Under the pieces are notes generated by a model, which worked only from the letters and a program-made list of their open reading frames with translations, was not told where the DNA came from and did not search any database. The position numbers were made by a program, and so were the translations under genes. 64,000 nt of DNA from positions 15,562,001 to 15,626,000 of the forward strand of contig NC_135667.1 in assembly GCF_964188315.1 (NCBI RefSeq). The letters run 5' to 3'. Position 1 is the first letter of the stretch. Each line of letters opens with the position of its first letter. Positions 1 to 64,000 of this stretch are shown here, one piece after another. The DNA is from Podarcis muralis. Its lineage: Eukaryota.

Positions 1-1210
1 CTCCCTGCACCGCTTCCTGCTCTGCGGATGCGGCCAGCACCTCCCGGTACTCGGGCTGATTCGCGGCCCCGTCGCCCAGATGCTCCCATAATCCTCTCTG
101 GGCTGCGAATGATCCTGGAGGGGATGCGCGCGATCCTCGGGTGGCCGCGCTTCCTCTGTGGGCTGCGAGCGATCCTCGGTAGGCTGCGCGTCCTCTCTGG
201 GCTGCGAGCGATCCTCGGGTGGATGAGTGTCCTCTCTGGGCTGCGAGCGATCCTCGGGTGGCTGCGCGTCCTCTCTGGGCTGCTAACGATCCTCGGAGGG
301 CTGCGCGTCCTCTGTGGGCTGCGCGCGGACCTCTGGGGGCTGCACATCCTCTCTGGGCTTCGCGCCCTCCAGACCCATCTTCGCGATTCTTAGCATCGGC
401 CGCCGGCAGGGCGAGATGAGATAAGCCGCTGGTTGAGGGTTGCGAGGAAGGCAACGGCCAGGGCGCAGGCCAGGGGGGCGCGCAATCGGCCTCCTGGCGG
501 AGCAGCTCCACTCCCAGCACCGCTTCCTGCTCTGCAGATGCGGCCAGCACCTCCCGGTACTCGGGCTGATTTGCGGCCCCGTCGCCCAGATGCTCCCATA
601 ATCCTCTCTGGGCTGCGAGCGATCCTCGGGTGGCTGCGCGTCCTCTCTGGGCTGCGAGTGATCCTCGGGTGGCTGCGCGTCCTCTGTGGGCTGCGAGCGA
701 TCCTCGGGTGGCTGCGCGTCCTCTCTGGGCTGCGCGTCCTCTCTGGGCTGCGAGCGATCCTCGGGTGGCTGCGCGTCCTCTCTGGGCTGCGAGCGATCCT
801 CGGTAGGCTGCGCGTCCTCTGTGGGCTGCGCGCGGACCTCTGGGGGCTGCACATCCTCTCTGGGCTTCGCGCCCTCCAGACCCATCTTCGCGATTCTTAG
901 CATCCGCCGCCGGCAGGGCGAGATGAGATAAGCCGCTGGTTGAGGGTTGCGAGGAAGGCAACGGCCAGGGCGCAGGCCAGGGGGGCGCGCAATCGGCCTC
1001 CTGGCGGAGCAGCTCCACTCCCAGCACCGCTTCCTGCTCTGCGGATGCGGACAGCACCTCCCGGTACTCGGGCTGATTCGCGGCCCCGTCGCCCAGATGC
1101 TCCCATAATCCTCTCTGGGCTGCGAGCGATCCTCGGGTGGCTGCGCGTCCTCTCTGGGCTGCGAGCGATCCTCTGTGGGCTGCGAGTCTTCTCTGGGCTG
1201 CGCGTCCTCT
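1..1210. repeat. Hierarchical tandem repeat: 507-510 bp units containing 18/21-bp GC-rich minisatellite subunits
   Basis: Unit landmarks at 28, 538, 1045 and at 394, 901; subunits gctgcgagcgatcctcgggtg and gctgcgcgtcctctctgg. Confidence 0.95.
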
Positions 1211-2097
1211 ACCGGCTGGCTGCGCCCGCGGCACCTTCTTCCCCTGGCCTTTGGAAGGCATCCTGAGCCCTGGAGGAGGAAGAACAAGAAGGGCGCTGGA
1301 GGCTGGCCAAGAGCGGAGCAGCTGTGCCGCGGAACCGACTGACCCAGGGCCCTCAGGGGAGCGGAGGAAGATCCGCCGACGGCTGCCCCGAACCGGGTGG
1401 CTCAGAGGAAGCTGCCGGCAACGCCCTTTTAAAAGCAGATGAAACGAAAGTTGGCCGCGCTCTTAATGGGCTTTGGGGGTGAAGGAGGGCTCTGCCGGGC
1501 TCAGGGGAGTCGAAAGGAAGCGGGCACCAGGCAGGAAGGGCCTCTACCTGCTGGCTGCGCTGGAGGGTCCTTTGCAGCGCCCATAAACCTTTTATTAAGA
1601 AATAATATTTTAAATATTGGATTGTCTGGGAAGGAATTCATTACAAGGTGAAGTGCCTGAGGAATTGAATGGGTGGAGGGTAGAGGGGTTGGAGGAGAGG
1701 CGGAAAGAGGCGCTAATTTCTCCGTGGGTAGGGGACGCAGTTTTGGACGCATCTACCAGGGGCGCGAGATCCCTTAGCTACGGCCCTGGCCGCTGCGCTC
1801 CCTCCCCAGCCGCTCCTTACTGTTACCGGTGGCGATCAGGAGCTCCTCGGCGCGGTCCTTGCAGTTGATGGCTTTCAGCACCTTGGCGGTCAGCTGCACG
1901 GCGTACTTCTCGGCGTAGAAGCTGACCAGCATGTTCGTCAGGTCCAGCGTCTCCGCCTTCTGCAACTTCCCTCGGGGGATGTTCGCGTTGCCCTTGCGCA
2001 CGGGGAACTCGTTCAGCTTGGCCTTGAACCTCCTCAACTCGCCCTCATTCAAGTTCTCCAGGCACGCCAGCAGGCAGTCTCGCGCGCTCCTCGCCAT
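1..2097 (-). CDS. PYD-containing gene P1 (5' part): PYD exon 2097-1821 spliced to a tandem-repeat exon 1425 to <1; continues beyond the window
   Basis: PYD exon has Kozak gcgccATGG, an in-frame TGA just upstream, and a phase-1 donor A|GTAAGG at 1820. Acceptor ttttaaaag|GG at 1426. The matching frame has no stop from 1425 to base 1 (checked manually). Confidence 0.7.
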
Positions 2098-2450
2098 GGC
2101 GCACCTTCAAGTGTCTGCAAGAAATGAACCTCGCTTCGCGGAAACTGCAAAATTGAAAGCAGGCATGGTGCCTGGGGTGGGGTGGGGGATGGGGATGTAG
2201 GACTCGGTGCAGCGGGAGGAGAGAGGCGTGGCCTGAGTGAAAGCTCCAAAAGGTGCCGGAAACGCTCCCCCGAGGCTCCCGCGCTTTCCTCTGTCTGTTT
2301 ACTTAGCAAGCTGGGCAGAGACGGTTTCTCCCGTTATAAACATTTGCTTACAAAAGGCGCTCAGGCAGTAGTGGAGCAAGGCAGGTGTAGCTGTAGGGCG
2401 GCAGGCACCCTCCTCGGAGGCCCCGCGATCTCCCCCCGCCAAGAAAAGCT
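1200..2450. repeat. Segmental duplication, paralogous to about 10370-11620
   Basis: Colinear high similarity across exon 2 start, intron, PYD exon and upstream region. Confidence 0.9.
1821..2097 (-). CDS. Pyrin (PYD) domain exon, ASC-like
   Basis: [74 protein letters not shown] resembles the ASC/PYCARD PYD; 277 nt, phase 1. Confidence 0.9.
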
Positions 2451-2815
2451 CAATAACTCTAGCTCCCCCAAAATCTGGCTCCCCCAAAACGCATGTGCGA
2501 CGAAACTCGAAAGTATACACTTCTGGGCTTGCCACGTTTGCAAGCCGAAAAGACGCAACATGAACCCAGAGCAACACGAGGTATAACTGTACTGTACATT
2601 GAACCTGCACTGCTGACCCCGTAGCCCCCCCTTTTTTTTTGCATTTCATTAAGGATTAAGAAAGCATACAGCAAAGAAACAAAAATAACTATTTCCGACA
2701 CTGGAGTGCCACAGATTGTGTACAAACAAAACACACATTCACATAATGTCAGTCCTGAATCAAGAGCATTACAGTTTTACATTCCAAATTTTTGTACCAG
2801 CTATTAATAAACGTA

Positions 2816-3163
2816 GGGGACGCGGGTGGCATAGTAAAAGCCTCAGCGCCTAGGGCTTGCCGATCGAAAGATCGGCGGTTCGAATCCCCGCGGCGGGGTG
2901 CGCTCCCGCTGCTCGGTCCCAGCGCCTGCCAACCTAGCAGTTCGAAAGCACCCCCGGGTGCAAGTAGATAAATAGGGACCGCTTTCTAGCGGGAAGGTAA
3001 ACGGCGTTTCCGTGTGCTGCGCTGGCTCGCCAGATGCAGCTTGTCACGCTGGCCACGTTACCTGGGAGTGTCTCTGGACAGCGCTGGCCCCCGGCCTCTT
3101 GAGTGAGATGGGCGCACAACCCTAGAGTCTGTCAAGACTGGCCCGTACGGGCAGGGGTACCTT
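2816..3163 (+). mobile_element. Sauria-type SINE with 14-bp TSD
   Basis: gggacgcgggtggc...ggttcgaatccc...gtacctt; TSD tattaataaacgta at 2802-2815 and 3164-3177. Confidence 0.85.
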
Positions 3164-3189
3164 TATTAATAAACGTATCTGCAAATTGC

Positions 3190-3760
3190 TGCCTGGTGCA
3201 CATAAAATAAAGTTCCACAAGGTGGCGAAAAAGGTCTGTGGTTTTCTTTACCCTGAAAAAGTGTCCTGGAAGTTCACTCCATTGTCTCTCGAGGCAAATT
3301 TTCTCTGAAATTGTAATGGTCCAAATATTCCTGAACCTAGCAGGCAGATCTAGATTTCCCAGACTTCTCCACTTACAAACTACTGTCTGTCTTGTAACAA
3401 TGAATAAGAAAGTTAGCAGTTCTTTAAATTTAATATTAGAACTTGGTCTTACAAATAACGACAATAAAAATAGCTTAGATGCAAGAGCAATGCAATTTTA
3501 ACCAGTTTGTTATGAACATTAGCTCAGAATGGCTCAATACATGTGCATTCCCACTAAAGCTGGTAGTGTGTACATTTACTATTGCAGCCCCAACAACAGT
3601 TTGCACTAACTTTAGATGACAAATGAGAAAATTGAGCCAGTGTTCTATCGCAGCAGTTAAGTGCCTTAGGAGACGTTTCCATAATATTTCCCAGTACTGT
3701 TTTAACTCCTTTTTTGGACCGTCATTTATAGCATCTTTCTTCATCAATCACTGCTTGCAA
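3190..3760 (-). mobile_element. Probable degraded LINE (L1-like) 3' fragment
   Basis: AT-rich, with broken ORFs loosely resembling an L1 ORF2 C-terminus. Confidence 0.4.
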
Positions 3761-5632
3761 GTCAGTTTCCCATACTTTCTTTAAACCTGCTAACAGCCTG
3801 CTTTGTTTGTCAAGCAAGTTTGTGATACTATCTCACTTTCTCCCTCAAACCAGCATTCAGCATAGCTTGTTCAAACCTTGTTAAATTCCTGTTGGCATGG
3901 GATTCTCTCATGGCAATTCCCAGTGTCCTTTAACAATAAATCCCACTTCCCAGGTAACTTTGGGAATTATAGTTCTGTGAGGTCTCCTAACAACTCTCAG
4001 CACTCATAACAAATGACACTTCCCATGATTCTTTGTGGGGACCAATGACAGTTTAAAGTGGTAAGATGCCATTGTAAAACATACAGTGCAGATGGGATCC
4101 AGGAAATCCAAAGTGTTGTTTCTTATATGCATATCAAAAGTCCACGAGGTGGCAGCAAAGTCCATCAAATTAGCCCTCACATTGAGTACTCTCAAGCGAT
4201 AGTGAGCTTTTCAGACCCTGCAATATACAGAGTCTTTCTGTATCATCTTTCTCAAGACATTTTGGCACCTGAGGTTGAAGAAACTAGGCTTTCTTTCACT
4301 CAGATCAAAGACCCAGTTTGGCACACTCCCATGTGCATTTGCATACACACACACACAGAGGTTGGGAGCTTCAATGGCGTCCCTTTGGAGGTTTCCCCTG
4401 GGGCAAAAAAACTGGCTAGTTAGTCAGTCTCCCCCAGCTATGGCACTGCCTGAGGTGAACTACAAAATGCCACCCCTCCTGATCAGGGAAGAGTGAAGAT
4501 TGACATCAAGAACCAAGAATAAAGATCTACATCAGGATCTGCTGTATTTGTGGATCATGCTGCCTGAGGCAGACACTTCACCCTGCCTTATAGGAGCAAA
4601 GTTCTGTGTGCCCAGGTCCCTTCGGCAGCCCCCAATAAAATATATGAGCCTTACCCCACCCACCCCACACAGTTGATGGGCTGTGTCATTCAAATGGTGT
4701 GCATGCACTGTTAGTTTCTGTTTGTGCCACTGTGCAGCTGCTTAGAGTCACAAGACTCTGTTTACATTCCAGAGACAGTCCAGGGTGTTGGAAGTCTCAT
4801 GGGAGACGGATGTGACATTACTGGTTTCCTGTTCCTTTGTTTTGTTTCAGTTGCTCTCTGCTCTCACAGAGAGAGGATGTGTTTTCTGTCTGCGTAGTAA
4901 GAAATAAAGCATAGCGATGTAGCCATAAATCTCATCACTTCCGCGTGCTGCTTTGATTCTCTGCTGAATGGGAATGTGCCTGAGCCTCATCAAAGGCTCA
5001 GGTCGTTAATCATGTCAGAGGGCGATTCCGAAGGACTCGGCCGGAGGAAGATGAGCTTTATCAGCTTGGTCGAACACAGATTCTGACATGCACCACATCA
5101 TGTGATCAATTATGCAGGGCGGGGCTTACCTTTTCCCTGCCCCTGCCAATATTTTATTCAAGTTAGCTCCCCTACCCTGCCCTTGGGTGGACTTTCCAAT
5201 GTTATAGTCATGGCCTCTTTCCAACTATCAATGATAAGCAAACTAGCAACCAAGGGGAGGAAAACAATTAGGCGCTTTAAGGTAAAGCCAGCTTTATCCC
5301 CATAAAAAAAGAGAGAGAAGGCAAAGTTTTGGGTAGAAATCTATCCAATAATCACACTGATTTCCTTCTGATAAGGAAAATTCTGGGTTGAGAGGCTATT
5401 CAACTGCCCAGCTCATCGGGACTGAGGCCGTGGGTATGTGTGGTCAGAAAGTAAGGAAGTTCCAGCCAAAAACCAGAGCAAAACAGCTGTTAGTAGACCA
5501 AGATCTTTATTGTTGCACAACAGGTCCCCATGAGAGTAAGAACCCCGAGCATGGGGCAACATTGACTTTTAAAACTTTTCCCAAATCCCCAGAATACATT
5601 TCACCCAGCATCACTTATACATCATTACTACT

Positions 5633-5890
5633 GTGGGTTAAACCACAGAGCCTAGGGCTTGCCGACCACAGAGTCTAGGGCCTGCCGATCAGAAGGCTGG
5701 CAGTTTGAATCCCCGCGATGGGGTGAGCTCCCGCTGCTTGGTCCCTGCTCCTGCCAACCTAGTGGCTCGAAAGTACGTCAAAGTGTAAGTAAATAAATAG
5801 GTACCGCTCTGTCAGGAAGGTAAACGGCGTTTCCATGCGCTGCTCTGGTTCGCCAAAAGTGGCTTAGTCATGCTGACCACATGACCCACA
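5633..5890 (+). mobile_element. Sauria-type SINE (partial)
   Basis: ctgtgggttaaaccacagagcctagggcttgccga...gtcatgctgaccacatgacc. Confidence 0.8.
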
Positions 5891-6406
5891 AGTTCAACAT
5901 TTGCTGACTTTTCCAGACACCTTTCCCAACACCTCCTAAGTACCCACCACCAAAAGAACAATAACAGTCTTTACATTTCCTTGCCCTCAGGGCAGGGGCG
6001 TATGAAGGGGTGGGGGTGCCATCCCTGAGAGGGGTGACAAATGTGGGATGTAAACACAGGAGCAGTCAATGACAAAATTCCTAGAGTGTACATGTTAGAA
6101 CATGGGGAGGGATGTCTGTCCAGCAAGCAGGTAAACTTCCTTGGTACGGACTTCTTCCGCATGTGACCAGAGGTGGGTGTGGCCTCACCTGTGCAGGTAA
6201 TGACAAAAGCACAGGGCAGGCAGCCACTCTCTCTCTCTGCCATCTTCCTTCGATGAGGAAACATCTAAGGATGCTATCTTGGCTCCCAGCCAAGAGAGGA
6301 GATAAGGTCTATCCTGCTACAAGATAGATTCTAAATGTATGTAACCTTTTTAAGCCTGTCTGCCTTCTGGGATCACATTGTGAACAGAATGTGAGTAAAC
6401 TCTTTT

Positions 6407-6474
6407 CAGTGGCGTAGCGTGGGTTGTCAGCACCCGGGGCAAGGCCCCCCTGCACCCCCCACGCTACGCCACTG
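6407..6474. mobile_element. Miniature hAT-like MITE
   Basis: TIR cagtggcgtagcgtggg/cccacgctacgccactg; 8-bp TSD actctttt. Confidence 0.8.
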
Positions 6475-6571
6475 ACTCTTTTATACTTTTATAAAGACTG
6501 TGTCGTGTCTTGTATTTTAAGAGGGAACAAAAGGGGAAATTACCAGAGTAATTATTATAGAGGTTCTAGAG

Positions 6572-6707
6572 CAGTGTTTCCCAACCTTGGGGCTCCAGCT
6601 GTTTTTGGACTACAATTCCCATCATCCCTTGCCACTGGTCTTGCTAGTCAGGGATGATGGGAGTTGTAGTTCAAAAACAGCTGGAGGCCCAAGGTTGGGA
6701 AACACTG
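6572..6707. mobile_element. Palindromic hAT-like MITE
   Basis: TIR cagtgtttccc/gggaaacactg; 8-bp TSD ttctagag. Confidence 0.85.
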
Positions 6708-7737
6708 TTCTAGAGAACCTGTGCACACGTTACCGTTGCGCACTTAAAGGGGAATGTTTATAAACTCTGCTGATATTTTGGGAACTTGTTAGCACAAGTT
6801 GGATTAGGATATAATCTCACAATATATCCTCTCCTGCACCCCAGAACATTCCCACAACGAAAAGGCACACTGCAGGGGGCTCGGCCCACTGCTGCAATGC
6901 ATGGCGGATCACTCGCCCACCCTGACGATGATGCAGGGCAGGGGGGATTGCCCAGCTGTCACCAATGCAGTGCGTGGGGATAACCCACCCTGCCGCCAAC
7001 ACCGCAGCATGAGGCGGATTGGGCTCCCTTCGCAGCTCTCCCCGCAGCGAACACCACAGTGTGCAGCAGATTGCGCCCCCCCCCTGCAGCTCACCCTTGC
7101 AAGAGGGATTGATACCTGGGAATTGTAGCTAAAGTGTAGGTGGGTTCAGGGGCAGGTGCAGGGGCAGGAGGAGGGGGAGGCAGGAGGAGAGCCTTCAAGG
7201 GGGGAGGGGGGAGGAAACAACAACAACCGGGTTCAACCGAAGGCTTATTCACAAGGAAACCTATATTGCCAGCCACCGCTTCTGCCACCATGAAATGGTT
7301 GAGATTTGAAAGTGGTTGCCTTGGGGTGGACCGTGTCCAGAGAAGTTTCAGACCGAGTGAGTCTTTGCGCCATTGCCCCGTACTCCCGGGCTGCTCTCTG
7401 GGGGTGGGGGAGCCGCGCTGTTTTGCCGGCAGCCTCCCCTTTCCCCTGAGGGCCCCAGGAAGGCTTGGGAGACGCGGGCCCTGATGACGGGACGCCCAAC
7501 TCCTGGTGCTTTCATGAGTTCCTGCTTCTGCGGTCATGGTGGGAGATAAAGGCAAAAAGAGTCCTTTTCTTGAGGGTTAAAATGACGTTGGAATTGAAAG
7601 AATCGGTCAAAGTACTGATTTTATATTAATTTCTAAAGCTAGGTATCTTTTTCTGAGCTGCTTGGTTAAAAGGAAACATTTTGGCACAGTCTTAGATACA
7701 ATGTATCAAGAGCTGCTCTGTGGGCTCTGAATTCCGC

Positions 7738-7825
7738 CCGATAGGGGGCGCTGTTCGGTAACTGCAATTGGCTAGCTGTCAAAATCCTGAGCTTCTGATT
7801 GGTCGGTTGCCGGTAGCATGCAAAT
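7738..7825. promoter_or_regulatory. Motif cluster: CTCF-like site, two CCAAT boxes, octamer
   Basis: CCGATAGGGGGCGCTG at 7738-7753; ATTGG at 7767 and 7798; ATGCAAAT at 7818-7825. Confidence 0.4.
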
Positions 7826-7921
7826 ACAGAGTTCATTGATCAGTTTTATACTTTACCTACAGAAATCGCATACAAAGAGACAGGGTTTTTGTTTATTAGA
7901 AAAGTGTGTGTCTTGTGCTTG

Positions 7922-8265
7922 TGCCTCCAGCCAAGAGAGGACGGAGGACTATCTCATAAGGAGAGAGATAGTTTCCGGCTGTATGTTACTTTTCTAAGCT
8001 AAGTCTGCCTTCTGGGATCAGAATGTGAGTAAACTCTTTTTATACTTTTATAGAAGACTGTGTTGTGTCTTATCTTTTATGAGGGAATAAGGGGGAAATA
8101 CCAGAACAGTTATTATAGAGGCTTTAGCGAGCCTGAGCAAACACATCTGCTGTGAGTTTAAAATGGGGAATGTTACTCTGCTAAAATTGTGGAACTTGTT
8201 AACACAAGTTTGAAAGGCTATAATCAAACAATATATCCTCTCCTGCATCCCGGAACATTCCCACG
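7922..8265 (+). mobile_element. 3' half of a solo LTR (same family)
   Basis: Matches the second half of 31376-31989; ends gaacattcccac. Confidence 0.75.
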
Positions 8266-8330
8266 GGGGGCGGGGGGGGGGGCAGAACTTCAGATTTGTA
8301 TTGATTTGTATTGATTGGGGGGCATCTGCT

Positions 8331-9136
8331 GGTGGGAATGTTCAGGGATGCAGGAGAGGATATATTGTCTGATTATATCCTTATCCAACTTGTGTTAACA
8401 AGTTCCACAATTCAGCAGAGTAACTTTCCCCTTATTTTTAAACTTTGCAGCGGGATGCGTTTGCTCAGGCTCGCTAAAGCCTCTATAATAACTGTTCTGG
8501 TATTTCCCCCTTTATTCCATCATAAAAGATAAGACGCGACACAGTCTTCTACAAAAGTATAAAAAGAGTTTACTCACATTCTGTTCACAATCGGATCCCA
8601 GAAGGCAGACTTAGCTTAATGAAGTAACATACACTTGGAATCTATCTCATAAGAAGACAGTCCCTTTGTCCTCTCTTGGTTGGAAGCCAAGAGGGCATCA
8701 TTGGCTTAGTAGATGTTGTTTCTTCAATGCGGTGAAAGAGAGAGAGATGGCTGCCCTGCCCTGTGCTTTTGTCATTACCTGCACAGGTGAGGCCACACCC
8801 ACCTCTAGTCACATGCAGAGGAAGTCTGTCCCAGCCCCAGCGGCGTAGCATGGGTTGTCAGCACCCGGGGCAAGGCAAGTAATTTGCGCCCCCTAACCCG
8901 TGGATTTGCGCCCCCTAACCTGTGGATTTGCGCCCCCTAACCCGTGGATTTGCCCTAACCCCAGATGTTGCGCCCGGTGCGGCCGGCCCCCCCTGCACCC
9001 CCCATGCTACGCCACTGCCCAGCCCAGAAGGATACAGGAAGTTTACCTGCTGGCTGGACAAACATTCCTCCCCATGTGTAAACATGTTCACTCTAGGAAT
9101 GTTGTACTTGACTGCTCTTGTGTTTCACATCCTACA
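8331..9136 (-). mobile_element. Inverted solo LTR with nested hAT MITE
   Basis: Reverse complement of the family sequence; 5-bp TSD ctgct on both sides. Confidence 0.8.
8838..9017. mobile_element. hAT-like MITE with internal 21-bp tandem repeat
   Basis: TIR cagcggcgtagcatggg/cccatgctacgccactg; 8-bp TSD cccagccc; atttgcgccccctaacccgtgg repeats. Confidence 0.8.
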
Positions 9137-9330
9137 CTGCTCCCCTGGCCCCTCTTGGCTGCGCCCATGCTGGGAATCCAGACAAACCCGCCCACCCCCC
9201 TCGCAGCGGGAGCACGTGGAATCCACCTTTGAACTTCCCCAGATCCGACTTCTGCAAGCCCCCCAGGGCGCTGAGCAGCAGGGGAGAAGGCGGCTCTTGG
9301 GTCTTGCCCTTGCCCAACGGTGCACCCAGC
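9137..9330 (-). pseudogene. Truncated PYD exon remnant
   Basis: LLLSALGGLQKSDLGKFKGGFHVLPLRGG matches PYD helices 1-2; cut off at the LTR boundary 9136; homologous to 12700-12850. Confidence 0.6.
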
Positions 9331-10149
9331 AGGAGGTGCTAAAGTCAGGGGTGAACGATGGCGTCATGACACCTTGGGTGGGGCATTGCTACACAGCGCG
9401 CATGTGCAGCATGCACTGTATATAGCGACGCCGCACATGCGCTATACATAGTTCGGACGGTGGTGGGATCCCTCCGTAGCCCCTACAGCCGCATGTAGAG
9501 GATCCCCTCCCTTTTTTTATTTAAGTACACATTTTGAATGTTGAATGTTTTGAGATTTTATTTGCTTATTGTGGATGTTGACATGTATGAGAAAGATTTT
9601 TGAGAATTTATGACAAACCAATAAAGATGAATTTTTTAAAAAATAAAAAAAATCCTAGAATCCTAGAACTGTAGAGTTGGAAGGGACCCTGAGCCCTTAT
9701 GTTGTTATTGCAATAATAATAAAACAATGATGACAACAATTGCGCAGTAGGCCAGTTTAGCCAGTAATTGCTTGGTGACAGGTTAATAAAATTACATAGG
9801 AAACTGTGTGACGTAGGCAATTTCCTGCCATTGTGTTGTGGTTTTCCTGGTTCAGTTACAAAATGAGATAGAGAGAGAAGCGAAAAGGGCAGTTATGCGG
9901 CAAGACGAGGCTTTCAGTGGAAGAGCCCACTCCCCAGTTTTGCTAAGTAAGTCGTCCCCCTTCCCCAAAATGAAGCAAAAGCGCTAATGAACCTCAACCA
10001 CCTTTACTCTACTGCCGCTTTAAACCACCGGAGTATCTCATTTCGCGGCAACTCGCCGAACTCGGGACGAGGCAAAAGTTTCGCTCCCCTCCAGACCCCC
10101 CCCCCTCACGATCCTTAGTATCCACCGCTGCCAGGGCCAAAGCTAAATG

Positions 10150-10400
10150 GCTACCCAGAAAGCACTCTGGGCTGTGAGCGGTCCTCCGGGGGCTACGCCT
10201 CCACTCTGGGCTGCGAGCGATCCTCCGGGGGCTGCGCCTCCACTTTGGGCTGCGCCCGATCCTCGGGGGGCTGCGCGTCCTTTCTGGGCTGCGCCCGATC
10301 CTCGGGGGGCTGCGCCTCCTCTCTGGGCAGCGCCCGATCCTCGGGGGGCTGCGCGTTCTCTCTGGGCTGTGCGTCCTCTCTGGGGTGCGCGTCCTGTCCC
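10150..10400. repeat. GC-rich minisatellite, a single shorter counterpart of the 1-1210 array
   Basis: ctgggctgcgcccgatcctcggggggctgcgc repeats. Confidence 0.85.
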
Positions 10401-10590
10401 GGCTGCCTGCGCCGACGGCACCTTCTTCCCCTGGCCCTTGCAAGGCATCCTGAGCCCTGGAGGAGGAAGGACAAGAAGGGAGCTGGAGCGGCTGTCCCGC
10501 GGAACCGACTGACCCAGGGCCCTCAGGGGAGCGGAGGAAGATCTGCCGACGGCTGCCCCGAACCGGGGGGGCATTGGCCACTCAGAGGAA

Positions 10591-11284
10591 TCAAGCGGGG
10601 CCGGGAAGCTGCCGGCAACTCCCTTTCAAAGGCCGAGGAAAATCTTCCTCTGCTAAATCAGGAAAGGAAACACCCGGGGGGTTGGGTATGCGGAGGGGAG
10701 CTCTCCTGGGCTCAGGGGAGTCGAAAAGGGGTGGACCCCAGGCAAGAAGGGGCTTTACCTGCTGGCTGCGCTGGAGGGTCCTTCGCAGCCCCCGGAAACC
10801 TTGTACTAAGGAATAATAAATTAAATATTGGATTGTCTGCGAAAGAATTCCTTGCAAGGTGAAATGCGTGAGGAATTGAATGGGTGGAAGGGGGAGGGTT
10901 GGAGGAGAGAGCTAATTTCTCCGTGGCCAGGGGGCGCAATCTGAACGCTTCTGCCAGGGGCGCAAGATCAGCCTGGCCGCTGCGCTCCCTCCCCAGCCGC
11001 TCCTTACTTTTCCCAGTGGCGGCCAGGAGCTCCTCGGCGCGGTCCTTGCAGTTGATGGCTTTCAGCACCTTGGCGGTCAGCTTCACGGCGTACTCCTCGG
11101 CGTAGAAGCTGATGAGCAGATCTTTGAGGTCCAGCGCATCCACCTTCTGCAGCCGCCCTCGTGGGATGTTGTCGTAGCCCTTGGAGATGGGGAACCTGTT
11201 CAGCTTGGCCTTGAACCTCCTCAGCTCGTCCTCGTTCAAGTTCTCCAGGCAGACCAGCAGGCGGTCCTCCGCGCTCCTCGCCAT
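10591..11284 (-). CDS. PYD gene P2, predicted PYD-only protein (~102 aa; exons 11284-11008 and 10622-10591)
   Basis: [46 protein letters not shown]...; phase-1 donor at 11007; exon 2 reads [10 protein letters not shown] then TGA. Confidence 0.7.
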
Positions 11285-12689
11285 GGCGCTCCTTCAGTGC
11301 CAGCAAGAAACGAAACTTGCTTCGCGGAAGCTGCAAAATTGAAAGCAGGCATCGTGCCTGGGGTGGGTAGAGGATAGGCATGTAGGACTCGGATTGGTGC
11401 AGCGGGAGGAGAGAGGCGTGGCCTGAGTGAAAGCTCCAAAAGGTGCCGGAAACGCTCCCCCGAGGCTCTCGCGCTTCCCTCTGTCTGTTTTCTTAGCAAG
11501 CTGGGCAGAGACGGTTTCTCCCATTATAAACATTTGCTTACAAAAGGCGCTCTGGCAGGGGCGGAGCAAGGCAGGTGTACCTGTAGGGCAGCAGGTAGCC
11601 TCCTCGGAGGCCCCGCGATCTCCCCCCCCCCCGAAAAAAAGAGTTCAGCAACTTTTGTCACTGCCAGTTGCCACTGTCTCTTGAGAGTTGGACGTGCCTG
11701 CTATAAATAAAATAACACAAGCCAAAACAAAATCCATCCTGTAGATTTAAGTATCTGTCCACAGTCGCCTGCTTGTTATCAGAGCCCCAGAATCCACATT
11801 CCTTTGTAAGAAAATATGAAATAAAGTCAAACCATTTTTGCAGGCACAAATAATAATAACAAATAAAAAAATCAATGGGGGGGGGGTGCAAGAAATTTTC
11901 CGCACCAGAGACCACCTGACCTTGCTGCTCCTGCTTCTTCCTGGTGCCAAGTTGTGCAGGCAAACCCTCCAACATTTCTCTGATGAAAATAGGGGAACAA
12001 CAACAATAACAACAACGTTATTATTTATACCTCGGCCATCAGACCAGGTTGCCCCAGCCACTCTGAGTGGCTTCCAACATATATAAAAACATAATAAAAC
12101 TTTAAACTTTAAGAAAGACTTCCCTATGGAGGGCTGCCTTTAGGTTTCTTCTAAAGGTTCCCTAGTTACTTATATATCCTTGGCTTGGGTGTAGCAAAAC
12201 TCGATACCACCCGCCAATATTTCTCCGAGGAAAATAGAAAAGCGGGACATTCCAGGATCAAATCTGTAACCTGTAAATCCGGGACTGTCCTTTGAAAATA
12301 GGGACACTTGGCGGGTTTGCAGCACACGGCTCTTGCAGGAGCGAAATTCTGGAGAGATAGGGGTGGGGGGACTTGGGGGGACGGAGCAGGTTTGTAAGAA
12401 ATAAAGAGGAAAGCCATGCGAACAGCCAGGCGCGGGGCTGTTTTCGTAAACATCACAGAAACATCACACGCAGGCAACCTCTCGTCCCTTTTTTATAAAC
12501 CTAAGGCGCGAGACTTTCATATATTCCGCTCGAGTTTTCTGATAGACTGACAGAGCGAACCTCGGGCCCGCCGCTTAATCTCTTTTTCTCCCACGTTAGA
12601 GGCTTTTGACGCATGACAGGCAGACATTCAACAGATGAAAGCTTTATGCACATATACACAAACACATTTATTTATTTATTATTTATACC

Positions 12690-13445
12690 CCGCCCATCTG
12701 GCTGGGTTGACTGGGGGGACACCTGCCCCCCCTTGGCTGCGCCCATTCTGGGAACCCAGACGAGCGCATGGAATCCGCCTTTGAACTTCCCCAGATGCTC
12801 CAAGCAGCAGGGGAGAAGGAGGCCCTCGGGTCTCGTCCTTCCCCGACAGCGCGGCGGAGCCCGGCAGGTGGCGCGAAAGGAACACGCTCTGATTCCAAGG
12901 CTTCCCTGGCCGTTCGCGTCGGCTCCGATTGGCCGCGCGGGCGGAAGGGGGCGGGTGCGGAGCTCCGGGCTCCAATTCTCATCTTGCTTTCGCTTTCCTC
13001 CCGTCTGAGGAAGCTCCTCTGCTCTAACAGCTTCCGCTTTCGCTTTCTGTCCTCCGGAAGGGAGGAGGCGGGGCTTGGTGGAGGCTCCTCGCGTCGGGCG
13101 CGCCAGCCTTGTTGCGACTGGGGCTCCTTCCTCTCGAGAATTTCCTTCTCCTCTCCCGCCTGTGCCTTCGGCGCGCGGAAGGGCTCCTCGGGGCTCTCCT
13201 TCCCGGCCTCTGCCGAAGTTCCTCTGCCGGGGAACTGGGACTCCAGAGCCCGCCGAAGGCGCCCGATGGCGTTTAGGACAGCCCGGTTGAGGGCCTTGAG
13301 GGAAGGGTCGGGTGGGAAGGATATCGCTGAATTCTTCATAGAGCGGGCAGGCTCTGGAGGCAGTATTCAAATTGTCCTTCCCACGGTCTTTGCACAGAAG
13401 AACAGATTCAAAGCAGAGCCCTAGCTGCGGGTGTGTGTGGACCAA
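12690..13445 (-). pseudogene. Decayed first exon (GC-rich N-terminal extension plus partial PYD)
   Basis: ORF ends LLLPCCLEHLGKFKGGF (PYD helix 1/2 with a deletion), then is cut by a repeat tail near 12700; weak similarity to the gene C upstream region near 58500. Confidence 0.5.
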
Positions 13446-13517
13446 GAGTAAGATAGGAAGAGGATGGAGGCTCAGGCAGTAGGAAATTCTGCTTTGAACA
13501 GCTTAATGGATGTAGTT

Positions 13518-13808
13518 GTTGTTTAGTCGTTTAGTCGTGACCGACTCTTTGTGACCCCCTGGACCAGAGCACGCCAGGCACTCCTGTCTTCCACTGCCTC
13601 CCGCAGCCTGGTCAAACTCATGCTGGTAGCTTCGAGAACACTGTCCAACCACCTCGTCCTCTGTTGTCCCCTTCTCCTTGTGCCCTCAATCTTTCCCAAC
13701 ATAAGGGTCTTTTCCAGGGAGTCTTCTCTTCTCGTGAGGTGGCCAAGGTATTGGAGCCTCAGCTTCAGGAACTGTCTTTCCAGTGAGCACTCAGGGCTGA
13801 TTTCCTTA
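13518..13808 (-). mobile_element. BovB (RTE) LINE 3' fragment
   Basis: gttgtttagtcgtttagtcgtg...cagtgagcactcagggctgatttcctt; near-duplicate of 36362-36650. Confidence 0.85.
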
Positions 13809-13889
13809 ATTCAGTACAAAGGGAAGGCATGAGATCATTCAATGCATGCAACTGGATCCCCTGGGATAGATCTCTCCATTTCTGCAGCC

Positions 13890-14170
13890 TCAGCTCCATT
13901 CAAGGTCCGCAATAAGGAACCTGTTTTTGGCCTTCAATGCCTTGTAGAGCTGATCCTTGCAATAGTGGTTCCAGCCAGGCACCAGCGTGTAAAGTTCCCT
14001 CATTTTTTCTTGGTTAGTTTCCCTTGAAGAGATTTTTTGGTACTGTTCTTCATCCAGGATTTGGCCGTGCAGCATATCCAGGACTGCTGCAACGTTGGTG
14101 GTCCGCTGGATCAGCTGTTCCCGATACTGTTCAATGAAATGGCAGTCAGAGGAGCTGGATGGCGGAGCAT
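13890..14170 (-). CDS. Gene A terminal CARD exon (ASC/NLRP1-type)
   Basis: HFIEQYREQLIQRTTNVAAVLDMLHGQILDEEQYQKISSRETNQEKMRELY...LIADLEWS*. Confidence 0.93.
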
Positions 14171-17100
14171 CTGTCAGACAAAAGAAGAACAATTCACATT
14201 TAAAGGGGTGGGGGAGGTTTAGAAGATGCTGCAAGAGACTGACCTCTGGTTACATGAGACCATATTATAGATTCCTACTGACCTTGTACTGAGTGGAAAA
14301 CAGAAGGCGTCAAGTCTTCTGAAAGGGGACAGAAAAGAGGGAAGTTAGACAAACTATGATTGGGATGTCCTTATCAATCCTTCATCTCAAGCTTTGGTCA
14401 AATCATGGAGTCCTTCCTTGTTCAAATGTTTAAAGGTGGCTAACCCAGAGTTACCCTGTCTGAAATTTGGCAATGTTCATCCCCTCATGTCTCCCAAGTT
14501 TCACCACCTATGTGAAATAACAAACAAACAAAAGGCTATAGCTCTTTTGGTTTCCAAATGTAGCAAATGAGATTTTTGAAGATTTGTTTTTTTCTGGATT
14601 GCAATTCAGATCAGGACTCCAGATTGGGTTGGGCCCGATCCATATTAATGTGAACTGAACCAGATGTGGATCACCAAGGTTGATCCTGAATTGTATTCCA
14701 GTTGGGTGTGTGTGTTGCATTGCCTTAGTATCTAGTATTAAATGCTTACTCTTTGCACCTATTGGGAAGAAGGATGGGATACAAGCACATACACAGGGGA
14801 AGTGAATAAACAATTAAAATAAATAAATAAAACTTACCCTGTGGTGGGGGCAGAACAGAAGAAGTCAACTCATCTGAAAGATAACAGAAAAAAGGAAATC
14901 AGAGGGGGAATGTGGCTGGGATGTCCTCCGTTAGCCTGCTTCCCAATGGATGGTCCAACCTTTTGTCCTCTCTCAATCAAAGCTCACCGTGTCGCACACA
15001 GGCCTTCCACACAAGTTCATCCTTCTTATTTATCAGGTTGAGCTCCAGTTCATCCTGCATGTGCTGAGCACACAGTTCAATGTACTGCTGTTTCATGTCT
15101 GCATTCAGGTAGTTTAACTTCAGTTCCTGTGAGAATGAGTGAAAGATGGACTTCTTTTCTGTTGAGCAGGACTAAAAAAATGGGAGGAAATTGCAAGGAA
15201 GTGGATTTTGGCAAAACTTTTTGGAAAACTTCCTAATGGTAACAGTTGTTACCATTGGGGCAGTGCCTTGGGAGGTGGTGGCCCCAACTTCACTGGCATT
15301 ATTTAAGAGGCTGCACAGTCATCTCCAAAGGGATTTAACAGGTATTTGCATCCTTCTTTGAAGAGCTTGCACTGGGCAGGGAGGTGGACTGTAGAGGCAG
15401 GTGGAAAAGATGACCCCAAAGTTCCTTCTGACTCTATGATTCTATGTGCAAATGTTGCTTAACCCATAGCTTTCCACCCAGCCCTCCATTCAAGAGGGTA
15501 AGCAAAAGGCTGAAGAGCTCTGAGCTGAGTTTCTCCTATTCTCATACCTCGCAGGCTAGGTACCCTCCCAGCAAAACCGTTCACCCTCTTCGTGCTGTAC
15601 CTTCGGATAGATTGTGACATCATCTAACTTCTGCACAAAGAAGCGAGAGCCAATCTTAAGAGGTTTCATGGTCACAGGATTTTTTTGCATTTTTCGTGAA
15701 TGGCACTTCACTTCATACTCATGGACAGCCTGGAACAAGCAAACAAAGTCACTTTTCAGACATTCAAAGAAGATGACAAACTGCTGGAGGACTTTCCAAC
15801 AAACTGAACTGGCAGAGGTTCAGATATTCTCTGGGTAAACACTTCCGAGACTAACAACATATAAGGAAAACTAGGTCACTTTGACACTCAATACTGAATC
15901 TTGGCCAATGGATTCCCTGTCTTTTTTCCACCATGGAATCCAAGAAACCACACATGCAGTTCCTAATTAACCACCCACCCAGGCACTGACCAAACCCTGA
16001 CCTGCTTGGCCTCAGCAAGATGATGGCTTCATATGCCTTCAGACCAGATCCTTGCTCTGATCAACAGGATCAAGCTAATCATCTTGTAAATTTTTGGAAC
16101 CTAGTAGAACTGGAGATTCCTGCTTACCTTTTTAAAGGAAGAGTCATTGGGGAGGAGGTACAGGTGGAATTTTGGAGCAGAGTTTTCCAGCTTTTCATAG
16201 AGCAGGGCCACAGCATGCACCTTTATCTTTTGCTTAAACCAAAACTTTTTGAAAACTGCTCCACAGGGAGATAACTTGGGGTTTTCCAACACAGCATGAA
16301 GTGGTCCCACTCTGGCTGGCTTCTGAAGACACATCATCCTACCGACAAAATGTGCTATGAGGACTTGGGAACCCTTTTTACCTATCAGAGGAAGGAATGC
16401 AAATAAAACACAGTTTAATAGTAGTTAGCCTGTAGACCCACTGCCCTAAGGTAGGCACCTAGTACTTACGACCTTTAGTTCACCCATTCCTGAAGACTCC
16501 AGAAGGTTCAAAATACTCTACACTGGAATGCTGTTATGCTGTTTCAAGTGATGGCTGACCATCAATTTATCCAGCCCTTTTTTTTTTTTTGGCATAACTG
16601 GCTTCCTTTTTTTGATAGCCTGTGATAATAGATGCTGCTTTATGTCTAGCACAGATTGTCTCAAATGAGCATCTGCTCTCTGTTGCCCAGATTCCAATAC
16701 TGTAAGACATGAACTGGCTCTACTGCAACAAGAAGTTCCTTAGCTGAGGCACTGCAGCAAAAGTGGGTATCCTCAGTCTTGGGGGCCAGAGATGGTCCTC
16801 TAGACTTCTCTGCCAGCCCCTTAGAACTCTCCTTCCACTAATCAACAGTTTTGTCTGGATTGAGATTCACTTTCTGCACCTACAATGGATCTGGCGGTCC
16901 TTGGAATAAAATAGCTGCAATTCAAATCACACAGCAGCATTTATTATCTGAATTGGTAGTAAGGAATGGAAACTAAAGTTCAAGGAGCATCTGCACGTCT
17001 TCCCATAATGCAAATCAAGAGCAGTGATTTACCAAGGTGGAAACCAGAAAACATGGGCTATAGACAGCAGAGGTATTTTGTCCTTGGAAGAGTGTGTAAA

Positions 17101-20100
17101 CACTGAAGAGGTGTATACTCAAGTTCACATGAACTATTCAACTAACATTTATTATTTATTAGATGTATATCCTGTCCTACCTCCCAAATGACTAATCTTT
17201 ACCCATTGAAATGAATTGACCCATTTGAAATGAATGGACCCTTTCGGTGGGTTTACTCTGAGTAAACGTTAGTCAAACCCAATGCTTGATGCTGATTTAT
17301 TGCCCTACTGTTCTCACAATCAAAATGGTTTAAGAGGGACAAGCATGTTACAAGTGGGGGAAAACAAGAGCTTAGGTTAGGAAGCCAAGTCTCCCTACTT
17401 CTCCCTCCCAACCCATGATAGTCAATCCCATTTAGGATTCTTGTTACAATGGTTATGGAAGCTTTCTCTTACCGTACCTGCAAGACACAAGAAGTGAGGG
17501 AGTTGAATAGCTGACACAGACTCGACTGGATCTGCTTGGATGTTGAGCAAAGGGCCGGCAACCATCAACTTCCATGCATCCCTCCTGTTCAGGTGTTTAG
17601 GCCATGAGTCAAATTGGTATGTGATGGTCACAGCTCCCCTCACCTCAAATATGAGATCAGTATAACAGCAACGGAAAGAGCCAGCCTCAGTAAAGCATAC
17701 CCTGAAAGCAAGCAAGAAAAAGTCAGATGGGGAAGGGGGTGGAACACATTCCTTTGCTGTTAAGAGAAATCATAACTATTGTCCTATGTGCTTGCTTGGT
17801 AAAACATATGTAGTAAAAGTTTAACACTGCCTGAAATTTGTGGTTATTCATCCTTGGTTTTCCTGCATCTGATATAGTAGCTGACCCACAGCTTCCTTGA
17901 AATACAGTAGATCTTGGTCACTGCTACTGATCTGCCACATAAATGTGCAGCTACATATGTAACCTGGGTGTGCTTTAGAGAACACCAACATTTATAATGA
18001 TTGCGAGACCCACATGAGGCGAGTCTACAGAACATTCCCTAGAAGGTAGGCTGAAAAATGTGTGAGATAAATTACTCACTTGTAGGATGCATGATTCCCT
18101 TGTAAATCCAGAACAACCTCTGGGTTGATTTTTCCTGGAAGTGCCTTTAACAAAGCAGTAATGATTAATATTGATGCCAATGCACACCCACACACCCACA
18201 CCCAATCTCATCTGAAAATAAGAATGTCCTTCTTCCCCAAAATCCTCAACAGGCAGTTTAGTGTAGGAGACATTCCATGAAGGTGGGCTGAATTTGAAGA
18301 ATTCCACTACAAGCTGAATGTACATTGATTAAAACATGTTAAAGCACCAGAAAAAAAGTGTGGATTTCAAATTGATAACATTCAGTGGACCGTCTGTAAA
18401 ATGTGAATAGGACTGATGATTCTACCCCCTAAACTAGAATCACAGTGTGATAGTCCAGAAAGTCAATTGCAATTCTATTTACTTCCATTGCCAACTGTAT
18501 GGAAACTGCTTTACCACTATCTATTGACACACACACAAACCAACACCAACGGCTCTAAAAGGTGTGGGATGTATTATTACTAGAGCAGCCAAGTACAACA
18601 TTTTCCTGTTGCCTAGAATGGACACACAGAGGAATGTGGCTCCCAGACAGAGAGGACTTCCTGTCATACCTGCTCTGGAGCTTCCTGCCCTTGTGTGTGA
18701 CCAGGTAGATGGGCATGGCCCTAGCTGACCAGATACAAGGGCTGGCCACCCAACCATCTCTCTCTTGGACTCCTGCTCTCCTGGCTCTCAGCCAACACAT
18801 GGCTCAACCTTCACATAGGATGGAGCCCAAAAGCCCACTGTAACCACTAGATAAAGCCTGCCTTCAGATTACTGCTGTGAACTGAATGTGAGCAAAACTT
18901 TATTCTTACTTTTAAAGAAGACTGTGTTGTGTTGTTATTATTTTAAGTGGGAAATAAAGTGGAAACTTACCAACAACAATCCAGACTGGACAAGGCAGAC
19001 TGGATTGCTTAATTAAATGATTCTAACGAATCATCAACTTGCTTCCAATAAAGTGCAAAGGGATTCCCCCCCCTTCCTTTTGTTTTCTCACTAGCGTGAG
19101 GAGGGATAATATCAAAAGTATATATCCTCTCCTACCTTCCTTAACATTCCCACAAACAGATTACTTTCCACAGTAAACTTGAATTTCAAGTTTGGTAGAT
19201 TCACCTTGAAAGTATCCATGTATTCCTCATTCCTGTGGGTGGTAATGCAAATTAGATTGAGTCCAGTCCCTTACCTTACTGGGACACCTGCTACACAGGA
19301 CACTTCCCCCAAAATCTGCAGTCTCATCTGTCTGACTACTGCTTTCTTCTTCTACAAACTGGGGTTTTTTCTCACCGCAGCACTGAGTGGGCAGGAATCT
19401 GGATTGAAATTTGATTCCACTCTGTAAAATAAGGACAATTATTTATAATCCCACATAGCTGTACTGTGAACGAAGGAGAAATTTCATTGTCCTTGAGGAT
19501 TAGGAAGAACCCTAAACCAAACTCACCTTGTGCTGCATTTTGTACGACCGCCTTTGTCTCCAATTGTCCATTTCTACGCATTCCACAAATTGGTGACAAG
19601 ATTTCATACCCCTTTCCTCAGTTCTAATCGGCAATTTGTGACCTTTCTCACATTCTTCGAAAATGTGTCCTGGGTCCTTTTCAGGAATTTTCCATAGATG
19701 TTTCCTTCCCGTGTGGATCATCTCATCACTAGACATTGTGACATTTTGCAAATTACCTGTTGTAGAAACGTTTGTTTGCTTGTTTGTTTGTTTTGACATC
19801 AGCAGAAAAAGAACGAGAACCTCAACAGGGTATGAGAAGCTTCCCTATACTGGATCCTACCGCTTGCCTGCCTAATTTCCCAGGGCCAACTTTCAAGGTC
19901 AAGTGACTCTCCAAGGCGGCAGATAGAGGCAAGTCTTTCCTAGCCCTGCTTGCTATTTTTCAAAAATAACTGTTGCAAAGGAAGGTTGAGTAAGAAAGTG
20001 TTCTTCAGAATAATGCATAGAAGAGAGATACAATATATTCGAAATGTCGTCCCTGCTGTTTAATGCCCATGTCGAGATGATGCAATGGAATAATGAAAGT

Positions 20101-20572
20101 GAGAAGGAGCGCAAAGCGGGGGATATAGGAAGAGAGGCAGGGGATTCCCAAGTCGTCCCTCCAATTTTGTCGCCACGCGCTTGTACAGCTGGACCCCGGG
20201 AAGCAAACCTCCCCTCTCCCGGCCAACGTTTCCATAGGAGATCCGGGCGAAGCAACGGCTCCCCTTCCCGAGGTCCTTACCTTGCCTGCTGCGGAGGCGC
20301 TTGTCCGCCTGGCGCCGGCCGTCGATGGTGCTCCGCGCCTCGGGCGCCACCTCCACGGCGCTGCTCTCGCAGGTGTGGCGGAGCAGCTCGACCGGGAACT
20401 TCTCCAGCTCGCCCTCCTCGGAGCGCGCCGGGGTGAGACTCAGGGGGCCACGGCTGGCGCCACGGAGCAAGCGGAGACTTGGCGGCCGAGATGCTCTGCA
20501 GGAGCGGAAGGAATCCTCTTCAGAGAAGCACCCGTCCCCAGCGCAGCTCAGAAAACATTTCACCGACAGCAT
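13890..20572 (-). CDS. Gene A: deleted-PYD - deleted-CARD - CxxC linker - FIIND - CARD protein (NLRP1/CARD8-like), ~610 aa
   Basis: Exons 20572-20281, 19756-19527, 19421-19275, 18144-18080, 17701-17478, 16381-16128, 15729-15601, 15126-14988, 14873-14838, 14318-14283, 14170-13890; all GT-AG, phases compatible, 1833 nt. Confidence 0.82.
14988..15729 (-). CDS. Gene A FIIND UPA exons (15729-15601, 15126-14988)
   Basis: AVHEYEVK...KPLKIGSRF and ELKLNY...ELVWKACVRH align with the NLRP1 UPA. Confidence 0.88.
16128..16381 (-). CDS. Gene A FIIND exon with autocleavage region (ENPKL-SPCG)
   Basis: IAHF...LQKPARV...HAVLENPKLSP...FHLYLLPNDSS vs NLRP1 MAHF...LEKPARV...ENPSFSP...FHLYLIPSDCS. Confidence 0.92.
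17478..17701 (-). CDS. Gene A FIIND ZU5 exon
   Basis: EAGSFRC...MVAGPLLNIQA...LPHFLCL vs NLRP1 VAGSYRW...MVAGPLLDIKA...LPHFVAL. Confidence 0.92.
18563..19154 (+). mobile_element. Older solo LTR related to the TGTGGGA family, in gene A intron 3
   Basis: tgtgggatgt...aataaa...aacattcccaca. Confidence 0.65.
19527..19756 (-). CDS. Gene A exon 2: CARD homologue with ~22-aa internal deletion
   Basis: SDEMIHTGRKHL...ERGMKSCHQFVECVEM aligns at both ends with the gene C CARD SDEMICKGREQL...ERGEQACCRFLECLEM. Confidence 0.75.
20281..20572 (-). CDS. Gene A exon 1: PYD homologue with ~29-aa internal deletion
   Basis: ELEKFPVE|LLRHTCESSAVEVAPEARSTIDGRRQADK vs gene B ELKKFKGEL...LLRHYDVDGAVEVAAKVLKAIDCQPQADK; same donor position. 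Confidence 0.72.
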
Positions 20573-21562
20573 TCCCCCCCACCCAAAGGCCCTGCAAGAG
20601 CGGCTTCCTTCTCCTTAACGGGCTACTTCCACATCCCTCGGGCGGGGAAGCTCTGCGCGGGTTTGTGGCCTCTCCCAGCCGCCTTCCCTGCCCGCTTCAG
20701 TCGCTCGCCCCGTCGAAGCCCCGAGAGGCAGAGCCCCGCTTCAGACACCAGGGGACTCGACGGCGGGGATGGAGACCGCGATTGCCGCGGATCGCTCCTG
20801 CCCGACCCCTGCGCTTAAGCAGGTGCGCAGTCTCTGCCAGGACGCCGAAGCCTGCTGGAGGCTTTCTGCGACGTTTCGGTTTCTCTCCTTAGCACGCGAC
20901 TTCCTCATCCTTTGTGCTGGGATCTTGAGACTCTCGCCTTCCCTGCCTCCCGCCCCCAATCGCCTGGGGAACCAGAGGAGCATTTTCGCTTCAGACACCA
21001 GCAGACTCGACGGCGGGGACGAGATGGCCTGAAGGGCTTTTTCTTCCCGCTGCTCTCTCTTTTCCGCCCCCGCCCAGCCGTGCGCTTCGGCAGGCGCGCA
21101 AGTTGCGCGGCTTAGGACTCTGAAGTCTGCTTAAGCTTTTCTGAGAGAGGTTTTTCCTACATTGTGGTAGAAGGGAAGGGGTTTCTTGTCCCCGGGATCC
21201 AAAGCTGGGAGAAGGCCGGGGGAAAGCGGGAGGAAGGGACAGGACGCAGCAGGTGGTTGAGCAACTGCAGCGCGATGCAGGTGGGGAGGGGGACCCACAC
21301 CGTGCTGATAAATGAATTTTTCAGCCTCATAGAGGTTCATTTGAAAATAAGAAATAAAACCTTTAGTGTCTTCCGCCCAGAGATTCAGGCACCTTCTGTG
21401 CCAACTTTTAAACCCCTTCTGAAAACTGTTCTATTCTTCCTGGCCTATGCAGGAAATTAATGATCCTTCCATAATGGTTAAGCGATGTCTGGTTTTAACT
21501 TCTCTCTCTCTCTTTTGCATAGTTTTGCTGCTGTAAACCACTTTGCTATATTGTGCATTAAT

Positions 21563-21866
21563 CAGGGGTCAGCAAACTTTTTCAGCAAGGGGCCAGTCCA
21601 CTGTCCCTCAGACCTTGTGGGGGGCCGGAATATATATATATATATATATATGCTTTCGTAGATTTTCACGGGTACAGGAATGCAGGTTTTGGTGTCCTCG
21701 GGGGGATGAACGAATTCCTATGCCCCACAAATAACCCAGAGATGCATTTTAAATAAAAGGACACATTCTACTCATATAACAACGCGTTGATTCCCAGACT
21801 GTCCATGGGCCAGTTTTAGAAGGCAATTGGGCTGGATCTGCCCCCCGGGCCTTAGTTTTCCTACCC
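21563..21866. mobile_element. hAT-like non-autonomous element (second copy 38824-39020)
   Basis: caggggtcagcaaacttttt...gatgcattttaaataaaaggac shared by both copies. Confidence 0.7.
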
Positions 21867-22940
21867 ATGGTATTAATGGTATAGCAGTATACAAAGACTT
21901 TTATAAATAAATGCATGAATCTGCTTTGCTCTCTTGTGGGTGAGTCAGGTGTGTGTGATTTGGTGTTGCCTTTTAGGATATGCATAAGTCCCACCAATAT
22001 TAGCCGAGTTGTGCACAAAAAAAGAACCAGGGCCTCCTCACCCCTCTCCTTAATTCCAGAACTGTATTGAAGTAGTCAGGATGCCCTAATGTGCTCTCTT
22101 TGCATTTGACTTCCTGGCTATTTTGGGAGGTTGCTGATCCTCATTTCCTCCCATTAACATTTGGTTAAACAAGACATGTGATGGGAAGTCATCCTCCACG
22201 GAGGAGAGAGGAGGAAGGAGGGTTAGGAGTTGGGGCAACCTATTTTCTGCACCAGGTAAATTATCAGTACAGTGGTACCTCGAGTTACAAATGCCTCAGG
22301 TTACAAATGCTTCAGGTTACAAACTCCGCTAATCTGGAAGAATTACCTCGAGTTAAGAACTTTGCCTCAGAACAGAAATTGTGTGCCGGCGGTGCAGCAT
22401 CAGCAAGAGGCCCCATTAGCGAAAGCACGGCTGTATTCATTAATAGAGAATCTGGAGATTAACTTTTTTGATACACTTTCTGTAAGACCACAGGACCTCT
22501 TTCTCATGTCTCTCACTGCCTCAAAATACCAGCTTTGTTACAAAAGGTTTTTTTCCTGCCTAATTTTTCACTTCCTCAAATGATTCTCGGAAGTCTCAAA
22601 AGCCACAAATTCAGAAGGAAAGCAACAAAATGTTAGTTTCTAAGACCTGAACATAATCCCTTGGGAGCTATTTATTGGAGTCTTCATCTCAGTAGAGATG
22701 TGAAAGTCAAAAAGTCAAAAAGTCAACCAAAAAAAAAAAAAAAGGAAAGGAAAGGAAAGGAAAGGAAAGGGGGAAAAAGGCAGGGAATATGACCAAGATG
22801 CTGTTACCTCTTCCACCTTGTGGTACTCCCAGCTGCATCCCACCCAGAGGTTCCCCTTAGTCAAAGACCACCTTATGTCATGTGGGTCTGCCAGATGGAG
22901 CCCCCCCTATTCTTCTCTCCCAGGTTGTCAGCTCTCTTAC

Positions 22941-23142
22941 CTGTGTGCAACGTGCACTTCAAAATGCCGCTTCTTCATGTCAGGATTCAGGAATTCAGTT
23001 TGCACATGTTGTCATAGGCCTTCTTGATGGGTTGACCTGTTGAGTTTGCCCTTGAACTTCTTGAGCTCATCTCTCCCTCCCCACCCCCACCCCCACCCCC
23101 CAAGTCCTGGAGAGATGGTTCAAGGGCAGGATTTGCCACCAT
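22941..23142 (-). pseudogene. PYD pseudo-exon
   Basis: ATG at 23142; MVANPALEPSLQDL, G-rich disruption, then DELKKFKGKLNR and IKKAYDN in shifted frames; donor cag|gtaag at 22940. Confidence 0.65.
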
Positions 23143-23609
23143 GCCCCTTCAGCACTAGTTGAGCCAATGCCAGAAAAAGGCACAAAGAAGAGGCTGCAAA
23201 GGCTAGTGGGAGAGTCTGCTTTTGCTGCCAGTTTCCTGCAACCCCAGTCAGTGCTAATGGAGAGCAGAGCTCTGGCCTGAATGAGGAGGTTCAGCCTGAA
23301 TCCATCCTGCCTGCACTTCTCCCCCTCATCATTTATTGGGTGATTGCAGAGGCGGAGCAAGGTGGGTGCTGTTCGTCCCGGATGTCATCCCTGAGGGGGG
23401 TGACATCACCGCCCCACCCCCCAGATGCTCGGCACGGGCGGTGCACCCCGGGACACTCGCCCCACCCCCCTGGGACGCTTGCCCCACCACTTGGGGTGCT
23501 AGGCCCGCCTCTGCGGGCAGCTAGCCCCACCCCCGGGTGCATGCTGCTCTGGGTGCTGGAGCAGCTAACTCCACCACTGGGTTATTGGTGAAGTCCATGG
23601 TCACTTCCA

Positions 23610-23958
23610 GGGACACAGGTGGCACTGTGGGTTAAACCACAGAGCCTAGGACTTGCCAATCAGAAATTTGGCGGTTCGAATCCCCGCGACGGGGTGAGCT
23701 CCCGTTGCTCAGTCTCTGCTTCTGCCAACCTAGCAGTTCGAAAGCACGTCAAAGTGCAAGTAGATAAATAGGTACCGCTCTGGCGGGAAGGTAAACGGCG
23801 TTTCTGTGCGCTGCTCTGGTTCGCCAGAAGCGGCTTAGTCATGCTGGCCACATGACCCGGAAGCTGTACGCCGACTCCCTCGGCTAGTAAAGCGAGATGA
23901 GTGCCGCAACCCCAGAGTCGGCCACGACTGGACCTAACGGTCAGGGGTCCCTTTACCT
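23610..23958 (+). mobile_element. Sauria-type SINE
   Basis: gggacacaggtggcactgtgggttaaaccacagagcc...ggtcaggggtccctttacc. Confidence 0.88.
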
Positions 23959-25399
23959 ATGGTCACTTCCACATGGTCATTTTTTCTTGCGGGGGGGGGG
24001 CATTTATCCCAATTTGTTTGCAGGGAAATTAGATGGCAGCATTTGCTCTGATTCATTTGCAGGAAGGCTAGATGTTGCTTCAAAGCAAGTGCTGTCTGAC
24101 ATTTCCCACCACATTTTTCTGTCACTTTCCTTTTGGGAAAGCGAGAATGTTGCACAACAGCTTCAAATCTGCTTTAATTGCGCAAACTGAATTTGCTCAT
24201 GTGTGGTTGAAATCCCCATTCAAAAACAGCGGCTGTCTTGGAGTGTCCTATGATGCTGTTTGGGAATATCCCTTCTCCTGGCACAGTCATGCACTTAAAA
24301 ATGCTGATTTTTGCAGCATGTGGTTTCTGCAGGACTGGAGAGAGAGACGTTCTGGTGGGATGAAGCTGGAGGAAAAAACAAATTAAAGGCAGCTGAGCTG
24401 GGTGATATATTAAAACGACATCAGAATCATCTGGTTAACTCAGTCACAACTCCACAGGTTGAAAGGTAGAGTGATACACCATTATTTGCATTAGTAGCAA
24501 ATCAGTAACAGAATATTCCAGCATGCCTGCATTTAGCTGTATATGGTGTGACAATTGCCCTTCCCTTCCTAGCGCCGGGAGTTGGAGCACATTCAGTGCG
24601 TAAAACTTCAGACTAGGCTGATTGGGGAAGGTCCACGACTCAATGGCAGTGCGCTTGCTGTTATGCAAAAAGACCCAAGGTTCAATCCCTTGTGGTCTCC
24701 AGGTAGCGCTGGGAAGACCCCTGTCCTGGACCCCGAAGAGTCACTGTCAGTGTCAGTAATACTGAGCCAGGTGGACCAACTGACATGAGGCAGTTTCCTG
24801 TATTCCAGGGCTCTCAGATAAGTCCAGCAATCCAACTTGGCCTGCATAGATAGGGACTAGGGTTGGCAAGGCGTGCAGGCTTGAAGTTTCAGATCCCTAA
24901 GTGTGCCCTTATTTTCAGAGTTTCTTCCTCATTGAGAGGACTTCTGTTCCTCATTTTAAAGGCCAATAATTGGAAAGTATTTCTCAACTGGTGTATATAT
25001 TGTGAGGGATATATGGCCTTCTGCTGACCTTCATTTCCTTCCATTAACTTTTAGGTAAGTAAGACATGCAACATGACACCAACCCGCCAGGAGAGGAGAC
25101 AGCAGGAAGGAGAACACAAGCCTACAGGTTTCTCCTGATCTAACCACAGTTAGGAAACCAGGCAGCCTCAGGTGTGCAGCGGATAAGTGCCAGGATTAAT
25201 GGGCAAACTGCAGAGTAACTTCTTCTCTGGGAAATTGTTTGCAAGACCACAGGTCTTCTCCTTCACATCTCTCATCGAGACAACAGAGTCCTTCAAAACT
25301 GTCAACAAACTCATGTAAGACCCCAAGTTAATATTAGTATTCCATTAATGTACAAAATATACCTTTAATTAGCCATCCTAGTTAATATATCATTCCGTC

Positions 25400-25665
25400 T
25401 CCAGCGTCAAACTCAGGCCTGTGCCATTCATACTTTGAAGGCCTTCTAGGGGAATGGATAGCAGCAGAAAAAAGCAAAACAAGGTTTGATTAAATTTATT
25501 GTGGCAGGGAGTTCTGTAGACCCTGAAGTATAAAAACTAAAGGAGCCCAAATACCTAAACCTTTTCACTAAAGGAACTGAATGAATTTGCCCTTGGACTT
25601 CTTGAGTTCCTCCTCCCCAAGTCCTTCAAGATGTCCAAAAGATGGCTGTGGATGATCTTTACCAT
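25400..25665 (-). pseudogene. PYD pseudo-exon
   Basis: MVKIIHSHLLDILKDLG, then a 1-nt frameshift, EEELKKSKGKFIQFL and TAG; part of a local duplication with 22100-23140. Confidence 0.68.
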
Positions 25666-25729
25666 CACACCCATTCAAAGTCAGCTCCAGCTGAGCCCTG
25701 TAGAAAAGCACAAAACAGGAGAGGCTGCA

Positions 25730-26337
25730 TGTGGGAATTGTGGATAGTAGGAGAGGATATATTGATTAAATATTATCATTGTTAACTCAAGCTAGTGAGT
25801 CATAGAGCAGAGTTCATTCCCTTCTACACAGAGCAGGAAGCTAGGTGTAAGTGGCTCCTGTCCTGCTTTGCTGCTTTAAAGCAAGCTGTGGAGTAGGGAG
25901 GGAGGGACGGGCTCACTTTAAAGCAGCAAAGAGGGAGAGGAGCCATTTACACGAGAGGAGGCTGCTGGGATTCCTGTGTCAGGTCCGTCTGGGGGTGTGC
26001 TGCCTCCCCGCTCGTTGCTCCCTGAGCGCGCATGCTAAAGAAACATACAGCTCCTCTCCCTCTCCCTCTGATATTATAATGGTAGTTTATTAAATAGTTG
26101 AGTACAACATTTGATTCAGAATATTCCCCCCCCCCCGTTTTCCTCCTCTAAAAACTAGGTGTGTCATGGTCAGATGCGTCTTGTGGGGTGAAAAATATGG
26201 TATATTCCTGGTAAGACCCCTTTGATTCCCTCCTAAAAGAAAAAAGACACAAGTCTTTCTTATAAGTAATGAAATGTTTACTCAAATTCAGTTCAAAGTA
26301 TGATCCCTGAAGACAGGCTTTAGCTTGTAGTTACAGA

Positions 26338-26385
<48 letters not shown>

Positions 26386-27102
26386 TTATTTATACCCTGC
26401 CCATCTGGCTGGGTTTCCCCAGCCAATTTGGGCAGCTCCCAATTGAATATTAAAAACACAATACAGCATACAACATTAAAAGTTCCCTAAACAGGGCTGC
26501 CTTCAGATGTATTTTAAAACTAGAATAGTTGCTTATTTCCTTGACATCTGATGGGAGGGCGTTCCACAGGGCGGGCGCCACTACTGAGAAGGCCCTCTGC
26601 CTGGTTCCCTGTAACCTCACTTCTCGCAGTGAGGGAACTGCCAGAAGGCCCTAGGCGCTGGATCTCAGTGTCTAGGCTGAACGATGGAGGTGGAGACATT
26701 CCTTCAGTTATACAGGACCGAGGCCATTTAGGGCTTTAAAGGTCAGCATCAACACTTTGAATTGTGCTCGGAAGCATACTGGAAGCCAATGCAGATCTCT
26801 CAGGACTAGTGTGGCTTACATCCTTGTAAGGATGGGCCTATGTGCTGCTGGCAGAGAGCCAGCAGACAGCATCAAATGCACCAGGAGCAGTGGCCAAAAT
26901 AGGAGAGATAGATGGTTGCATGACTGGGCCTTTTGTTAGGTCTGCAAGGGTCATGCTCATCTACCTGGTCACATGCAGGGGGAGGAAGCTCCAGACCAGG
27001 TGTAACAGGAAATTCTACCTTGGCTGGAGTAACACTTCCTGTGTCCACTCTAGGGAAACAAGAAATGTTGTATTTGACTGCTCCAATGGTTTACACCCCA
27101 CA
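25730..27102 (-). mobile_element. Solo LTR (inverted) with nested LINE 3' end and (AAT)n
   Basis: tgtgggaattg...acaccccaca; exact 5-bp TSD ctgca. Confidence 0.78.
26339..26808 (-). mobile_element. LINE 3' end (L2/CR1-like, uncertain) with (AAT)n tail; related copies near 12000-12200 and 53857-54085
   Basis: Recurrent tttataccctgcccatctggctgggtttccccagcc motif next to simple repeats. Confidence 0.5.
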
Positions 27103-28432
27103 CTGCAGAAGCAAGCAGGAAGGAGTGTCTCATTCCGTTGCCATTTCCAGTCCCTCTAGTTAGTGTGAGGGAGGCAGGGGGCTCAGCCTGAGGCCCAGAG
27201 TCCAGCCTGGAGCAGCCCCTGTTGCAATTCTTTCTCCCCACTTCTTCGCTACACTGCCGAAGGAACTCTTCTGGAGATCTCTTCAGCCCCTGAAGCTCTT
27301 TGAGGACTTCTTTTCTGCCTTGCACCAACCTATGCTTAGTGCTTGCTGGTTTTGCAGTGCTTTGTTTTTGCTGGACTGTTGAGAGAAAAGTTAGGGTGGG
27401 AAGAAGCTGAAAGAAAAGCTGAGGGGACACAGTTAAGTGACAGAGGATCGGGCTTGTGATATATATATATATATATATATGAATGAAACAACTGTGAGAT
27501 TTGGGCAATTTCCTGCCATTCTGTTGTGCTCCCATAACTCTGGTTTTCAGAAATAACTGTGACACTTTTTCTATCAATCTAAAACCAGAACTTATCTGAT
27601 TTAGGTTGAAAAACCTGTCAGCCTAAAATCCTTGTACGTTTTCTGATAGCTCACTGCTGATGACTGGGGTGTGTGTGTTTAAATGCTGCTCGATTTGGCA
27701 GTGGGCGTGCCTGTTCCCTACTGGTGCAGCCAAAGCAAGCAGTCCCCTTATTTTTAAGACACCTGCTTAGGGAGAGACATCTCCCTCATGCTGCTGGTGC
27801 TTGCAATAAGCAAGTTTCTTTCTCCCACTCTTCTCTGGTGATGGACAAAGTAGAAAAGGACAAGGCTCAGCCAGCAGCAACTGCTGATTTTGATGGCAAT
27901 GGATTGAGGATTAATTTTGTAAATTAAAATTTAAACCTCCTGACCCACACGTGTTTGAGAAACAGGCTGTGAAGCCCTTTTAGCAGAATAAAAAAACCCC
28001 TAATGCAGCTCACTTCAAGCTAGGAATTAGGCAATTGCACCTGTTTATTTGTGGTCAGCTGACCTCCCCTTCTTTGTCCTCATTGCTAAGAATGAACCAC
28101 ACGTTTTAGTAAGATAAACAAAAGAGAGCTCATGCAGGGGCAAATACATAATATTATTTCCTTTGTTGGAAATCCCCCCCCCCCAAAGCATTAAGGAAGT
28201 GACCTCATACGGTCCCTTCTTTATTGATTAAGGAACTGTATGAGCGTCAGCCCCTCATGTGCCTGTCTGGCAATCATGCATTTGTGATTTTGCCTGGAAA
28301 TCCCACAGCTTTGAGTAGATTCATGTATCACTTGCTTTCTGCCAACAATATTTGAACCCAAAAGGAAGAACTGAAGTCACATAGTACATGCAGTTGGAGT
28401 TCCTGTTGTCTCTCTTTGACTTCATTGTGGTC

Positions 28433-28725
28433 TCATTTCCCTTCCAGTTCATCAAAAAGATATGGATTTCTGTTCTTCAGTACTTTGTAAAGCAGATCCT
28501 TGCAATAGCGGTTCCAACTTGGCACCAGCATGTAGAGCGCCCTCATTTTCTCTTGGTTGGTTCCCTTCGAAGAGATAATTTCATACTGCTCATTATTCAG
28601 AATGGTGCCAAGGAGCATATCCAGCACCGCTTCAACGTTGCTGGTCCGCTGGATCAGCTCTTCCCGGTGTTGCTCAATGAAATGTTGTTTTGATGAGACT
28701 GACATTGGATAAGGTGGGCTTGCCT
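28433..28725 (-). CDS. Gene B terminal CARD exon
   Basis: HFIEQHREELIQRTSNVEAVLDMLLGTILNNEQYEII...CKDLLYKVLK...DELEGK*. Confidence 0.93.
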
Positions 28726-29979
28726 CTGTCAGACAAAAATAAAAGAAAATGCTCTTTTTAAAATATGGCTTCAGAGGATGTTTCAAGACAGTGAGCTCTA
28801 GAGAGAGGTGATCAAAGTAGAAGGCCTAGTTTGTCTTCAAGCTGTCCTGCCTCCCAGACATTTATGGCTGAGAATATGAGAAATAACCCATGGCATGTTC
28901 CAGAGGCACTGCTGAGGAACAGTGCAGTACTCTCTATGTAGCCACTAGCAGCTGGAAAAGAGAGAGAGAGAGGGAATGAGTAGATGCATGAAGCAAGCAG
29001 AGACTACAAGGATGACTTCCAAATCTCACTCTAAAATTTCCCATAGTGAATATGCACCATTCCAGATGTGCAACCCTGGGTAGGCTATTACTGCATTCCT
29101 ACTGACCTTCTGTTGGGTTAGAAGATTTCAGCTCTTCTGAAAGAGAACAGGGAAGATGCAGTCAGAGAGTGCATGTGGCCTTTTCAAGCTATGGTCTAAT
29201 CTTGCGGTCTTCCCTTGAGCAAAGCTCACCTTGTCTCACAAAGGCCTCCCAGATGAGTTCATCCTTTTTCTTCTCTATCAGGTTGAAGTGGAACTTATCT
29301 TGCCTGTGTTCAGCATAGAGTTCAAGGTACTGCTGCTCCATGTCTGCATGCAAATATTGAAGCTCCAGTTCCTGTGGGAAAGAGGGAAAGCTGTGTGACT
29401 ATGGCTTAGCCCATGGCCTACCAATTTTAAGGGGAGTAAATAAGAGGTTGAAGGGATCCTGGTTTAGCTGTCCCCTTCTCATACCACACAGACTCCCTCC
29501 AGGTAACACTTTCCATCATTTTTGCATCTTACCTTGGGGCAGATTTCGACATCATCTAACTTCTGCACAAAGAAGCGAGAGCCAATCCTCAGAGGCTTGA
29601 GGATGACAGAGGGTTTATCCAATCTCCACGAAGGGCATTTCTCTTCTTTCTCATGGACTGTCTGGGAAGCACAAACAGAGTGATTTTTGAGACATGCAAG
29701 GGAGATGCCAAGCTGCTAAGCCAATTCCAAGCCTCACCGCAGGGAAGACTTCCAAGTCAAGATGCTGCATAACCTGGCATAAAGGTATTTTCTTTACACA
29801 ATTCGATGACAACACTGTGTCTAGAGAAGAAGACAGTCATTTGGCTTCTGCCCAGCAAAGGAAAGGGGTTTATTTTTATACTGGATATTTGAATACTAAT
29901 GCTGGTTGGGGGCAACTGCTGATGTGGGTTCATGTTTGCTAGAACTTCAATCAATCAATCAATCAATCAATCAATATCT

Positions 29980-30010
<31 letters not shown>

Positions 30011-32169
30011 CAAGCACACCTTGATGAATGAGTTTGCCCACAGTTCTTGCATCTAATCATATTGCAAGTCTCGTGCCACTTAGCAGAGTGAAAGATTCCC
30101 AATTACCTTTCTTAGAGAAGAGTCGTTTGGGAGGAGGTATAGGTGGAATTTTTGAGCTGGAACTTCAAGCACTTGATAGAGCAGTGTGATGCAGTGGACC
30201 TTCATCTTCCGTTTAAACCAAGGCTTTTTGAAAACTACTCCACGGGAAGAGAACTTGGGGTTTCTCAACACAGCATGACGTGACCCCACTCTGCTTGGCT
30301 TTTCTAGACTCATCCCCTCTTCCACAAAATGTCCAATGTAGACTTGGGAGCTGTCCCCATCTGTAAAAAGAAGGAACACAAATGGAATATGGGTCAGTAA
30401 TAGGTAGCTTGCTTAGGGCAGTGGCTCTGGAGGTTATCTAAACATTTTTCAAAAAAATAATTTTTATTAAGAATTTCATCATAACAAATTATCAAAAACA
30501 TATCATCTTCATTTTCCCCATTTCCCCCTTCCCCCTCCCCAAGAAAAACCCTCCCTCCCTCCCCCCAAGACTTCCCTCAGCTCCTCTCTCTGATTTTTCA
30601 ACACATATTATTCTCTACATATTATAAACTTGTAAAGATCCTTAATTTATCTGTCTATTATGTTAGCAATAATAAATTTGTGTATGTTTATTCAAAACCT
30701 GCCAAGGAGTCCAGTTCATTTTGTTGTTGTTTTAAGTAATTTGTAAAATGTTCCCATTCTTCTTTAAAGCTAGATATCTCCTCCTGCACACTAGCCCTTC
30801 TCTTTTCCACACCAGCCCTCCTGGTAACAGCTCCTTCCTGTTTACCCGCCATCTCTGAGTCAAAACAGGTACTGTTGTACTTGACTGCTCCCAGTGGATT
30901 ACATCCCACACATGTTATATTCATTCCTCCAGTTACAGTTATACCATTGGAAGGTTCCCCACCCCCCTACCGTACCTGCAAGGCACAGGAAGTGAGGGAA
31001 GTGAACGGCTGCCACAGCCTCGAGTGGATCCGCTTGGATGTTGAGCAAAGGACCAGCGACAGACAACCTCCGTGCATCCCTTCCATTCAGGTGCTTGTGC
31101 CATGAATCAAAGTGGTATGTTACGGTGACACCCGCTCCCACCTCAAATATGAGATCAGTGTAGTAGCACTGAAAGGAGCCAGCCTCAAGGGAGCACAACC
31201 TGAATGCAACAAAGAGAAAGATGAAAGGAACAGTCATCAGTGCAGCTCATCTCACAACTATTAATATGTACGGCCTGCATGTTCTTCTCATACTAATGAC
31301 AATGTAGTAAAAGTTCAATACCGCCTGCATGTTCTGCTTCTTTGCTATTGGCTCATCTGCATCTGATGCAGCTGTTGTGGGATGTGAAACACAAGAGCAG
31401 TCAAGTACAACATTCCTAGAGTGAACATGTTTACACATGGAGAGGAATGATTGTCCAGCCAGCAGGTAAACTTCCTGTTTCCTTCTGGGCTGGGACAGAC
31501 TTCCTATGTATGTGACTAGAGGTGGGCGTGGCCTCACCTGTGCAGGTAACGACAAAAGCACAGGGCAGGACAGCCATCTCTCTCTCTGTGTCTACTTTTG
31601 TCGAAGAAGCAACATCTGCTTAGCCAAAGATGCTCTCTTGGCCTCCAGCCAAGAGAGGACAAAGGGACTGTCTGTTTATGGGATAGTTTCCAGGTGTATG
31701 TTACTTTTCTAAGCTAAGTCTGCCTTCTGGGATCCGATTGTGAACAGAATGTGAGTAAACTTTTTATACTTTTAAATAAAACTGTGTCGTGTCTTATCTT
31801 TTATGAGGGAATAAGGGGGGAAATACCAGAACAGTTATTATAGAGGCTTTAGCGAGCCTGAGCAAACACATCTGCTGTGAGTTTAAAAAGGGGAATGTTA
31901 CCCTGCTAAATTGTGAACTTGTTTACACAAGTTGGAAAGGCTATAATCAAAACAATATATCCTCTCCTGCATCCCTGAACATTTCCACAGCTGTGTGGGT
32001 GGCAGACCTATGCAAATAACATATTGGAAGCTGTATGGGGATGAGGAGAATTGATTAGAAGGGTAAGGATAAGAAAATTATGGGCTCCCTTTGAAAGCTC
32101 TTTGCTACACAGTGGCCAAGTATAGGGACGAAGCTTTTAGTAAAGAGAATCTCCCAAGCAAACATCTTG

Positions 32170-32211
<42 letters not shown>

Positions 32212-34291
32212 CATTTTGTCATAGAGAAGTATTTTGGCTACAAGACTGCCCAGGAAGTAAGTAAGGCTTCTTACGGTACTGGAAAAAAATGCTTTTAAAT
32301 GCTGGAACTAACAAAAGGTTGTGTGAGTGACTCTTAGTAATTCTCTCAACCAGCCAAATCCAGTGAGCATGGGGAGGGCTCCAGTCTCCCTTCCATTACC
32401 ATGGCAGATAAGCTTTTCTGTAACAGAATTCACCCACTGCACAATCACAACATGCTGTCACAGATGTAAGCTGGTTATATGAAGACCATTAGACCCCAGA
32501 GATGTACCTAGGGTCTTTTGTGCCCTTGCAAGGAGCTGTATCAGCAACCCCACCCCCCTGCGAATCACGTTGCCTTTGTGCTGCAGTACGAGAAGGGTGG
32601 GAAACTTCTGTGTTTGATCTCTCTGAGATGCCGCCACACACACATATACATTGTATATTTCTGGGGTGATTTTGGGTATGCCTCCGTGAGACCCACATTA
32701 CTGAATGTGTTCTGTAGTACCTTTCCCAGAATTGCCAGCAGACAATTCAATGTTGAAAACATTATTTGAATGTAGAGATTGTAAAAAGATCTCACCTGTA
32801 GATTTCATGGTTCCTTTGTGAATCCCAAACCACATCTGGTATGATTCTCTCTGGAAGATCCTGTGGCAAAGCAGTAATGATTAATATTTAAGCCATACTG
32901 CCCATCCTATCTGAAAATATAGGCATTCTTATCTTCTTGCAGTGCCCTAGTTCCTACACCAAGGAGCATGGCTTGAGCCCCACCCTATAGAAACACTAAA
33001 TGCTATGTCACAGCATCTGCCTTTGGTGTTTGTTTTGGCAATGAGCTATAGTATGGTGATTACAGGCATTGTCTTTTCTTTTCTTTTTAATCTAGACTTT
33101 TCCCCAAAAATGTTTACAGAATATTTGCCATTCTTTCCAAAGATCTCAGTGTACTTACCAAAGGCAGATGTAACCCAAAAATATTAAATTACCTGCACTC
33201 TCTAGGTAAGGAAAGATGAGGATGGGTGGGTGTGCAAGGAAGTAGTGGACCAACATTTTGTAGCCATATCAATGCATTTGCATGCAGGTACACAGGAGTC
33301 AAGATGCACACCCTCCTCTTTAGTCAAAGAATTCCCTCCTGCTCCTTCAGACACTGGGGACATGTTGAAATCTGAAGAATTCTATTGAAACATGGGATTA
33401 TTGCAAATTGATAACATCATAGGATAGATCCCACACAGAACATTTCCACGCTATATACAGCAATCACAATAGGAGTGCGTGCAGTTGGCCATTTGCAGCT
33501 CACAACCAAAAAAACAATTATTTGTGTTGGAGACACCTGTCCATTCCAAGTACAGTGGTACCTCGGGTTACATACGCTTCAGGTTATAGACTAAATAGTA
33601 CTAAATAGTACCTAAATAGTACCTCAGGTTAAGCACTTTGCTTCAGGATGAGAACAGAAACCGTGCTCTGGCGGCGCGGCGGCAGCAGGATACCCCATTA
33701 GCTAAAGTAGTGCTTCAGGTTAAGAACAGTTTCAGGTTAAGAACGAACCTCCTGAATGAATTAAGTACTTAACCCGAGGTACCAGAGGTACCACTGTAAT
33801 TCGTGTTGAATAGCAACACCACAAACTTACCTAAGCTTGAAATTCAAATTCACAAGTTAGGTGTTAATAGGGGCTAATACAAACCAGGATGAGTCCAGCC
33901 CTTTACCTCTCTAGGACACTGGTAGCAAAATACACTTTTCCTGGAATTTGCAGGACTTGTCTTTCGGCACTGCCCTTTCTCTGCAAATAGAGGGGATTCT
34001 GATACTTGCACTGAGGACTCAGGAATGCCTGTAAAAACAAGGTCAGTGATTTATTTTCCCACATGGCTGCTGTGAAAATGAAGAAGCAAACCTTGAAGAT
34101 TAGAGAAATGTGAAGTGAATTTCACCTTGTTCTGCTTGTATGAAGAATAGGGGAAAGGCCTACTGAGTTCAGTGGGATGTACTTGCACCCACAGATTGGG
34201 ACTGTAAACCTTTGGGTCGTCAGGAAATGGAATGCAAAAAATAGAGATGGTACTAATTCGGTTGTTAACCCAATCTCTCTCTCTCTCTCTA

Positions 34292-34337
<46 letters not shown>

Positions 34338-36142
34338 CTCTTTGATAACACAGGCATCCTGACATGGATAAATCAAAGTGGGGAAATGGAAACGAGATGA
34401 TCTGAAGAGGGGTGGAACCCACAGCAATTTGCAATTTTGCTGTAAATTTTCATTGTTTATCTCATACTATAAATTCCTATTTATTCTATATTGAAAGTCA
34501 GACCTGATTACAAGTAGAAACCCCGATGAAACTACTTCTAACCTAGTAAAAGACATCTGCTCTTGGTCACAGGAGAAAACTGTGTCTGTTTGAGATCACT
34601 GGTTGTGTGCACCCATGTGTATTTGTAGTGTCATTTTTCAAAATAATTGCAAAGAAGGGGAAATGAATAAAGCATGAAAGAGGAATTGAGAGCTACAATG
34701 CAAAGATGATAAATAATGTTATTCTTGCCATTTAATGTCCATGTTGAAACGATGTGAAGAAATAATGTGAGGTGGAGGAAGGGCAAAGAGGGGCATTAAA
34801 AACTGCTTGAGGGTTGTTGGTTTTTTTACAACCAACTGAGGTATAAATTTTATGCAATAAAATAATATAAATATAGGAAGAGAGACCTGCGATTTCTGAG
34901 TCCTCCCTCCAATTGGTTAAGACACACTGAGAATGTAAATAATAAGTTTATGACAAACACGACCCAGCTAAAGAAACCTCTCTTCCTCCAGCCAACATTT
35001 CTTCATGAGGAGATAATCAGGCTCAAACAAATGTTCCCCTTTCCGAGGTCCTTACTTGCCCTTCCACGGAGAAGCTTGTCCGCCTGCGGCTGGCAGTCGA
35101 TGGCCTTCAGCACCTTGGCTGCCACCTCCACGGCACCATCCACATCATAGTGTCTGAGCAGCAGATGGCAGAGAGTCCAAGCACCACATTCCTGCAGCCA
35201 GTCCTGGGTGACCTGGAGATCGCCCATCGGAATGGAGAAATGGCAGAGTTCGCCCTTGAACTTTTTTAGCTCGGACTCATCTAAACTCTCCAGGGTGCAC
35301 GCCAGGAGACCATAGATGGCTCTAATATAGGTCAAATGGTGACCTGATAGCAGAAATGATTTCATTGGGAGCCCAGAATCCTTTTCAGAAGAGCTCCCAG
35401 GATGAACCTCAGGGGCCAGAGACTTCTCCAAGCACAGGGTACTGCAATTCCCCACCTGGATGCCTGAAAGGAAGCGGTTTTCTCTCCCAGAGTTCAAGTC
35501 ACCATAGATGTCAGCAGGTTTGTAGGCATCATTGGTGACGTAAGGGTTGTATCCTTCAAAGCCCAGAGCACCGAACAACGGGAAGTGTATTTGCCTCAGC
35601 TGGACTCTTGGCCTTTCAGAGTCATAAGTGCCAGAGAGGTATCCTTCAAGGTCTAGGGCATCCTCCGAGAAGATGTGTTTTTTTCTCCGCAACGCGCGTC
35701 TCCCCTTCCAAAAGGAAGTAACATCCCATTTGCCATCACAGACGCAATCCACAGGCTCCAGGGGATCCGCCGAGGGGGAGCAGACCTCCTCCCCCATTGC
35801 GCCCTGCCCCCCCACAGTCTCTGGGGCGTTCACGGAACGACTATAGACGGGGAGGATTTGGTGCCGCCGCGTCCACAGCATTCCACCGCCTGTGCTCAGA
35901 GATCTTCCAACGGCCCTGACCGACTCCTCTCTCCTTACCGGGCTGCTACTTCCTCTTCCCTCGGGCAGAGAAGCTCTGCGCCGATTTCTGTCCTCTGTCT
36001 GTGGGCCGCCCGCCCGCATTCTCGGTCGCGTGGCGTGTCGCGTCCGTAGAGAAGGAACCCCGCTTTCGACACCAGCGGACTCGACGGCGGGGACGGAGCC
36101 CGCGATTGCCGCGAGCACGTTCGAAGGGGCGTCTTCCTGCAT
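28433..36142 (-). CDS. Gene B: N-terminal extension - PYD - CxxC linker - FIIND - CARD protein, ~765 aa
   Basis: Exons 36142-35056, 33980-33907, 32860-32796, 31199-30976, 30360-30107, 29661-29533, 29371-29230, 29136-29107, 28725-28433; all GT-AG, phases compatible, 2298 nt. Confidence 0.86.
29230..29661 (-). CDS. Gene B FIIND UPA exons (29661-29533, 29371-29230)
   Basis: TVHEKEEK...KPLRIGSRF; ELELQY...ELIWEAFVRQ. Confidence 0.88.
30107..30360 (-). CDS. Gene B FIIND exon with autocleavage site (NPKF-SSRG)
   Basis: IGHF...LEKPSRV...NPKFSS...FHLYLLPNDSS. Confidence 0.92.
30976..31199 (-). CDS. Gene B FIIND ZU5 exon
   Basis: EAGSFQC...VAGPLLNIQA...FPHFLCL. Confidence 0.92.
31376..31989 (+). 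mobile_element. Intact 614-bp solo LTR
   Basis: TGTGGGATGT...AATAAA...ACATTTCCACA; exact 5-bp TSD gctgt. Confidence 0.88.
33553..33796. mobile_element. Tc1/mariner (Tigger-like) MITE; related copies near 22270, 42324-43455, 54563-54794
   Basis: TIR cagtggtacc/ggtaccactg flanked by TA. Confidence 0.8.
35056..36142 (-). CDS. Gene B exon 1: ~275-aa extension plus PYD
   Basis: 1087-nt open exon ending in LACTLESLDESELKKFKGEL...AVEVAAKVLKAIDC; phase-1 donor A|GTAAGG. Confidence 0.8.
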
Positions 36143-36361
36143 CTGATTTTCCCAAGCAGGAGCTCAACCCGCTCTGCTGCTACCTATCAGTCTTGTCCCG
36201 CTCTTGCTTCCTCCTAGTCAGAAGGAGGAGTGTCAGAAAACCCCCGGGGGGCGGGCTCCTCCGAGGTCGCCTTCCTATCCGTAGCTGTCAACGTTTCCCT
36301 TTTTAAAAAGGAAATTCCGTTATTCAGAATAGGATTCCTCGCAAGAAAAGAGAAAAGTTGA

Positions 36362-36770
36362 CAGCTGTCGTTTAGTCGCGTCCGACTCTTCGTGACCCCC
36401 CTGGACCAGAGCACGCCAGGCACTTCTGTCTTCCACTGCCTCCCGCAGTTTGGTAAACTCACGCTGGTAGCTTCGAGAACACTGTCCAACCATCTCGTCC
36501 TCTGTCGTCCCCTTCTCCTTGTGCCCTCCATCTTTCCCAACACCAGGGTCTTTTCCAGGGAGCCTTCTCTTCTCATGAGGTGGCCAAAGTATTGGAACCT
36601 CAGCTTCACGATCTGTCCTTCCAGTGAGCATTCAGGGCTGATTTCCTTCAGAATGGAGAGGTTTGATCTTCTTGCAGTCCATGGGACTTTCAAGAGTCTC
36701 CTCCAGCACCAGAATTCAAAAGCATCAATTCTTCTGCGATCGGCCTTCTTTATGGTCCAGCTCTCACTTC
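36362..36770 (-). mobile_element. BovB (RTE) LINE 3' fragment
   Basis: SILKEISPECSLEGQIVKLRFQYFGHLMRR...GRQRTRW is a BovB ORF C-terminus. Confidence 0.9.
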
Positions 36771-37173
36771 CAGCTATGCTTGACAGCTATGCCTCTGGAT
36801 TTTTTCGCTGGCAGCGGATTTGTGGCAACGCCGACAGAGAATTTATGGCAGTGCTTTTTTCTAAAAAAATGTTTAGGGGTACTCTCATTTTAACTCAAGA
36901 AAACCATCATTTTATTGTTCAAATTGGGGAAAATTAAATACAGTAAATGGACAAAAGTACAAAGATTCACAAAATGTTTAGGGGTATGCATGCCCCTGCG
37001 GCCTCCCCAGAAAAAAAGCACTGATTTATGATATTAAAAGGAAATCTGAGGTGGAGTCTTTTCCCCAGTTTTGAATATCAAAGGTTGTCATAAGACTCAC
37101 TGCAGGTAAAGCAAGCAGGCAAACAAAAAAAGCAGAATATATCTGTGGAAACATGGATAGTGGAAAGCAAGCA

Positions 37174-38210
37174 AGATGATCAAGGGTCTGGAAAGGAAAG
37201 AGGAAGGGTTGAAGGAGCTGGGTGTGTTTACCCTAGAAAAGAGGAGACTGAGAGGAGATAGCTGTCTTCAAATATCTAGAGGGCTGTCACATGGAAGAGG
37301 GAACAAGCCTGTGTTCTGTTCTAGAGGGAAGGACTCAAACCGATGGCTTCAAGTTACAAGAAAATTCCGACAATACACCAGGAAGACCTTTTTTTTTTTA
37401 AAAAAAAAAGATATTTATTAAGGTTTTAAACAGTAAAAACAGACTTCACAGTCGAAACAAAAAAAGAAAAAAAGAAAAGAAAAACACCATCACAATCAAG
37501 CAAAAAACAGAAAAATACATTAGAACACGCAAAAAAATAAAAGAAAAGAAAAAAGACATAAAAAAAGATAAAAAGCCAATTTCTTACTTATTACCGGTAT
37601 TTTCTTAACCCTCCTTCCAGACTCCCTCACATCTCCCTTTTCTGTGTTCCCTTTTACACAATCTTGTTCAGCAGTGCCTCCCCCTCTTTCAAATCTTATT
37701 TTATGTTATACGTTTCAACTATTATGTCTCCAATTTTCCCCTTTATATCAATTTATTTAAATTTGACATAATATTATTCTATCTTTACCCTTAGTCTTAT
37801 GAAACATTTTTACATATTCCTTTCAACTATATCACTAATGCCATATTATCTTTATATCCTGCATCATTTTAACATTCATACATTTTGCAATGCTTTTGCA
37901 GGTAGTCTTTAAATTTCTTCCAGTCCTCTTCCACTAACTCTTCTCCCAGGTCTCGGATTCTGCCAGTCATTTCTGCCAATTCCATGTAGTCTATCACTTG
38001 CATCTGCCATTCTTCCAGAGTGGGCAAATCTTGTGTCTTCCAGTGTTTTGCGATGAGTATTCTTGCTGCTGTTGTTGCATACATAAAGAAAGTTCTGTCC
38101 TTCTTTGACACCATTTGGCCAGCAATGCCCAAAAGGAAGGCCTCTGGTTTCTTACACCAGGAAGACCTTTTGGACAGTAAGAGCTGTTTGACAGTGGAAT
38201 GGCTAAAGAA
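37174..38210 (+). mobile_element. CR1 LINE 3' fragment interrupted by an L1
   Basis: MIKGLE...ELGVFTLEKRRLRGD; resumes after 38171. Confidence 0.7.
37391..38152 (-). mobile_element. 5'-truncated L1 with ~19-bp TSD
   Basis: YATTAARILIAKHWKTQDLPTLEEW (L1 ORF2 end); poly(T) at 37388; TSD tacaccaggaagacctttt on both sides. Confidence 0.8.
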
Positions 38211-40459
38211 ACATTGGAATAGAGCCCAAAAAGCACTGTAAGTTGGAACAATTTCTCTGTATTTTTTGGATGTCTTGTGGTTTAATTTTAACTGATTTTA
38301 TCCAGCTGTATTTTATATTGCTAAGTTGCTTTGAGACTTTATTTGTATAGAGACTAGGAAATGTAATAACTAATCATAATCATAATCATAAATATTCTTG
38401 TTGCTCTCTCCTTTCCAGTGCTCCTGCTCAGCCCTGAGTTTAAGTGAGTGTGCAAGGGGCCCCCAGGAAGGAAGGACTCCAAAACCCGCTCAAGATTTTC
38501 CTGGGATGTTTTGGTTAGCTCTGAGTTTCTCCAATACTGGGTGCCACTGCCCCATCTTGTGCTGCAGCTGATTTTATGGGTATTGAAATTTACACATGCT
38601 TGGCTATTCCAGGAATTGTATCTCTGGAATTGTATCTAGGAATTAGAAGGAGGTTGAGGCATACAACCTACCGCGCCCTCCCCCCCTCAAACTTATAACA
38701 GTTATGTAGCAGGATCTCTGTCTCAGCTGGCTGGCTCCTGTCTTGGCTGGTCTGGATCAGGATTGTCCATGTAAATTGGCCATCATGACCCAGCCAAAGC
38801 TGAGTTTTTCCAATGCTCTAACCCAGGGGTCAGCAACCTTTTCCAGCCGTGGGCCAGTCCACCGTCCTTCAGATCATGTGGGGGGCCGGACTATATTTTG
38901 AAAATAAAAATAAAAATGAATGAATTTCTATGCCCCACAAATAACCCAGAGATGCATTTTAAATAAAAGGACCGTGGGCTGGATTGAGAAGGGGATTGGG
39001 CCTTAGCTTGCCTACCCCTGGGTTAGGGTGTTCAAAGGGGTGTTCTAAGGGTTAGGGACAGGCCAAACAAACCATTTGCTAATCTTAATGCCCTGACCAT
39101 GCAGTGAAGGAAAAGACAGCTTTTAGGTAACCTGGTCTGCAGTTGTTTAGAGCTTTGCATGTAAGTAGCAAGACCTTAGCGTAGGCTCAGTAGCTAATAG
39201 GTGGACTCCACAGACCTTTTAGCATGGGTGTGATTTGTTCCTGATGAGGAAAGGCCACTCGGCCTGCACAACCCATTAGAATAAATGGGTTTAATATAGC
39301 GCTACTTCATTGACACTAGACAGCGGTATGATGCATTTTCTATTTGACTGTCAGCTAATTTAATAAGAAATTCATTACAGAAACAGGAAAGTCCAGCTGC
39401 AAAAATAAGTCACAAAACTAATTTATTTGCAAGTGATAGTTTAGTATTTTCAACACAGCAACACCTGCACCCTTTGAACCAGGAAAGCAATTCATCAGCG
39501 GCGTAGCTAGCCACATGGGTGCCCGTGCCAGTGCACACGCCCTGCGCCTGGGGGCAGGGTGAGTCACCCATGGGGGCAGGGCAAGCTGTCCATGGGGCGG
39601 GGTGAGCTGGGGCTGGGGCGCACTGCGTGGAACCTCCATGGGGTCCACCCACCACCTCCAGCGGGCAGATGCAAGCCCCACGGTGCTGTTTTGGGCAGCA
39701 CGGAGCCTGCAGGCACCCGAGCCACTATGGCAGTCCTAGAGCCATGCCGCTGCTGAGGTCACGGCTCCATCGTCTGAAGTAAAATGTACGAGGAGGATAA
39801 TGAAGCCTTGAGAAGGGTTGGGCAGCAGCTGCAAGAGGCTCCGCAACTCAACTTTGTGCTGATGGATGGTGGACAGTGAGGGCTGCGGTTGTGGTGTGAA
39901 GTTGTTGTTGTTGTCGTCATTGTCCTCCTCCTCCTCCTTGGAGCAATGGAAGCCCACGAGACCCAACCGTAGCTCAGCTGTGGAGGCATTCAGTCTCACT
40001 CTCTCTTCCTCACACAGTAGTTCTAAGGAGAATGAGGTGACAGTGGAGTGTCGCACAACCCCACTCACCAGTGTCCACTCCCAATGACATCAGCACCAAC
40101 AAAGCTGAAGGCCCTAATGAGAGTGGGGGAGAGAAATAAAGCTGATCATACAGAGCGGGGGTGTTACAGCTCCATGTGAGAGTGCCTCTCAGTCTACAGC
40201 AGAACGTCATAGAGAGGTGGGGATGAGAATGGTATCTGGGCAACTGCCTAAGGGAGCAAAGGGGTGACATACTTGACAGAGTAGAGAACAGCCTCCTCCA
40301 ATCACACTCCAGTTCTTATCATGGGAATATTGGAGGGTAGGCATGTAAGTGCTTGGGAAAATACATGGTATGGCTTTGTCTGCAGGAGTCCCCTAGCAAT
40401 AAGGAGGTGGATTTCTGGTGCCTTGAAAAGGGTCTTGCCTTCTGCCTTCCCTTGGGGCC

Positions 40460-40740
40460 TCATTGCCCTTCCAGGTCTTTCACGAGATGTGGGTTTTGGG
40501 CCTTCAGTGCCTCATACAGCATATCCTTGCACCGGAGGTCCCAGCTTGGCAGAAGCCTGTAGAGCTCTCGCATCTTGTCTGGGTTAGTTTCCTTGGCAGT
40601 GATTTTTTGGTATTGCTCCTCACTGAGGACGGAGCCATGCAAACTATCCAGCACTGGTTCCACTGGGATGGTCCGTTGGATTAACTCCTTCCTGTGCCGC
40701 TCAATGAAGTGCACTTTGGAAGAGTTTGGAAACTGCGGCC
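40460..40740 (-). CDS. Gene C terminal CARD exon
   Basis: HFIERHRKELIQRTIPVEPVLDSLHGSVLSEEQYQKITAKETNPDKMRELY...KDLEGQ*. Confidence 0.93.
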
Positions 40741-43069
40741 CTACTGGGAAAGAGAGAAAGAGAGAATCTTGCTAAAGGTTCACACCACAGGCTTAAGACT
40801 GGTTCCCCAACTCATTCCTTCTTCCCCCATGACCTGGGAATTGTAGTTCCATGAGGGGAGGGATCATGAACAGAGCATTCCCAGTAGCTCACCTGCCTAA
40901 AATTCCCAGAATTCATTGGGCAAAGCCATAACTGTTGAAGAAGTATAAAACTGAAATAAGTGAGAGCTGTTGGAAGGGAGCCAAGGCTGGGGCCAGCCCT
41001 ACGATTAGGGAGAGTGAGGTGGCATCATAATTTGGGGTATCATAAACGACAGCAAATTGTCAGGCAATTAATTCATTACTATTTCACATAGTATTATATT
41101 TAGCTTTATCTTTTCTTACTTTAAAGCCCAGGAATTGATAGAGGGTGGGACTGAATGACACTTGGAACCCCTCCAAACTCTACCAATTCTATGCTTCTAC
41201 TATTGTTGTTATCATTACTGAACCCAGCTTTCTTCCACAGAGGCAATTTTCCTCACTATCCAAATTCCACTATCCCCATATGGCCTAGGACCCTCATACT
41301 TATGGGACCTCCTCTCCTGGTATGCCTCGCGGAGGACCTTACAGTCCACAAACAATAACACCTTGGAGGTCCCGGGCCTCAAGGAGGTTAGACTGGCCTT
41401 CTCGGCCCTGGCCCCAGCCTGGGGGAACGCTATGTCGCAAGAGACCAGGGCCTTGCGGCACTTGACATCTTTCTGCAGGGCCTGCAAGATGGAGTTGTTC
41501 CTCCAGGCCTTTGGTCTGGGCCCAGTCTGACCCCCCTCTTTTTACAAGACCCTGCATGTAAGTGACCTCTCTCACTCCTCCAGCCGGGTCATATAAGACC
41601 AGTACAAATAACTGGGCCTGGTGAGCACTTAATGTTCCCAACCCCTATAGTTATAATTCGTGGGTTGCCATCATTCTGATCTTAACTTGTTTTTAAGCTG
41701 TATTTTAATCGATTGTTTGACTTTATGTTTTAATGTACTATATACTTTGATGTTAGCCACCCTGAGCCCAGTCCTGGACAGGGAGGGCTGGATATAAATA
41801 AAATTGATGATGATGATGATGATGCCATGAAAACCTTATCCACAAGGCCTCTGTCCTTGGAAGAAGACAAAGTTATGGAACGTTGTCTCACAGATTTATG
41901 AATTATGCTTACAGTATCACTTAATCACAAATGACAACAAGAGCAAGTAACAGTTCATATTTTAGGAACTGCCACTCACTTTAAAATTGAGAAGCTCACA
42001 CTGTAAAACCTAGAGTGAGGAGATCAATGTCAGCAAAAGCTGTTCTGCTTGCCGGATGGAACAATTCTCTTAGTTTCCCTCTGAACTGTGTTCTGCGGAT
42101 TATTGTGACCCTCCAGAGAGGACTTGAGGGAGAGGGACAAGGAGGATATTGAGGAGAAAGTCCCATTGCATTAGTGGGAGCCCTTCTGATGCCATGTCAG
42201 GTTAGTTGCATCTGGGTAAAAAATGTTCTTAAAAACCTAGGTGAGTTGAAAGATCTTCATCTGGCGCCAAACAAAACAATAAGCCCAGACAACCTTGTCT
42301 AAGAAGGCTGTTGAATAAAGTTACAGTGGTACCTTGGTTCTCAAACTCAATCCGTTACGGAAGTCGGTTCCAAAACCAAAGCATTCCAAAACAAAAGGTG
42401 CACTTTCCCATAGAAAGCAATGCAAAATGGATTAATCCATCCCAGACTTTTAAAAACAAGCCCTAAAACAGCAATTTAACATGAATTTTACTATCTAACG
42501 AGATCATTGGTCAATTAAATGAAAGCAATAATCAATGTAAGGTAAGGTAAGGTAAGGTAAGGTAAGGTAAGGTAAGGTAAGGTAAGGTAAAGGGACCCCT
42601 GACCATTAGGTCCAGTCGTGACCGACTCTGGGGTTGCGGTGCTCATCTTGCTTTATTGGCCAAGGGAGCTGGCGTACAGTCATGTGGCCAGCATGACTAA
42701 GCCACTTCTGGCGCACCAGAGCAGCGCACGGAAACGCCGTTTACCTTCCCGCTGGAGCGGTACCTAATTATCTACTTGCACTTTGATGTGCTTTCGAACT
42801 GCTAGGTTGGCAGGAGCAGGGATCGGGTAATGGGAGCTCACCCCATTGCGGGGATTTGAACCGCTGACCTTCTGATCGGCAAGTCCAAGGCTCTGTGGTT
42901 TAACCCACAGTGCCACCCACGTCCCTAATAATCAATGTACTGTACTATAAAAAAAGTAAGACAGTATTGTAGATGATTAAAAAAATAATAATTCTTACCT
43001 GCACTGATGATAGCCATTGTTTGGATGGGGGGCTTTTATCCATTTCTGCAGTCACACAATCTATCTATC

Positions 43070-43124
<55 letters not shown>

Positions 43125-46100
43125 ATCTATCTATCTATCTATCTATATCTATCAGTAGCTGAATTGGGTTCCACACAGTCACAAAAACAAATTAACCGGA
43201 AAAGCCTCAAAAACCAAAATGCAAAATAAATAGCAGAAACAAAAGTGCCAAACTTAATCCATTCCGAAAGTCTGTTTAACTTCCAAAATGTTTGAAAACC
43301 TAGGCGCAGCTTCTGATTGGTGCAGGCGCCCCAGAAACAATAGCCGACAGCCGCATCAGATGTTCGGTTTCCGAAAATTGTTCGAAAACCAGAACATTTA
43401 CTTCCGGGTTTTTGGCATTTGAGAACCTAGGCATTTGAGAACCAAGGTACCACTGTACAAAAGTTATTTTTCATTTTTGTGCAGTGTATGTTCTACTGTA
43501 TCACCAGCACTTCCTATTGGGAGGAAGATAAGATACAAGTACAATGAAAGAAACAACTAAAACCTGCTGACCTTGTGCTGGGTGTATAATAGGAGAAGCC
43601 ATCTGCCCTGAAGTTAACTCATCTGAAAATCAAGAAGAAAAAGTCAGTCAAAGAGGGAATGTGACCTGTGGTCCTTTTCCATCCTGCCTCCCAAGATATG
43701 ACTCAACCTCACGATCATCCCTTGTTCAAAACTCACTTTTTTTTAAATGGGCCTTCCAAACAACTTCAGTCGTGCCCTTCTTCATCAGGTAGAAGTTGAA
43801 CTTCTCTTGCATTTGTTCAGCAGACAGTTCTACATACTGCTGCAGTTTCTCTGCATCCAGGTATTGAAAATGCAGTTCCTGTGGGAAAGAATGAAACCTC
43901 TGTAGGTGTGAATCTGGTTTGGCCCAACCCACCATTCCAAGGGAGTCAGATTAAAGGGTGAAGAAGGATCCTCGTTGAATTTCTCCCATTCTCAGACTTC
44001 ACAGTCTTGGTTCTGCCCCATCAAAAAACCACCATCATCTTCATGTCTCACCTCAGGATTCACTGTGACATCCTCTGGAGTACTAAGAGAGACCTGAGAG
44101 CCAATCATCAGAGGTTTCAGGGTCACAGGGGGTTTCTCTATTCTCTTTGAATTTACTTCACGCTTATCGACCGCCTGGGAAGGGTAAAGAAAGTCACTTT
44201 TGACATACGCAGAGAGGGAACAAAATTTTTGGAAGACTAGATGCCTACAACATTCTTGGCATTGTAGCACCAGGTAATGCAGGAATGGGGAACCTGGTGT
44301 CCTCCAGATGTTGTTGGACTCATATCCTTCCCAACAAGCATGGGCCAAGGATGATGGGTTTCATAGTTCAAGAACATCTGCAGAGACACAGATTCTCCAT
44401 ATGCAATATAAAGAAAATTAAACCACTATGACAATAGAAACTAAAATGTGGAGTGGAGATTTCCTGGCCTCATGAGGAACTGAAGGAAGCCAAGGCTCTT
44501 GGACTGGGCAGCCTGGACTATAAAGTGGCCAAGAGGTACCATGAATCCTGGGTCCACCTGCATCTTCTCTTGATGAGACCATGCAGGAAACCACAGAAGC
44601 CATGAAACTTCATTATTTGAATGAAGCATAAGAAGACATTTTAAGGAAAAGTTTAAATTGAGAAGGCAATATGATAGTGTGCTTTATCTCCCATGTGCCA
44701 ACACTGCAAATCAGGAAGAATGTTTTTCCTCAGGAGTTATCTGAGAAAGCTCGTTACTACCAAGCTGATTCCTTAATGAACGAAGCAGTATTTGTTCATT
44801 GCTAAATACGTTTACTCTGAAGGAAGTGTTACTGATTTCAATGAAGGCTTCCAGGAGAATGTGCTTAGGATTTCACAAGTAAGTGACGACCCGTTTGTTT
44901 AGAGAACCAGACAGGCTGTGTAACAAATGAAAAGGGCATATTTCAATATTGGAAGAATCACTTTAAACCAACAGTGCCGGTGGGAAGCTAAGTAACCCAG
45001 CATTGGGCAACTTGTTAATCTTCTCTCTACTGGCATGTTGATGTTGGGTAGAAGAGATCAAGTCCAACAATTGTGCATAGTCGGGGTTAATATGATCAAG
45101 CAAATGATCCAGACAATCGGGAATACCAGAGATGGAGGTTCCTGGTTACCTTTATTATTGAAGGGTCATTGGGCAGAACGTACAGGTGAAATGTTGGCGT
45201 TTCCAGCTGAAGCCTATGATAGAGCAGTACGACAGTGTTGATCTTTTGCTTAAACCACTTTTTGAAAACGACTCCTAGGGAAGAGAACTTGGGGTTTTCC
45301 AACACAGCATGGTGAGGCTCCACTCTGTCTGGCTTCTCCAGCCTCATCTCCCCTTCAACAAAATGTGCAATGTAGACATGGGAACTGTCATCACCTGAAA
45401 AGACAAGCATGTTAGAAGTGGGAAAGTGACAAAAATATCATCACTTAACCCTCCCTATTTCATGCAAGTATTCATTTTCTCATTGTACTGTAATTTAAGA
45501 GGTTTATAACATCATTTCACAGGACAATATGCTTGCATGGCAGCTTAAAACAGAATGCAAATCACAGAAAATAATAAAACAGCACAGTTGGAACATTTTG
45601 AAAAATTGAAACAAATAACAAAAGTCTGGTATGCCAGCACTCCTGACCTCTAGAACCCACCCATAGCATTCTGGAAACATCAATGGACATTTAGGACTCC
45701 TCCTATTATGGTTATAATGCTGGAAACTTCTCCCCTGACATACCTTCAAGGCACAAGAAGTGAGGGATGCAAATGGATGCCACAGCCTCTGCTGCATCCA
45801 CCTTAAAGTTGAGCAGAGGGCCAGCGACATGCAACTCCTCAGTGTTCTGTTCTGCCAGGAGCTTCGGCCATGAATCAAAGTAGTATGTTAAGGTCACAGC
45901 TTCTTTCACTTCACATATGAGACCAGTATCATCGCACTGGAAGGAGCCAGCCTCAGTCGAGCGCACTCTGAATGGCACAAAGAGAAAGACGAAAAGGAAA
46001 AGGGGACCCCACTCGGTGTACCTTGGGATCTCAAATTTCAGCAGCTCCCTGAGCAATGCCAAAATTCAGCACCTTACCCATGCCTCTCGCACTCCATTCT

Positions 46101-49100
46101 GAATAATAGTTGTGGCATCTCCTGCAGAGACCCTCAGGCTCCACAGCTGAACTGGCCGTGCTCCCCTAAATTTGCCTTTGAATAGCTGACATTAGGGTTG
46201 TTGAACCAAACTGTGGGAATGTTGAGGGTGGCAAGAGAGGGTATATTGATTATTAATATCCTAACTTGCCCTAGCAAGTTTCTTTATTTAGCAAAGTGCA
46301 TTCTCCTTCTTACACAGCAGAAACTGGCTGCAGACTCGTGTGAGTCTCTTAAGACTATAGGCAATTCAATCTGGCTTGTCCAGATTGAGATGTATTCTAT
46401 TATTCCTGGTAAGACCCCTTTAGGTAAAGGTAAAGGACCCCTGACAGTTAAGTCCAGTCAAAGACGACTCTGGGGTTGCGGTGTTCATCTTGCTTTACTG
46501 GCCGAGAGAGCCGGCATTTGTCCGCAGACAGTTTTTCTGGGTCATGTGGCCAGCATGACTAAACCGCTTTTGGCAAAACCAGAGCGGCGCACGGAAATGC
46601 CATTTACTTTCCCACCAGAGCGGTACCTATTTATCCACTTGCACTTTGACCTGCTAGGTTGGCTGATTAAAGACCCCTTTAATCCCTCCTAAAAGAATAA
46701 AGACACTGCAGTCTTATTCATAAGTGCTAAAAAGTCGTTTACTTACATTCAAAGAGAACACGGTGTGAATCCTGAAGGCAGGCTTAAGGCTTAAAGTTAC
46801 AAGTATGTACAATGTGCATTTACCCCATATTGGGGAATAACCCAGTGCTGGCTGAGAGCCAGCAGTGCAGTCCAAGCTGGAAGCAGGTCAAAGGTGAAAG
46901 GTGAAAGAGAGAGGACGGGTGCATGACTTGGCCTCTTATCAGGTCTGGTAAGGTCACAACCACCTGCTAGTCACATGCAAGAGGAAGGATGCTCCAGCCA
47001 AGTGGACCCAACATTCCCCTGCATGTCCACTCTAGCAAAACAGGCAATGTTGTACTTGACTGCTCTGGTGGATTACATCCCACAAAAACTAGTAGAGAAG
47101 AACAAGATAAATTGATTTTGGGGCAATGGCAATAATGCCAAGGAAGGGACAGGGGACAAGAGGAGCTGAAATGACTCCCTTGCTTCAAGAAACTCATTGG
47201 GTTATCTTGGGCCAGTCACTGCCTCTTAGCCTAAAGTACGGTACCTCACAGAGTTGTGAGGGGAAAATGGAGAGGGGAAAACCATGCATGCCAACTTGAA
47301 CTCCTTGGGAGAAAGGTGGAATATTTTTAAGGAAGAGAAACAACAATTCCTCCAAAAATCCAAACTCCATATTTTTCACCTTTCTCAAACTCTGCATCCT
47401 TCTTTTGATGCTACCCCAACCTGAAAAGGGGGCGGGATATATACAACTGGAAGTTAGCAACAGCAGTGCTTCAATGTAATGTTTTTTTCCAGCTCTGCTC
47501 CATGGAACCAAGGAATTCCTCAGTGAAGACATCAGGAATGGTGGTTAAGCTTCCTTCAGAGAGAATTTGTCCACCACAACTGACCGTTCACTGCAATATG
47601 CAGATCACAGATGTACTCTGCGTAAGTTTTACCGAGAACCACCATATGTGGTGACTGTGAGACCCACAGAAACCAGATGTGCTCTGTTGGACAATTCAAA
47701 GTAGAAACCACTCCCTGAGGGGAGAATGTTTCAAAAGGTCTGAGAGAGATAGAGATGATAGAGATAGAGACAGAGATAGAGATAGAGAGATAGCGAGAGA
47801 GAGAGAGATCACACACCTGTAAGCTTCATGGCCCCTTTCTGAGTCCCAAACCACCTCTGGTTTTATTTTTTCTGGAATATCCTATAATGAAACCATAATC
47901 ATTCATGTAGATGCCAGAATCCATATCCCATCTGGAAACGGGGCATTATTGTCTGTTCCTAAGACCCTTGAGACCACACCCTTCTAAAACAGATGTGACA
48001 CAGGAAGATTCCACACTAAACCGGAATCACAGCATTAGAGTTCTGCAGTAGTGCAATGATCTTTTTAGATGGAAAGTGTTTAAGCACTGGAAAATATGGG
48101 ACGATTTGAAATGTGACATCAACTGGACCGCCCGTAAGGTAAGAGCGAGGCAAGATGATTCCCGACTAAATGGAAACACAGTGTGCTAAGTGTGCATTGC
48201 AATGACTCTCACCATGAGTTATTAGCACAAGGAAAAAGCTGTTTAGATGCAGCCTTATTTCCTGCTACCAGACTCTAGCTTTGAATAACAAATATGTAAA
48301 TAATTACCTAAGATGGGATAGTTGCTAACCTTAGGGGACTAGAAATTTAAATTCAGTGGCTTCACGTTAAAAATATCAACGTGTACCCTATTCCTGTGGG
48401 TGGGAAATGCACATCAAGACAGGTCAGTCCCTTACCTCACTGGGACACCGGCCACACGGCACACTTTCCCCAGAACCTGCTGAGTTCTCCATCTTCATGC
48501 TTCCTTCCCTCTGTAAATATGAGCAAAGCAAGATGATTCCCAACTAAATGTAAGCACAGCAAGGCAAGAAGATTCCACATGAAATTGGAATCACATAATT
48601 ACAATTGCGCAGAAATGCAATGCTTTGTTTTTTATTATTTTTTTAAGCACTAGGAGCAACCTGTTTGGAAACAGCCTTGTGGCTCAATACCAGCAATTAG
48701 TGCCGACTAGCAAGATGATTAATTAATGTACAAAAATACCTAAAGAGGGACAAGGGCTTTTTACAGTGCACAAGAAATTCAAATTCAGAACCTTTCTGTT
48801 AGAAGTACCAATATAGGCTTCATTATCATGGGTGGTCAATGCAAATGAGAAGAATGCCCACCCTTTACCTCACTGAGACACCAGTTGCTTGTGATAATCT
48901 CCCCAGAACCTACTGGGTTCTCCATCTTCATGCTTCTTTGTTCCCCTTCATATAAGGGGGATTCTGAGTGTGGTGCTGTAAAAGAATGACAATTATTTGC
49001 CTGCTATGACTTTTGGAAGTTGGTTTGCAGGGTGAACACATAAAAATACAGTATTTCTTAAGAACCCATAGGATGTGAAGAGTAGCGCCTTGTGTGAGGC

Positions 49101-52100
49101 CAAAATTCCCTCACCTCTCTCTTTCCATACTACTCAATTCACTATGTTATAGTTGCAAAGCCCTGCAGTACCCTCTAGGAACCAGTCTCACTGCCCAAAA
49201 TTCGCCTCTAGTGTGGATTGTGGCTAATGCCATGTTTCTGTCTCAGGGTTGGCCCAATACATTTTTCTACCTGAGGCAAACCAGAAAATACCCCCTATGC
49301 AACCTGATTAAGACACTGAACAGAAACCAGGTGATCACTACTACCCACTATGATCTTAGACACATCCTCTTAATCCTTAAAAAAAAAAAAAGATTTCTTC
49401 AGTGTTGTTGAGAGCACATTGAGCAGCAGGTTGGCCTTGGTGACTTCCAAAGTCTGTTCCAACCCCAAAATGCTGTTATTCCATTCAGAGCAAAAGCTCA
49501 GCCTTGGTCAACCTCGTGGTAGGGCCATCTCATCTCTCCTACTGACCTTGTTCTGGATGTGGGCCTGAAAACTTCAGCTCCTCTGAAAGAGACCAGGAAA
49601 GAGGCAGTCAGAGAGGGCATGTAGATGGGATGTCCTTTCCATCCTGCCTCCTGAGCTATGGCCCAACCTTGTGGTCCTCCCTCAGCCAAAGCTCACCTTG
49701 CCTCACATGGGCCTCCCAGACCAGTTCATTCGTGCTCCTCTCTATCAGGTTGAAGTTGAGCTTGTCTTGCGTGAATTCAGCACTGATTTCGAGGAACTGC
49801 TCCTCCATGTATTGAAGCTCCAGTTCCTGTGAAAAAGCTCTGTAGGTGTGAATGTGACTTACCGGTAACTGATGGACATTTTATCTCCAAATGCTGAGAA
49901 GAAGCTGAACTGAACTAGCAGACTTTACTCTGGGCATAATCACACTCAGACTCTGGGTTTAGGAGATGCAAACAGCCATGGTTGTTTTTGCATCTCAGCA
50001 GGAGAGACACCAAAAATGTCTCCTTTACCAAGATGAGGATGAAGAAAAAGGAAGTAGTAAATGACATATCAGTGTAGCACCTGAGAGGACGTCAGCACAG
50101 GTTAGGTCAGACAGGACAATCTAGGAAACCAGGAAGTCTCTGTCCTCCTCTGTCTCCCTTTCCCCATGCAGACATATCTGCCTCAAGTGCAAGCTGATGC
50201 ATCACACCACTTCCGATGTAATTCCCCCACCTCCCCACCATTCAAAAGGGGGTAAACAAAAGACTGAAGGGATCCTGGTTTGCTTCCTCCCATTGTTAAA
50301 AACCTCACAGCCTTGGTTCCCTCCAGGCAACCCCTGTAATCATCTCTGGTCTCCTACCTCAGGGCAGACTGTGACGCCATCTAAATTTTGGATGAAGACG
50401 CGAGAGCCAATCTTCAGAGGCTTGAGTGCTCCAGAGGGTTTTGGCAGTCTCCTTGAAGGCCACATTTCCTCAAATTTATAGACATTCTGGGAACGGCAAA
50501 CATGGTCACTTTGGAGACATGAAAGGAAGACACCAAATCTATGGAACACTGGGTCCCTTTGCTTACTCCTGGATCTCGGATAGAGAGAGATCCAAAAGAG
50601 ATGTCTCCTCTCCCAAGGATGGCATGGAGAAGAAGGAAGTAGAGGTCAGCAACCCAAAGAATTTCACTCTAGCCTGAAGGAAGGTCAGCAAAGGTTAAAG
50701 GACAGTCTAGGAAAACTTAGAGAGTCCTCTCTCTAACTACTTTCACCCATGCAGCTACATCAGCCTTCAGCACATACTGAGCTGCATCCCAGCACTTCCA
50801 ACAGAACAGGCATTCAATAGTATCATTGTTTTCATAATCAAAATCTGACTAATAATCTAGCCTGCCCGGAACACAAATCAGAGTTGGAGATTCTTAGTTA
50901 CCTTTCTTAGGGAAGAGTCATTGGGTAGGAGGTACAGGTGGAATTTTGGGACACCAGAGATTTCCAGCTCCTGATAGAGCAGTGCCATGGCGTGGACCAT
51001 TATCTTTCGCTTAAACAATGCCTTTTTGAAGATGACCCCACAGGTATAGAAGCGGGGGGCTTTCAATACAGCATGATACGGCTGCACGCGATCTGGCTTC
51101 TTCAGTCTCATCTTCCCTTCAACAAAATGTGCTATGTAGACATGGGAACTGTCTTTCCCTGAAAAGAAACACAAGGGAAACATGGGCAAACAGTTCACTA
51201 TACTGCAGACTTGAGTTTGGGTGAGAAAACTCACCCCTTCTCCCTTCCTGTTTAATGCAAGTCAAGCCACTGGCCTGATCCAGCAGACCCATTCTATGTT
51301 CTTAAGTGTTTATTTTGTTATCATAATCTAGAGGTGTTTTTAAAAGCCTGCATTACAGAGCAATGTCCTCCCAAAGCAAGTTACAGGACAAAATACAGTA
51401 TACAGTAAGTACAAAGTATAGTAAGTCAAAGAAAAAAGCAGAATTCTAGCAAAAAGACAGAATTCTTGCAAAATCAAAAGAAGCCACAAAAGGCAGATAA
51501 AGCATTGTGATCCACTGAACCAGCCCATAGCATTATTCAGCCAATAAGGAATGTACATGATAGACAAAAGGAAGAATCTTAAACAGGAATGGATATTACC
51601 ACTCTATTCTTGGAAGCTTTTCTTCCTACCATACCTGTGAGACACAAGAAGTGAGGGAAGTGAACTTCTGCCACAGCTTCTTCTGCATCCGCTTGGATGT
51701 TGAGCAAAGGACCAGCAACAGCCAGCTCTATCATTTGCCATTCGTGCAGGTGTTGAGTCCATGAATCAAAGTGGTATGTTATGGTCACAGCTCCCCTTAC
51801 CTTAAATATAAGATCAGTACAACAGCAAAGGAAGGAGCCAGCTTCAGTGAAGCAAAATCTGAAGGCGAGAAAGACAAAAGGTGTCGAAAGAGATTGATGC
51901 ATCTTCCTCTACTGTTACGGCTGATACTCTTATAAGCAATTTGTGGGTCGTGTCAAATGTGCTCTCTTGATAACAATGATCATTAGCAGTATTTCAGTCC
52001 AGCATTGACTGGAATTTTGGTACTTAACTTTTGGCTCTTCATCTGATACTGTGCTGTGGCATGGGCGAGGGGCAGGATTTATGTTAGGGGGTACATGCTT

Positions 52101-53856
52101 TATGTCCACTACTCATCTTCCACAGCGATGTGCACCCACAGGGGCAAGCAGAGTATGCCTAGAGAGCATCACAATGTGGGAGCATCACCATATCCATATG
52201 CAATGCAGAAAACATTCTCTGATGGAAGTACTACTCGCCTGTAAGTTTCATGGCTCCTTTGTGAATCCCAAACTTTCTCTGGTCTTATCTTTCCTGGAAG
52301 CTCCTATAACAAAGAATAAAGGGTCCGAATTGATACCATATTCCTCCTCCTATCTGAAAATAAGAACACCCACTATGACCACATCAAGGATCCCTTCTTG
52401 AGCTCCACTCCACAGCTCCACATTGCTAAAAGCTCTTTATACCTGCTGCATTCTGTATTCATTTTTAGTATAGTAATTAGACCTGTGCTGAATTCTGAAA
52501 TACTGTGTGAACTGCTGATCCATTAAAAAAAACAACTTTAAAAGAAGATATAATCTTCCAAAATATCTCATTATGGTGATTATAGCATGGCTGCAACCCA
52601 AACATCCATTAACATTTCATCCCCAAGTACTGATGAGGGGGAAGAAGGGTACACTGTGGGTTGGCACTTGGTGTCCATCCATACCAGATTCTCCCACTCT
52701 CCTTTCACCCAGAGAATTATTTCTGGAGACAACTGTGGACATGGCAATATTGGAAAGTACTGTACCACAATGCATGCAAATGAAGAAACATTTAAGCAGG
52801 AGGATTGAAATGTAACAAACAGCTGGACCCCCCACAAAATATGAGTGAGATTCCACACTAAACTAGAAACACAATGTGATAAGTGCCCTTTGTCCACTTG
52901 CCATGGTTTATTAGCACATGGAGCCCCCTGTTTTGATGCAGCCAGTACAACCCTTACCTCGCTGGGACACTGGATGCACATGACGCTTTCTCCAGGATCT
53001 TCAGAATGCTCCATTTTCTGGTTCCTCGTTTCCTTTCTGAATAGGAGGGATTCAGACTGCAGCACTGACTGGTCAGAAACCTGGACTTTATTTTTAAACC
53101 AATATGACTGTTGTGAAAATGAAGAAAGGTGCAAAAAATGACCTTGAGGAATAAGAATGACGTGAAGTCAAATCCACCCAGTACTGCAAATAGCAGGATC
53201 CGAACAGAAGCCGGACGTACCATTTCTAAACATTCCAGGAACCGACAACAAGCTTGTTCTCCCCTTTCCAGGATTATACTTAGCAATTTTTTGATTTTCT
53301 CTTTAGAATCTTTCTCCATTTTGAAAACATTCTTGTATTCTTGTAGTGTGATGACAGAGCAAGAGTGTAGGGTGTGCAAAACGAAGTCTAGGTCCTCTTC
53401 AAGAATTTCAATCAACTGTTCTCTTCCCTTGCAGATCATCTCATCACTAAAGAATGCGTATCTTTTCAACGACCTGTGGCAGAAACAGAAGCAGGGGAAG
53501 AACTGGAACCTGGTTAGGTGGCCAACTTGCAGCCAGTGGACCATCGGTAGCTCTCAGCTGCACACCCTGGGGCCCACCAAGACTTGGGGAACCTTGCCTT
53601 CTTTTCTTAGCCTTAAGCTGTGCAATTTCACCATCAATTTCACCTGGTGTGCCAGCAGGTGAAGAGGGAGCTAAAAGCGTACGTGTGAAATGAGCGGAGG
53701 GGAAAGTGGTGTGTGCAAGAGAGAGTGGGAATGAGAATTGTGAAGGTGGGTGTGTCTGTGCACATATCTGAGCAAGTGTGCAGCCCCCAACACACTACTC
53801 ACCTGCACACACAACCCTCAGGGATAAAAAGATTGCCCTGCTGTCCCCTATTCTAG

Positions 53857-53915
<59 letters not shown>

Positions 53916-56900
53916 ATTTATACCCTGTCCATCTGGCTGGGTTTCCCCAGCCACTCTGGGCAGCTCCCAAGAGAATATTAAAAACATGATAAAACATCAA
54001 ACATTAAAAACTTCCCTAAACAGGGCTGCCTTCAGATGTCTTCTAAAAGTCAGATAGTTGTTTATTTCCTTCCTTGACATCTGATGGGAATCTATTAAAA
54101 AGACTCCCTCGAATATCCTCCCAGCAACCCCAGTCAGTTCTTATCTTTAGTCCTTATCTTAGCATTATTATCTTTATATGGGCAGGATGGGGGAGGCTGA
54201 GAAACAGTCCACACAGTGGTTTCGTTGTAGAGGCAAGATCTGACTCGGACTTCCCTCTTTCACAGCTCACTATATTCCAGCGGCTCTGCACCTTTATGGT
54301 TGTGGAGTGAGGCTGGCTTGAAAAGTATCTGGCAGCCTGACAGCTTCAGCAGAAAATATGCACTTTGGTTTTACTGCCCAACGGTTGACTTAGAAAGTCA
54401 TCTGTGGGCAGGAAAGGGAAAGGTTCAACATGGTGATTTGAAAAATATTCTTTCTTCCAAGCAGCCTTTTCCTTTAAAAAGCACACACGAAATTAGTAAA
54501 TTGGCGCTAAAGCATTTATTTGTTTTAAGCAGAAGAGCTTGCTAAATTACTTATAATGTTTACAGTGGTACCTCGGGTTAAGTACTTAATTCGTTCCGGA
54601 GGTCCGTTCTTAACCTGAAACTGTTCTTAACCTGAAGGACCACTTGAGCTAATGGGGCCTCCTGCTGCCGCCGTGCAATTTCTGTTCTCATCCTGAAGCA
54701 AAGTTCTTAATCCGAGGTACTATTTCTGGGTTAGCAGAGTCTGTAACCTGAAGCGTATGTAACCTGAAGTGTATATAACCTTGAGGTACCACTGTGTGTG
54801 TGTGTGTATATATTTCAGATATATACGTTTCACTGATTTTACAATCATTTTGACATTTAAAAAATTTACTTCCTTCCCCTTCTTCATGCAGTTCCTTAAA
54901 TTTATTTTTAATATTTTCTGCATATCCAGATTAACTTAACTTACTCATTTATTTATCTTCTTTATATATATACTCTTATGTAGCTGCAGGTTGTTACAAT
55001 AATCCTGCCAGTGTTTTTATCTGTTTACAATTTATCTGTAAATATTCAATGAACCATTTCCATTCTTTTATATAAAAAAGTTTGTTATCTTGGTTTCTTA
55101 CTCTTCCGGTAAGTTTCTCCATTTCTGCATATTCCATAAGTCTTTGTATCCATTCTTCCTTTGCTTGGACTTCTTCTTCTTTCCATTTTTGGGCAAGTAA
55201 CATTCTTGTCATATAATGTTTAAAATTGAAGTGTTTTGCATTGAGAGTGTAGTTTGCTGTAGTGTTAACTGAGAGGGGAAAACACATTGCTAAAATGGTG
55301 GCTTCAGTCACTTAAGTAAAGTGTAGAAATTACCCTTTAGTGGCTCTTTCTGATGAAAGCAGTTCCTCCAGACCTTGAATAATTTTTGAAGACAATACTA
55401 CAGCTGTCCGATGCCTTGAAACATGCTTTTCAGGGGGTTGCTCTGCTGTTAGATATATTGAGAAAGTGAGTACACATAAACAGTTTTAGTTAATCAAACC
55501 CATGGCCTAGCTGAAGTTCTGCCAGAACCTTCAGGGCCAGGAGGCATATGTAAGCAGAGGGGAAGGGATAATATTGTTCTGAAGTGATGGCATTGATTTT
55601 ATAAAATCATTGTGAAACTTGAAGAGATACTGATTTCAGAGTCTTCCCTCCGATTTTGTCCAGAATACATATTCAGAATGCTGCACAGATTTGAGACACA
55701 CCCAAAGCCCTTCCAAGAAGCTTCCTTTACACCCAGCCCCACTCCTAGAAGAAGACCATCAGACTCAGCCAATGTTCTCCCTTCCAAGTTCCTTACCTTT
55801 CCCGATGAGACGAAAGAGCCATTCTGGCAAGGGCTCACATTCAATGGCCTTCAGCACCTCTGACACCACCTCCACAGAATAATCCTCAGCACAGTATGTA
55901 AGCAGCAATTCTGTGAGCTCCCAAAGATTTGCTTCCTCCAGCAACCCCTTGGGGATACTGACATAGCCTTCCTTGAAGGGGAACACGCTGAGTTTATCCT
56001 TGAACTTCTTCAGATCTGACTCCTTCAAGGTTTTCAGGGTGACCAGCAGGCATAGATGTGTAATCCTTACTGTTGGAATTATTGGTGTTAGTAGCAGTAT
56101 TGAACAGAAAAAACCCAGCCTACATTCCCCTTCCCCTTCTCTTCCTGTTGGAAAACCTTGAATAGGTAGCACTAAGTGGGAAAGGGCCGTGGATCAGTGG
56201 TAGATCACATGCATACAAAGGATCCCAGGTTGAATCCCTGGAATCTCCAGATAGGGCTGGGAAATATTCCTGCCTAAAACCTTGGAATGAGCTGGACCAA
56301 CTGGTCCAATGTGCCCTAAGGCAGCTTTCCATCTTTCTATGATTTCCAATGATTCCAGCAATTCAGCCTGACTCAGAAGACAGAAAAAACTCCAAGGGGG
56401 TTAGGAAGGCCTGAAGACTCTCTTAATTTACACGCCTCTTCTTAGCTATTTGCAGGCTTCAAACATGAAGGAAAGAAGACTGCATTCCACAAGGAAAAAT
56501 CTGAACCCCAAGTCCAAAGGACCACAAGAAATTCATGTAAACTGTTTCTTTGCTGTTCTCTGCATCCTAAGATGAAGATACCGTATTTGCAATTTATTAA
56601 GCATTGGCAAGGGACACAGGTGGCGCTGTGGGTTAAACCACAGAGCCCAGGACTTGCCGATCAGAAGGTCAGTCGTTCGAATCCTCACGACGGGGTGAGC
56701 TCCCATTGCACAGTCCCAGCTCCTGCCAACCTAGCCGTTCAAAAGCACGTCAAAGTGCAAGTAGATAAATAGGTACCGCTCTGGCGGGAAGGTAAATGGC
56801 GTTTCCGTACACTGCTCTGGTTTGTGAGAAGCGGCTTAGTCATGCTGGCCACATGATCCGGAAGCTGTACCCCGGCTCCCTCGGCCAATAAAGCGAGATG

Positions 56901-58106
56901 AGCGCCGCAACCCCAGAATCGGCCACAACTGGACCTAATGGTCAGGGGTCCCTTTACCTTTACCTTTAAGCATTGGCAATCCGATTGTTGAAAGCTGCTG
57001 AGAATTGCTGCCATCAGCCAAAAGCTTTCTATAGAAAACAGTGCATGTACTAAAAATATCTCAGCTTGATATTTTTTGTTATTTATTGCTGCACTTTGGG
57101 GCTAGGCTAATCTAGGAGCAGGGAGTCTCAAGCCCTGTGGCCAAATGGGCTCCTCTAGACCCCTCCTTCAAGCCCTTGGAATGCTCCCCAGGCCACACCC
57201 CTCACTGACCCCGCCTGGAAACCCTCCTGGGGTGTCTCTGCCTTCCTGAAATGGGGCCTTGAGCTCCGATCAGGGCTGGCGCACTCATGAGGCAAGGTGA
57301 GGCATGATCCACAGGGGCAGCAGATCCCAATGCAGATCGTTATTCCCCACCTTGTTCCTGATGTTCCTTCTTCCCTGGTGGGGAGCCATTTTTCTTCTTT
57401 CGCCTCAGGCGCTAAACTCTCTTGGGGCAGCCCTAGCTCCGATAATGCTTCTTTCTAGTCTAGATGGAGGGCAGAGGGATGTGTGAAAACACTAGCCCAC
57501 TTTACACAGGTAACAGTGACACCCATCATTCTGCTCCCTTTCACTGCTGGTCTTGCCTTTGCTGGAAAAGTTGCCCCACCCCTGGGCGACTACAGCCATG
57601 GGAAGGAGCTGTGCTGTCAGTACAAACAGAACCCCGAGGTGTCACCACCACCAGCCAGATGGATCCACCCCTCTCCGGAGATCCTTACTTAGCCTGATGA
57701 AAACAAAGAGAGAGCCCACCGGGGGCTTGTAGTCCATCGCCTGCAGCACCAGCGCCGTCACCTCCACGGCATAAGCCTCGCCATAGTACTGGATTAATAG
57801 ATCCCTGAGCTGCCGAGCATCGGCTTCCCTCAGCAACCTTTTGGGGATTCTTCCGACGCCCTCCTTGACCGGGAATCTGAGCAGTTCGCCCTTGAATTTC
57901 CTCCAGTCCTCGTCCCGCAAGTCCAGCAAGGTGCCCAGAAGGAGGAGAGGGGCGCAGTGAATCGCCCAAGGCTGCGGCTCCAGAAAGAGCGAGGGACCCG
58001 CTTTGGGCAGCCGCGTCGCGGGGAAAAGGCTGCCCTCGTCGTCCCCCTTTCTTGGGGGAGCTGTGAAGGAGAGGGCCGGGAGATTGAGGACGATCTTCTT
58101 CGACAT
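40460..58106 (-). CDS. Gene C: PYD - PYD - CARD - CxxC - FIIND1 (F-Y) - CxxC - FIIND2 (F-S) - CARD protein, up to ~1096 aa
   Basis: Exons 58106-57689, 56069-55797, [53670-53598 tentative], 53473-53221, 53107-52958, 52303-52239, 51858-51635, 51158-50902, 50486-50358, 49826-49697, 49582-49547, 48945-48869, 48510-48436, 47881-47817, 45967-45744, 45394-45150, 44174-44052, 43878-43737, 43622-43572, 40740-40460. The chain 53473-40460 is phase-consistent; the PYD2-to-CARD link is uncertain. Confidence 0.7.
42586..42925 (-). mobile_element. Sauria-type SINE with (GTAAG)n tail (42537-42590), nested in a Tigger-like element
   Basis: Reverse complement of the SINE consensus seen elsewhere in the window. 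Confidence 0.85.
43060..43150. repeat. (TATC)n microsatellite
   Basis: Directly visible. Confidence 0.95.
43737..44174 (-). CDS. Gene C FIIND2 UPA exons (44174-44052, 43878-43737)
   Basis: AVDKREV...KPLMIGSQ; ELHFQY...EVVWKAHLKK. Confidence 0.86.
45150..45394 (-). CDS. Gene C FIIND2 exon with canonical site (ENPKF-SSLG)
   Basis: IAHF...LEKPDRVEPHHAVLENPKFSSLGV...FHLYVLPND. Confidence 0.92.
45744..45967 (-). CDS. Gene C FIIND2 ZU5 exon
   Basis: EAGSFQC...VAGPLLNFK...IPHFLCL. Confidence 0.92.
46212..47084 (-). mobile_element. Solo LTR (inverted) with nested Sauria SINE fragment (46421-46665)
   Basis: tgtgggaatg...acatcccaca; near-TSD caaac/aaaac. Confidence 0.7.
48436..48945 (-). CDS. Gene C duplicated inter-FIIND linker exons (48945-48869, 48510-48436)
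   Basis: GEQRSMKMENPVGSGEIITSNWCLSE and REGSMKMENSAGSGESVPCGRCPSE; phases 1-0 and 0-0. Confidence 0.7.
49697..50486 (-). CDS. Gene C FIIND1 UPA exons (50486-50358, 49826-49697)
   Basis: NVYKFEE...KPLKIGSR; ELELQYMEEQF...ELVWEAHVRQ. Confidence 0.86.
50902..51158 (-). CDS. Gene C FIIND1 exon with non-canonical site (APRF-YTCG)
   Basis: IAHF...LKKPDRV...HAVLKAPRFYTCGV...FHLYLLPNDSS. Confidence 0.92.
51635..51858 (-). CDS. Gene C FIIND1 ZU5 exon
   Basis: EAGSFLC...VAGPLLNIQA...FPHFLCL. Confidence 0.92.
53221..53473 (-). CDS. Gene C internal CARD exon (different type from the terminal CARD)
   Basis: EMICKGREQLIEILEEDLDFVLHTLHSCSVITLQEYKNV...KIKKLLSIILERGEQACCRFLECL fits the CARD pattern. Confidence 0.85.
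53857..53915. repeat. (CAA)n microsatellite
   Basis: Directly visible; tail of a LINE-like fragment. Confidence 0.95.
54800..55230 (-). mobile_element. L1 3' fragment
   Basis: MLLAQKWK...EEWIQRLMEYAEMEKLTGRVR. Confidence 0.7.
55797..56069 (-). CDS. Gene C second PYD exon (phase 1-1)
   Basis: LLVTLKTLKESDLKKFKDKLSVFPFKEGYVSIPKG...; TACTAAC branch point, ccaacag acceptor, G|GTAAGG donor; 273 nt. Confidence 0.85.
56610..56968 (+). mobile_element. Sauria-type SINE
   Basis: Full-length; flanked by repeated ttaagcattggcaa. Confidence 0.88.
57689..58106 (-). CDS. Gene C exon 1: short extension plus first PYD
   Basis: LLLGTLLDLRDEDWRKFKGELLRFPVKEGVGRIPKRLL...YAVEVTALVL; phase-1 donor A|GTAAGG. 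Confidence 0.82.
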
Positions 58107-60039
58107 CGCGCTCCTTCCCCGCCAGCCCCAGCGCAGCAGAAAACACGGCCACCCAAAGACCCAGATCTGGAGACTCTGCCAAGGGAAGTGGGTGCCAGCT
58201 CGCGGCGCCTGACTCCCCGGGGTAGAGAGGCTTGGCGCGAGGGCAGCAGCGGGAAACCCGCTCCGAGCGCCGCCGGCTCTCTCTCCTCTCCTGGTCTCTT
58301 TCTGTTCCCTTTGGCGAGGAAACTCTCCTTAAAGATCCTTCCCTCCGGCAGCTGCAGGAGACTCGAGGGCGGGGTTTCGCTTCACCTTTCGAGCTCACCT
58401 GCTGCCCAGCCCTGCGCTGGAAGAACTTGGCCCAGAGGTTCCTCGAGGAAGGACTCCGAAGCGCAATTCTCCAAGGGGAAGAGAATTCGCTCTCTCGCTC
58501 TTTCTTTGCGCAGGATCTGAAGCAGGGATGAGCGCCCGGACCGTGGGACAGGAAAACACGTGAGTGTGCGAGAAGAAACTACTCGTCCTTCGCGAATTTA
58601 AAGCAACCCCCCACCCAAAAAGCAATACTGTATTTTGTTAAGGGTGCTGGGACGCGTCTGAGAGGCCTTCTTGGGGGTGGGCTTGAGATGCGTGTCGGCA
58701 GCTTCTAGCGCTTTTGTTGTGCTCTCCAGCGCTAGGTTTCTTTCTCCTTTGGGGGATGTTCTTACTAATTCCCGACCCACAAAGGGCTGGAGGAACTCCT
58801 TAACCGAGTCCCCCGGTAAGTTTTGTGACGCAACAAGTATTATTATTATTTTTTAACATACAAGCATGTGATTGCAACAGGTAAAATCTTCTCTCTAGCC
58901 AGATTCAACAGCCACGCGGCTGCACCTTCTGTGTTACAATAAGTAATTGGCTCAGTTATTCCAGCGATTAATATTCCATTTCTGCACCCACATCCTGTCC
59001 CCTGGCAGGTCTCATACAAGAATTCAAGACCTCTACATCCTCCCTGAAGTGATGTGAGGAGGGGAGAGAGGAGTATCCTCAGCATCCTATAGAGCTGGAG
59101 GGAGTTTTGTAGGCCATGTGGCCTGAGGCAGGAAATCCAGCCCTACAGCATTTTCAGCAGGTGGCTGTCAAGACTCTGCCTGAAGACCTCCAAATGAAGC
59201 AGCTCCTCACCCCAGGAACTGGCTCCATGAAACCATAGGATAAATTCACAAAGTCTCCTGCTGACATTAATCAAAACAAGTCCAGGTATGTATTTTAGGG
59301 CACTGTTTTGTGAAGTATTCTCTGCATTTCCCCCATGCTTTTTGAAACTCTTGTCTGGTGTGATCTCTACATAATTGCCTCTGTTAATCTAGCCAGTCCA
59401 ATATACTCTAACAGTTTGTCTTGCCAGTCCTTTTTTGTCGGTACAGTTTCTTTTTTCCAGTTTTTAGCAATTTGTGGATATTTAAGTTATAATTAGAAAA
59501 ATCTTAATAATTATTCATAAAGGAAACAGCTTATAAGAAGTAAATAAGGAGGCCAGATACAGGATAAAGGAAGTCTTTTATTTGGTTGTTTGTATTGTTG
59601 TATGTTATGCTCATTGTATGTTATGTTCACGTTTAATGAGGGTGGATTTCTGTATTGGGGGGGTGGGAGGTTTATGTTAGGTTGTAAATAAAATTCCAAT
59701 AAAAATTAAAAAGAAAAGAAAAGAAACCATAGGATAAATCACCAGATAAAACTCTTCCTGCAGTTTCATGCAAATGCCAAGCTGCATAAGCGACCAGGTG
59801 ATTTTCTGCAGGAACCCACAAGCCCAAACGCCATGTATGTATGAATTCATGCCAAACCTTTTTCCACCTTGCTGTCAACAAGGAAGAGATCACCGCCCTA
59901 CAGTGCATTATACTGCTTATAATGTTTAATCTTGTTTACAGTAACATGCCTGAAACTCTCCTGCATCAGCAAACTTTATTATCTGGATTGGTAGGCATAA
60001 AAATAAAGATCAACTCCTCTCCTCCCGATTTTTATGGCA

Positions 60040-60498
60040 AGGAAAAAAACCACGTATAAAATATAAACTGTTAACAGACACCAAAGAGAGGGGTGGATTT
60101 GGACTTCCGGATTGGAGAATTTACTACCAGGCTGCATGCTTAGAATGGATAAAAGACTGGGTTGTGCTAGGCAAAACAGAGATTCTAGACTTGGAAGGAT
60201 GGAACAACCGCTTTGGATGGCATGCCTATTTAATTTATGATAAAGTGGCAGTAAACAGGGAAGTCCTGAACCACATAGTCAGGAAGTCTCTATATAAAGT
60301 GTGGGCAAATTACCGATGGTTGTTAGAACCTAAAATACCATGGTGGTTATCCCCACTAGAAGTACTGGCAGTGAAAAGAGTAAATATGGAAAAGGGCTGG
60401 CCAACATATCAACAGTTACTAATAAAAGAGCACGGTGAGATAAAAATAAGACCCTATGGAGAGGTTAAGAACTGTTGTAACAGCTGGCTACAATATCA
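60040..60498 (+). mobile_element. L1-like ORF2 fragment (target of the copia insertion; probably continues after 63522)
   Basis: GFGLPDWRIYYQAACLEWIKDW... is an L1-type post-RT region. Confidence 0.6.
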
Positions 60499-63400
60499 TG
60501 TGGAATTGATATATTGGGACCCCGCTAATTGATTTGCGATCCTCAATTAGCTATTTATGGCAGCCAGGTCCGGCGCGCTTCCCTCAGCTGCGCCACTCAG
60601 CTCCGTCGTCCAGTAGCTCTCAGTCACACCTTAGCAGAGATAAACACAGCGGTGAAAAACTGTCACGTCCTTTGACAAACACACACAGAGTCCAGGTTTG
60701 TCCAACTTCTGTTCTTTATTCCGACATTCCCCAGGGATCTCCTGGGCTCACCGCAGCCATGAGGAAACTGCGACTTTCTCCCTCAAAGAACCAGGAGGAA
60801 GAGACAGAACTCCTCCCAAGCTCCTCCCAGCTTCTAAAGCTGACGTCAGAATGTTGAGGCATCATGGGAACTTCTTAACCTGTTAAGTTCCAGACCCAAC
60901 ACCCCCTCTTGCCGAAACCATTCTGACAAGACCCTTTTGAGTTCAACACCTTTACCTTTGCCTTGTGCCCCTTCCCGGCATCTTTCCCAGGCACCTGTTG
61001 AACCCCTTCAACACTCCCAGAATCACACTGTGCGACACTTTTCCACGCACCTGTGACCTGATACCCTACTGACCCATTAGGGCCAGCAGTTGTGTCTTCT
61101 CCGTCAGACTCTTCCCCCTCTGACTTGACAACCCGTCCGTGAGCTTTCTCCATTACGCTTACCGGAGATGAAGCCTCACACCTGGACACTCCTTTCACAA
61201 CTCTTGGAGATGCCCAAACCTGCCCTGACCCTGGACCTGGTCCCCATCACCGGGTTCTGAACCCTGATTCTGGACCTGATCCCCATCACCGGATTCAGCC
61301 ACAGCCTCCCTTCTCCCTTGAGAAGACTTTGCACCCGTCACCTGGTGACGTATTCCCTTTTCCTTGAAAAACTCCTCCAGAGCAGACCCAGTAAACTGTG
61401 ACCCTCGGTCGCTCTTGAACCCTTGCACCTTGGTGGAAAACCTTAGTTCCACCTCCGCAACCCAATCCTGGATCAGTTGCGCCGCCTCCCCCTGTGATTT
61501 GAGAGAGAGACACCAGCCAACCTGGCTGTGGCCATCTGTCAGCGATAGCACATACCTGGCCCCACCCAGACTCTCACACCTCATGGGTCCTGACAGATCT
61601 GTGTGAACCAGCTCAAAGGGCTTCTTTGGCTACCCTCCCAAACCCGGGAAAACCAAGTACCTTTGCACCTTTGCATGCCCTGCACCCTTGGGACCTCCTC
61701 CCACATTGTGTGATTTTACACCCTTTTGTGCACCTGTGCAACTTTTGCACATGACTGGGAACCTTAGCACAATGCACCTGTGCTTTTCCAGCATTCCCAC
61801 CACCCTCCAGAAGTGTCTCCAGAACAAAGAAATTGTTCTCCCTTTTCATGTTGACCAGTTGTCGCCCCCCTCTGAAAATGGAACAGGTGTCATTTTCAAA
61901 GCAAACATTGTATCCCTGCTTCATTAGAGCTGATACAGATAAAAGACAACTATTCAGTCCCGGCACAACGCAGACCTCTAGCTCCTCCTGTAAAGGAGAA
62001 AAACACGTTAGCCACAGCAGAAACCGACTTTTTCATTCCGTCTGCTAACATAACAATTGTTTCTGTTGAAACAGCCCTGCAGTTCCGCATTTTGCCAGCA
62101 GGCTTGCCTATCAGGTGCTGCCTGATAGTAGAATCCAAAACACCCAGCGTGTCACCGTGTCCTGGCTGGAGTTGTTCTTCACAGTTGCCATAGAAGCAGT
62201 GATAAGAAAAACAACCCTCCCCAGCGTCTGAGACACGTCCTTCCCTTGCGTTCCCACGCTGGCCTCCTCTCCCAGACTGACTCCCGAAAAGCACTCCTTG
62301 CCAGCTCCGCCCACTCTGAACCTCCACTTCATTCCAGCACGTACAGTGGAAAACTTTTTAAACGTGCCTTTGGAAACCTTCGCCCCCCCCCCGACCTGCT
62401 CAGCAGCACTCCTTGTGGCTAAAGCATCAGGGACAGGGGCTCCAGCCATCTTTAGGCTTTTGTCCAGGGCTCTGGCTTCCTGCTGAAGCTTCACAGCACA
62501 CGCAGCACATTCCCAGACAGCCCTTTTAGACTCTGCAAACCTGGCAGCAACAGCAGCAGTGGCAATAGTCCCTTCGCCCCCCCTCTGGGGCCCACAGCCC
62601 TTCCCAGCTGTGCACCGGCTCTCACGAAGGTGGTCAGCGCCATCTTGCCTTCCTGTTCTGAAGCAGCCATCTCCCGGCCCTTGCTGCCGCCTCCAGCCTC
62701 ACAAACTCCCTGGAGCGCTAGCCAAGCGGCCTCTGGCTTCCTGGCACCCAGAACAATAGGCTTCAGATCAGCAGCCAGGTTGCCCAACTTCTTAAAGTGA
62801 GCATGGAATGTCCTCCAAGACCTGGCAGCCTGCCATCCTCTTCCGTTCTCCCAAGGGGCCCCAAGCTGTACTTACAGATCACAAGCTCCTCTGGCACCCG
62901 TGGAGAAGCGATTCCTTGCTGCCTTCAGCTCCCAGAGCTCCAGCTGGTCCCAGCACTCAGCAACACAGGCAGCCACTTTGTGTCTTTCAGTCAGCCGCTT
63001 TTAGCTCCGCAGCTACTCCTTTGCCTCTTAACACCAGGCAAAATCACTCCGCCAAACTTCAAACGCATTCCGGCAGCTCCAGTGACAGTTTTACAAGCGG
63101 TAATTAAGTACCCATAACCTGTGGAATTGATATATTGGGACCCCGCTAATTGATTTGCGATCCTCAATTAGCTATTTATGGCAGCCAGGTCCGGCGCGCT
63201 TCCCTCAGCTGCGCCACTCAGCTCCGTCGTCCAGTAGCTCTCAGTCACACCTTAGCAGAGATAAACACAGCGGTGAAAAACTGTCACGTCCTTTGACAAA
63301 CACACACAGAGTCCAGGTTTGTCCAACTTCTGTTCTTTATTCCGACATTCCCCAGGGATCTCCTGGGCTCACCGCAGCCATGAGGAAACTGCGACTTTCT

Positions 63401-63522
63401 CCCTCAAAGAACCAGGAGGAAGAGACAGAACTCCTCCCAAGCTCCTCCCAGCTTCTAAAGCTGACGTCAGAATGTTGAGGCATCATGGGAACTTCTTAAC
63501 CTGTTAAGTTCCAGACCCAACA
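60499..63522 (-). mobile_element. Ty1/copia LTR retrotransposon, internally deleted and non-autonomous
   Basis: 403-bp LTRs at 60499-60901 and 63120-63522, TG...CA, 5-bp TSD tatca, copia-type PBS GGTTATGGG, PPT caagaggggg; remnants of protease (WVLDS), VPGL..LLSVS and integrase (KSDRGSQF); no RT/RNase H. Confidence 0.92.
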
Positions 63523-63639
63523 TATCACCAGGTATTGCTTATCTTAAACCAAGATAAAAAAATAGGATTTGAAAAAAAATGATAACGATAACGATATCTT
63601 TATTGTCATTGTCCCTTGCAGAACAATGAAATTGAAAAA

Positions 63640-63770
63640 CTACATAAAACTACATAAAACTACCACAAAACTACATAAAAAACTACATAAAAAACTACAT
63701 AAAAAACTACATAAAAAACTACATAAAAAACTACATAAAAAACTACATAAAAAACTACATAAAACATTCA
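63640..63770. repeat. (AAAAAACTACAT)n-like minisatellite
   Basis: Directly visible. Confidence 0.9.
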
Positions 63771-64000
63771 AAAACCCCTAAAAACTCTAAAACCCCATTT
63801 TAAAATACACTATACTACAGAGACCCCTTATGCTGCGTTTAGAACCAGAATTGCATTAGCGTAGAAACTGTTTCTCAGGCAGCTAGTCCTGGCCTTTATA
63901 ACCCTATACCTTCTTCCAGAAGGCAGAAGCTGAAAGAGATCATTTCTGGGGTGCGTACTATCTTGTGCTATCTCTGCTGCTTTCTTATGGCACCAGGCAG

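Follow-up and report, generated by a model that had tools for sequence, protein, structure and literature searches.

An ASC-linked array of NACHT-less FIIND genes with shuffled PYD and CARD exons in the wall lizard Podarcis muralis

The stretch of DNA analysed here, hereafter the window, covers 64,000 nucleotides of the Podarcis muralis (wall lizard) genome (OZ076966.1:15,562,001-15,626,000). It contains three intact genes related to human NLRP1 and CARD8, both inflammasome sensors; in these genes PYD, CARD and self-cleaving FIIND exons are shuffled. All modules lie on the minus strand (Table 1): four FIINDs, three terminal CARDs, one intact and one gutted internal CARD, five intact PYDs and one PYD deleted in frame. 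The main modules score far above chance in Pfam, with PYRIN matches in five exons (E 1e-10 to 1e-23), CARD matches in the terminal exons at 13.9, 28.4 and 40.5 kb (E 3e-15 to 9e-21), and FIIND plus UPA-FIIND matches in all four units (ZU5 exons E 1e-22 to 8e-27), which follow a single exon plan in self-tblastn and tblastx comparisons. Pfam thus recovers the four FIINDs and three terminal CARDs that a preliminary description had placed on one strand and, together with tblastn and blastn, its four intact PYDs with a tandem partner and one PYD deleted in frame. Its two internal CARD-type exons hold in part, one being intact and the other gutted; three of its four decayed PYDs were found, all weak, and the fourth was not.

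Table 1. Modules and gene models in the window, with the evidence for each.
Feature	Position	Strand	Basis or remark
PYD_a unit: ASC-like PYD exon (1821-2097), then repeat exon from 1269 past the window edge	1..2097	-	Pfam PYRIN (1816-2097) E 1e-23
Possible PYD fragment, weak	9135-9338	-	HMM E 0.008; blastn 70% over 75 nt
PYD_b gene, RefSeq LOC144325254, 196 aa	10143..11284	-	P0214 100% identical; Pfam PYRIN (11003-11284)
Gene A (G1), 598 aa, 10 exons	13890..20572	-	model from this analysis; single ORF, nine GT-AG introns
G1 terminal CARD	13890-14170	-	
G1 FIIND with KL|SP, linker before, mini exon after	14988-18144	-	
G1 gutted internal CARD, shortened in frame	19527-19756	-	
PYD with in-frame deletion	20240-20386	-	tblastn 1e-8; blastn 79% to PYD_c
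G1 in-frame-deleted PYD exon	20281-20572	-	
Decayed PYD fragment	23006-23071	-	HMM E 0.017; blastn 77% to PYD_b
Decayed PYD, weak	25571-25765		HMM E 0.13
Gene B (G2), RefSeq 'CARD8-like isoform X2', 771 aa, 8 exons	28436..36142	-	P0193 threads exactly; Pfam
G2 CARD	28436-28726	-	Pfam
G2 FIIND, IGHF...KF|SS	29231-32860	-	Pfam
G2 linker exon	33907-34026	-	
G2 PYD_c	35054-35335	-	Pfam PYRIN
Gene C, RefSeq LOC114582834 isoform X2, 1119 aa, 20 coding exons	40463..58106	-	P0182 threads, exact matches
Gene C terminal CARD exon, ASC-type	40463..40738	-	Pfam CARD E 9e-21
Gene C FIIND2, five exons, intact IAHF...KF|SS	43738..47881	-	Pfam
Gene C inter-FIIND connecting exons (49548-49583, 48869-48976, 48436-48510)	48436..49583	-	threaded in P0182
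Gene C FIIND1, five exons	49698..52303	-	Pfam FIIND E 1e-25 and UPA-FIIND
Gene C internal CARD exon	53221..53472	-	Pfam CARD E 2e-11
Gene C exon x, 38 aa	55333..55446	-	found via P. raffonei model P0016; threaded in P0182
Gene C PYD_d, tandem partner, symmetric phase 1-1 exon without ATG	55798..56067	-	Pfam PYRIN (55798-56079) E 1e-14
Gene C exon 1, start codon and PYD_e (PYD ~57678-57944)	57690..58106	-	Pfam PYRIN (57678-57944) E 2e-14

RefSeq automated models thread exactly through two of the genes (771 and 1119 aa); the third (598 aa) was assembled in this analysis. In G2 a low-complexity N-terminus of about 270 aa accompanies a single PYD, a FIIND and a CARD. Gene C is the most elaborate, in the order PYD-PYD-exon x-CARD-linker-FIIND1 (RF|YT)-connectors-linker-FIIND2 (KF|SS)-mini exon-CARD. 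Its 5' end has a CpG island at 58-59 kb, with none at 48.5 kb; exon 1 ends in a phase-1 donor (A|GTAAGG), both acceptor and donor were identified for the PYD_d exon, and exon x shifts the phase from 1 to 2 between PYD_d and the internal CARD, which groups with other internal CARDs in an old clade of their own (support 100/98). In G1 both N-terminal death folds have been shortened and lost in frame, and the reading frame is still open.

The main organising fact of the locus, missed in the preliminary description, is that the cluster abuts ASC (PYCARD) and shares exons with it. ASC lies 9.2-12.5 kb beyond position 1 of the window, on the same strand, and the window is part of an ASC-linked array of at least 190 kb and at least eight FIIND units. 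The PYDs closest to ASC, PYD_a and PYD_b (83% and 81% aa identity to the ASC PYD), lie 11-20 kb from it in units that are 86% identical in nucleotides; the frame of the PYD_a unit is open to the window edge. PYD_b is the PYD-only gene that had been proposed: its ASC-like PYD exon (11008-11284), with a Kozak GCCATGG, a CpG island and an independently predicted best acceptor, is followed by a tail of 104 aa, rich in Ala, Gly and Arg, which a 39-bp minisatellite encodes (10143-10456; period 39 in TRF), and the PYD is the sole Pfam domain of its product, which has no CARD, NACHT or FIIND. The terminal CARD of gene C is 81% identical in amino acids and 88.5% in nucleotides (598 bp including flanks) to that of P. 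muralis ASC and forms one clade with lacertid ASC CARDs (support 99/99). The terminal CARDs match the ASC CARD at E ~1e-22, the NLRP1 CARD at ~1e-19 and the CARD8 CARD only at ~1e-4, and for the window's PYDs the nearest solved structure is the ASC PYD. PYD_c, PYD_d and PYD_e share only 40-46% identity with the ASC PYD and are therefore poor mimics of it, a point against the reading favoured below.

Exon phases match this kinship. PYD exons start and/or end in phase 1, terminal CARD exons start in phase 1, and GTAAGG donors are common to the modules. The FIIND block of G2 is in phase 1 at both ends; CARD-bearing units enter theirs via a phase-0 CARD-to-linker junction. Since ASC too consists of a PYD exon followed, across a phase-1 junction, by a CARD exon, G2 is effectively an ASC-type PYD, a FIIND block and an ASC-type CARD. 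The sequence shows that PYD and CARD exons were duplicated, lost or gutted, or swapped with those of ASC, and that the frame stayed unbroken.

No NACHT or LRR was found in the window by tblastn with four NACHT-LRR-FIIND and two URGCP-FIIND proteins (best E >= 0.1); as a positive control, the FIINDs of the same queries matched all four window units. The longest ORF in the window is 379 aa, too short for an intact NACHT exon. Nor did hidden NACHT or LRR exons emerge, again alongside positive controls, in some 220 kb of neighbouring and orthologous loci, including a further 98 kb of P. muralis and 99 kb of P. raffonei. A family lacking NACHT, with PYD/CARD-FIIND-CARD architectures and modular N-termini, is supported.

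At the sequence level the genes are live: their exons are open in P. raffonei, and constraint acts on the N-terminus of gene C, on both of its FIINDs and on that of G2. In P. muralis the three genes have 38 coding exons, every one of them open, as is every orthologous exon recovered from P. raffonei (37 complete, including all 20 of gene C, and G1 exon 1 at its 3' end, the remainder lying outside sequence L007); the G1 orthologue keeps all splice sites and the KL|SP motif, with no stops. Comparing the two species, with only 6-37 substitutions per module, dN/dS in gene C is 0.15 for PYD_e and PYD_d together (p 0.002), 0.15-0.16 across the N-terminus with the internal CARD, 0.16 for FIIND1 (binomial p 4e-4), 0.24 for FIIND2 (p 0.007) and 0.84 for the terminal CARD, its fastest-evolving module. 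Purifying selection is thus significant for FIIND1, FIIND2 and the gene C N-terminus (p 4e-4 to 0.014). The first two connecting exons show no change in 144 nt; the introns differ by about 4%. Ratios in G2 are 0.96 for the N-terminus, 0.36 for the FIIND and 0.26 for the CARD, and those in G1 are 0.58 for the FIIND (not significant) and 0.31 for the CARD. Only the PYD and N-terminus of G2 look relaxed or positively selected, the PYD having 6 nonsynonymous and 0 synonymous changes. The conserved FIIND core of the preliminary description stands for three of the four units (0.16-0.36), constraint in G1 being non-significant. The C-terminal effector that it described as conserved is variable too: besides CARD, close paralogues can have PYD or PYD-CARD at this end (P0165, P0181, P0005, P0006), and within gene C the CARD evolves fastest. 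The purifying pattern of the gene C PYD-PYD-CARD N-terminus is not that of a host-pathogen arms race and speaks against the reading favoured below, as do the inconsistency of RefSeq models between species and the few substitutions per module. These models are automated; in P. raffonei they break up G2 and G1, giving the PYD, FIIND and CARD parts as genes of their own, and one P. raffonei model spans 78.7 kb.

The FIINDs differ at the autoprocessing site. All four have the catalytic His; the full signature, with His about 27 residues upstream of Phe|Ser, is found in G2 (IGHF...KF|SS) and gene C FIIND2 (IAHF...KF|SS). F|S occurs in 144 of the 159 FIINDs surveyed, and CARD8 cleavage is abolished by S297A and nearly abolished by F296H (PMC3210808). 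FIIND1 of gene C keeps the His and replaces the nucleophilic P1' Ser by Tyr (RF|YT), a change kept in P. raffonei and Lacerta agilis (P0019), three lacertids in all. The cleavage-dead FIIND proposed earlier does lack its nucleophile; it is no separate inhibitor gene: within gene C it is the leading, conserved member of a tandem pair. In G1 the P1 residue is Leu, as in the non-cleaving UNC5b; this Leu and the non-significant constraint on its FIIND also count against the reading favoured below.

In PDB sequence searches the FIIND-CARD of G2 matches NLRP1 of rat (7crw, E 8e-66) and human (6x6c, E 1e-64), and the match to the NLRP1 and CARD8 FIINDs spans about 350 residues. The FIIND tree places the window FIINDs in a squamate clade (87/61) that includes gecko NACHT-LRR-FIIND proteins, separate from a mammal-only clade of CARD8 and NLRP1 (100/99). 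The four are old paralogues, 55-64% identical to one another, that of G2 pairing with Rhineura (99/97). The family, which had been supposed lineage-specific, is not confined to lizards: squamates in general, turtles, alligator, ostrich and teleosts all have NACHT-less FIIND proteins with death-fold arrays. Our literature search found no paper describing these architectures, which leaves the claim of an undescribed system standing to that extent, although automated RefSeq models exist for two of the genes. New here are the ASC linkage, the Ser-to-Tyr FIIND kept by purifying selection, the squamate FIIND clade and the NACHT-less architectures in other vertebrates.

Comparison with known systems helps to frame these genes. 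Like human CARD8, they lack NACHT and LRR, have a ZU5-UPA FIIND followed directly by a C-terminal CARD, and carry the His...F|S site in G2 and gene C FIIND2, but only G1 approaches the layout of an unstructured N-terminus with FIIND-CARD. Unlike CARD8, their FIINDs are not orthologous to it, their N-termini carry folded domains (PYD in G2, PYD-PYD-CARD in gene C), their terminal CARD is of ASC/NLRP1 type by sequence, and the family is multi-copy, with one gene holding two FIINDs. With human and rodent NLRP1 they share the FIIND-CARD module, their best sequence match, and a PYD upstream of the FIIND, and by analogy functional degradation would be the expected mechanism; a short linker exon, rather than NACHT and LRR, joins PYD to FIIND. 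ASC-type PYD and CARD modules, phase-1 junctions, adjacency and the clustering of the gene C CARD recall ASC, from which the genes differ by a FIIND block of 5-7 exons between PYD and CARD (two blocks in gene C) and by the low identity of the FIIND-linked PYDs. RRS1-WRKY is an integrated-decoy immune receptor of plants. Like it and mouse NLRP1B (PMC13037943), the lizard genes fuse a sensor to a domain resembling another host immune component, but the resemblance is architectural only.

We think it somewhat probable (about 0.6) that the locus is an ASC-linked tandem array of NACHT-less FIIND genes with interchangeable exons and an NLRP1/CARD8-like mechanism. G2 and gene C FIIND2 would autocleave at KF|S, as NLRP1 and CARD8 do, and the N-terminal fragment (low-complexity region, PYD/CARD folds and ZU5) would keep the UPA-CARD fragment inactive. 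Pathogen-driven degradation or cleavage would then remove the N-terminal fragment and free UPA-CARD, whose ASC-type CARD might form polymers and bring in caspase-1, either directly or together with ASC. Full-length uncleaved FIIND proteins form autoinhibitory FL-DPP9-CT complexes, and mutants that resist cleavage suppress CT activity (PMC11760013); on this ground, the non-cleavable FIIND1 of gene C probably serves as an internal 'full-length FIIND' that keeps released C-terminal fragments in check.

One might suppose that the N-terminal ASC-like PYDs and CARDs, as mimics of ASC or caspase death folds, are baits for pathogen factors that would bind, cleave or ubiquitinate such folds, the FIIND-CARD effector firing once the N-terminus is destroyed; this is a special case of the ASC-linked array just described, not an alternative to it, and we hold it to be rather unlikely. 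It has in its favour that the ASC PYD is targeted by viruses, e.g. by the poxvirus vPOP M013 (PMC3775265), that integrated-decoy action has been demonstrated for NLRP1B (PMC13037943), that the PYDs resemble ASC's in a cluster physically linked to ASC and exchanging exons with it, and that the G2 PYD has changed only at nonsynonymous sites. But the gene C PYDs and internal CARD are under strong constraint, the FIIND-linked PYDs are distant from ASC's, and G1 dispenses with both N-terminal folds, yet stays open. The tripwire or decoy function proposed earlier may thus be read into the architectures, and the selection data are mixed. The same constraint on gene C would suit ASC paralogues whose main task is to adjust the assembly of ASC and caspase-1 and not to sense pathogens, PYD/CARD co-polymerisation capping or seeding filaments and FIIND cleavage parting the two halves. 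The make-up of G2 beside ASC, the paralogues ending in PYD or PYD-CARD and the POP1-like PYD-plus-repeat genes agree with such a role, which we nevertheless consider unlikely: the His...F|S site and UPA-CARD layout are those of known functional-degradation sensors, and the tandem FIIND is left unexplained.

Less still can be said for the idea that most units are pseudogenes or prediction chimeras in a fast-turnover array around one functional, simple FIIND-CARD gene. Decayed PYD and CARD fragments, the relaxed G1 FIIND with its L|S, the discordant RefSeq models and the lack of colinearity between distant parts of the cluster all fit it; open exons in both species, significant purifying selection, invariant connector exons, a Tyr variant kept in Lacerta agilis and the age of the FIIND paralogues make it improbable. 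That these are ordinary NLRP1 genes, with NACHT/LRR exons outside the window or spliced from afar, is largely refuted and very improbable. In its favour, NACHT-LRR-FIIND proteins of geckos fall into the same squamate clade, and NLRP1 is the closest solved structure to the FIIND-CARD, but G2 and gene C each begin at a start codon of their own with a CpG island at the 5' end, no additional exon is needed for the phases to give closed ORFs, and the searches within and beyond the window yielded neither domain.

Within the ASC-linked array, the PYD-plus-repeat genes recall human POP1 (PYDC1), which lies about 14 kb from ASC, is 64% identical to it and arose by duplication (PMC3775265). PYD_a and PYD_b are likewise duplicates of the ASC PYD exon that probably modulate ASC assembly, if the analogy holds. 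Unlike POP1, they have an independent, convergent origin in lizards and carry a minisatellite-coded Ala/Gly/Arg-rich tail of about 100 aa or longer, whose repeat number differs between species (products of 196, 244 and 251 aa).

The window is vertebrate DNA whose ORFs are short and exon-like, with several stretches resembling CpG islands. Its self-comparison (tblastn and tblastx) recovered paralogous sets of minus-strand exons: four ZU5 exons, four ZU5/UPA-junction exons, three terminal CARD exons, one good internal CARD and five PYD exons. PYRIN, CARD, FIIND (the self-cleaving ZU5-UPA domain) and UPA-FIIND were all supported by Pfam (E 1e-10 to 8e-27). Searching with blastn and with an HMM made from these five PYDs added an in-frame-deleted PYD and three weak fragments; these recover three of the four decayed PYDs counted in the preliminary description, and the fourth was not found by this search. 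The idea of hidden NACHT/LRR or GTPase exons was rejected: tblastn with six probe proteins returned no NACHT, LRR or URGCP-GTPase exon in the window and was empty in the extended loci too, while the FIIND of the same probe set matched all four window units. The lack of NACHT/LRR exons noted earlier from sequence thus holds. The cluster seen then is confirmed as an observation, and its interpretation as a family swapping N-terminal modules on a conserved FIIND-CARD effector is supported in part only.

Two P. muralis RefSeq proteins, P0193 and P0182, thread the window with exact matches. The first, our G2, runs from an N-terminus of ~270 aa through PYD, linker and FIIND to CARD, and its PYD ORF matches a P. 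raffonei protein at 94% identity. The second, gene C, has the order PYD-PYD-x-CARD-linker-FIIND-connectors-linker-FIIND-mini-CARD. No database model was found for G1, which we therefore assembled as ten exons by homology and phase. The result is a single 598-codon ORF with nine GT-AG introns, with the PYD and the internal CARD each shortened in frame ahead of a complete FIIND-CARD. The perfect match to locus L006 places the window at OZ076966.1:15,562,001-15,626,000.

Features of the cluster and its flanks (window coordinates unless a locus is named)
Feature	Position	Size	Remarks
Gene C (P0182), RefSeq LOC114582834 isoform X2	58106-40463	1119 aa, 20 exons	exact threading
G2 (P0193), RefSeq 'CARD8-like isoform X2'	36142-28436	771 aa, 8 exons	exact threading
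PYD_b gene, RefSeq LOC144325254		196 aa	PYD + tail from 39-bp minisatellite
Match to L006	21284-143		100%
CpG islands at 5' ends	58-59, 36-37, 20-21 kb
In-frame-deleted PYD	20240-20386
Weak PYD fragments	23.0, 9.2, 25.6 kb
Internal CARD exon, 3'-end remnant	34050-34135		71% to gene C internal CARD; just upstream of G2 linker exon
PYD_a tail minisatellite	121-1210	39-bp (13-codon) period	GC-rich, open in all three frames
PYD_b tail minisatellite	10163-10406	39-bp (13-codon) period	GC-rich, open in all three frames
Automated gene call	L006 713-21142 + L005 1-1784 (window ~20571 to ~1 kb past left edge)	1667 aa	overlaps G1, PYD_b, PYD_a, minisatellites
Partial CARD-like remnant	L005 5377-5466		63% to CARD probe; between window left edge and ASC
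ASC (P0217)	9.2-12.5 kb past window position 1		same strand as cluster
Interspersed repeat	42588-42932, 56604-56956, 5663-5917, 23611-23958	~350 bp	copies 75-90% identical
LTR-type retroelement fragment	60534-63478
Its integrase core ORF	61198-61584, minus strand		rve, E 9e-10
Its flanking direct repeats	60534-60857, 63155-63478		identical 107-aa ORFs
P. raffonei RefSeq LOC128399336	L004 10001-88671	78.7 kb	joins upstream paralogous unit to gene C-orthologue CARD exon

The tandem FIINDs of gene C require a particular splicing path. Direct read-through from exon 7 of FIIND1 (phase 1) into the G3 linker, i.e. that of the FIIND2 unit, with its phase-0 acceptor, meets a stop, and the join works only via the two small connector exons of the RefSeq model. 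We therefore also weighed skipping of FIIND1, which is possible on paper since a splice from CARD to the G3 linker stays in frame. Obligatory skipping is argued against by the constraint on FIIND1 and the connectors: linker4, mini4 and the connector exons show 0 changes in 294 nt between P. muralis and P. raffonei, against ~4% in introns (p 8e-6). The absence of a CpG island at 48.5 kb fits the reading that the FIIND1 unit (G4) and G3 form one transcription unit. Automated models disagree among species, that of P. raffonei splitting G1 and G2, and gene models of the array are unreliable without long-read RNA. The 1667-aa product has no Pfam match on record; it may be a genuine giant repeat protein, or else a chain of phase-1 exons made by the predictor.

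In P. raffonei the window has colinear counterparts at 95-97% identity in loci L001, L004 and L007. All orthologous exons recovered there are open, the 5' part of G1 exon 1 lying outside L007. Although substitution counts are small, the non-cleavable FIIND1 and the connectors of gene C are clearly constrained, and G1 is the least constrained of the genes. Neutral evolution marks the opening ~270 codons of the G2 model, which may be noncoding.

Nei-Gojobori dN/dS between P. muralis and P. raffonei (p, binomial for synonymous excess unless stated)
Segment	dN/dS	p	Remarks
Gene C PYD_e + PYD_d	0.15	0.002
Gene C exon x + internal CARD	0.16	0.014
Gene C FIIND1	0.16	4e-4	Tyr retained
Gene C FIIND2	0.24	0.007
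Gene C terminal CARD	0.84		13.5 N / 4.5 S; Fisher vs rest of gene p 0.013
G2 N-terminus	0.96
G2 PYD	undefined		6 N / 0 S
G2 FIIND	0.36
G2 CARD	0.26
G1 N-terminus	1.15
G1 FIIND	0.58	not significant
G1 CARD	0.31	0.03

All four window FIINDs carry a His 27 residues upstream of the cleavage site. The site itself is KF↓SS in G2 and in FIIND2 of gene C, KL↓SP in G1 and RF↓YT in FIIND1. A Ser at P1' is essential for FIIND cleavage and F296H nearly abolishes it (D'Osualdo et al., PMC3210808); UNC5b, which does not cleave, has Leu at P1 (PMC3210808). A wider survey took in the window's four units and, out of 610 matching cluster representatives, the 150 with the best scores, for 159 FIIND stretches in all. 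Among them F↓S occurs in 144, L↓S in 6 and F↓Y in 2, the latter being FIIND1 and the Lacerta agilis protein P0019.

The cluster lies next to ASC (PYCARD). The ASC PYD is 83% and 81% identical to those of the two ASC-like repeat-tailed genes, PYD_a and PYD_b, and 40-46% to PYD_c of G2 and PYD_d and PYD_e of gene C. The ASC CARD is 81% identical to the terminal CARD of gene C (DNA 88.5% over 598 bp including non-coding flanks), 58-59% to the CARDs of G1 and G2, and 27% to the internal CARD. In the CARD tree the terminal CARD of gene C joins lacertid ASC CARDs and other lacertid G3-type CARDs in a 99/99 clade that leaves out cordylid ASC, which indicates exon exchange between cluster and ASC within Lacertidae. 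Two other identities for the ASC-like genes were rejected. PYD_a is not ASC itself, which is a gene of its own 9-12 kb farther along; nor do PYD_a and PYD_b serve FIIND genes as C-terminal PYD exons, the arrangement of the paralogues P0005 and P0006, given a Kozak ATG, a stop in frame three codons upstream, and a CpG island. PYD_b has a parallel in human POP1, which is found 14 kb from ASC (PMC3775265). Its orthologues in two other Podarcis species have 244 and 251 aa, so that minisatellite repeat number varies within the genus. Downstream of the PYD_a unit, the CARD-like remnant suggests that PYD_a arose as a copy of the whole of ASC and that its CARD decayed later.

Exon phases make the array modular. 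The PYD exons have A/G↓GTAAGG donors in phase 1, and PYD_d, with phase 1 at both ends, is symmetric. Exon x shifts the phase from 1 to 2, and the internal CARD shifts it from 2 to 0. In G2 the linker opens and FIIND exon 7 closes in phase 1, a phase that also bounds the mini exons on both sides and opens the terminal CARD. ASC is a PYD exon joined to a CARD exon in phase 1, with a donor, GTAAGGAG, shared with the cluster PYD exons. Hence any of these modules can be gained or lost with the frame intact. Close paralogues illustrate the principle: one P. raffonei gene has isoforms ending in CARD (P0016), PYD (P0165) or PYD-CARD (P0181), and other squamates place one to four PYDs ahead of the FIIND. 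Many squamate and turtle paralogues (P0005, P0006, P0012, P0035, P0165; loci L002 and L003) end in PYD rather than CARD, i.e. in a UPA-PYD effector. The internal CARD remnant of G2 suggests an ancestral PYD-CARD-linker-FIIND-CARD unit that lost this exon in G2.

The 610 cluster representatives came from an exhaustive HMMER search in which FIIND was the query; local domain typing and source names served to assign their architectures. NACHT-less FIIND proteins with death-fold arrays occur in lacertids, Rhineura, skinks, Hemicordylus, Anolis, Pogona, Varanus and Eublepharis. Turtles have NACHT-less forms with up to eight CARDs ahead of the FIIND, alligator a NACHT-less PYD-FIIND-CARD, and ostrich and teleosts NACHT-less proteins with up to eleven PYDs; geckos additionally carry NACHT-LRR-FIIND proteins. 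In the FIIND tree mammalian NLRP1 and CARD8, the sole FIIND proteins of mammals (PMC11760013), form one clade (100/99). The window's four FIINDs share a squamate clade (87/61) with the gecko NACHT forms; G2 pairs with Rhineura (99/97) and G3 lies within a lacertid expansion. The CARD8-like layout here is thus convergent, having arisen independently of mammalian CARD8, and the tree together with 55-64% mutual identity makes the four units old paralogues. Reptile names such as 'CARD8-like' and 'NLRP1b-like', and presence/absence tables built on them (e.g. PMC11258412), therefore mask a distinct family. L002, 35 kb past the window's right edge, and L003 of P. lilfordi are further paralogous arrays (80-91% identity) rather than orthologues of the window; neither holds a NACHT. 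Window and L002 together comprise at least 8 FIIND units over ~190 kb in P. muralis. The Lerista edwardsae protein P0010 is PYD-CARD-URGCP-FIIND-CARD and P0015 is FIIND-PYD-URGCP; these URGCP-like GTPase fusions may couple a different sensor domain to the FIIND or be mis-fused gene models.

The anatomy of G2, gene C and G1 is established by their sequence; their working can be modelled on NLRP1 and CARD8. By that analogy G2 and FIIND2 of gene C would autocleave, the N-terminal fragment would hold the UPA-CARD in check, and an ASC-type CARD seed would be set free once the N-terminus is lost. In FL-DPP9-CT complexes the partner is an uncleaved 'full-length' FIIND, and cleavage-resistant mutants suppress CT activity (PMC11760013). 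FIIND1, conserved and non-cleavable, resembles that partner and may therefore be a built-in checkpoint. A decoy role has a precedent in NLRP1B (PMC13037943), ASC is targeted by viral PYD proteins (PMC3775265), and our selection data on this idea are mixed. We tentatively propose, with a probability of about one in four, that squamates, and probably other non-mammalian vertebrates, evolved NACHT-independent inflammasome sensing through a FIIND inserted between ASC PYD and CARD exons. Such a 'latent ASC' would guard the adaptor's death folds. If its ASC-like N-terminus came under attack, an ASC-type UPA-CARD, UPA-PYD or UPA-PYD-CARD would be let loose as a seed; the conserved non-cleavable FIIND would act as a checkpoint in cis, and exon exchange would keep the effector matched to ASC.

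Literature searches (FIIND in reptiles or zebrafish; CARD8 with integrated decoy) found no description of PYD-FIIND-CARD or similar architectures. The family was already present as unnamed RefSeq models; what is new, and undescribed in the searchable literature, is an ASC-linked, NACHT-less FIIND inflammasome family with a tandem FIIND in one gene. Integrated decoys in vertebrates are a live question (PMC13037943), and the locus is a natural experiment: FIIND sensors have ASC-like PYD and CARD folds as N-termini, a conserved nucleophile-less FIIND stands in tandem with a competent one, effector ends alternate between CARD and PYD, and the genes are linked to ASC with signs of exon exchange.

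Mobile DNA is also present in the window, as a retroelement fragment flanked by direct repeats and as one interspersed repeat with copies in both orientations, in cluster introns and intergenic DNA.

Follow-up and report, generated by a model that had tools for sequence, protein, structure and literature searches.

POP1 (PYDC1, also ASC2), the described protein to which the gene studied here can best be compared, originated as a duplicate of the ASC PYD exon, adjoins ASC and has an ASC-like PYD without a CARD (PMC7555848). All POPs described so far come from humans and higher primates (PMC7555848), and a literature search found no paper on the gene described below or on POP-like genes of reptiles. 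In a 64,000-nt stretch of Podarcis muralis DNA (the window), we studied a gene, P1, that resembles POP1 in deriving from the duplicated PYD exon of the neighbouring ASC gene and in having no effector or oligomerisation domain (CARD, NACHT, FIIND or HIN), with a PYD as its only Pfam domain. POP1 is a PYD alone of 90 aa (about 90-113 aa in its class), whereas P1 and its paralogue P2 add second-exon tails of 763 and 103 aa, respectively; in addition, their origin is independent, in lacertid lizards, and their role is predicted from sequence.

Other PYD proteins differ more from P1. ASC/PYCARD of P. muralis (P0013, XP_077774087.1), the parent gene, encodes a protein of 185 aa with the order PYD-short linker-CARD, whereas P1 and P2 have no CARD and their exon 2 has no homologue in the ASC coding sequence. 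The ASC class is defined by a PYD and a C-terminal CARD, and the P1 open reading frame contains no CARD. In PYD-FIIND-CARD sensors of the CARD8/NLRP1 type a FIIND (ZU5-UPA) is followed by a CARD, and P1 lacks both. Pyrin (MEFV), after which the NCBI models are named 'pyrin-like', shares an N-terminal PYD encoded by exon 1, but continues with B-box, coiled coil and B30.2 domains, none of which was detected by Pfam in the exon 2 translations of P1 and P2. Our main reading, to which we assign a probability of about 0.6, is that P1 is a two-exon gene produced by partial tandem duplication of ASC, whose product would be a POP1-like, CARD-less modulator with an ASC PYD and a variable tail of basic and acidic blocks.

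Gene structure and reading frame of P1

A sequence-only reading of this DNA had proposed a PYD exon ending in phase 1 and spliced in frame to a giant repeat exon. Phase 1 was borne out at the end of exon 1 with both candidate donors (1826-side and 1820-side). The minus-strand frame whose codons begin at p mod 3 = 1 was free of stops from 1429 to the window edge, and the other two minus frames showed stops at 1211, 899 and 392 (one frame) and at 285 (the other), which match those previously listed at 897, 390 and 283. Extension to the left on P. muralis chromosome OZ076966.1 showed that the P1 frame stays open for 763 codons, with a total coding length of 2,293 nt for exon 2. The stop codon lies 1,024 nt left of the window (L004:1782-1784), at the end of the coding sequence called by NCBI, and an AATAAA motif was found 91 nt past it (L004:1875). 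The predicted product thus comprises the PYD (92 aa), an arginine and a 763-aa tail, 856 aa in all. At the level of predicted gene structure, these data confirm the in-frame joining of a PYD to a very long repeat exon. Coordinates are collected in Table 1.

Table 1. Features of P1 and P2 in the window (positions in nt; position 1 is the first letter of the window).
Feature	Position	Strand	Description
P1 upstream region and 5' UTR, ASC-inherited	2098..2336	minus	Nucleotide alignment to ASC region
P1 exon 1, coding	1821..2097	minus	ATG at 2097; 92 PYD codons, then base A (1821) of split codon; phase 1
P1 intron, 551 nt	1270..1820	minus	GT 1820-1819, AG 1271-1270; contexts near-identical to paralogue P2
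P1 exon 2, in-window part	1..1269	minus	Extends to -1024 relative to the window (L004:1784)
Lead basic block, 52 aa, net +14	1112..1267	minus	Three 13-mers after a K/G-rich start
Repeat unit 1, 507 nt, 169 aa	605..1111	minus	82-aa acidic non-repeat segment, then AAQRGRAATRGSL-type 13-mers
Repeat unit 2, 510 nt, 170 aa	95..604	minus	About 91% identical to unit 1 over 701 nt
Repeat unit 3, start	1..94	minus	Unit of 552 nt, extends left of window; then unit 4 and degenerate terminal unit
P2 exon 1 (PYD)	11008..11284	minus	Pfam PYRIN E 9.7e-24; residues 1-92 of P0012 (XP_077774086.1)
P2 exon 2, 103 codons	10143..10456	minus	R/G/A 13-mers in the frame of P1; stop 10145-10143

The splice sites themselves had to be revised. 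The donor first proposed (G|GT, 1827/1826) exists only in the P1 copy; the conserved site lies six nucleotides downstream, with the exon ending at 1821 and the intron starting at 1820 in the context AACA|GTAAGG, and this same donor is used in the annotated paralogue and orthologues. As to the acceptor, every annotated relative uses the AG at 1271-1270, preceded by a 20-nt pyrimidine tract and read as CAG, so that exon 2 starts at 1269. The acceptor formerly placed at 1426 was discarded as the principal site, since in the paralogue and in other species the sequence from 1426 to 1270 does not keep the frame. Since the corrected sites set the same frame as those first proposed, the earlier conclusion stands, with a tail shorter by 52 residues. 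The splice sites are conserved among P1/P2 relatives: applied to the P. lilfordi P1 orthologue they reproduced its 325-aa model (92 + 1 + 232) exactly, including the called gene end, and the same PYD-tail junction is present in P. raffonei P0001 and in an older P. muralis model, P0003. Gene models for PYD-array genes are available in three Podarcis species. For P. raffonei, a predicted product of 393 aa is also on record. All searches and folds were run exon by exon, not on joined exons.

An alternative frame of the array, EDRSQPREDAQPP (the EDRSQP frame), appeared initially more protein-like. It was rejected because it contains stops in four copies (both P. muralis copies and the P1 orthologues of P. 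raffonei and P. lilfordi) and is off the phase set by splicing.

The gene currently called by NCBI with its end at the array stop extends from L003:713 (window position 20572) to L004:1784 and has a product of 1667 aa. As this gene begins with the FIIND gene that lies upstream (Gene A, start 20572), the PYD-array join is not its listed (longest) product. Taken literally, the called span would make the array mainly a terminal exon of Gene A, that is, of a sensor with its CARD replaced by a repeat tail, leaving the P1 PYD exon as an unused relic. The product length is arithmetically compatible with this arrangement (1667 - 764 = 903 aa, as for Gene A minus its CARD exon), and the phase 1 of death-fold exons suggests that such a join would keep the frame; the exon content of the 1667-aa model is, however, deduced from span and length. 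Moreover, Gene A has a CARD exon of its own with a stop at 13892-13890, and P. raffonei and P. lilfordi have two distinct genes here, the upstream one finishing with its CARD and the array gene opening at the ATG of the P1 PYD. Only the longest product per gene is recorded, so a PYD-started isoform may be hidden behind the fused model. On balance we regard the terminal-exon arrangement as improbable. The current annotation is inconsistent ('pyrin-like', 'uncharacterized', and a 1667-aa model fusing two genes) and would benefit from curation.

The neighbours of P1 within the window are PYD-FIIND-CARD sensors, Gene A itself having FIIND and CARD exons, and the first reading had considered that a FIIND-CARD module might follow leftwards, with the array serving as multivalent protease bait. 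A tblastn search for FIIND and CARD exons extending 22 kb leftwards from the window found only the CARD of ASC and a 100-nt CARD fragment, and no FIIND. The P1 frame closes at the stop and AATAAA described above, the next gene is ASC, and the P. lilfordi orthologue also terminates in the array exon. These results refute the predicted PYD-array-FIIND-CARD layout at the genomic level, and we give it practically no credence; an array with no FIIND downstream would have no known route by which a protease bait could signal. Nucleic-acid binding and condensate formation, the other functions put forward for the array, are candidate roles. An ASC with an expanded linker (PYD-array-CARD) was likewise discarded, as no intact CARD follows the array and, in P. 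raffonei, the array gene stops short of ASC.

Origin of P1 and P2 from ASC

ASC/PYCARD is the next gene, about 8 kb downstream of P1. Window positions 2336-1791 aligned over 573 columns, at 83.4% nucleotide identity, with L004:9740-10307, a segment that contains the sequence upstream of ASC, its PYD exon and the beginning of the following intron. The upstream region, the donor and the arginine junction codon are common to ASC, P1 and P2, and homology to ASC intron 1 extends into the last part of the repeat unit and into the sequences flanking P1 and P2 on the 3' side. The ASC PYD is 83% identical to the PYD of P1, and equally so to that of the P2 orthologue P0001. In a phylogenetic tree, P1, P2 and ASC formed separate clades with several species in each, so that the three lineages are older than the Podarcis species splits. 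To judge from these alignments, P1 and P2 are partial tandem duplicates of ASC that comprise its promoter, PYD exon and intron start (about 83.5% nucleotide identity), joined to an orphan 39-nt minisatellite exon.

The paralogue P2 provides an annotated counterpart of the P1 structure. Its PYD showed 77% amino acid identity to that of P1 in the alignment (77.8% across the first 90 aa by tblastn). The P2 exon translations, joined between GTAAGG and an AG preceded by a pyrimidine tract, yield the annotated protein P0012 (XP_077774086.1; P2 span 11284..10143), in which exon 2 corresponds exactly to residues 94-196 and the junction codon A|GG encodes R. By sequence comparison P2 is a tandem paralogue of P1 and, like it, a partial duplicate of ASC.

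By its sequence, P1 has kept the region upstream of ASC, the PYD exon together with the phase-1 donor, and ~30 nt from the beginning of intron 1. According to the main reading, it would splice, instead of to a CARD exon, to a terminal exon in which an orphan 39-nt minisatellite that codes for R/G/A-rich 13-mers is combined with an acidic segment of 82 aa. A block of ~507 nt of this terminal exon has been amplified in tandem in P. muralis. If this reading is true, CARD-less decoys of ASC have evolved convergently and independently in wall lizards, in the form of the two tandem ASC-PYD duplicates beside ASC.

The repeat tail and its variation

The P1 array consists of four units of 169-184 aa and one degenerate unit, each unit being composed of 39-nt (13-aa) subrepeats and an 82-aa non-repeat segment. 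Units 1, 2 and 3 have 169, 170 and 184 aa, and all three lengths (507, 510 and 552 nt) are multiples of 3. The 763-aa tail has a pI of 11.3 and a net charge of about +46, distributed in blocks in which basic 13-mer stretches (+14 to +21) alternate with the 82-aa acidic ones (-7 or -8). The array is thus strongly cationic overall, as had been anticipated, although not uniformly so. The disorder that had been expected of it was not reproduced for the 13-mers, which single-sequence AlphaFold2 drew as a long helix (pLDDT 80-86), the acidic segment being modelled at low confidence. The tail contains 49 RG dipeptides and no RGG tripeptide, with a spacing dictated by the 13-mer; RGG/RG-motif proteins are a loose class rather than a family.

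Apart from a Pfam match to LLCFC1, which was judged spurious (28.9 bits summed, with no single stretch passing), no domain besides the PYD was detected in the exon translations. A search of the tail frame against 1.84 billion representative proteins returned only Podarcis relatives above noise, the remaining matches (P0004-P0011) being unrelated low-complexity proteins. The acidic segment alone gave no match as a protein query, a weak blank in that even a partial match to P. lilfordi would score poorly. As read from the genomic sequence, the giant array results from a hypervariable minisatellite exon that has undergone an expansion specific to this species; the previous reading missed both this and the derivation of the gene from ASC. 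A non-coding or orphan minisatellite would thus have been captured as coding sequence and grown from ~100 to ~760 residues in one genus. S100 fused-type proteins (filaggrin and its relatives) combine an exon for a small folded N-terminal domain with a giant terminal exon of tandem repeats of variable copy number. The likeness of P1 to them is one of architecture, their domains, sequence and biology being unrelated and no homology being implied.

Tail length ranged from 103 to 763 aa across paralogues and the three Podarcis species, and both length and C-terminus differ between close species through frameshifts and early stops. No clear purifying selection on the tail was observed in either of two comparisons: variants of the 39-mer in the used frame comprised 10 synonymous and 30 non-synonymous changes, and the four P1 units differed by 5 synonymous and 7 non-synonymous changes. 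The tail may therefore be regarded as a fast-evolving, weakly constrained appendage.

These observations also bear on whether P1 and P2 are simply young drifting duplicates, left behind, whether transcribed or silent, by segmental duplication in the ASC region. Chance and the 3n periodicity of the repeats would then account for the open tail frame, and any product would have no selected function. The missing synonymous excess and the variable tail ends agree with such drift, as do the data for the PYD, whose dN/dS ranged from 0.4 to 1.8 across pairs (up to about 1.7-1.8 in some), a range compatible with relaxation. Exon 1 of P2 was barely more conserved than its intron (divergence of 3.6-4.0% vs 4.0-5.2%); the corresponding values in P1, 5.4-6.5% for the exon and 8.6-11.3% for the intron, speak for the main reading instead. 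In a null for frame openness based on dinucleotide shuffling, one 507-nt unit kept the given frame open in 4.5% of cases and some frame in 13%, and the ~950 nt of non-redundant exon stayed open in 0.2%, figures that exaggerate the significance, given that the internal 39-mers do not count as independent. On the other hand, none of the six PYD exons (from two paralogues in each of three species) has an indel or a stop, and all are intact, in lineages that predate the species splits; splice sites are conserved and gene models exist in the three species. Furthermore, the used frame is open in six of six arrays, while the equally mutable neighbour frame has gathered stops: among the 39-mers, four of the six possible single-step stop variants were seen in the EDRSQP frame, as against none of six in the used frame. 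We consider pure drift unlikely, though less so than the fusion of the array to Gene A.

Predicted role in ASC assembly

The PYD of P1 was recognised by Pfam PF02758 with E 8.9e-24 (83.9 bits vs a cut-off of 22.9). Its best sequence match in the PDB was the human ASC PYD (E 7.5e-20), ahead of the pyrin PYD (E 1.5e-16); given this order and the absence of the other pyrin domains, the name 'pyrin-like' reflects the PYD only. The AlphaFold2 model of the domain had six helices (pLDDT 88.8), and Foldseek placed the ASC PYD first (7e5b, TM 0.91), with cPOP1 (4qob, 0.89) and pyrin (0.88) also among the top hits. With regard to the residues whose single mutation abolishes human ASC filaments (PMC7830601), the P1 PYD keeps the equivalents of E13, E19, K21 (as R), K26, R41, D48 (as E), D51, L68 and L73. 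At the position of human ASC D54, P1 has N, a point against the main reading.

As all filament-abolishing positions are retained, the P1 PYD could attach to the PYDs of ASC or of sensors or polymerise together with them. As P1 lacks a CARD, it would be unable to cross-link filaments or recruit caspase-1, and would then act as a POP1-like competitive or capping modulator of ASC assembly. Binding to the PYD of ASC or of a sensor, with damping of the inflammasome, is a predicted activity, examined here through residue conservation at ASC interface positions. The bulky tail of alternating charge would project from the filament and might alter sterics, solubility or polyanion binding.

An extension of this proposal, which we regard as speculative and rather improbable, is that lacertids independently evolved ASC-derived regulators combining a polymerisation-competent ASC PYD with a hypervariable, minisatellite-encoded polyampholyte, in which copy number, varying among species and perhaps individuals, would tune the assembly of ASC filaments or specks, or confer on it an affinity for polyanions or nucleic acids, in the manner of a length-tunable inflammasome rheostat. 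P1 and P2 also adjoin a cluster of CARD8-like sensors, an arrangement that suggests local co-evolution of sensors, adaptor and brakes.

Exon structure of P1 and extent of the repeat array

The minus-strand open reading frame starting at the ATG in window position 2097 (P1, the gene under study) was found to encode a pyrin domain (PYD; Pfam PF02758, E 8.9e-24; score 83.9 bits, cut-off 22.9). The sequence-only reading had joined this exon to a long open repeat exon through a donor at 1827|1826 and an acceptor at 1426. The open frame stood: the minus frame whose codons start at p mod 3 = 1 stays open between 1429 and the window edge, and, as had been claimed, the other two minus frames hit stops (here at 1211, 899 and 392 in one and at 285 in the other). 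The window sequence has no N, and no stretch was flagged as resembling human sequence. The splice sites did not stand. The GT proposed (1826-1825) is missing in the tandem paralogue P2, in ASC (PYCARD) and in the P. raffonei and P. lilfordi orthologues, and the segment 1426-1270 shifts the frame in these relatives. P2 spans 11284..10143, and its annotated P. muralis protein (P0012, XP_077774086.1) is identical to its exon translations joined at the split codon. The annotated sites of P2 are a donor AAAA|GTAAGG and, as acceptor, a CAG at the end of a 20-nt pyrimidine tract, and the corrected P1 sites are AACA|GTAAGG, with exon 1 ending at 1821, and ...TTCCTCCTCCAG|GG, with the AG at 1271-1270 and exon 2 starting at 1269. 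Since either pair of sites is phase 1 and leads into the same frame, the frame first proposed was right, minus 52 residues. The neighbouring frame (EDRSQPRED...) was rejected, as stops interrupt it in the two copies of muralis and in the P1 orthologues of raffonei and lilfordi.

In reverse complement, the window matched two P. muralis loci (L003 and L004) identically and so lies at OZ076966.1:15,562,001-15,626,000 of assembly GCA_964188315.1; L004 provided 22.5 kb past position 1. Exon 2, with a G+C content of 68.6% in the array (measured over window 1-1000), contains four units of 507, 510, 552 and ~500 nt followed by a diverged terminal unit that shifts the frame into a stop, with an AATAAA 91 nt beyond. 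When the FIIND and CARD exons from Gene A, the FIIND-containing gene upstream, served as tblastn queries, there were no matches between P1 and the next gene except one CARD fragment, and that next gene is ASC. The array is not followed by a FIIND-CARD module, and in its absence the proposed role as protease bait has no basis. The CARD fragment (100 nt, 97% identical to positions 14093-13995 in the middle of the Gene A CARD exon) adjoins a ~200-nt copy of ASC upstream sequence, and both look like segmental-duplication debris between P1 and ASC.

The only called gene of this genome ending at the array stop starts at the ATG of Gene A and has a 1667-aa product, with P2 nested within one of its introns in the NCBI model. 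Because Gene A has its own CARD exon and stop, and the gene collection lists only the longest product per gene, this model is probably a read-through or fusion of Gene A with the array, possibly hiding shorter PYD-started isoforms beneath it; the remaining length (1667 - 764 = 903 aa) would fit Gene A without its CARD exon. Two weak PYD-like remnants with the motif ...GKFKGGFH..., of a PYD type different from that of P1 and P2, are probably pseudo-exons.

Positions of the features in the P1 region (window coordinates unless a locus is named) and related Podarcis gene models
Feature	Position	Size	Remarks
P1 exon 1 (PYD)	2097-1821		minus strand
P1 exon 2	1269 to stop at L004:1782-1784 (window -1022..-1024)	2,293 coding nt	763 full codons
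Two-level tandem repeat	1-1210		39-nt subrepeats within ~507-nt units
P2 protein (P0012)	11284..11009 and 10454..10146		translations joined by split codon A|GG (R)
ASC/PYCARD (P0013)	L004:10001-13235	185 aa	PYD + CARD
PYD exons compared for dS	1821-2097 (P1); 11008-11284 (P2); L004:10001-10276 (ASC)
ASC-homologous block	L004:9740-10307; 2336-1791 (P1); 11526-10978 (P2)		ASC upstream region, PYD exon, first ~30 nt of intron 1
Resumed ASC intron 1	405-359		at repeat-unit end; also in 3' flanks
CARD fragment	L004:5377-5476 (window about -4617..-4716)	100 nt
Called gene ending at array stop	20572 to L004:1784 (window -1024)	1667 aa
PYD-like remnants	9150-9278; about 12690-12800		minus strand
Sauria-type SINEs	2817-3165; L004:8842-9194		upstream of P1; upstream of ASC
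P1 orthologue, P. lilfordi	L002:19154-20726	325 aa	exact match as 92 + 1 + 232 codons using corrected sites
P1 orthologue, P. raffonei		393 aa	begins at PYD ATG; 105 visible exon-2 codons open in used frame
P0001, P. raffonei		244 aa	P2 orthologue: PYD + R + R/G/A 13-mers
P0002, P. lilfordi		251 aa	P2 orthologue: PYD + R + R/G/A 13-mers
P0003 (XP_028560029.1), P. muralis old annotation		202 aa	same junction, later slips to another frame

Of the 92 PYD residues of P0003, 6 differ from those of P1 in the window, and the tail of P0003 is out of frame after ~50 residues; this model could represent another paralogue, an allele from a divergent lineage or the effect of an indel in the assembly.

Origin of P1 and P2 from ASC

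The ASC block covering the upstream region, the PYD exon and the start of intron 1 was 83.4-83.8% identical to its counterparts in P1 and P2, and ASC intron 1 resumes in both copies. P1 and P2 are therefore 5' fragments of ASC into which some 0.9 kb or more has been inserted, comprising the remainder of the intron, the 39-mer array and an acidic segment. Neither the remaining window nor the 22 kb to its left gave a match to this insertion, and protein homologues were found only within Podarcis. The tree of the shared block showed three clades (P1, P2 and ASC) with several species in each, so that both duplications are older than the splits among P. muralis, P. raffonei and P. lilfordi; the four-unit array, given the single unit in P. 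lilfordi, is an expansion of the P. muralis lineage.

Despite the shared derived insertion, dS in the PYD exon was higher between P1 and P2 (0.15-0.25) than between either copy and ASC (0.08-0.13), which may reflect gene conversion of the copies by ASC or merely the noise of a small sample. The tRNA-derived SINEs located upstream of P1 and upstream of ASC share 93.8% identity, and further copies of this type are scattered across the region.

The pyrin domain and its likeness to POP1

Compared with PDB sequences, the P1 PYD matched best the human ASC PYDs (E 7.5e-20), with pyrin and POP1 ranking behind. AlphaFold2, run on a nine-row alignment, predicted six helices (pLDDT 88.8), and the model superposed on the ASC PYD 7e5b with a TM of 0.91 and on cPOP1 with a TM of 0.89. 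All six PYD exon copies are intact, with no indels; P1 divergence is lower in exon 1 (5.4-6.5%) than in the intron (8.6-11.3%), and dN/dS of the PYD exon ranges from 0.4 to 1.8. Single mutations at E13, E19, K21, K26, R41, D48, D51, L68 or L73 abolish filaments or specks of human ASC (PMC7830601). P1 keeps the equivalents of E13, E19, K26, R41, D51, L68 and L73, and those of K21 and D48 as R and E, respectively; the position of human D54 is N in the P1 clade.

POP1 arose from the ASC PYD exon, adjoins ASC, and is described as competing with or capping assembly (PMC7555848). P1 likewise derives from the ASC PYD exon, lies beside ASC and lacks a CARD. On sequence grounds, P1 is a POP1-like derivative of ASC whose tail is encoded by a minisatellite, annotated so far under uninformative names; no paper on it was found in the literature library searched. 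By analogy, the P1 protein, as a CARD-less ASC PYD, would dock on the PYDs of ASC or of sensors and compete with or cap their assembly, with possible steric or electrostatic contributions from its charged tail.

Properties and constraint of the tail

All searches and folds were performed on single exons. The long, cationic and repetitive tail claimed earlier was borne out: the predicted 763 aa have a pI of 11.3 and a net charge of about +46, with 21% Ala, 13% Arg and 12% Gly, arranged as alternating basic blocks (+14 to +21) and acidic blocks of 82 aa (-7 or -8). The dipeptide RG occurs 49 times, RGG not at all. Folding of one unit by single-sequence AlphaFold2 (mean pLDDT 64.5) did not establish the suggested disorder: residues 42-92 were coil, mostly with pLDDT < 50, the acidic segment was a low-confidence helix, and the 13-mers were modelled as a single long helix (pLDDT 80-86), which is to be taken cautiously because an Ala-rich repeat was folded without an alignment.

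In P. muralis P1, the 13-mer (window 605-1267 onward) contains RGRAAT, an RxRxxT pattern resembling basophilic-kinase sites; it is not conserved, the T being P or L in P. raffonei, P. lilfordi and P2. A marginal whole-protein match to Pfam LLCFC1 (PF15838; 28.9 bits, cut-off 27) at residues 416-446 of the translation of L004:3-1781 is a sum of weak hits in the repeated acidic segment, none of which passes by itself, and is probably spurious.

The P1/P2 tail appears to be only weakly constrained. Among the four P1 units, synonymous to non-synonymous changes were 5:7 in the used frame and 1:11 and 3:9 in the others, and the distinct 39-mer variants of six arrays showed 10:30 in the used frame, close to the neutral expectation. 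After shuffling, the chance of one unit being open in a given frame was 4.5%, and that of ~950 non-redundant nt 0.2%, figures that overstate significance because the 39-mers are not independent. Suggestive of constraint is the contrast in single-step stop variants of the 39-mers, with 0 of 6 possible in the used frame vs 4 of 6 in the neighbouring frame (possible stops counted by hand; p about 0.03-0.08, hand calculation). P2 tails measure 103 aa in muralis, 151 in raffonei and 158 in lilfordi, and P1 tails 109 aa in the old muralis model, 232 in lilfordi, 300 in raffonei and 763 in the present assembly, the C-termini varying among models through frameshifts and early stops.

Follow-up and report, generated by a model that had tools for sequence, protein, structure and literature searches.

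A conserved CARD8-like paralog of lacertid lizards with remnant PYD and internal CARD exons and altered FIIND processing residues

Gene A and its eleven exons

In our study, the window was the whole analysed stretch of 64,000 nucleotides of Podarcis muralis DNA (contig NC_135667.1, positions 15,562,001 to 15,626,000), and gene A was located on its minus strand at 13890–20572. It belongs, as a paralog conserved in lacertid lizards, to a local CARD8-like family (PYD-CARD-FIIND-CARD). It was found to contain 11 coding exons with consistent phases; the acceptors were all AG, the donors were all GT and none of the 11 exons contained a stop codon. The stretch 19527–20572 extends from the last base of exon 2 to the ATG. 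Among the paralogs, gene B is a PYD-FIIND-CARD gene annotated as "CARD8-like" in P. muralis, and gene C, P0026, P0010 and P0027 are of the PYD-CARD-FIIND-CARD type. The exons of gene A were collinear with those of the cluster paralogs at 70–80% DNA identity, and the linker, FIIND and CARD exons were common to all. In the FIIND tree, the group that contained gene A also contained gene B and a protein of Rhineura. Among the proteins retrieved in the ortholog look-ups, none was a P. muralis product of gene A, and the P. lilfordi ortholog (P0052) was used as a stand-in for the full-length protein.

Exon 1 (20281–20572; 97 codons and 1 nt; 69% GC) contained the PYD remnant and the start codon (20572–20570). 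It was placed by DNA alignment to the PYD exon of gene B, by protein alignment, by RNA contigs and by the ATG and frame kept in four species. The gaps in the DNA alignment to the gene B exon totalled 87 nt (29 codons). In the protein alignment with the five intact PYDs of the window, a single block of 29 residues was missing, which we take to begin late in helix 2 and extend through most of helix 4 (ASC numbering). Exon 2 (19527–19756; 2 nt and 76 codons) contained the remnant of the internal CARD and was placed by alignments to gene C and the other paralogs and by an RNA joint. When it was aligned with the gene C exon for the internal CARD and with the intact internal CARDs of four lacertid paralogs, 22 residues were missing in one block. 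Gene A has lost the GT at the position inferred as the gene C donor, and its own exon 2 donor is found 14 codons further downstream. The internal CARD exon is absent from gene B, whereas gene A keeps its remnant.

The Pfam models PYRIN (PF02758) and CARD (PF00619) gave no match to exons 1 and 2 at E<=1, and residues 1–225 of the P. lilfordi ortholog gave no Pfam match at E<=10. The descent of the two exons from PYD and internal CARD exons was recognised in their DNA similarity (E 1e-21 and 4e-7, respectively); because this similarity is accompanied by an exon order collinear with paralogs B and C, the homology of the remnants is not due to chance. The gutted structure was present in four species. 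The earlier note had reported a PYD shortened by about 29 aa, a CARD shortened by about 22 aa and 11 exons, and the alignments and the exon map gave exactly these three counts. Its claim that both N-terminal death folds were destroyed in an intact gene also stood, as the Pfam searches and the frame and splice sites kept in four species indicate.

Exon 3 (19275–19421) encoded a linker of 49 codons, and the models of P. lilfordi and P. raffonei contain it as well. Owing to compensating indels, the frame of its first half differed from that of paralogs B and C, and the shared frame was regained before the 'CPSK' end. Exon 4 (18080–18144) contained the start of the ZU5 part of the FIIND and matched residues 114–136 of the P. 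raffonei NCBI model (P0029), followed by exon 5 (17478–17701) with the ZU5 core, which ended in 'LPHFLCLA' (Pfam FIIND, E 7.5e-27). Exon 6 (16128–16381) ran from the last part of ZU5 across the processing site into the beginning of UPA and was supported by RNA joints on both sides and by HMMER residue equivalences. Exon 7 (15601–15729), with an A7 run at 15680–15686, encoded the middle of UPA, and exon 8 (14988–15126), with AG/GT splice sites in four species, its last part. Exon 9 (14838–14873) and exon 10 (14283–14318) were two mini exons of 36 nt each in the UPA-CARD linker; the protein models of P. lilfordi, P. raffonei and L. agilis all include both, and AG/GT splice sites flank them in four species. 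Exon 11 (13890–14170) contained the C-terminal CARD (Pfam CARD, E 2.6e-15) and the stop codon (13892–13890). In the P. lilfordi ortholog, Pfam recognised FIIND (3.9e-39), UPA-FIIND (1.2e-20) and CARD (1.5e-14). Gene A contained the ZU5-UPA FIIND followed by a C-terminal CARD that defines the FIIND-CARD class.

An RNA contig of run X4 joined 20281|19756 (exon 1|exon 2); the joint fell precisely on the predicted sites and had GT..AG borders on the minus strand. Exons 1 and 2 were transcribed and spliced together, as the earlier note's interpretation requires. Exon 1 was covered by an X1 contig at 20393–20558 and by an X4 contig at 20277–20383. The joints of exons 5|6 (ZU5|UPA; 16381|17478) and 6|7 were seen in X1 and X4, and loose contig ends of both runs at 15600 read on into the first bases of exon 8. 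The RNA contigs stopped short of the ATG, and the joints between exons 2, 3, 4 and 5 were not seen in them. The k-mer depth on gene A was 3–7 in two small RNA runs. The bulk RNA run X17 (1.9 Gb) contained almost no gene A reads, which indicates low expression in that sample only.

Frame and selection in four lacertid species

Both gutted exons recurred, with the start codon and frame kept, in P. raffonei, Lacerta agilis and P. lilfordi, where the protein is annotated at 607 aa. Throughout the 11 exons of the four species, 20/20 splice sites were canonical and neither frameshifts nor stop codons were found. The frame was also free of frameshifts in a second P. muralis individual, and the earlier note's account of an intact frame was upheld. 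The orthologs of gene A formed one clade with 100% support in the FIIND tree. As the sequences of the four species show, the in-frame deletions of the PYD and CARD are older than the Podarcis-Lacerta split and have been stable since. The gene had been described as a snapshot of an evolving sensor, which does not suit a state that is old and stable.

The ATG was conserved in four species, with a purine at -3 in every copy. The 100 nt upstream of the ATG were 94% identical across all four species and homologous to transcribed gene B sequence, which suggests that the gene A transcript starts further upstream. The P. lilfordi annotation begins at this ATG, and P0029 of P. raffonei begins at the exon 2 Met; the models available for P. 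raffonei and L. agilis were all partial or split.

All of the coding indels (6/6) were multiples of three, against 27% of the intron indels. At the intron rate, about 15.3 frameshifting indels were expected in the coding exons of gene A and 0 were observed (P about 2e-7). In exons 1–3 the numbers were 5.6 expected and 0 observed (P 0.0035). Exon 1 alone, where about 2.5 frameshifts were expected and none was seen (P about 0.08), gives weak evidence; both of its indels were 3 nt long. The pN/pS on the four-species tree was 1.14 in exon 1, 0.41 in exon 2, 0.64 in exon 3, 0.47 in the FIIND and 0.20 in the CARD, and the difference between exon 1 and the CARD had a Fisher p of 0.039. Exon 1 changed at the intron rate and was the sole part of gene A at a neutral rate. 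Purifying selection acts on the FIIND and above all on the C-terminal CARD of exon 11, where constraint is strongest in the gene. The dN/dS comparison proposed in the earlier note was answered in part: exon 1 followed the neutral rate, exons 2 and 3 had the lower ratios given above, and no frameshifts were found.

A pN/pS near 1 in exon 1 was dropped as a proof of lost constraint, since the intact PYD of gene B had 7 nonsynonymous and 1 synonymous changes between P. muralis and P. raffonei. The open frame of exon 1 was likewise dropped as evidence of coding, since at its GC content long open stretches were found in all three frames. A word search with this open frame matched no protein and was uninformative.

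The FIIND processing site and the DPP9-binding strand

The residue equivalences of the FIIND were obtained from the HMMER alignment of P0052 to human NLRP1 (6x6c) and CARD8 (7jkq). The catalytic triad of the FIIND is E1195/H1186/S1213 in NLRP1 (PMC9700037); the triad Glu is E1195 in NLRP1 and E279 in CARD8, and the P1 Phe is F1212 and F296, respectively. The residues Q337, L354 and S355 of P0052 corresponded to E1195, F1212 and S1213 of NLRP1, and R332 to E274 of CARD8. In exon 6 of gene A, the catalytic His was kept (16352–16350), the triad Glu was substituted by Gln (16325–16323), Arg was present at the position of CARD8 E274 (16340–16338) and the processing site was Leu|Ser in place of Phe|Ser (16274–16269). 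The substitutions of Glu by Gln and of the P1 Phe by Leu were found in all four species; Podarcis retained the catalytic His and Ser, and in L. agilis the nucleophile Ser was substituted by Tyr. In a survey of 41 FIINDs, Phe was present at P1 in 37/41 and the Glu in 36/41; P1 Leu was found only in the gene A orthologs, and the same orthologs held 3/4 of the Gln. The paralogs, in contrast to gene A, have intact PYDs, internal CARDs intact where present, and the canonical Phe|Ser site with Glu.

Judged by these residues, gene A does not have the Glu/His/Ser triad and P1 Phe of an autoprocessing site. The NLRP1 mutant F1212A is unable to autocleave (bioRxiv 10.1101/2020.10.14.325076; PMC7483925). 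By analogy with this mutant, in which Phe is changed to Ala and not to the Leu of gene A, autoprocessing of gene A was probably lost. As L. agilis has lost the Ser and its gene is intact, the conservation of the gene is independent of cleavage. The strand that binds DPP9 (CARD8 K272–E279) contained Arg at E274 and Gln at E279 in gene A, and M276 and L278 were kept. In human CARD8, E274R abolishes the binding of DPP9, and a FIIND that cannot be cleaved keeps the free C-terminal fragment repressed (bioRxiv 10.1101/2021.01.13.426575).

The first, dead FIIND of gene C (Phe|Tyr, and Lys in the place of the triad Glu) is altered yet conserved, as is that of gene A; gene C has a second, cleavable copy, whereas gene A has a single FIIND per protein. 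The engineered uncleavable FIINDs (CARD8 S297A; NLRP1 S1213A and F1212A) resemble gene A in their changed cleavage determinants and differ from it in that Podarcis retains the Ser. CARD8 FIIND-S297A uses a DPP9-dependent route, and the Arg of gene A at the E274 position argues against that route.

The predicted disordered leader and the possible roles of gene A

In the AlphaFold model of P0052, residues 1–212 were mostly below pLDDT 50, whereas the FIIND reached 76–95 and the CARD about 97. In the model of the intact paralog P0026, made from the same 41-sequence alignment, the PYDs and the internal CARD reached 80–92. The N-terminus of gene A is predicted to be a mostly disordered leader of about 220 residues. 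The largely unstructured PYD-CARD remnant expected by the earlier note was found in this prediction, and by the same prediction gene A has the unfolded N-terminal region of at least about 160 aa that is characteristic of CARD8. Low-confidence helices were still drawn at residues 56–97 and 108–119 of P0052, and some residual structure is therefore possible. A charge-hydropathy (Uversky) test per exon did not separate folded from unfolded parts and was dropped, since it placed even the genuine CARD among the "disordered" parts.

We consider that there is about an even chance that gene A encodes a modulator of the FIIND-CARD type that is conserved, carries a disordered leader and probably stays uncleaved. 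In-frame deletions removed the cores of the PYD and CARD before Podarcis and Lacerta split. The leader is transcribed and spliced in frame, and in this reading it would be tolerated as a translated spacer, with an open frame as its only detectable requirement. The FIIND has lost conserved determinants of self-cleavage and the protein would stay a single uncleaved chain, so that no UPA-CARD fragment would be released on N-terminal degradation. Through its conserved UPA-CARD it would most likely modulate the cleavable sensors B and C nearby, or caspase-1/ASC, and could do so by capping or sequestering, in the way of engineered uncleavable FIIND constructs and CARD-only proteins. CARD-only proteins act as brakes, and a CARD-bearing protein unable to polymerise could do likewise. 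The modulator role is drawn by analogy from human engineered mutants only. By the same analogy, the Arg at the E274 position would preclude DPP9-dependent repression and leave only DPP9-independent modes (UPA-UPA or CARD-CARD); a DPP9-dependent brake as the single mechanism was set aside for this reason.

The earlier note took the leader for an unstructured bait. In such a model the FIIND would still autoprocess at Leu|Ser, and proteasomal degradation of the leader or a cut by a pathogen protease would free UPA-CARD as in CARD8. The order of a disordered N-terminus, FIIND and CARD equals that of CARD8, whose activation needs the disordered N-terminal ~160 aa (PMC7594595), and the leader is in frame and fast-evolving like known tripwire regions (PMC10249858). 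The retained His and Ser of Podarcis and the strongly conserved C-terminal CARD are also consistent with such a sensor. Against it, no gene A ortholog has the P1 Phe or the triad Glu that are near-invariant among the 41 FIINDs, NLRP1 loses its autocleavage through F1212A (bioRxiv 10.1101/2020.10.14.325076), and L. agilis keeps the whole gene intact without the nucleophile Ser. The kept frame is explained equally well by the need to translate into the FIIND-CARD; it shows a need for read-through only and is not evidence of a bait role. The CARD8-like layout stands, and the altered autoprocessing residues (Gln and Leu, and Tyr in L. agilis) argue against the mechanism. We regard the bait as unlikely. 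It is similarly doubtful that lacertids reached the CARD8 layout independently through decay of the PYD and CARD, with Podarcis still autoprocessing as a degradation or protease tripwire.

The remaining alternatives concern whether exon 1 is translated and whether the gene is being lost. If transcription started downstream of 20572, or translation at the exon 2 Met as in P0029, the PYD remnant would be 5' UTR and the protein would begin with the CARD remnant. The intron-rate change of exon 1 with its pN/pS of 1.14, its 69% GC with long open stretches in three frames, the RNA contigs that span 20277–20558 without the ATG and the weak frameshift test of exon 1 alone agree with this. We nevertheless consider it quite unlikely, as the ATG with its -3 purine is kept in four species, the two indels are each 3 nt, exon 1 is spliced in frame into exon 2 in four of the four species, the P. 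lilfordi annotation begins at the ATG, and the sequence upstream is 94% identical and homologous to transcribed gene B sequence. Gene A might also be dying slowly, with the lost death folds and FIIND catalytic residues as steps of pseudogenisation and the frame as a leftover. Such a course could account for the neutral rate of exon 1, the lost catalytic residues, the low expression, the partial or split models of P. raffonei and L. agilis and the P. muralis protein missing among those retrieved. The A7 run of exon 7 also read A8 in one X1 contig, and the extra A would shift the frame; this was a single low-depth contig at a homopolymer, and the extra A was absent from X4 and from the DNA run X11. 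The lack of frameshifts and stop codons in 11 exons of four species, where about 15 frameshifts were expected, the pN/pS of the CARD and FIIND, the canonical splice sites and the spliced RNA make a dying gene very unlikely. In its frame, splice sites, CARD constraint and spliced RNA, gene A does not have the marks of a pseudogene.

In human CARD8 the parts follow each other as in gene A: an N-terminus in which no domain is folded, the FIIND with ZU5 and UPA, and the CARD at the C-terminus. The ortholog of P. lilfordi matched the CARD8 chain 7jkq_B over residues 239–604 (E 8e-43) and NLRP1 6x6c (E 4e-64). CARD8 autoprocesses at F296|S297 with H270 and E279, whereas gene A contains Leu|Ser (Leu|Tyr in L. 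agilis) and Gln at the E279 position; E274 of the DPP9-binding strand of CARD8 is Arg in gene A. The leader of gene A, unlike that of CARD8, can still be recognised as the product of one PYD exon and one CARD exon. The gain and loss of N-terminal parts in FIIND-CARD sensors is still an unsolved matter in inflammasome evolution, and the disordered N-terminus of human CARD8 is essential for function and obscure in origin. In gene A, two recognisable death-fold exons appear to have become an unstructured leader in which selection keeps the frame only, a state stable in at least two lacertid genera. Gene A offers a natural test of whether the P1 Phe and triad Glu matter outside mammals, and of whether an uncleaved FIIND-CARD protein can be a dedicated regulator of neighbouring sensors. 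Should gene A prove to cleave after all, it would represent convergence on CARD8. If it acts as a tripwire, it would give a direct view of a CARD8-type sensor arising from a PYD-CARD-FIIND-CARD ancestor, and L. agilis with Leu|Tyr would be a natural loss-of-cleavage comparison.

The PYD-then-CARD order of ASC (PYCARD) is like that of the ancestral N-terminus of gene A. Compared with ASC, the N-terminal PYD and CARD of gene A are non-functional remnants, and a full FIIND lies between these remnants and the functional CARD. The C-terminal CARD of gene A matched ASC CARD structures at E about 3e-21.

Structure of gene A and its shortened exons

Gene A occupied 20572–13890 of the minus strand, with its exons collinear with those of the paralogs B (about 28.4–36.1 kb) and C (about 40.5–58 kb). 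It contained 11 coding exons, all on the minus strand: exon 1, a PYD remnant (20572–20281); exon 2, an internal CARD remnant (19756–19527); exon 3, a linker (19421–19275); FIIND exons at 18144–18080, 17701–17478, 16381–16128, 15729–15601, and 15126–14988; two mini exons of 36 nt (14873–14838 and 14318–14283); and the CARD exon (14170–13890). The phases were compatible, all acceptors were AG and all donors GT, and no stop codons were found in the 11 exons checked. Frame continuity was followed by phase arithmetic for each exon, and the natural ortholog of P. lilfordi (P0052) was used as the full-length stand-in.

Against the PYD exon of gene B, the gaps in the DNA of exon 1 totaled 87 nt. In the alignment with five intact PYDs of the window, exon 1 lacked one 29-residue block, which in ASC numbering we take to run from the end of helix 2 through helix 3 and across most of helix 4; the part aligned with helix 1 contained prolines. 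Exon 2, aligned with the gene C exon for the internal CARD and with the corresponding domains of four lacertid paralogs, was 22 residues short. The losses of about 29 and 22 residues in a gene of 11 exons, as claimed in the earlier note, were thus exact. The donor of exon 2 lay 14 codons 3′ of the inferred gene C donor position, where the GT was lost in gene A. No Pfam PYRIN or CARD match was found in exons 1 and 2 at E ≤ 1, nor any Pfam match in the first 225 residues of P0052 at E ≤ 10.

AlphaFold2 modeling of P0052 with a 41-sequence alignment gave a pLDDT of about 25–31 across most of residues 1–212, with low-confidence helices at 56–97 and 108–119, against 76–95 in the FIIND and about 97 in the CARD. 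The intact paralog P0026, modeled with the same sequences, reached 80–92 on its two PYDs and internal CARD; therefore, the low values are specific to the remnants and are not an effect of a shallow alignment. The prediction supports a largely disordered N-terminus, as had been proposed.

The first half of exon 3 (19340–19421) was read in a frame different from that of paralogs B and C, through a 4-nt loss near the acceptor that was compensated later, and the exon end (…CPSK) was in the shared frame; the shifted reading was kept in all four species compared below. Intron 3 contained high-copy repeats (18452–19240), where the depth of the DNA run X11 was 300–1290 vs. about 15 elsewhere, and a repeat at 13526–13807 was 92% identical to 36367–36648. 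In the 100 nt directly 5′ of the ATG (20601–20700), 94% of the columns were identical among the four species, compared with only 86–88% in exon 1; this conserved stretch may belong to the 5′ UTR or to a promoter. Positions 20583–20789 were homologous to 35907–36113 of gene B.

Transcription and orthologs

The RNA evidence came from two small P. muralis runs behaving as RNA (X1 and X4). One X4 contig joined 19576–19752 to 20277–20383, and given a 4-nt ambiguity the joint was exactly 19756|20281, flanked by GT..AG in minus-strand orientation. This shows that both exon 1 and exon 2 are transcribed and are spliced to each other, against the possibility that they are not transcribed. An X1 contig lay within exon 1 (20393–20558), the joints 17478|16381 and 16128|15729 were present in both runs, and loose contig ends at 15600 ran on into the start of the following exon. 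No RNA contig reached the ATG or spanned the exon 2-3-4-5 joints. The RNA depth of gene A was low in both runs, and the bulk RNA run X17 had almost no reads on the gene.

One X1 contig (depth 6.7) contained an additional A in the A7 run of exon 7 (15680–15686, minus strand), which was absent from the X4 RNA and the X11 DNA. A genuine insertion would make this a frameshift allele whose product lacks the CARD and the final UPA exon; slippage or misassembly at the homopolymer would be another explanation. Other X1 contigs, wholly or partly in introns (15832–16037 and 17291–17477), may stem from unspliced transcripts, from retained introns or from DNA in the library.

A word search seeded by the gene B PYD, and next by a P. 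lilfordi FIIND protein, yielded 48 FIIND proteins of reptiles, birds, and mammals. P0029 of P. raffonei matched the gene A exons at ~90%, and its cluster held three more proteins: P0052 of P. lilfordi (607 aa, full length, with the same exon 1 Met and the same 11 exons), P0051 of Lacerta agilis (a partial protein), and P0050 of P. raffonei, the CARD end of the ortholog annotated separately as "ASC". The three ortholog loci were collinear with the window at 89–95% identity. The 11 exons, ATG, frames, and all splice sites were intact in all four species (P. muralis, P. raffonei, P. lilfordi, and L. agilis), and the shortened exons 1 and 2 were common to them. The gutting is therefore older than the Podarcis–Lacerta split, a stable state instead of the snapshot of an evolving sensor seen in the earlier note. 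No indels, and hence no frameshifts, were found inside exons 1–2 in X11, the DNA of another individual or haplotype; exon 1 there contained one synonymous and one Ala-to-Ser change, and one additional base was present just 5′ of the ATG.

The orthologs were annotated in part: the P. lilfordi one as a hypothetical protein, those of P. raffonei and L. agilis as split or partial "NLRP1-like" models. At the P. raffonei locus (L001, 10001–16692), NCBI has two models for one ortholog: a 352-aa "NLRP1b allele 5-like" from the exon 2 Met into the intron after exon 7, and a 153-aa "ASC" built from the last exons. Since the DNA has all 11 exons intact and in frame, the split appears to stem from an annotation error or from an alternative end of the transcript. 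Protein searches found no P. muralis protein for gene A; gene B was a 100% match over 363 residues to the P. muralis protein P0003 ("CARD8-like isoform X2"), on which ground we take the window, which is vertebrate DNA, as P. muralis. No paper on gene A was found, and lizards receive only a passing mention in a review of the inflammasome gene repertoire (PMC11258412).

Substitutions and indels

Intron divergence was 0.034–0.074 across species pairs. By parsimony counts on the four-species tree, pN/pS was 1.14 in exon 1 (24 nonsynonymous and 7 synonymous), 0.41 in exon 2, 0.64 in exon 3, 0.47 in the FIIND, and 0.20 in the CARD (exon 1 vs. CARD, Fisher p 0.039). Exon 1 thus evolves at a neutral rate. 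This alone is no proof of lost constraint, because the intact PYD of gene B differed between P. muralis and P. raffonei by 7 nonsynonymous changes and 1 synonymous one. The indels gave the stronger signal. Among 83 short indels in the introns (11.3 per kb), 27% were multiples of three, compared with six of six in the coding sequence. At the intron rate, 15.3 frameshifting events would be expected over the complete coding sequence (probability of zero about 2e-7), and 5.6 over exons 1–3 (P 0.0035). Therefore, the N-terminal exons are held open, with the sequence of exon 1 free to change. From the open frame it follows that translation has to pass through this region, but not that the region has a function of its own. 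Among the parts of the gene, exon 1 alone evolved at the neutral rate.

Cleavage site and possible roles

By HMMER alignment to human NLRP1 (6x6c) and CARD8 (7jkq), residues H328, Q337, L354, and S355 of P0052 were equivalent to NLRP1 H1186, E1195, F1212, and S1213 and to CARD8 H270, E279, F296, and S297; R332 was equivalent to CARD8 E274. The catalytic triad of the FIIND (NLRP1 E1195, H1186, and S1213) has been described (PMC9700037). In the FIINDs surveyed, Phe at P1 was found in 37 of 41, Glu in 36, and Ser in 38. Leu at P1 was limited to the three gene A orthologs in this alignment, which also hold three of the four Gln, and P. muralis gene A has the same residues. The NLRP1 mutant F1212A "cannot undergo auto-cleavage" (bioRxiv 10.1101/2020.10.14.325076); PMC7483925 lists it as deficient in autoproteolysis. 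In the L. agilis ortholog, Tyr replaced the nucleophile Ser at the site equivalent to 16271–16269 (Leu|Tyr), a replacement shared with gene C's dead first FIIND (Phe|Tyr), and all 11 exons were intact. In the FIIND tree, the gene A orthologs formed a clade with 100% support and a long stem, adjoining gene B and a Rhineura protein. Gln and Leu arose on this stem and, by parsimony, Tyr is a later change in Lacerta.

The earlier note took the gutted N-terminus for an unstructured bait and gene A for a CARD8-like sensor. CARD8 itself uses a disordered N-terminus in this way (PMC7594595, PMC10249858), and the predicted disorder agrees with it. However, a CARD8-type mechanism needs a cleaved FIIND, and it is disfavoured because gene A has lost two near-invariant determinants and one species lacks the nucleophile; yet the gene is conserved as a whole, the CARD most of all. 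We therefore regard the bait as unlikely. That exon 1 is untranslated seems somewhat less likely still, and a slow death of the gene is improbable.

The simplest account, to which we would give an even chance, is a single-chain, uncleaved FIIND-CARD protein. CARD or UPA contacts would let its conserved part modulate either the cleavable sensors encoded nearby or caspase-1/ASC, and the disordered leader would be tolerated as a spacer. A CARD8 FIIND made uncleavable by S297A binds DPP9 and keeps the free C-terminal fragment repressed, and CARD8 E274R abolishes DPP9 binding (bioRxiv 10.1101/2021.01.13.426575).

In gene C (53221–53520 and 55768–56172), the PYD exon ends in phase 1, and both candidate internal-CARD acceptors break the frame, with a stop within a few codons; one additional base at this place in gene A brings the PYD and CARD into frame. 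In gene B (35366–36142), the P. muralis and P. raffonei models put about 260 residues of long open frame before the PYD; this could be a true extension or an open frame that arises from the GC-rich sequence alone.

Follow-up and report, generated by a model that had tools for sequence, protein, structure and literature searches.

A lizard PYD-FIIND-CARD gene, apparently closer to a CARD8-type sensor than to an adaptor of the ASC type

Results

A nine-exon gene with the order PYD, FIIND, CARD

We find that gene B of Podarcis muralis joins a PYD to a FIIND and a CARD and appears closer to a CARD8-type alarm sensor than to an adaptor of the ASC type. The gene lies on the minus strand of the window, by which we mean the whole 64-kb (64,000-nucleotide) stretch of DNA that was analyzed and to which all coordinates refer. 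Its nine GT-AG exons run from 35365 or 36142 to 28433 and encode, in order, a PYD, a linker, ZU5-UPA (the FIIND) and a CARD. From the ATG at 35365 the ORF is 1569 nt long (522 aa), with AG/GT at all exon borders and the frame intact throughout. The features are as follows.

36142 to 35366, minus strand: exon 1, upstream in-frame ORF; putative coding, the N-terminal 259 aa of the RefSeq protein, predicted disordered
35365 to 35056, minus strand: exon 1, PYD-coding part; Pfam PYRIN at 35305-35084, internal ATG at 35365
34028 to 33907, minus strand: exon 2, linker, 122 nt; RNA joints, present in the RefSeq protein, AG/GT borders kept in congeners
32860 to 32796, minus strand: exon 3, lead-in to ZU5, 65 nt; RNA joint 32794/31197 in runs X1 and X5
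31199 to 30976, minus strand: exon 4, main ZU5 part, with the PHF histidine at 30994-30992; Pfam FIIND, 84.2 bits
30360 to 30107, minus strand: exon 5, ZU5 end and UPA start; aligned to NLRP1 1178-1261, RNA joint in run X1
29661 to 29533, minus strand: exon 6, UPA; in frame, AG/GT borders, no indels in congeners
29371 to 29230, minus strand: exon 7, UPA end; weak Pfam UPA-FIIND match from the ORF alone, full UPA match (554-671) in the RefSeq product
29136 to 29107, minus strand: exon 8, 30 nt (EELKSSNPTE), alternatively included; in isoform X1 (781 aa), not isoform X2 (771 aa)
28725 to 28433, minus strand: terminal CARD exon, stop TGA at 28435-28433; Pfam CARD, 71.4 bits

In Pfam searches the RefSeq product of gene B matches PYRIN (40.8 bits; the PYD scores 44.8 and 40.8 bits), FIIND (131.7 bits, residues 418-545), UPA-FIIND (77.3 bits, 554-671) and CARD (66.4 bits), and in AF2 models the PYD, ZU5, UPA and CARD are all predicted to fold, with low confidence in the linkers between them. 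The donor of the PYD exon, CAA/GTAAGG after 35056, is in phase 1, and its GT is kept in both congeners (2/2); the sequence of exon 8 is identical in the same two species. A tblastn search of the 64-kb window with five full-length NACHT-LRR-FIIND proteins found no NACHT or LRR, the central parts of the queries remaining unmatched, and no ORF that carries a domain occurs in introns 1-3, which are 1027, 1046 and 1596 nt long. The original prediction, of a phase-1 PYD exon joined through two small exons to the FIIND across introns of about 1 kb that contain no long ORF, was right in domain order and exon structure. Exon 3 also has paralogous copies in the window, at 52303-52205 and 47881-47816.

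Gene B corresponds to the RefSeq entries "CARD8-like" XP_077774064/65 (781/771 aa, identical sequence). The RefSeq start is the ATG at 36142, in the same exon and 259 codons upstream of the ATG at 35365, beyond the span of the original prediction, and the upstream ORF matches residues 1-259 of XP_077774065 with 100% identity. AF2 predicts no secondary structure for residues 1-266 of the RefSeq form and gives them pLDDT below 50, in a part of the alignment that contains no homologue. The 259-aa extension is seen only in Podarcis when other PYD-FIIND-CARD predictions are compared; its frame is intact in P. raffonei despite indels of +9 and -87 nt, but in P. lilfordi a gap of -103 nt disrupts it.

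Transcripts of gene B

In one RNA contig (run X5) the PYD exon is spliced via two small exons to ZU5, with joints at 35055/34027 (cut +1), 33906/32859 (cut +1) and 32794/31197 (cut +2); this bridging contig has a depth of about 7 and reaches only 30 nt into the PYD exon, one short of our 31-nt rule for joints. Run X1 gives joints at 32794/31197 (cut +2) and 30976/30360, and the RNA joints together connect the PYD exon with exons 2, 3, 4 and 5. The X1 contig extends a further 272 nt beyond exon 5, the summed length of exons 6 and 7. The junction predicted at 35056/33980 kept its donor and lost its acceptor: 34028 is the acceptor both in the RNA contig and in the RefSeq model, while 33980 is also in frame but unused there. 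This lengthens exon 2 from 74 to 122 nt, an in-frame gain of 16 residues. Expression is low, with two deep raw-read runs silent and properly spliced gene B transcripts in two studies. Run X1, in which the FIIND exons are best covered and spliced, has zero depth on the PYD exon. The first exon is present in eight RNA runs, and X1-X4, which rank at the top for the whole gene, are not among them.

Self-cleavage residues and the CARD

FIIND autoproteolysis is an established process, and NLRP1 and CARD8 are activated through degradation of the N-terminal fragment. The FIIND of gene B shows sequence matches to the solved CARD8 and NLRP1 FIIND chains, with exon 4 aligned to CARD8 188-256 and NLRP1 1104-1174 and exon 5 matching NLRP1 best (54.6 bits). 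The cleavage pair is Phe (30253-30251) and Ser (30250-30248), numbered F536/S537 in the 781-aa product and F277/S278 in the 522-aa model. The site NPKF/SS is in register with NLRP1 NPSF/SP; neither F nor S varies among 23 relatives, and the residue preceding them is Lys in gene B versus Ser in the mammalian SF/S motif. Two histidines (30994-30992 and 30331-30329; H494 and H510 of the RefSeq product) are likewise invariant in these relatives and a Glu (30304-30302; E519) is nearly so. In the alignments these residues of gene B fall in register with H252 of CARD8 and with H1186, E1195 and F1212/S1213 of NLRP1, among which we take E1195 to have a role in cleavage. In the linker, exon 2 carries a C-x-x-C motif found in 21 of the 23 relatives. 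Both H252 and H270 of CARD8 are needed for cleavage (PMC3210808). Because the cleavage residues are invariant in the family, we can reasonably infer from sequence that the FIIND of gene B would cleave itself into (N-terminus)-PYD-linker-ZU5 and UPA-CARD. On this point, as on the intact F-S site and histidine, the original prediction is supported.

Compared with PDB sequences, the gene B CARD scores 80.3 bits to the ASC CARD (87 residues), 78.6 to the NLRP1 CARD and 29.4 to the CARD8 CARD. By sequence it is of the ASC/NLRP1 type and not the CARD8 type, and because it is far nearer to ASC and NLRP1, direct recruitment of caspase-1 in the manner of CARD8 should not be assumed.

A divergent PYD

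AF2 predicts residues 267-362 of the RefSeq form to be a confident six-helix PYD (pLDDT 82-96). The best match of this domain is NLRP4 (22.8 bits), and it scores 16 bits to ASC versus 71.5 bits for a neighboring PYD at 1837-2097. We take six ASC PYD residues (E13, K21, K26, R41, D48 and D51) to be required for filament formation; in alignment with ASC, gene B keeps E13 and K21 and carries K26E, R41Q, D48G and D51T, so that 4 of the 6 are lost and an ASC-type PYD with charged filament surfaces is not what we find. The earlier description of both end domains as ASC/NLRP1-like fits the CARD; the PYD is not specifically of that kind. In the adjacent gene A, the PYD is reduced to a 34-residue remnant.

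We compared constraint in three Podarcis species (P. muralis, P. raffonei and P. lilfordi), in which none of the nine exons contains an indel and every splice site is retained. The ratio pN/pS is 0.25 for the UPA, 0.18-0.38 for the CARD and 0.59-0.72 for the whole gene. For the PYD it is 2.1 and 0.9, from counts (7N:1S and 6N:2S) so small that neutrality and positive selection are indistinguishable. The PYD changes include M1I in P. raffonei, which removes the internal ATG, and a stop at Q51 in P. lilfordi. In Podarcis, the PYD evolves near neutrality, without detectable purifying selection, and constraint lies at the effector end (UPA and CARD) rather than in the PYD. The P. raffonei annotation splits the locus between two genes, one of them PYD-only (387 aa) and the other a partial FIIND-CARD.

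A layout shared across non-mammalian tetrapods

Gene B is a member of a large family of FIIND-CARD genes without NACHT or LRR in non-mammalian tetrapods. In a collection of about 220 relatives, the complete form seen most often is PYD-FIIND-CARD, which occurs in lizards, turtles, alligator and frog. In contrast, birds, which are reported to lack ASC (PMC11258412), have a PYD-CARD-FIIND-CARD form in which a colinear ASC-like PYD-CARD stands ahead of FIIND-CARD. Throughout, the FIIND core is constant and the N-terminal modules are variable, with one to four PYDs, varying numbers of CARDs or a PYD-CARD in front and a CARD, sometimes a PYD, behind; sister FIINDs bear different end domains. Predictions with the same Pfam order as gene B (496-626 aa) include Tiliqua XP_066485328, Pogona XP_072832982, Sceloporus XP_042331066, Dermochelys XP_043373197, Alligator XP_014381809 and Pyxicephalus XP_072273254. 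The sauropsid and frog PYD-FIIND-CARD predictions can be aligned with gene B over their full length, at 44-62% identity, and share its invariant self-cleavage residues and C-x-x-C motif. The gene B PYD is the weaker one, with 40.8 bits to Pfam versus 59.7-72.3 in the skink and agamid predictions. The PYD of the skink homologue matches ASC best (45.5 bits), which leaves room for other family members to act as adaptors. The FIIND of gene B is sister to that of a Rhineura PYD-FIIND-CARD unit, indicating that this layout has been retained since lacertids and amphisbaenians split; in the Rhineura model, PYD-FIIND-CARD units are strung directly onto a PYD-CARD unit.

An anole gene, LOC100556846 ("NLRP1-like"), has been reported to have a PYD and a FIIND and to be located at PYCARD, with Fus and Trim72 as flanking genes; it is mentioned in one figure legend and briefly in the text, without functional work (PMC13076529; bioRxiv 10.1101/2025.06.19.660630). 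Like gene B it is a PYD-FIIND gene without NACHT or LRR, but it is described as having no CARD. The earlier statement that neither NLRP1 nor CARD8 has this layout is correct for the mammalian proteins; the layout is nevertheless not unique, given the RefSeq entries for gene B itself and the place of the layout as the commonest complete form. Both gene and layout are already catalogued, the latter being common to reptiles, turtles, birds and frogs. Prior characterization of the architecture, named beforehand as a ground for refuting the original prediction, thus applies in part, to its cataloguing and not to its function, and we found no functional study of PYD-FIIND(-CARD) in the literature.

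Discussion

Based on these data, we propose, at slightly better than even confidence, that gene B encodes a sensor of the NLRP1/CARD8 type that lacks a NACHT and whose N-terminus evolves fast. By analogy with those proteins, the FIIND would cut itself between Phe and Ser, and ZU5 would retain the UPA-CARD fragment after the cut. Pathogen activity or cellular stress would then cause the N-terminal piece to be destroyed ("functional degradation", as for NLRP1 and CARD8), and the freed UPA-CARD would polymerize via its ASC/NLRP1-type CARD and recruit ASC and/or caspase-1. The N-terminus, probably a disordered extension together with the divergent PYD and the linker, may serve as a fast-evolving, exchangeable sensing or bait part with no ASC-type polymerizing domain. 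The suggestion that a released PYD acts as a regulator does not fit, as the PYD would remain on ZU5 and the established NLRP1/CARD8 route degrades the N-terminal fragment.

The original prediction was instead an ASC-like adaptor; in that role its PYD would join the filaments of, for example, NLRP3 or ASC, its CARD would recruit caspase-1, and FIIND cleavage in the hinge would add a switch. Several features point this way: the PYD, its fold confidently predicted, is present together with a CARD of ASC type (80 bits), the gene sits among ASC-like PYD exons, the Rhineura model attaches similar units to a PYD-CARD, the anole gene is located at the PYCARD locus, the skink PYD is nearest to ASC, and the relatives in birds, reported without ASC, carry an ASC-like PYD-CARD. 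However, the PYD of gene B itself has only 16 bits to ASC and has changed at four of the presumed filament residues, its pN/pS is about 1 to 2 with a stop at codon 51 in P. lilfordi and no internal ATG in P. raffonei, run X1 contains spliced FIIND exons with the PYD exon at zero depth, and cleavage would place PYD and CARD on separate polypeptides with non-covalent contact only. We therefore regard an adaptor role for gene B as quite unlikely. It is very improbable, too, that PYD-FIIND-CARD and the bird PYD-CARD-FIIND-CARD are self-cleaving adaptors born at the PYCARD locus that link PYD sensors such as NLRP3 to caspase-1 and replace ASC in birds, where it is reported lost; were this true, gene B would be a lizard example of a second class of adaptors, one that can be switched.

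Gene B could also be in decay, as one copy of a tandem array that evolves by birth and death, its PYD a relic and its weakly expressed locus of little or no function. The whole-gene pN/pS, the PYD stop and upstream frameshift in P. lilfordi, the two silent deep runs and low contig depth elsewhere, the mere PYD remnant of gene A and the split P. raffonei annotation are all consistent with decay, which we nonetheless consider unlikely given nine indel-free exons with all splice sites in three species, purifying selection on UPA and CARD, intact self-cleavage residues, correctly spliced transcripts in two studies and the persistence of the layout since the lacertid-amphisbaenian split. Finally, the locus might make separate products, a PYD-only protein by read-through of intron 1 (a 379-aa ORF, 36142-35003) and a PYD-less FIIND-CARD transcript starting within intron 2. 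An X5 contig (34985-35207) reads unspliced across the exon-1 donor, an X1 contig, from a run with no depth on the PYD exon, has exon 4 spliced to exon 3 but then continues unspliced up to 33047, none of the eight runs with the first exon belongs to X1-X4, and P. raffonei has its distinct PYD-only gene. Yet the X5 intron depth is close to the exon depth, as fits pre-mRNA or DNA carry-over, and the X1 intron piece mismatches the window at 10 of 254 bases and may thus derive from another allele or copy. A PYD-less transcript would, on our reading of the sequence, have no in-frame ATG until Met257, within ZU5, so that the FIIND encoded would not be cleavable, and the spliced PYD-to-ZU5 contig exists. 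We consider separate products highly unlikely.

Considered as a NACHT-less sensor, gene B resembles human CARD8 in its FIIND (ZU5-UPA) followed by a C-terminal CARD, in having no NACHT or LRR, and in its F/S autocleavage site, conserved ZU5 histidine and N-terminal region without a nucleotide-binding module. Unlike CARD8, it has a PYD, predicted to be folded, ahead of the FIIND, a CARD with only 29.4 bits to that of CARD8, and Lys instead of Ser before F/S. Human NLRP1 likewise has a PYD at its start and FIIND-CARD at its end, and the gene B CARD is of NLRP1 type, but gene B is without NACHT and LRR and its PYD lies only about 57 residues from ZU5. With ASC, gene B shares the possession of one PYD and one CARD, the type of that CARD, ASC-like PYD exons nearby and an anole relative at the PYCARD locus. 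In contrast to ASC, where a short flexible linker joins the two domains in one uncleaved chain, about 330 residues of linker and cleavable FIIND separate the PYD and CARD of gene B, and its PYD is divergent, without K26, R41, D48 and D51.

Gene structure and transcript evidence

A single gene, gene B, runs on the minus strand from 36142 to 28433, as read from the sequence and from scripted exon assembly. Counted from an internal ATG, its exons have AG/GT borders throughout and add up to 1569 nt, or 522 stop-free codons.

Exons of gene B
35365-35056, minus: exon 1, PYD, counted from the internal ATG
34028-33907, minus: exon 2, 122 nt
32860-32796, minus: exon 3
31199-30976, minus: exon 4, ZU5
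30360-30107, minus: exon 5, end of ZU5, cleavage site and start of UPA
29661-29533, minus: exon 6
29371-29230, minus: exon 7
29136-29107, minus: exon 8, 30 nt, absent from the 771-aa isoform
28725-28433, minus: exon 9, CARD, with the TGA stop at 28435-28433

Pfam searches of the single exons and the whole product give the order PYRIN, FIIND, UPA-FIIND, CARD. BLAST of the spliced model identifies gene B as the RefSeq “caspase recruitment domain-containing protein 8-like”, with isoforms XP_077774064.1 (781 aa) and XP_077774065.1 (771 aa, without the 30-nt exon 8). The RefSeq model has identical exons, including the exon 2 acceptor at 34028. Its start differs from the internal ATG: the RefSeq ATG at 36142 lies upstream of 35365 and adds 259 residues from the upstream open frame of exon 1. 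In BLAST against the collected relatives this extension matches Podarcis proteins only, and AlphaFold2 models it with low confidence and without secondary structure, the alignment there having no homologue cover. The PYD is predicted with confidence as a six-helix fold (residues 267-362); after it the model places a floppy linker, ZU5, UPA and CARD. In this linker, which is predicted to be disordered, a C-x-x-C motif lies about 20 residues before the FIIND (33921-33932 in exon 2; residues 397-400 of the RefSeq product). Of 23 relatives, 21 keep the motif, among them lizards, turtles, alligator and frog; we know of no role for it.

We find no NACHT or LRR coding sequence in the 64-kb window: tblastn with five full-length NACHT-LRR-FIIND proteins returned only PYD, FIIND and CARD pieces and revealed no hidden NACHT or LRR exons. 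Introns 1-3 (1027, 1046 and 1596 nt) hold no domain-bearing ORF, in agreement with the earlier observation that the introns of about 1 kb lack a long ORF. A search of intron 1 for a relic of an internal CARD exon gave no protein-level trace; such a relic, if present, would point to descent from a PYD-CARD-FIIND-CARD ancestor like the neighbouring gene C. The one match to gene C, at 53187-53087, comes from the stretch immediately preceding exon 2 (34135-34050). An Rfam scan of 28000-36800 gave no match.

RNA reads and contigs were mapped on 30000-35999, so the evidence for the junctions from exon 5 to the CARD consists of splice consensus, agreement with the RefSeq model and the length of a contig from RNA run X1. 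In run X5, one 434-nt contig (depth 6.8) combines 216 nt from exon 4 with exons 3 and 2 and with 30 nt from the PYD exon. The joints within it, 31197/32794 (cut +2), 32859/33906 (cut +1) and 34027/35055 (cut +1), are all CT..AC, or GT..AG on the minus strand. Splicing thus does lead from the PYD exon towards the FIIND via two small exons, as originally proposed, but through the acceptor at 34028 rather than across the proposed junction 35056/33980; the extra 48 nt are in frame and encode 16 residues. The 30-nt bridge into the PYD exon is 1 nt under the bridging threshold of the mapping tool, and intron coverage in X5 is about as deep as exon coverage. Run X1, which has the best-covered FIIND exons, confirms the joints 30360/30976 and 31197/32794 and has zero depth on the PYD exon. 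Exon 1 is partly covered by eight other RNA runs of the same two studies, and the deep raw-read runs X19 and X20 have zero reads on any gene B exon, matching only a repeat at 33551-33784.

Partly unspliced contigs were also seen. An X1 contig has exon 4 spliced to exon 3 and then continues unspliced into intron 2 up to 33047, and a second covers 33099-33574 in the same intron; over 254 bases the X1 intron piece has 10 differences from the window, and it may come from another allele or copy. The first in-frame ATG of a PYD-less transcript of this type is Met257, within ZU5. With intron 1 retained, the frame of exon 1 would stay open for 17 more codons before a stop, which makes a PYD-only ORF of 379 aa (35003-36142, minus); an X5 contig (34985-35207) spans the exon 1 donor unspliced, and in P. 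raffonei a distinct PYD-only gene of 387 aa is annotated at the corresponding position (L001:6804-9026, on that species' locus).

Surroundings of gene B

The window holds a tandem array on the minus strand.

Neighbours of gene B
1837-2097, minus: ASC-like PYD exon
11027-11284, minus: ASC-like PYD exon
13899-20386, minus: gene A, FIIND-CARD plus a PYD remnant
40463-57914, minus: gene C, with PYD, PYD, CARD, two FIINDs and CARD

Repeat-rich ORFs follow both PYD exons. The GC-rich region of the first exon of gene B (36113-35907) resembles gene A at 20789-20583 (74% alike). Tails of BovB/RTE-type LINE reverse-transcriptase ORFs lie at 36217-36786, directly upstream of gene B exon 1, and at 13526-13810 (both minus). 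Two copies of an interspersed repeat of about 225 nt, 81% alike, lie in opposite orientations, one at 33551-33784 (minus), the other at 54566-54770 (plus). RNA depth over this repeat is huge in every run, with word depth reaching about 2x10^5; it has no Rfam match and is probably a SINE-like element.

Spread of the layout

We sorted about 220 collected relatives by architecture with local profile searches. Among the complete forms, PYD-ZU5-UPA-CARD with no space for a NACHT is the most frequent, at 29 proteins and a further 5 with multiple PYDs; 26 have FIIND-CARD alone, and only a handful are of the NACHT type. The PYD-FIIND-CARD form occurs in skinks, agamids, iguanians, lacertids and an amphisbaenian, and also in sea and pond turtles, alligator and a frog. 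These examples and the bird proteins below are all automatic gene models labelled “NLRP1-like” or “CARD8-like”. The original prediction set the layout apart from NLRP1 and CARD8; gene B and its architecture are already in public annotation and are not a discovery.

Ducks, swans and grouse have PYD-CARD-FIIND-CARD proteins (P0092, P0124, P0191 and P0192, named “NLRP1-like”), and residues 1-174 of the grouse protein are colinear with full-length human ASC isoform 2 (77 bits). A lack of ASC has been reported for birds (PMC11258412), so a fused ASC-like module of this kind may bear on ASC replacement. Many lizard relatives (P0005, P0009, P0012, P0018, P0037 and others) end in a PYD rather than a CARD, as FIIND-PYD, PYD-FIIND-PYD or PYD-CARD-FIIND-PYD, and would release UPA-PYD as effector.

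In a tree of FIIND cores, clustering is mostly by animal group and not by end domains, and sister FIINDs can have unlike ends (a Zootoca PYD-FIIND-CARD beside a P. muralis PYD-FIIND-PYD). For gene B, the sister sequence is a PYD-FIIND-CARD unit from Rhineura (SH-aLRT 97). End domains have evidently been shuffled often on a stable FIIND core.

Our literature searches found no match to the exact phrase “PYD-FIIND-CARD” and no functional study of such a protein; to our knowledge, all knowledge of FIIND proteins stems from mammalian NLRP1 and CARD8. The FIIND paper of D'Osualdo 2011 (PMC3210808) has mammalian sequences only, and a fish NLR review and a FIIND autoinhibition paper treat only NACHT-containing NLRP1 and CARD8. 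From the anole, a “Nlrp1-like” gene has been described that combines PYD and FIIND and lacks NACHT and LRR (PMC13076529, Fig. 4 legend; preprint 10.1101/2025.06.19.660630); it lies in the PYCARD region, with Fus and Trim72 on either side (same sources). Anole CARD8 bears a C-terminal PYD (PMC11258412), and BIR-FIIND-CARD proteins are reported from Xenopus (PMC13159474). The usual FIIND protein of lizards, turtles, crocodilians, birds and frogs has death-fold domains directly before the FIIND; gene B illustrates this with RNA support, exact exon borders and a predicted cleavage site, and is also relevant to the question of what stands in for ASC in birds.

Predicted self-cleavage and constraint

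NLRP1 E1195 has a role in FIIND self-cleavage. Exon 5 of gene B aligns to NLRP1 1178-1261 with H1186, E1195 and F1212|S1213 in register, and exon 4 aligns to CARD8 188-256, retaining H252 as the histidine of PHF. The exon 5 contexts are GHF (His), LEKP (Glu) and NPKF|SS (cleavage pair). As the original prediction had it, the F-S site and His are intact: in an alignment of 23 sequences of relatives, neither the two His nor the Phe-Ser pair varies, and the Glu is almost invariant. CARD8 processing requires H252 and H270 (PMC3210808). With these residues conserved in register, self-cleavage of gene B is thus well predicted.

Orthologous loci in P. raffonei and P. lilfordi are colinear with gene B and about 95-96% alike. 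Across the three species the nine exons are indel-free and all splice sites are retained, including the 34028 acceptor. The pN/pS ratios, all from small counts, are 2.1 and 0.9 for the PYD (7N:1S and 6N:2S), 0.25 for UPA, 0.18-0.38 for CARD and 0.59-0.72 overall. P. raffonei has lost the ATG at 35365 and keeps the upstream frame open. The P. lilfordi locus (L002) has a TAG at PYD codon 51 (orthologous to 35215-35213) and, in its upstream ORF, a 103-nt gap that breaks the frame (orthologous to 35700-35800), with the remaining gene intact; its deposited gene model places an intron across the PYD stop. The pN/pS contrast and this stop therefore indicate that selection guards the effector end (UPA-CARD) and leaves the PYD to drift, which fits the idea of FIIND-CARD as a general degradation-triggered alarm with exchangeable bait domains.

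Two other accounts of the locus are improbable, to a similar degree. One takes gene B for a decaying copy: the P. lilfordi stop and gap point that way, set against indel-free exons and low UPA and CARD ratios. The other takes the locus for separate products, as the zero PYD depth in X1 might suggest, set against the X5 contig that joins PYD and ZU5 exons.

Comparison with ASC, NLRP1 and CARD8

Gene B is best read as a NACHT-less sensor of the NLRP1/CARD8 type. Its product would self-cleave at the FIIND, loss of the N-terminal fragment would activate it, and signalling would pass through its ASC/NLRP1-type CARD, the N-terminus being an exchangeable, fast-evolving bait or regulatory part. In the known FIIND route the N-terminal fragment is degraded, which conflicts with the idea that a released PYD acts as a regulator. 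After correction of junction and start the original observation is sound, and its interpretation is only partly supported.

The case for an ASC-like adaptor is weak for gene B; its favourable points are at the family level, namely origin at the PYCARD locus, an ASC-like skink PYD (45.5 bits against ASC) and the ASC-like fusions in birds. Both ends had been called ASC/NLRP1-like, which holds for the CARD (80.3 bits against the ASC CARD and 78.6 against that of NLRP1, versus 29.4 for CARD8) but not for the PYD. The latter scores 16 bits against ASC, with NLRP4 as its best solved-structure match (22.8 bits), and another PYD exon of the window, at 1837-2097, reaches 71.5 bits against ASC. ASC PYD filaments require E13, K21, K26, R41, D48 and D51; aligned via ASC-like PYDs, gene B retains E13 and K21 but has K26E, R41Q, D48G and D51T. 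By sequence, then, gene B is ASC-like in its CARD and not in its PYD.

What the first reader, a model, noticed from the sequence alone, without database searches (positions are those of the whole stretch)
40460..53473. A single reading frame with two complete FIINDs in tandem (CARD-FIIND-FIIND-CARD)
Seen: after FIIND1 and its hinge exon (49547) there is no CARD exon or stop; 600 bp later a phase-1 linker exon (48945) leads in frame through two more small exons into a second full ZU5-UPA and the terminal CARD. Seventeen consecutive exons have compatible phases. Known: NLRP1 and CARD8 have one FIIND, and their repression needs a second, full-length FIIND in the DPP9 ternary complex. Inferred: FIIND1 may supply that repressing FIIND in cis (a built-in brake) or act as a degradation barrier or decoy. 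I do not know of a described protein with this layout. Weak point: the 48945 acceptor is a weaker AAG.
Basis: partly seen in the sequence, partly recalled or inferred. Interest (0 to 1): 0.93.

Follow-up and report, generated by a model that had tools for sequence, protein, structure and literature searches.

The report
Lizard inflammasome sensor with two FIINDs
A wall-lizard immune-sensor gene of the NLRP1/CARD8 kind really does encode one protein with two complete self-cleaving "FIIND" modules in a row; the first has lost its cutting residues but is still conserved, a layout present in gene catalogues but not found in our search of the literature.

Summary
Confirmed. The minus strand of 40460-58106 carries one 20-exon gene. 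Its 1120-aa product is identical to RefSeq XP_077774049.1, "uncharacterized protein LOC114582834" of Podarcis muralis. The layout is PYD-PYD-CARD-FIIND1-linker-FIIND2-CARD.

RNA contigs from three runs in two studies show every splice from the N-terminal CARD exon through FIIND1 into the exons leading to FIIND2. This includes the key junction 49547->48975.

Both FIINDs are complete by Pfam. FIIND1 folds like the NLRP1 and CARD8 FIINDs (TM 0.85 and 0.79). FIIND1 has lost catalytic residues: E->K and S->Y here, and also H->C in Lacerta agilis. FIIND2 keeps H/E/F|S. All 20 exons are syntenic and open in L. agilis. FIIND1 is under purifying selection (dN/dS 0.36, P=0.004).

Gene models with the same tight tandem layout exist in Pogona, Anolis and Astyanax. 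In each, the first FIIND lacks an intact triad.

Function is inferred only. It is probably a CARD8-like "functional degradation" sensor in which the uncleavable FIIND1 acts as a regulatory module. I found no paper on tandem FIINDs. The scan's other notes on this are from this same window.

The parts
57689..58106 (-). E1: start codon (58106) and first PYD
   Evidence: ORF with GT donor; Pfam PYRIN x2 on aa 1-352; identical to RefSeq P0193
55797..56069 (-). E2: second PYD. The alternative start ATG at 55822 (other frame) is used by annotated isoform X4, which skips E3
55334..55445 (-). E3: short linker exon, phase 1 in and phase 2 out
   Evidence: RNA contigs run from 53474 into a sequence that matches 55335-55364 with 2 mismatches
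53221..53473 (-). E4: N-terminal CARD, truncated (Pfam profile positions 2-72 of 85)
   Evidence: Pfam; joint 53221->53107 in 3 runs
52958..53107 (-). E5 (L1): linker exon with a CxxCPSE motif, predicted disordered
   Evidence: RNA joints; pLDDT below 50
52239..52303 (-). E6 (X1): first strand of FIIND1; followed by a GC-AG intron
   Evidence: RNA joints 52958->52303 and 52239->51858
51635..51858 (-). E7: FIIND1 ZU5, first part
   Evidence: Pfam PF13553 90 bits on the ORF; RNA joints
50902..51158 (-). E8: FIIND1 ZU5 end and UPA start. H509 at 51127-51129; K518 (in place of the catalytic Glu) at 51100-51102; F535-Y536 (in place of F|S) at 51046-51051
50358..50486 (-). E9: FIIND1 UPA
   Evidence: RNA joints in X5 and X11; Pfam UPA-FIIND
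49697..49826 (-). E10: last UPA exon of FIIND1
   Evidence: RNA joints
49547..49582 (-). E11: hinge exon 1 (36 nt, phase 1 in and out)
   Evidence: joints 49697->49582 and 49547->48975 in all 3 contig runs
48869..48975 (-). E12 (L2): linker exon, paralogue of L1. Its acceptor is placed so that phase 1 reads the homologous frame
   Evidence: same exon length and AG/GT sites in L. agilis
48436..48510 (-). E13 (L3): second copy of the linker exon (CxxCPSE)
47817..47881 (-). E14 (X2): first strand of FIIND2
   Evidence: joint 48436->47881; homology to X1
45744..45967 (-). E15: FIIND2 ZU5, first part
   Evidence: Pfam; RefSeq model
45150..45394 (-). E16: FIIND2 ZU5 end and UPA start. H850 at 45363-45365; E859 at 45336-45338; F876|S877 at 45282-45287 (predicted autocleavage site)
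44052..44174 (-). E17: FIIND2 UPA
43737..43878 (-). E18: last UPA exon of FIIND2
43572..43622 (-). E19: hinge exon 2
   Evidence: pLDDT below 50
40460..40743 (-). E20: C-terminal CARD and stop codon. NAGNAG acceptor (40743 or 40740) accounts for the 1120-aa and one of the two annotated 1119-aa isoforms
   Evidence: Pfam CARD 73-74 bits

Best explanation
This is one expressed, conserved gene, Podarcis muralis LOC114582834. It encodes a NACHT-less member of the NLRP1/CARD8 family with the layout PYD-PYD-CARD-FIIND1-FIIND2-CARD.

Shown:
- One spliced reading frame runs through both FIINDs.
- Both are complete ZU5-UPA folds.
- FIIND2 keeps the autoprocessing triad and the F|S site directly ahead of UPA-CARD.
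- FIIND1 has lost the nucleophile Ser (Tyr) and the catalytic Glu (Lys), yet evolves under purifying selection.
- It is flanked by roughly 50-aa and 70-aa segments that are predicted disordered.

Inferred mechanism:
- FIIND2 cuts itself at F876|S877.
- The protein then works like CARD8. Cleavage or ubiquitylation of the N-terminal part leads to proteasomal 'functional degradation', which stops at the FIIND2 break and frees UPA2-CARD to nucleate an inflammasome.
- FIIND1 cannot cut itself, so it stays a covalent part of the N-terminal fragment. That is the condition for degradation started upstream of it to reach the FIIND2 break.
- FIIND1 is retained for a non-catalytic role.

My estimates for that role:
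- About 35%: a built-in 'site-A-only' FIIND, a natural S1213A analogue, that together with DPP9 captures stray UPA2-CARD and raises the firing threshold.
- About 25%: a bait for effectors.
- About 25%: no specific role beyond being a stable spacer.
- About 15%: something else.

FIIND1 and FIIND2 derive from different paralogue lineages. The gene therefore looks like a fusion within the tandem cluster, not a recent internal duplication.
For: Single frame and RNA joints. Identity to RefSeq isoform X1, and all four annotated isoforms keep both FIINDs. The P. lilfordi model has the same junction. In L. agilis all 20 exons are syntenic with canonical sites and an open frame.

Domain completeness. 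FIIND1 AF2 model has pLDDT 88 and pTM 0.86. Foldseek matches are 7crw_A (rat NLRP1 FIIND in the DPP9 complex) at TM 0.85 and 7jn7_B (CARD8) at TM 0.79.

Catalytic positions, mapped on human H1186/E1195/S1213: FIIND1 is H-K-F-Y in P. muralis, H-N-F-Y in P. lilfordi and C-G-F-Y in L. agilis. FIIND2 is H-E-F-S. Of 43 other FIIND units, 40 are H-E-F-S.

Selection: dN/dS is 0.36 for FIIND1 (16 synonymous and 22 non-synonymous changes, P=0.0036) and 0.44 for FIIND2. The linkers are at 0.73-0.89. Polymorphisms in FIIND1 exons seen in the RNA contigs are 7 synonymous to 5 non-synonymous.

Disordered tethers. Distinct paralogue origin: tree; the AU test rejects FIIND1+FIIND2 as one clade at p=7e-13. 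No CARD or PYD vestige lies between the two FIINDs.

Convergence: in the tight tandem models of Pogona (H-R-F-S), Anolis sagrei (H-E-P-C) and Astyanax (C-E-F-I), the first FIIND never has an intact triad, while the second has H-E-F-S in the two lizard lineages; Astyanax's second is D-E-F-S, keeping the F|S site.

[quoted passage not shown] The tripwire and functional-degradation model for CARD8 is in PMC10249858.
Against: - There are no protein data. Autocleavage of FIIND2, non-cleavage of FIIND1, DPP9 binding and inflammasome formation are all inferred from sequence.
- The RNA evidence is assembled contigs, not single molecules. The one raw-read run laid had no reads on the stretch. Rare isoforms that skip FIIND1 (53221->48510 is also in frame) or that end early cannot be excluded.
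They rest on the RefSeq model and on homology.
- AF2 gives no confident FIIND1-FIIND2 arrangement (pTM 0.40).
- Mapping the human DPP9-interface residues onto both FIINDs was uninformative.
- A dN/dS of 0.36 could reflect selection merely against misfolding.
- If activation proceeds by degradation from the far N-terminus, FIIND1 of the same molecule is destroyed first. Any brake would then have to act in trans.
- The tandem models in other lineages are automatic predictions, with no RNA checked here.
Confidence: 0.55

Rival explanations
1. Passive passenger. Two neighbouring paralogues fused: the upstream one lost its CARD exon, the downstream one lost its N-terminal exons. FIIND1 is simply carried along. 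It is kept folded and uncleaved so that it does not break the protein, and it has no binding or regulatory function of its own.
For: FIIND1 and FIIND2 come from different paralogue lineages. The catalytic positions drift freely, with the Glu position reading K, N and G in three species. AF2 shows beads on a string. UPA1 scores lower than UPA2 against Pfam, 58.8 versus 86.3 bits. Conjoined-looking models are common in this cluster, such as P0124 and P0128.
Against: FIIND1 is as constrained as the functional FIIND2, with dN/dS 0.36 versus 0.44. The whole cassette could be skipped in frame (53221->48510), yet no such joint is seen and no annotated isoform skips it. The L2 acceptor is placed so that the homologous frame is kept, and it is conserved in Lacerta. 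The same layout with a defective first FIIND recurs in Pogona, Anolis and Astyanax.
Confidence: 0.25
2. Integrated bait. FIIND1 is a decoy copy of the FIIND. It attracts pathogen factors, or host regulators such as DPP8/9, that normally target FIINDs. An attack on FIIND1 or its flanking disordered linkers then triggers degradation and release of UPA2-CARD.
For: Integrated-decoy and tripwire logic is established for NLRP1 and CARD8 (PMC10249858, PMC7857732). The first FIIND sits on a faster-evolving branch than the second in the tandem lineages with distinct copies: the lacertid FIIND1 stem is 0.31, Pogona 0.58 versus 0.23, and Astyanax 1.15 versus 0.37. The linkers before each FIIND are disordered and nearly neutral, with dN/dS 0.73-0.89.
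Against: No sign of positive selection within FIIND1 between Podarcis and Lacerta (dN/dS 0.36). No pathogen factor is known for lizards. Nothing here tests binding.
Confidence: 0.17
3. Two separate genes (CARD-FIIND1 and FIIND2-CARD), with the joint transcript being occasional read-through; or the duplication is an assembly artefact.
For: L2 and L3 contain in-frame ATGs (MKMEN...). An older annotation split the locus into fragments. Read-through-like models exist nearby.
Against: After hinge 1 there is no stop, no terminal exon and no CARD. RNA depth is zero at 49100-49499, within the hinge-to-L2 intron, in three runs. The 49547->48975 joint is in every contig run, at the same depth as its neighbours. 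Four RefSeq isoforms, the older 567-aa model, P. lilfordi and L. agilis all share the layout. The two copies are only 66-74% identical at DNA level.
Confidence: 0.03

Closest known systems
Human CARD8 (disordered N-terminus - FIIND - CARD)
   Same: No NACHT or LRR. FIIND2 followed directly by a CARD. The H/E/S triad and the F|S site are present. A disordered stretch precedes the FIIND. The fold matches 7jn7_B.
   Different: A second, catalytically dead FIIND and three death-fold domains (PYD, PYD, truncated CARD) lie upstream. In phmmer bit scores FIIND2 is closer to NLRP1 than to CARD8 (165 and 146.5 versus 122), while FIIND1 scores highest against CARD8.
NLRP1 (PYD-NACHT-LRR-FIIND-CARD) and its DPP9 ternary complex
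   Same: FIIND-CARD effector end and an N-terminal PYD. FIIND1 superposes on the intact 'site A' FIIND of rat NLRP1 in 7crw_A (TM 0.85).
   Different: No NACHT or LRR. Two FIINDs in one chain. In NLRP1 the second FIIND in the checkpoint complex comes from another molecule.
NLRP1-S1213A / CARD8-S297A laboratory mutants
   Same: FIIND1 is a natural FIIND without the nucleophile Ser. S1213A binds only site A and represses the free C-terminal fragment. S297A abolishes signalling.
   Different: The mutants are whole sensors that cannot signal. Here the dead FIIND is fused upstream of a live one. FIIND1 also lacks the catalytic Glu.
PIDD1 (LRR-ZU5-ZU5-UPA-DD, two autocleavage sites). From my own knowledge, not tested here
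   Same: A ZU5/UPA protein with two sites of the HFS type in one chain, ahead of a death-fold domain.
   Different: PIDD1 has two ZU5 domains and one UPA, and both sites are active, giving alternative fragments. Here there are two full ZU5-UPA units and only the second site is intact.
Predicted tandem-FIIND proteins of other vertebrates: Pogona XP_078233239.1, Anolis sagrei XP_067325632.1, Astyanax XP_049321714.1
   Same: The layout is [PYD]-FIIND-FIIND-CARD with short linkers (no PYD hit in Astyanax). The first FIIND has a defective triad.
   Different: On the tree they are not orthologous to the lacertid gene. They have no N-terminal CARD. No RNA or protein evidence was checked here.

Membership tests
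FIIND-CARD inflammasome sensors (NLRP1/CARD8 family) | ZU5-UPA FIIND fold | tested here: met
   Both units give full-length hits to PF13553 and PF23679. The FIIND1 AF2 model matches 7crw_A at TM 0.85 and 7jn7_B at TM 0.79. FIIND2 matches NLRP1 chains by phmmer at E=2e-47.
FIIND-CARD inflammasome sensors (NLRP1/CARD8 family) | Autoprocessing residues (His, Glu, Ser after Phe; human H1186/E1195/S1213) | tested here: met
   FIIND2 has H850, E859 and F876|S877. FIIND1 does not meet this: H509, K518, F535-Y536.
FIIND-CARD inflammasome sensors (NLRP1/CARD8 family) | CARD directly after the UPA, making a UPA-CARD effector fragment | tested here: met
   A CARD of 73 bits at aa 1038-1120 follows a 22-aa hinge after UPA2. 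No CARD follows UPA1.
FIIND-CARD inflammasome sensors (NLRP1/CARD8 family) | Actual autoproteolysis, DPP8/9 binding, caspase-1 activation | not testable with these tools
   Needs expression and biochemical assays.
NLRP1 proper | NACHT and LRR domains upstream of the FIIND | tested here: not met
   Pfam on the near-identical isoform P0160 finds only PYRIN, CARD, FIIND and UPA-FIIND.
PIDD1-like double-autocleavage proteins | Two active HFS-type sites in one chain | tested here: not met
   Only the FIIND2 site is intact. The domain order is ZU5-UPA-ZU5-UPA, not ZU5-ZU5-UPA.

The most novel reading that the evidence does not exclude
Tandem-FIIND sensors are a recurrent, so far undescribed class of vertebrate inflammasome sensor. 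In this class an upstream, catalytically dead FIIND serves as a self-contained checkpoint: a genetically hard-wired 'site A' partner for DPP9-type sequestration of the released UPA-CARD, or a bait. The class evolved at least four times, in lacertids, agamids, anoles and characid fish. Each time the first FIIND lost autoprocessing residues; the second keeps the F|S site in all four and the full triad in the three lizard lineages.
Probability: 0.3. Interest if true: 0.85.

Novelty: new variant of a known kind. Interest (0 to 1): 0.72.

Why it matters
In NLRP1 and CARD8 biology, the checkpoint that holds back the freed UPA-CARD fragment needs a second, intact FIIND from another molecule. The only uncleavable FIINDs studied so far are laboratory Ser-to-Ala mutants.

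This gene is a natural experiment. An uncleavable FIIND that is still under constraint is fused in cis to a live FIIND-CARD. The same solution appears in several vertebrate lineages.

If FIIND1 turns out to be a brake or a bait, it would show how firing thresholds of degradation-triggered sensors can be encoded within one polypeptide. It would also give a simple system for separating site-A from site-B functions.

For genome annotation, it shows that some 'double' FIIND models in these tandem clusters are real genes and not merged neighbours.

Tried and rejected
1. RNA uses 48975.

2. My first guesses were wrong. I had a small exon at 46121-46078 before ZU5a-2, an L1 start at 53036 or 53056, and a CARD exon end at 53185. 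The real exons are X2 at 47881-47817, L1 from 53107, and a CARD exon end at 53221.

3. tblastn for CARD or PYD remnants in 45967-49547 found nothing better than E=0.017.

4. The raw-read run X21 had no reads on the stretch, so there are no read-level junction counts.

5. I mapped the human NLRP1 residues of interfaces I, II and III onto FIIND1 and FIIND2 through phmmer alignments. Both units differ from human at most positions. FIIND2 keeps the K-P-P of interface IIIb, while FIIND1 has K-P-S. This does not discriminate between the hypotheses.

6. AF2 of residues 353-1120 gave pTM 0.40, so no confident inter-FIIND geometry.

7. A single ancient origin for all squamate first FIINDs is rejected by the AU test (p=2e-8). 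Gene conversion between the two units could mimic that result, and I named the groups after seeing the tree.

8. Literature searches for tandem, two, dual, second or duplicated FIIND, and for FIIND together with lizards, found no description.

9. A Zootoca orthologue could not be established. XP_034990590.1 starts inside the linker region.
Full report
**What is there**

ORF pieces on the minus strand between 40.4 and 53.5 kb hit CARD, FIIND (PF13553) and UPA-FIIND (PF23679). There are two full sets of FIIND exons. A self-comparison shows that only the exons are alike, at 66-74% DNA identity, and the introns are not. The two units are therefore old and diverged, not an assembly duplication. The window has no N runs.

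**Gene model**

I used homologues found with HMMER, direct reading of the splice sites and RNA joints. Together these give a 20-exon gene from the ATG at 58106 to the stop at 40460-40462.
- The ORF is 3363 nt with no internal stop.
- Every intron is GT-AG, except one GC-AG intron after exon X1, which the RNA confirms.
- The 1120-aa product is identical to RefSeq XP_077774049.1, [quoted passage not shown]. This also identifies the genome.
- Isoform X2 (1119 aa) uses a NAGNAG acceptor alternative at 40743/40740; X3 is also 1119 aa.
- Isoform X4 (861 aa) skips E3 and starts at an ATG in another frame of E2.
- All four annotated isoforms keep both FIINDs.

Domain order is PYD, PYD, truncated CARD, FIIND1 (aa 403-682), FIIND2 (aa 744-1026), CARD.

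**RNA evidence**

Several RNA runs of the same species hold the FIIND1 exon 50881-51174. I laid Logan contigs of three of them, from two studies, on 47500-53499. They show all ten joints from the N-terminal CARD exon to exon X2, each with CT..AC ends on the plus strand.
- The decisive joint is hinge exon 1 to linker exon L2, 49547->48975. It appears in all three runs at the same depth as its neighbours.
- One 2233-nt contig runs from L1 through all of FIIND1, the hinge and L2, and onward.
- Depth is zero at 49100-49499.
- No joint skips the FIIND1 cassette, although 53221->48510 would also be in frame.

Limits: these are contigs, not molecules. The raw-read run gave nothing.

One contig piece is odd. 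It maps to FIIND1 exon E8 with no mismatch, at the point where the paralogous FIIND2 exon is expected. I could not resolve this.

The L2 acceptor is the strong ttcttttacag| at 48975, not the AAG at 48945. L1, L2 and L3 are paralogous linker exons.
- L1 and L3 start in phase 0.
- L2's acceptor is placed so that the phase-1 hinge exon reads L2 in the homologous frame. Phase 0 would reach a stop within 16 codons.
- This acceptor and the exon length are the same in Lacerta agilis.

**Conservation**

- P. lilfordi CAI5791025.1 (1060 aa) has the same layout and the same junction, at about 97% identity.
- The L. agilis locus (L001) holds all 20 exons in order, with canonical splice sites and an open frame. 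The RefSeq model there is truncated to 466 aa.

| Region (P. muralis vs L. agilis) | dN/dS |
|---|---|
| FIIND1 | 0.36 (16 syn, 22 non-syn; P=0.0036 against neutrality) |
| FIIND2 | 0.44 |
| Linkers | 0.73-0.89 |
| C-terminal CARD | 1.48 |

Differences between the RNA contigs and the reference in FIIND1 exons are 7 synonymous to 5 non-synonymous.

**FIIND1 is complete but catalytically dead**

- The AF2 model of FIIND1 has pLDDT 88 and pTM 0.86.
- It superposes on the intact FIIND of rat NLRP1 in the DPP9 complex (7crw_A, TM 0.85) and on CARD8 (7jn7_B, TM 0.79).

The catalytic residues of human NLRP1 are H1186, E1195 and S1213 (10.1101/2020.08.14.246132). I mapped them through phmmer alignments and MAFFT.

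| Unit | His / Glu / Phe / Ser positions |
|---|---|
| FIIND2 (P. muralis) | H850 / E859 / F876 / S877 |
| FIIND1 (P. muralis) | H509 / K518 / F535 / Y536 |
| FIIND1 (P. lilfordi) | H / N / F / Y |
| FIIND1 (L. agilis) | C / G / F / Y |

The catalytic positions drift while the domain as a whole is constrained.

**Origin**

On an ML tree of 53 FIIND units, lacertid FIIND1 forms its own old lineage. FIIND2 nests deep inside a lacertid-specific expansion. Forcing FIIND1 and FIIND2 into one clade is rejected (p=7e-13). No CARD or PYD remnant lies between the units. The gene looks like a fusion of two cluster paralogues, not a recent internal duplication.

**Other tandem FIINDs**

HMMER and Pfam find predicted proteins with two closely spaced FIINDs in Pogona vitticeps, Anolis sagrei (two assemblies) and Astyanax mexicanus. 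In the Pogona and Anolis loci the exons are collinear, with no extra CARD between the units.
- The tree places each pair within its own lineage. A single clade of all squamate first FIINDs is rejected (p=2e-8).
- Two caveats apply: gene conversion could mimic this, and I chose the groups after seeing the tree.
- The first FIIND never has the intact H-E-F-S set (0 of 6 models; it reads H-R-F-S, H-E-P-C and C-E-F-I outside lacertids).
- By comparison, 5 of 6 second FIINDs and 40 of 43 other units are intact.
- Looser "double" models (P. muralis 1529 aa, Rhineura 1419 aa, Alosa, Epinephelus) have other domains between the FIINDs. They may be merged neighbours.

**How it probably works**

AF2 of residues 353-1120 predicts two folded FIINDs and a CARD. 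They are joined by low-confidence segments: L1 (about 50 aa), hinge1+L2+L3 (about 70 aa) and hinge 2 (about 22 aa). The pTM is 0.40, so the picture is beads on a string.

By analogy with CARD8 (PMC10249858), I infer the following.
1. FIIND2 autoprocesses.
2. Damage to the N-terminal part leads to its degradation.
3. UPA2-CARD is released.
4. An uncleaved FIIND1 is required for degradation that starts upstream of it to reach the FIIND2 break. This explains why loss of its catalytic residues is tolerated or even favoured.

Why FIIND1 is kept is open. The S1213A experiments show that an uncleavable FIIND can sit only at site A, and that it represses free C-terminal fragments together with DPP9. 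A bait role or a passive spacer role remain live alternatives.

**Novelty**

I found no paper describing tandem FIIND proteins. The sequences exist only as uncharacterized database models. I rate this a new variant of a known kind.

The scan's other notes on FIINDs are all from this same window. One of them already noted the Ser-to-Tyr change.

Noticed in passing
window 40460-40743 versus L001 25181-25480: The C-terminal CARD has dN/dS 1.48 between P. muralis and L. agilis (4.7 synonymous, 24.3 non-synonymous changes). L. agilis has a 1-nt deletion just before the stop, which lengthens the tail by 23 aa. This could be positive selection or gene conversion among cluster paralogues.
   Followed up: partly
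window 52237-52238 (donor after exon X1): P. muralis has a GC-AG intron here, confirmed by RNA joints. The L. agilis orthologue has a GT donor at the same place.
   Followed up: yes
window 50954 (codon G567 in FIIND1): An in-frame 3-nt deletion is seen in RNA contigs of two runs. P. lilfordi and L. agilis also lack this Gly, so P. muralis is polymorphic for it.
   Followed up: partly
window 52958-53107, 48869-48975, 48436-48510: There are three paralogous linker exons. L1 and L3 end in a conserved C-x-x-C-P-S-E motif. L2 has only W-C-L-S-E. Two CxxC motifs flanking FIIND1 could form a metal site; this was not examined.
   Followed up: no
window 51064-51153 (read laying, X11 record 7): Part of a 2233-nt RNA contig maps here with no mismatch, at the transcript position where the FIIND2 exon (12 differences in 90 nt) is expected. 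It could be a reporting quirk, a contig chimera or a conversion allele.
   Followed up: partly
window 55797-56069 and 55334-55445: Annotated isoform X4 skips E3 and then starts at ATG 55822 in another frame of the PYD exon. This yields a PYD-less CARD-FIIND-FIIND-CARD protein. RNA contigs here support the E3-E4 joint; the skip itself was not seen.
   Followed up: partly
window about 1777-2193, 10973-11287, 13848-19766, 28385-35368: The window holds further cluster members: two PYD exons and two single-FIIND paralogues (PYD/CARD-FIIND-CARD types). Protein identity to this gene's relatives is mostly 30-65%.
   Followed up: no
database proteins P0124 (P. muralis XP_077774242.1, 1529 aa), P0128 (P. 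raffonei, 761 aa), P0002 (Rhineura, 1419 aa): In these gene models a FIIND is followed by PYD or CARD domains of what looks like the next gene, and then by another FIIND-CARD. They suggest conjoined transcripts or merged models in these clusters.
   Followed up: partly
database proteins P0014, P0052, P0180, P0048, P0042: Unusual FIIND fusions appear in predicted proteins: FIIND with a URGCP-type GTPase in Pogona, Lerista and Tiliqua; FIIND-caspase-FIIND-CARD in Alosa; and a ubiquitin-like domain with two partial FIIND hits in P0042.
   Followed up: no
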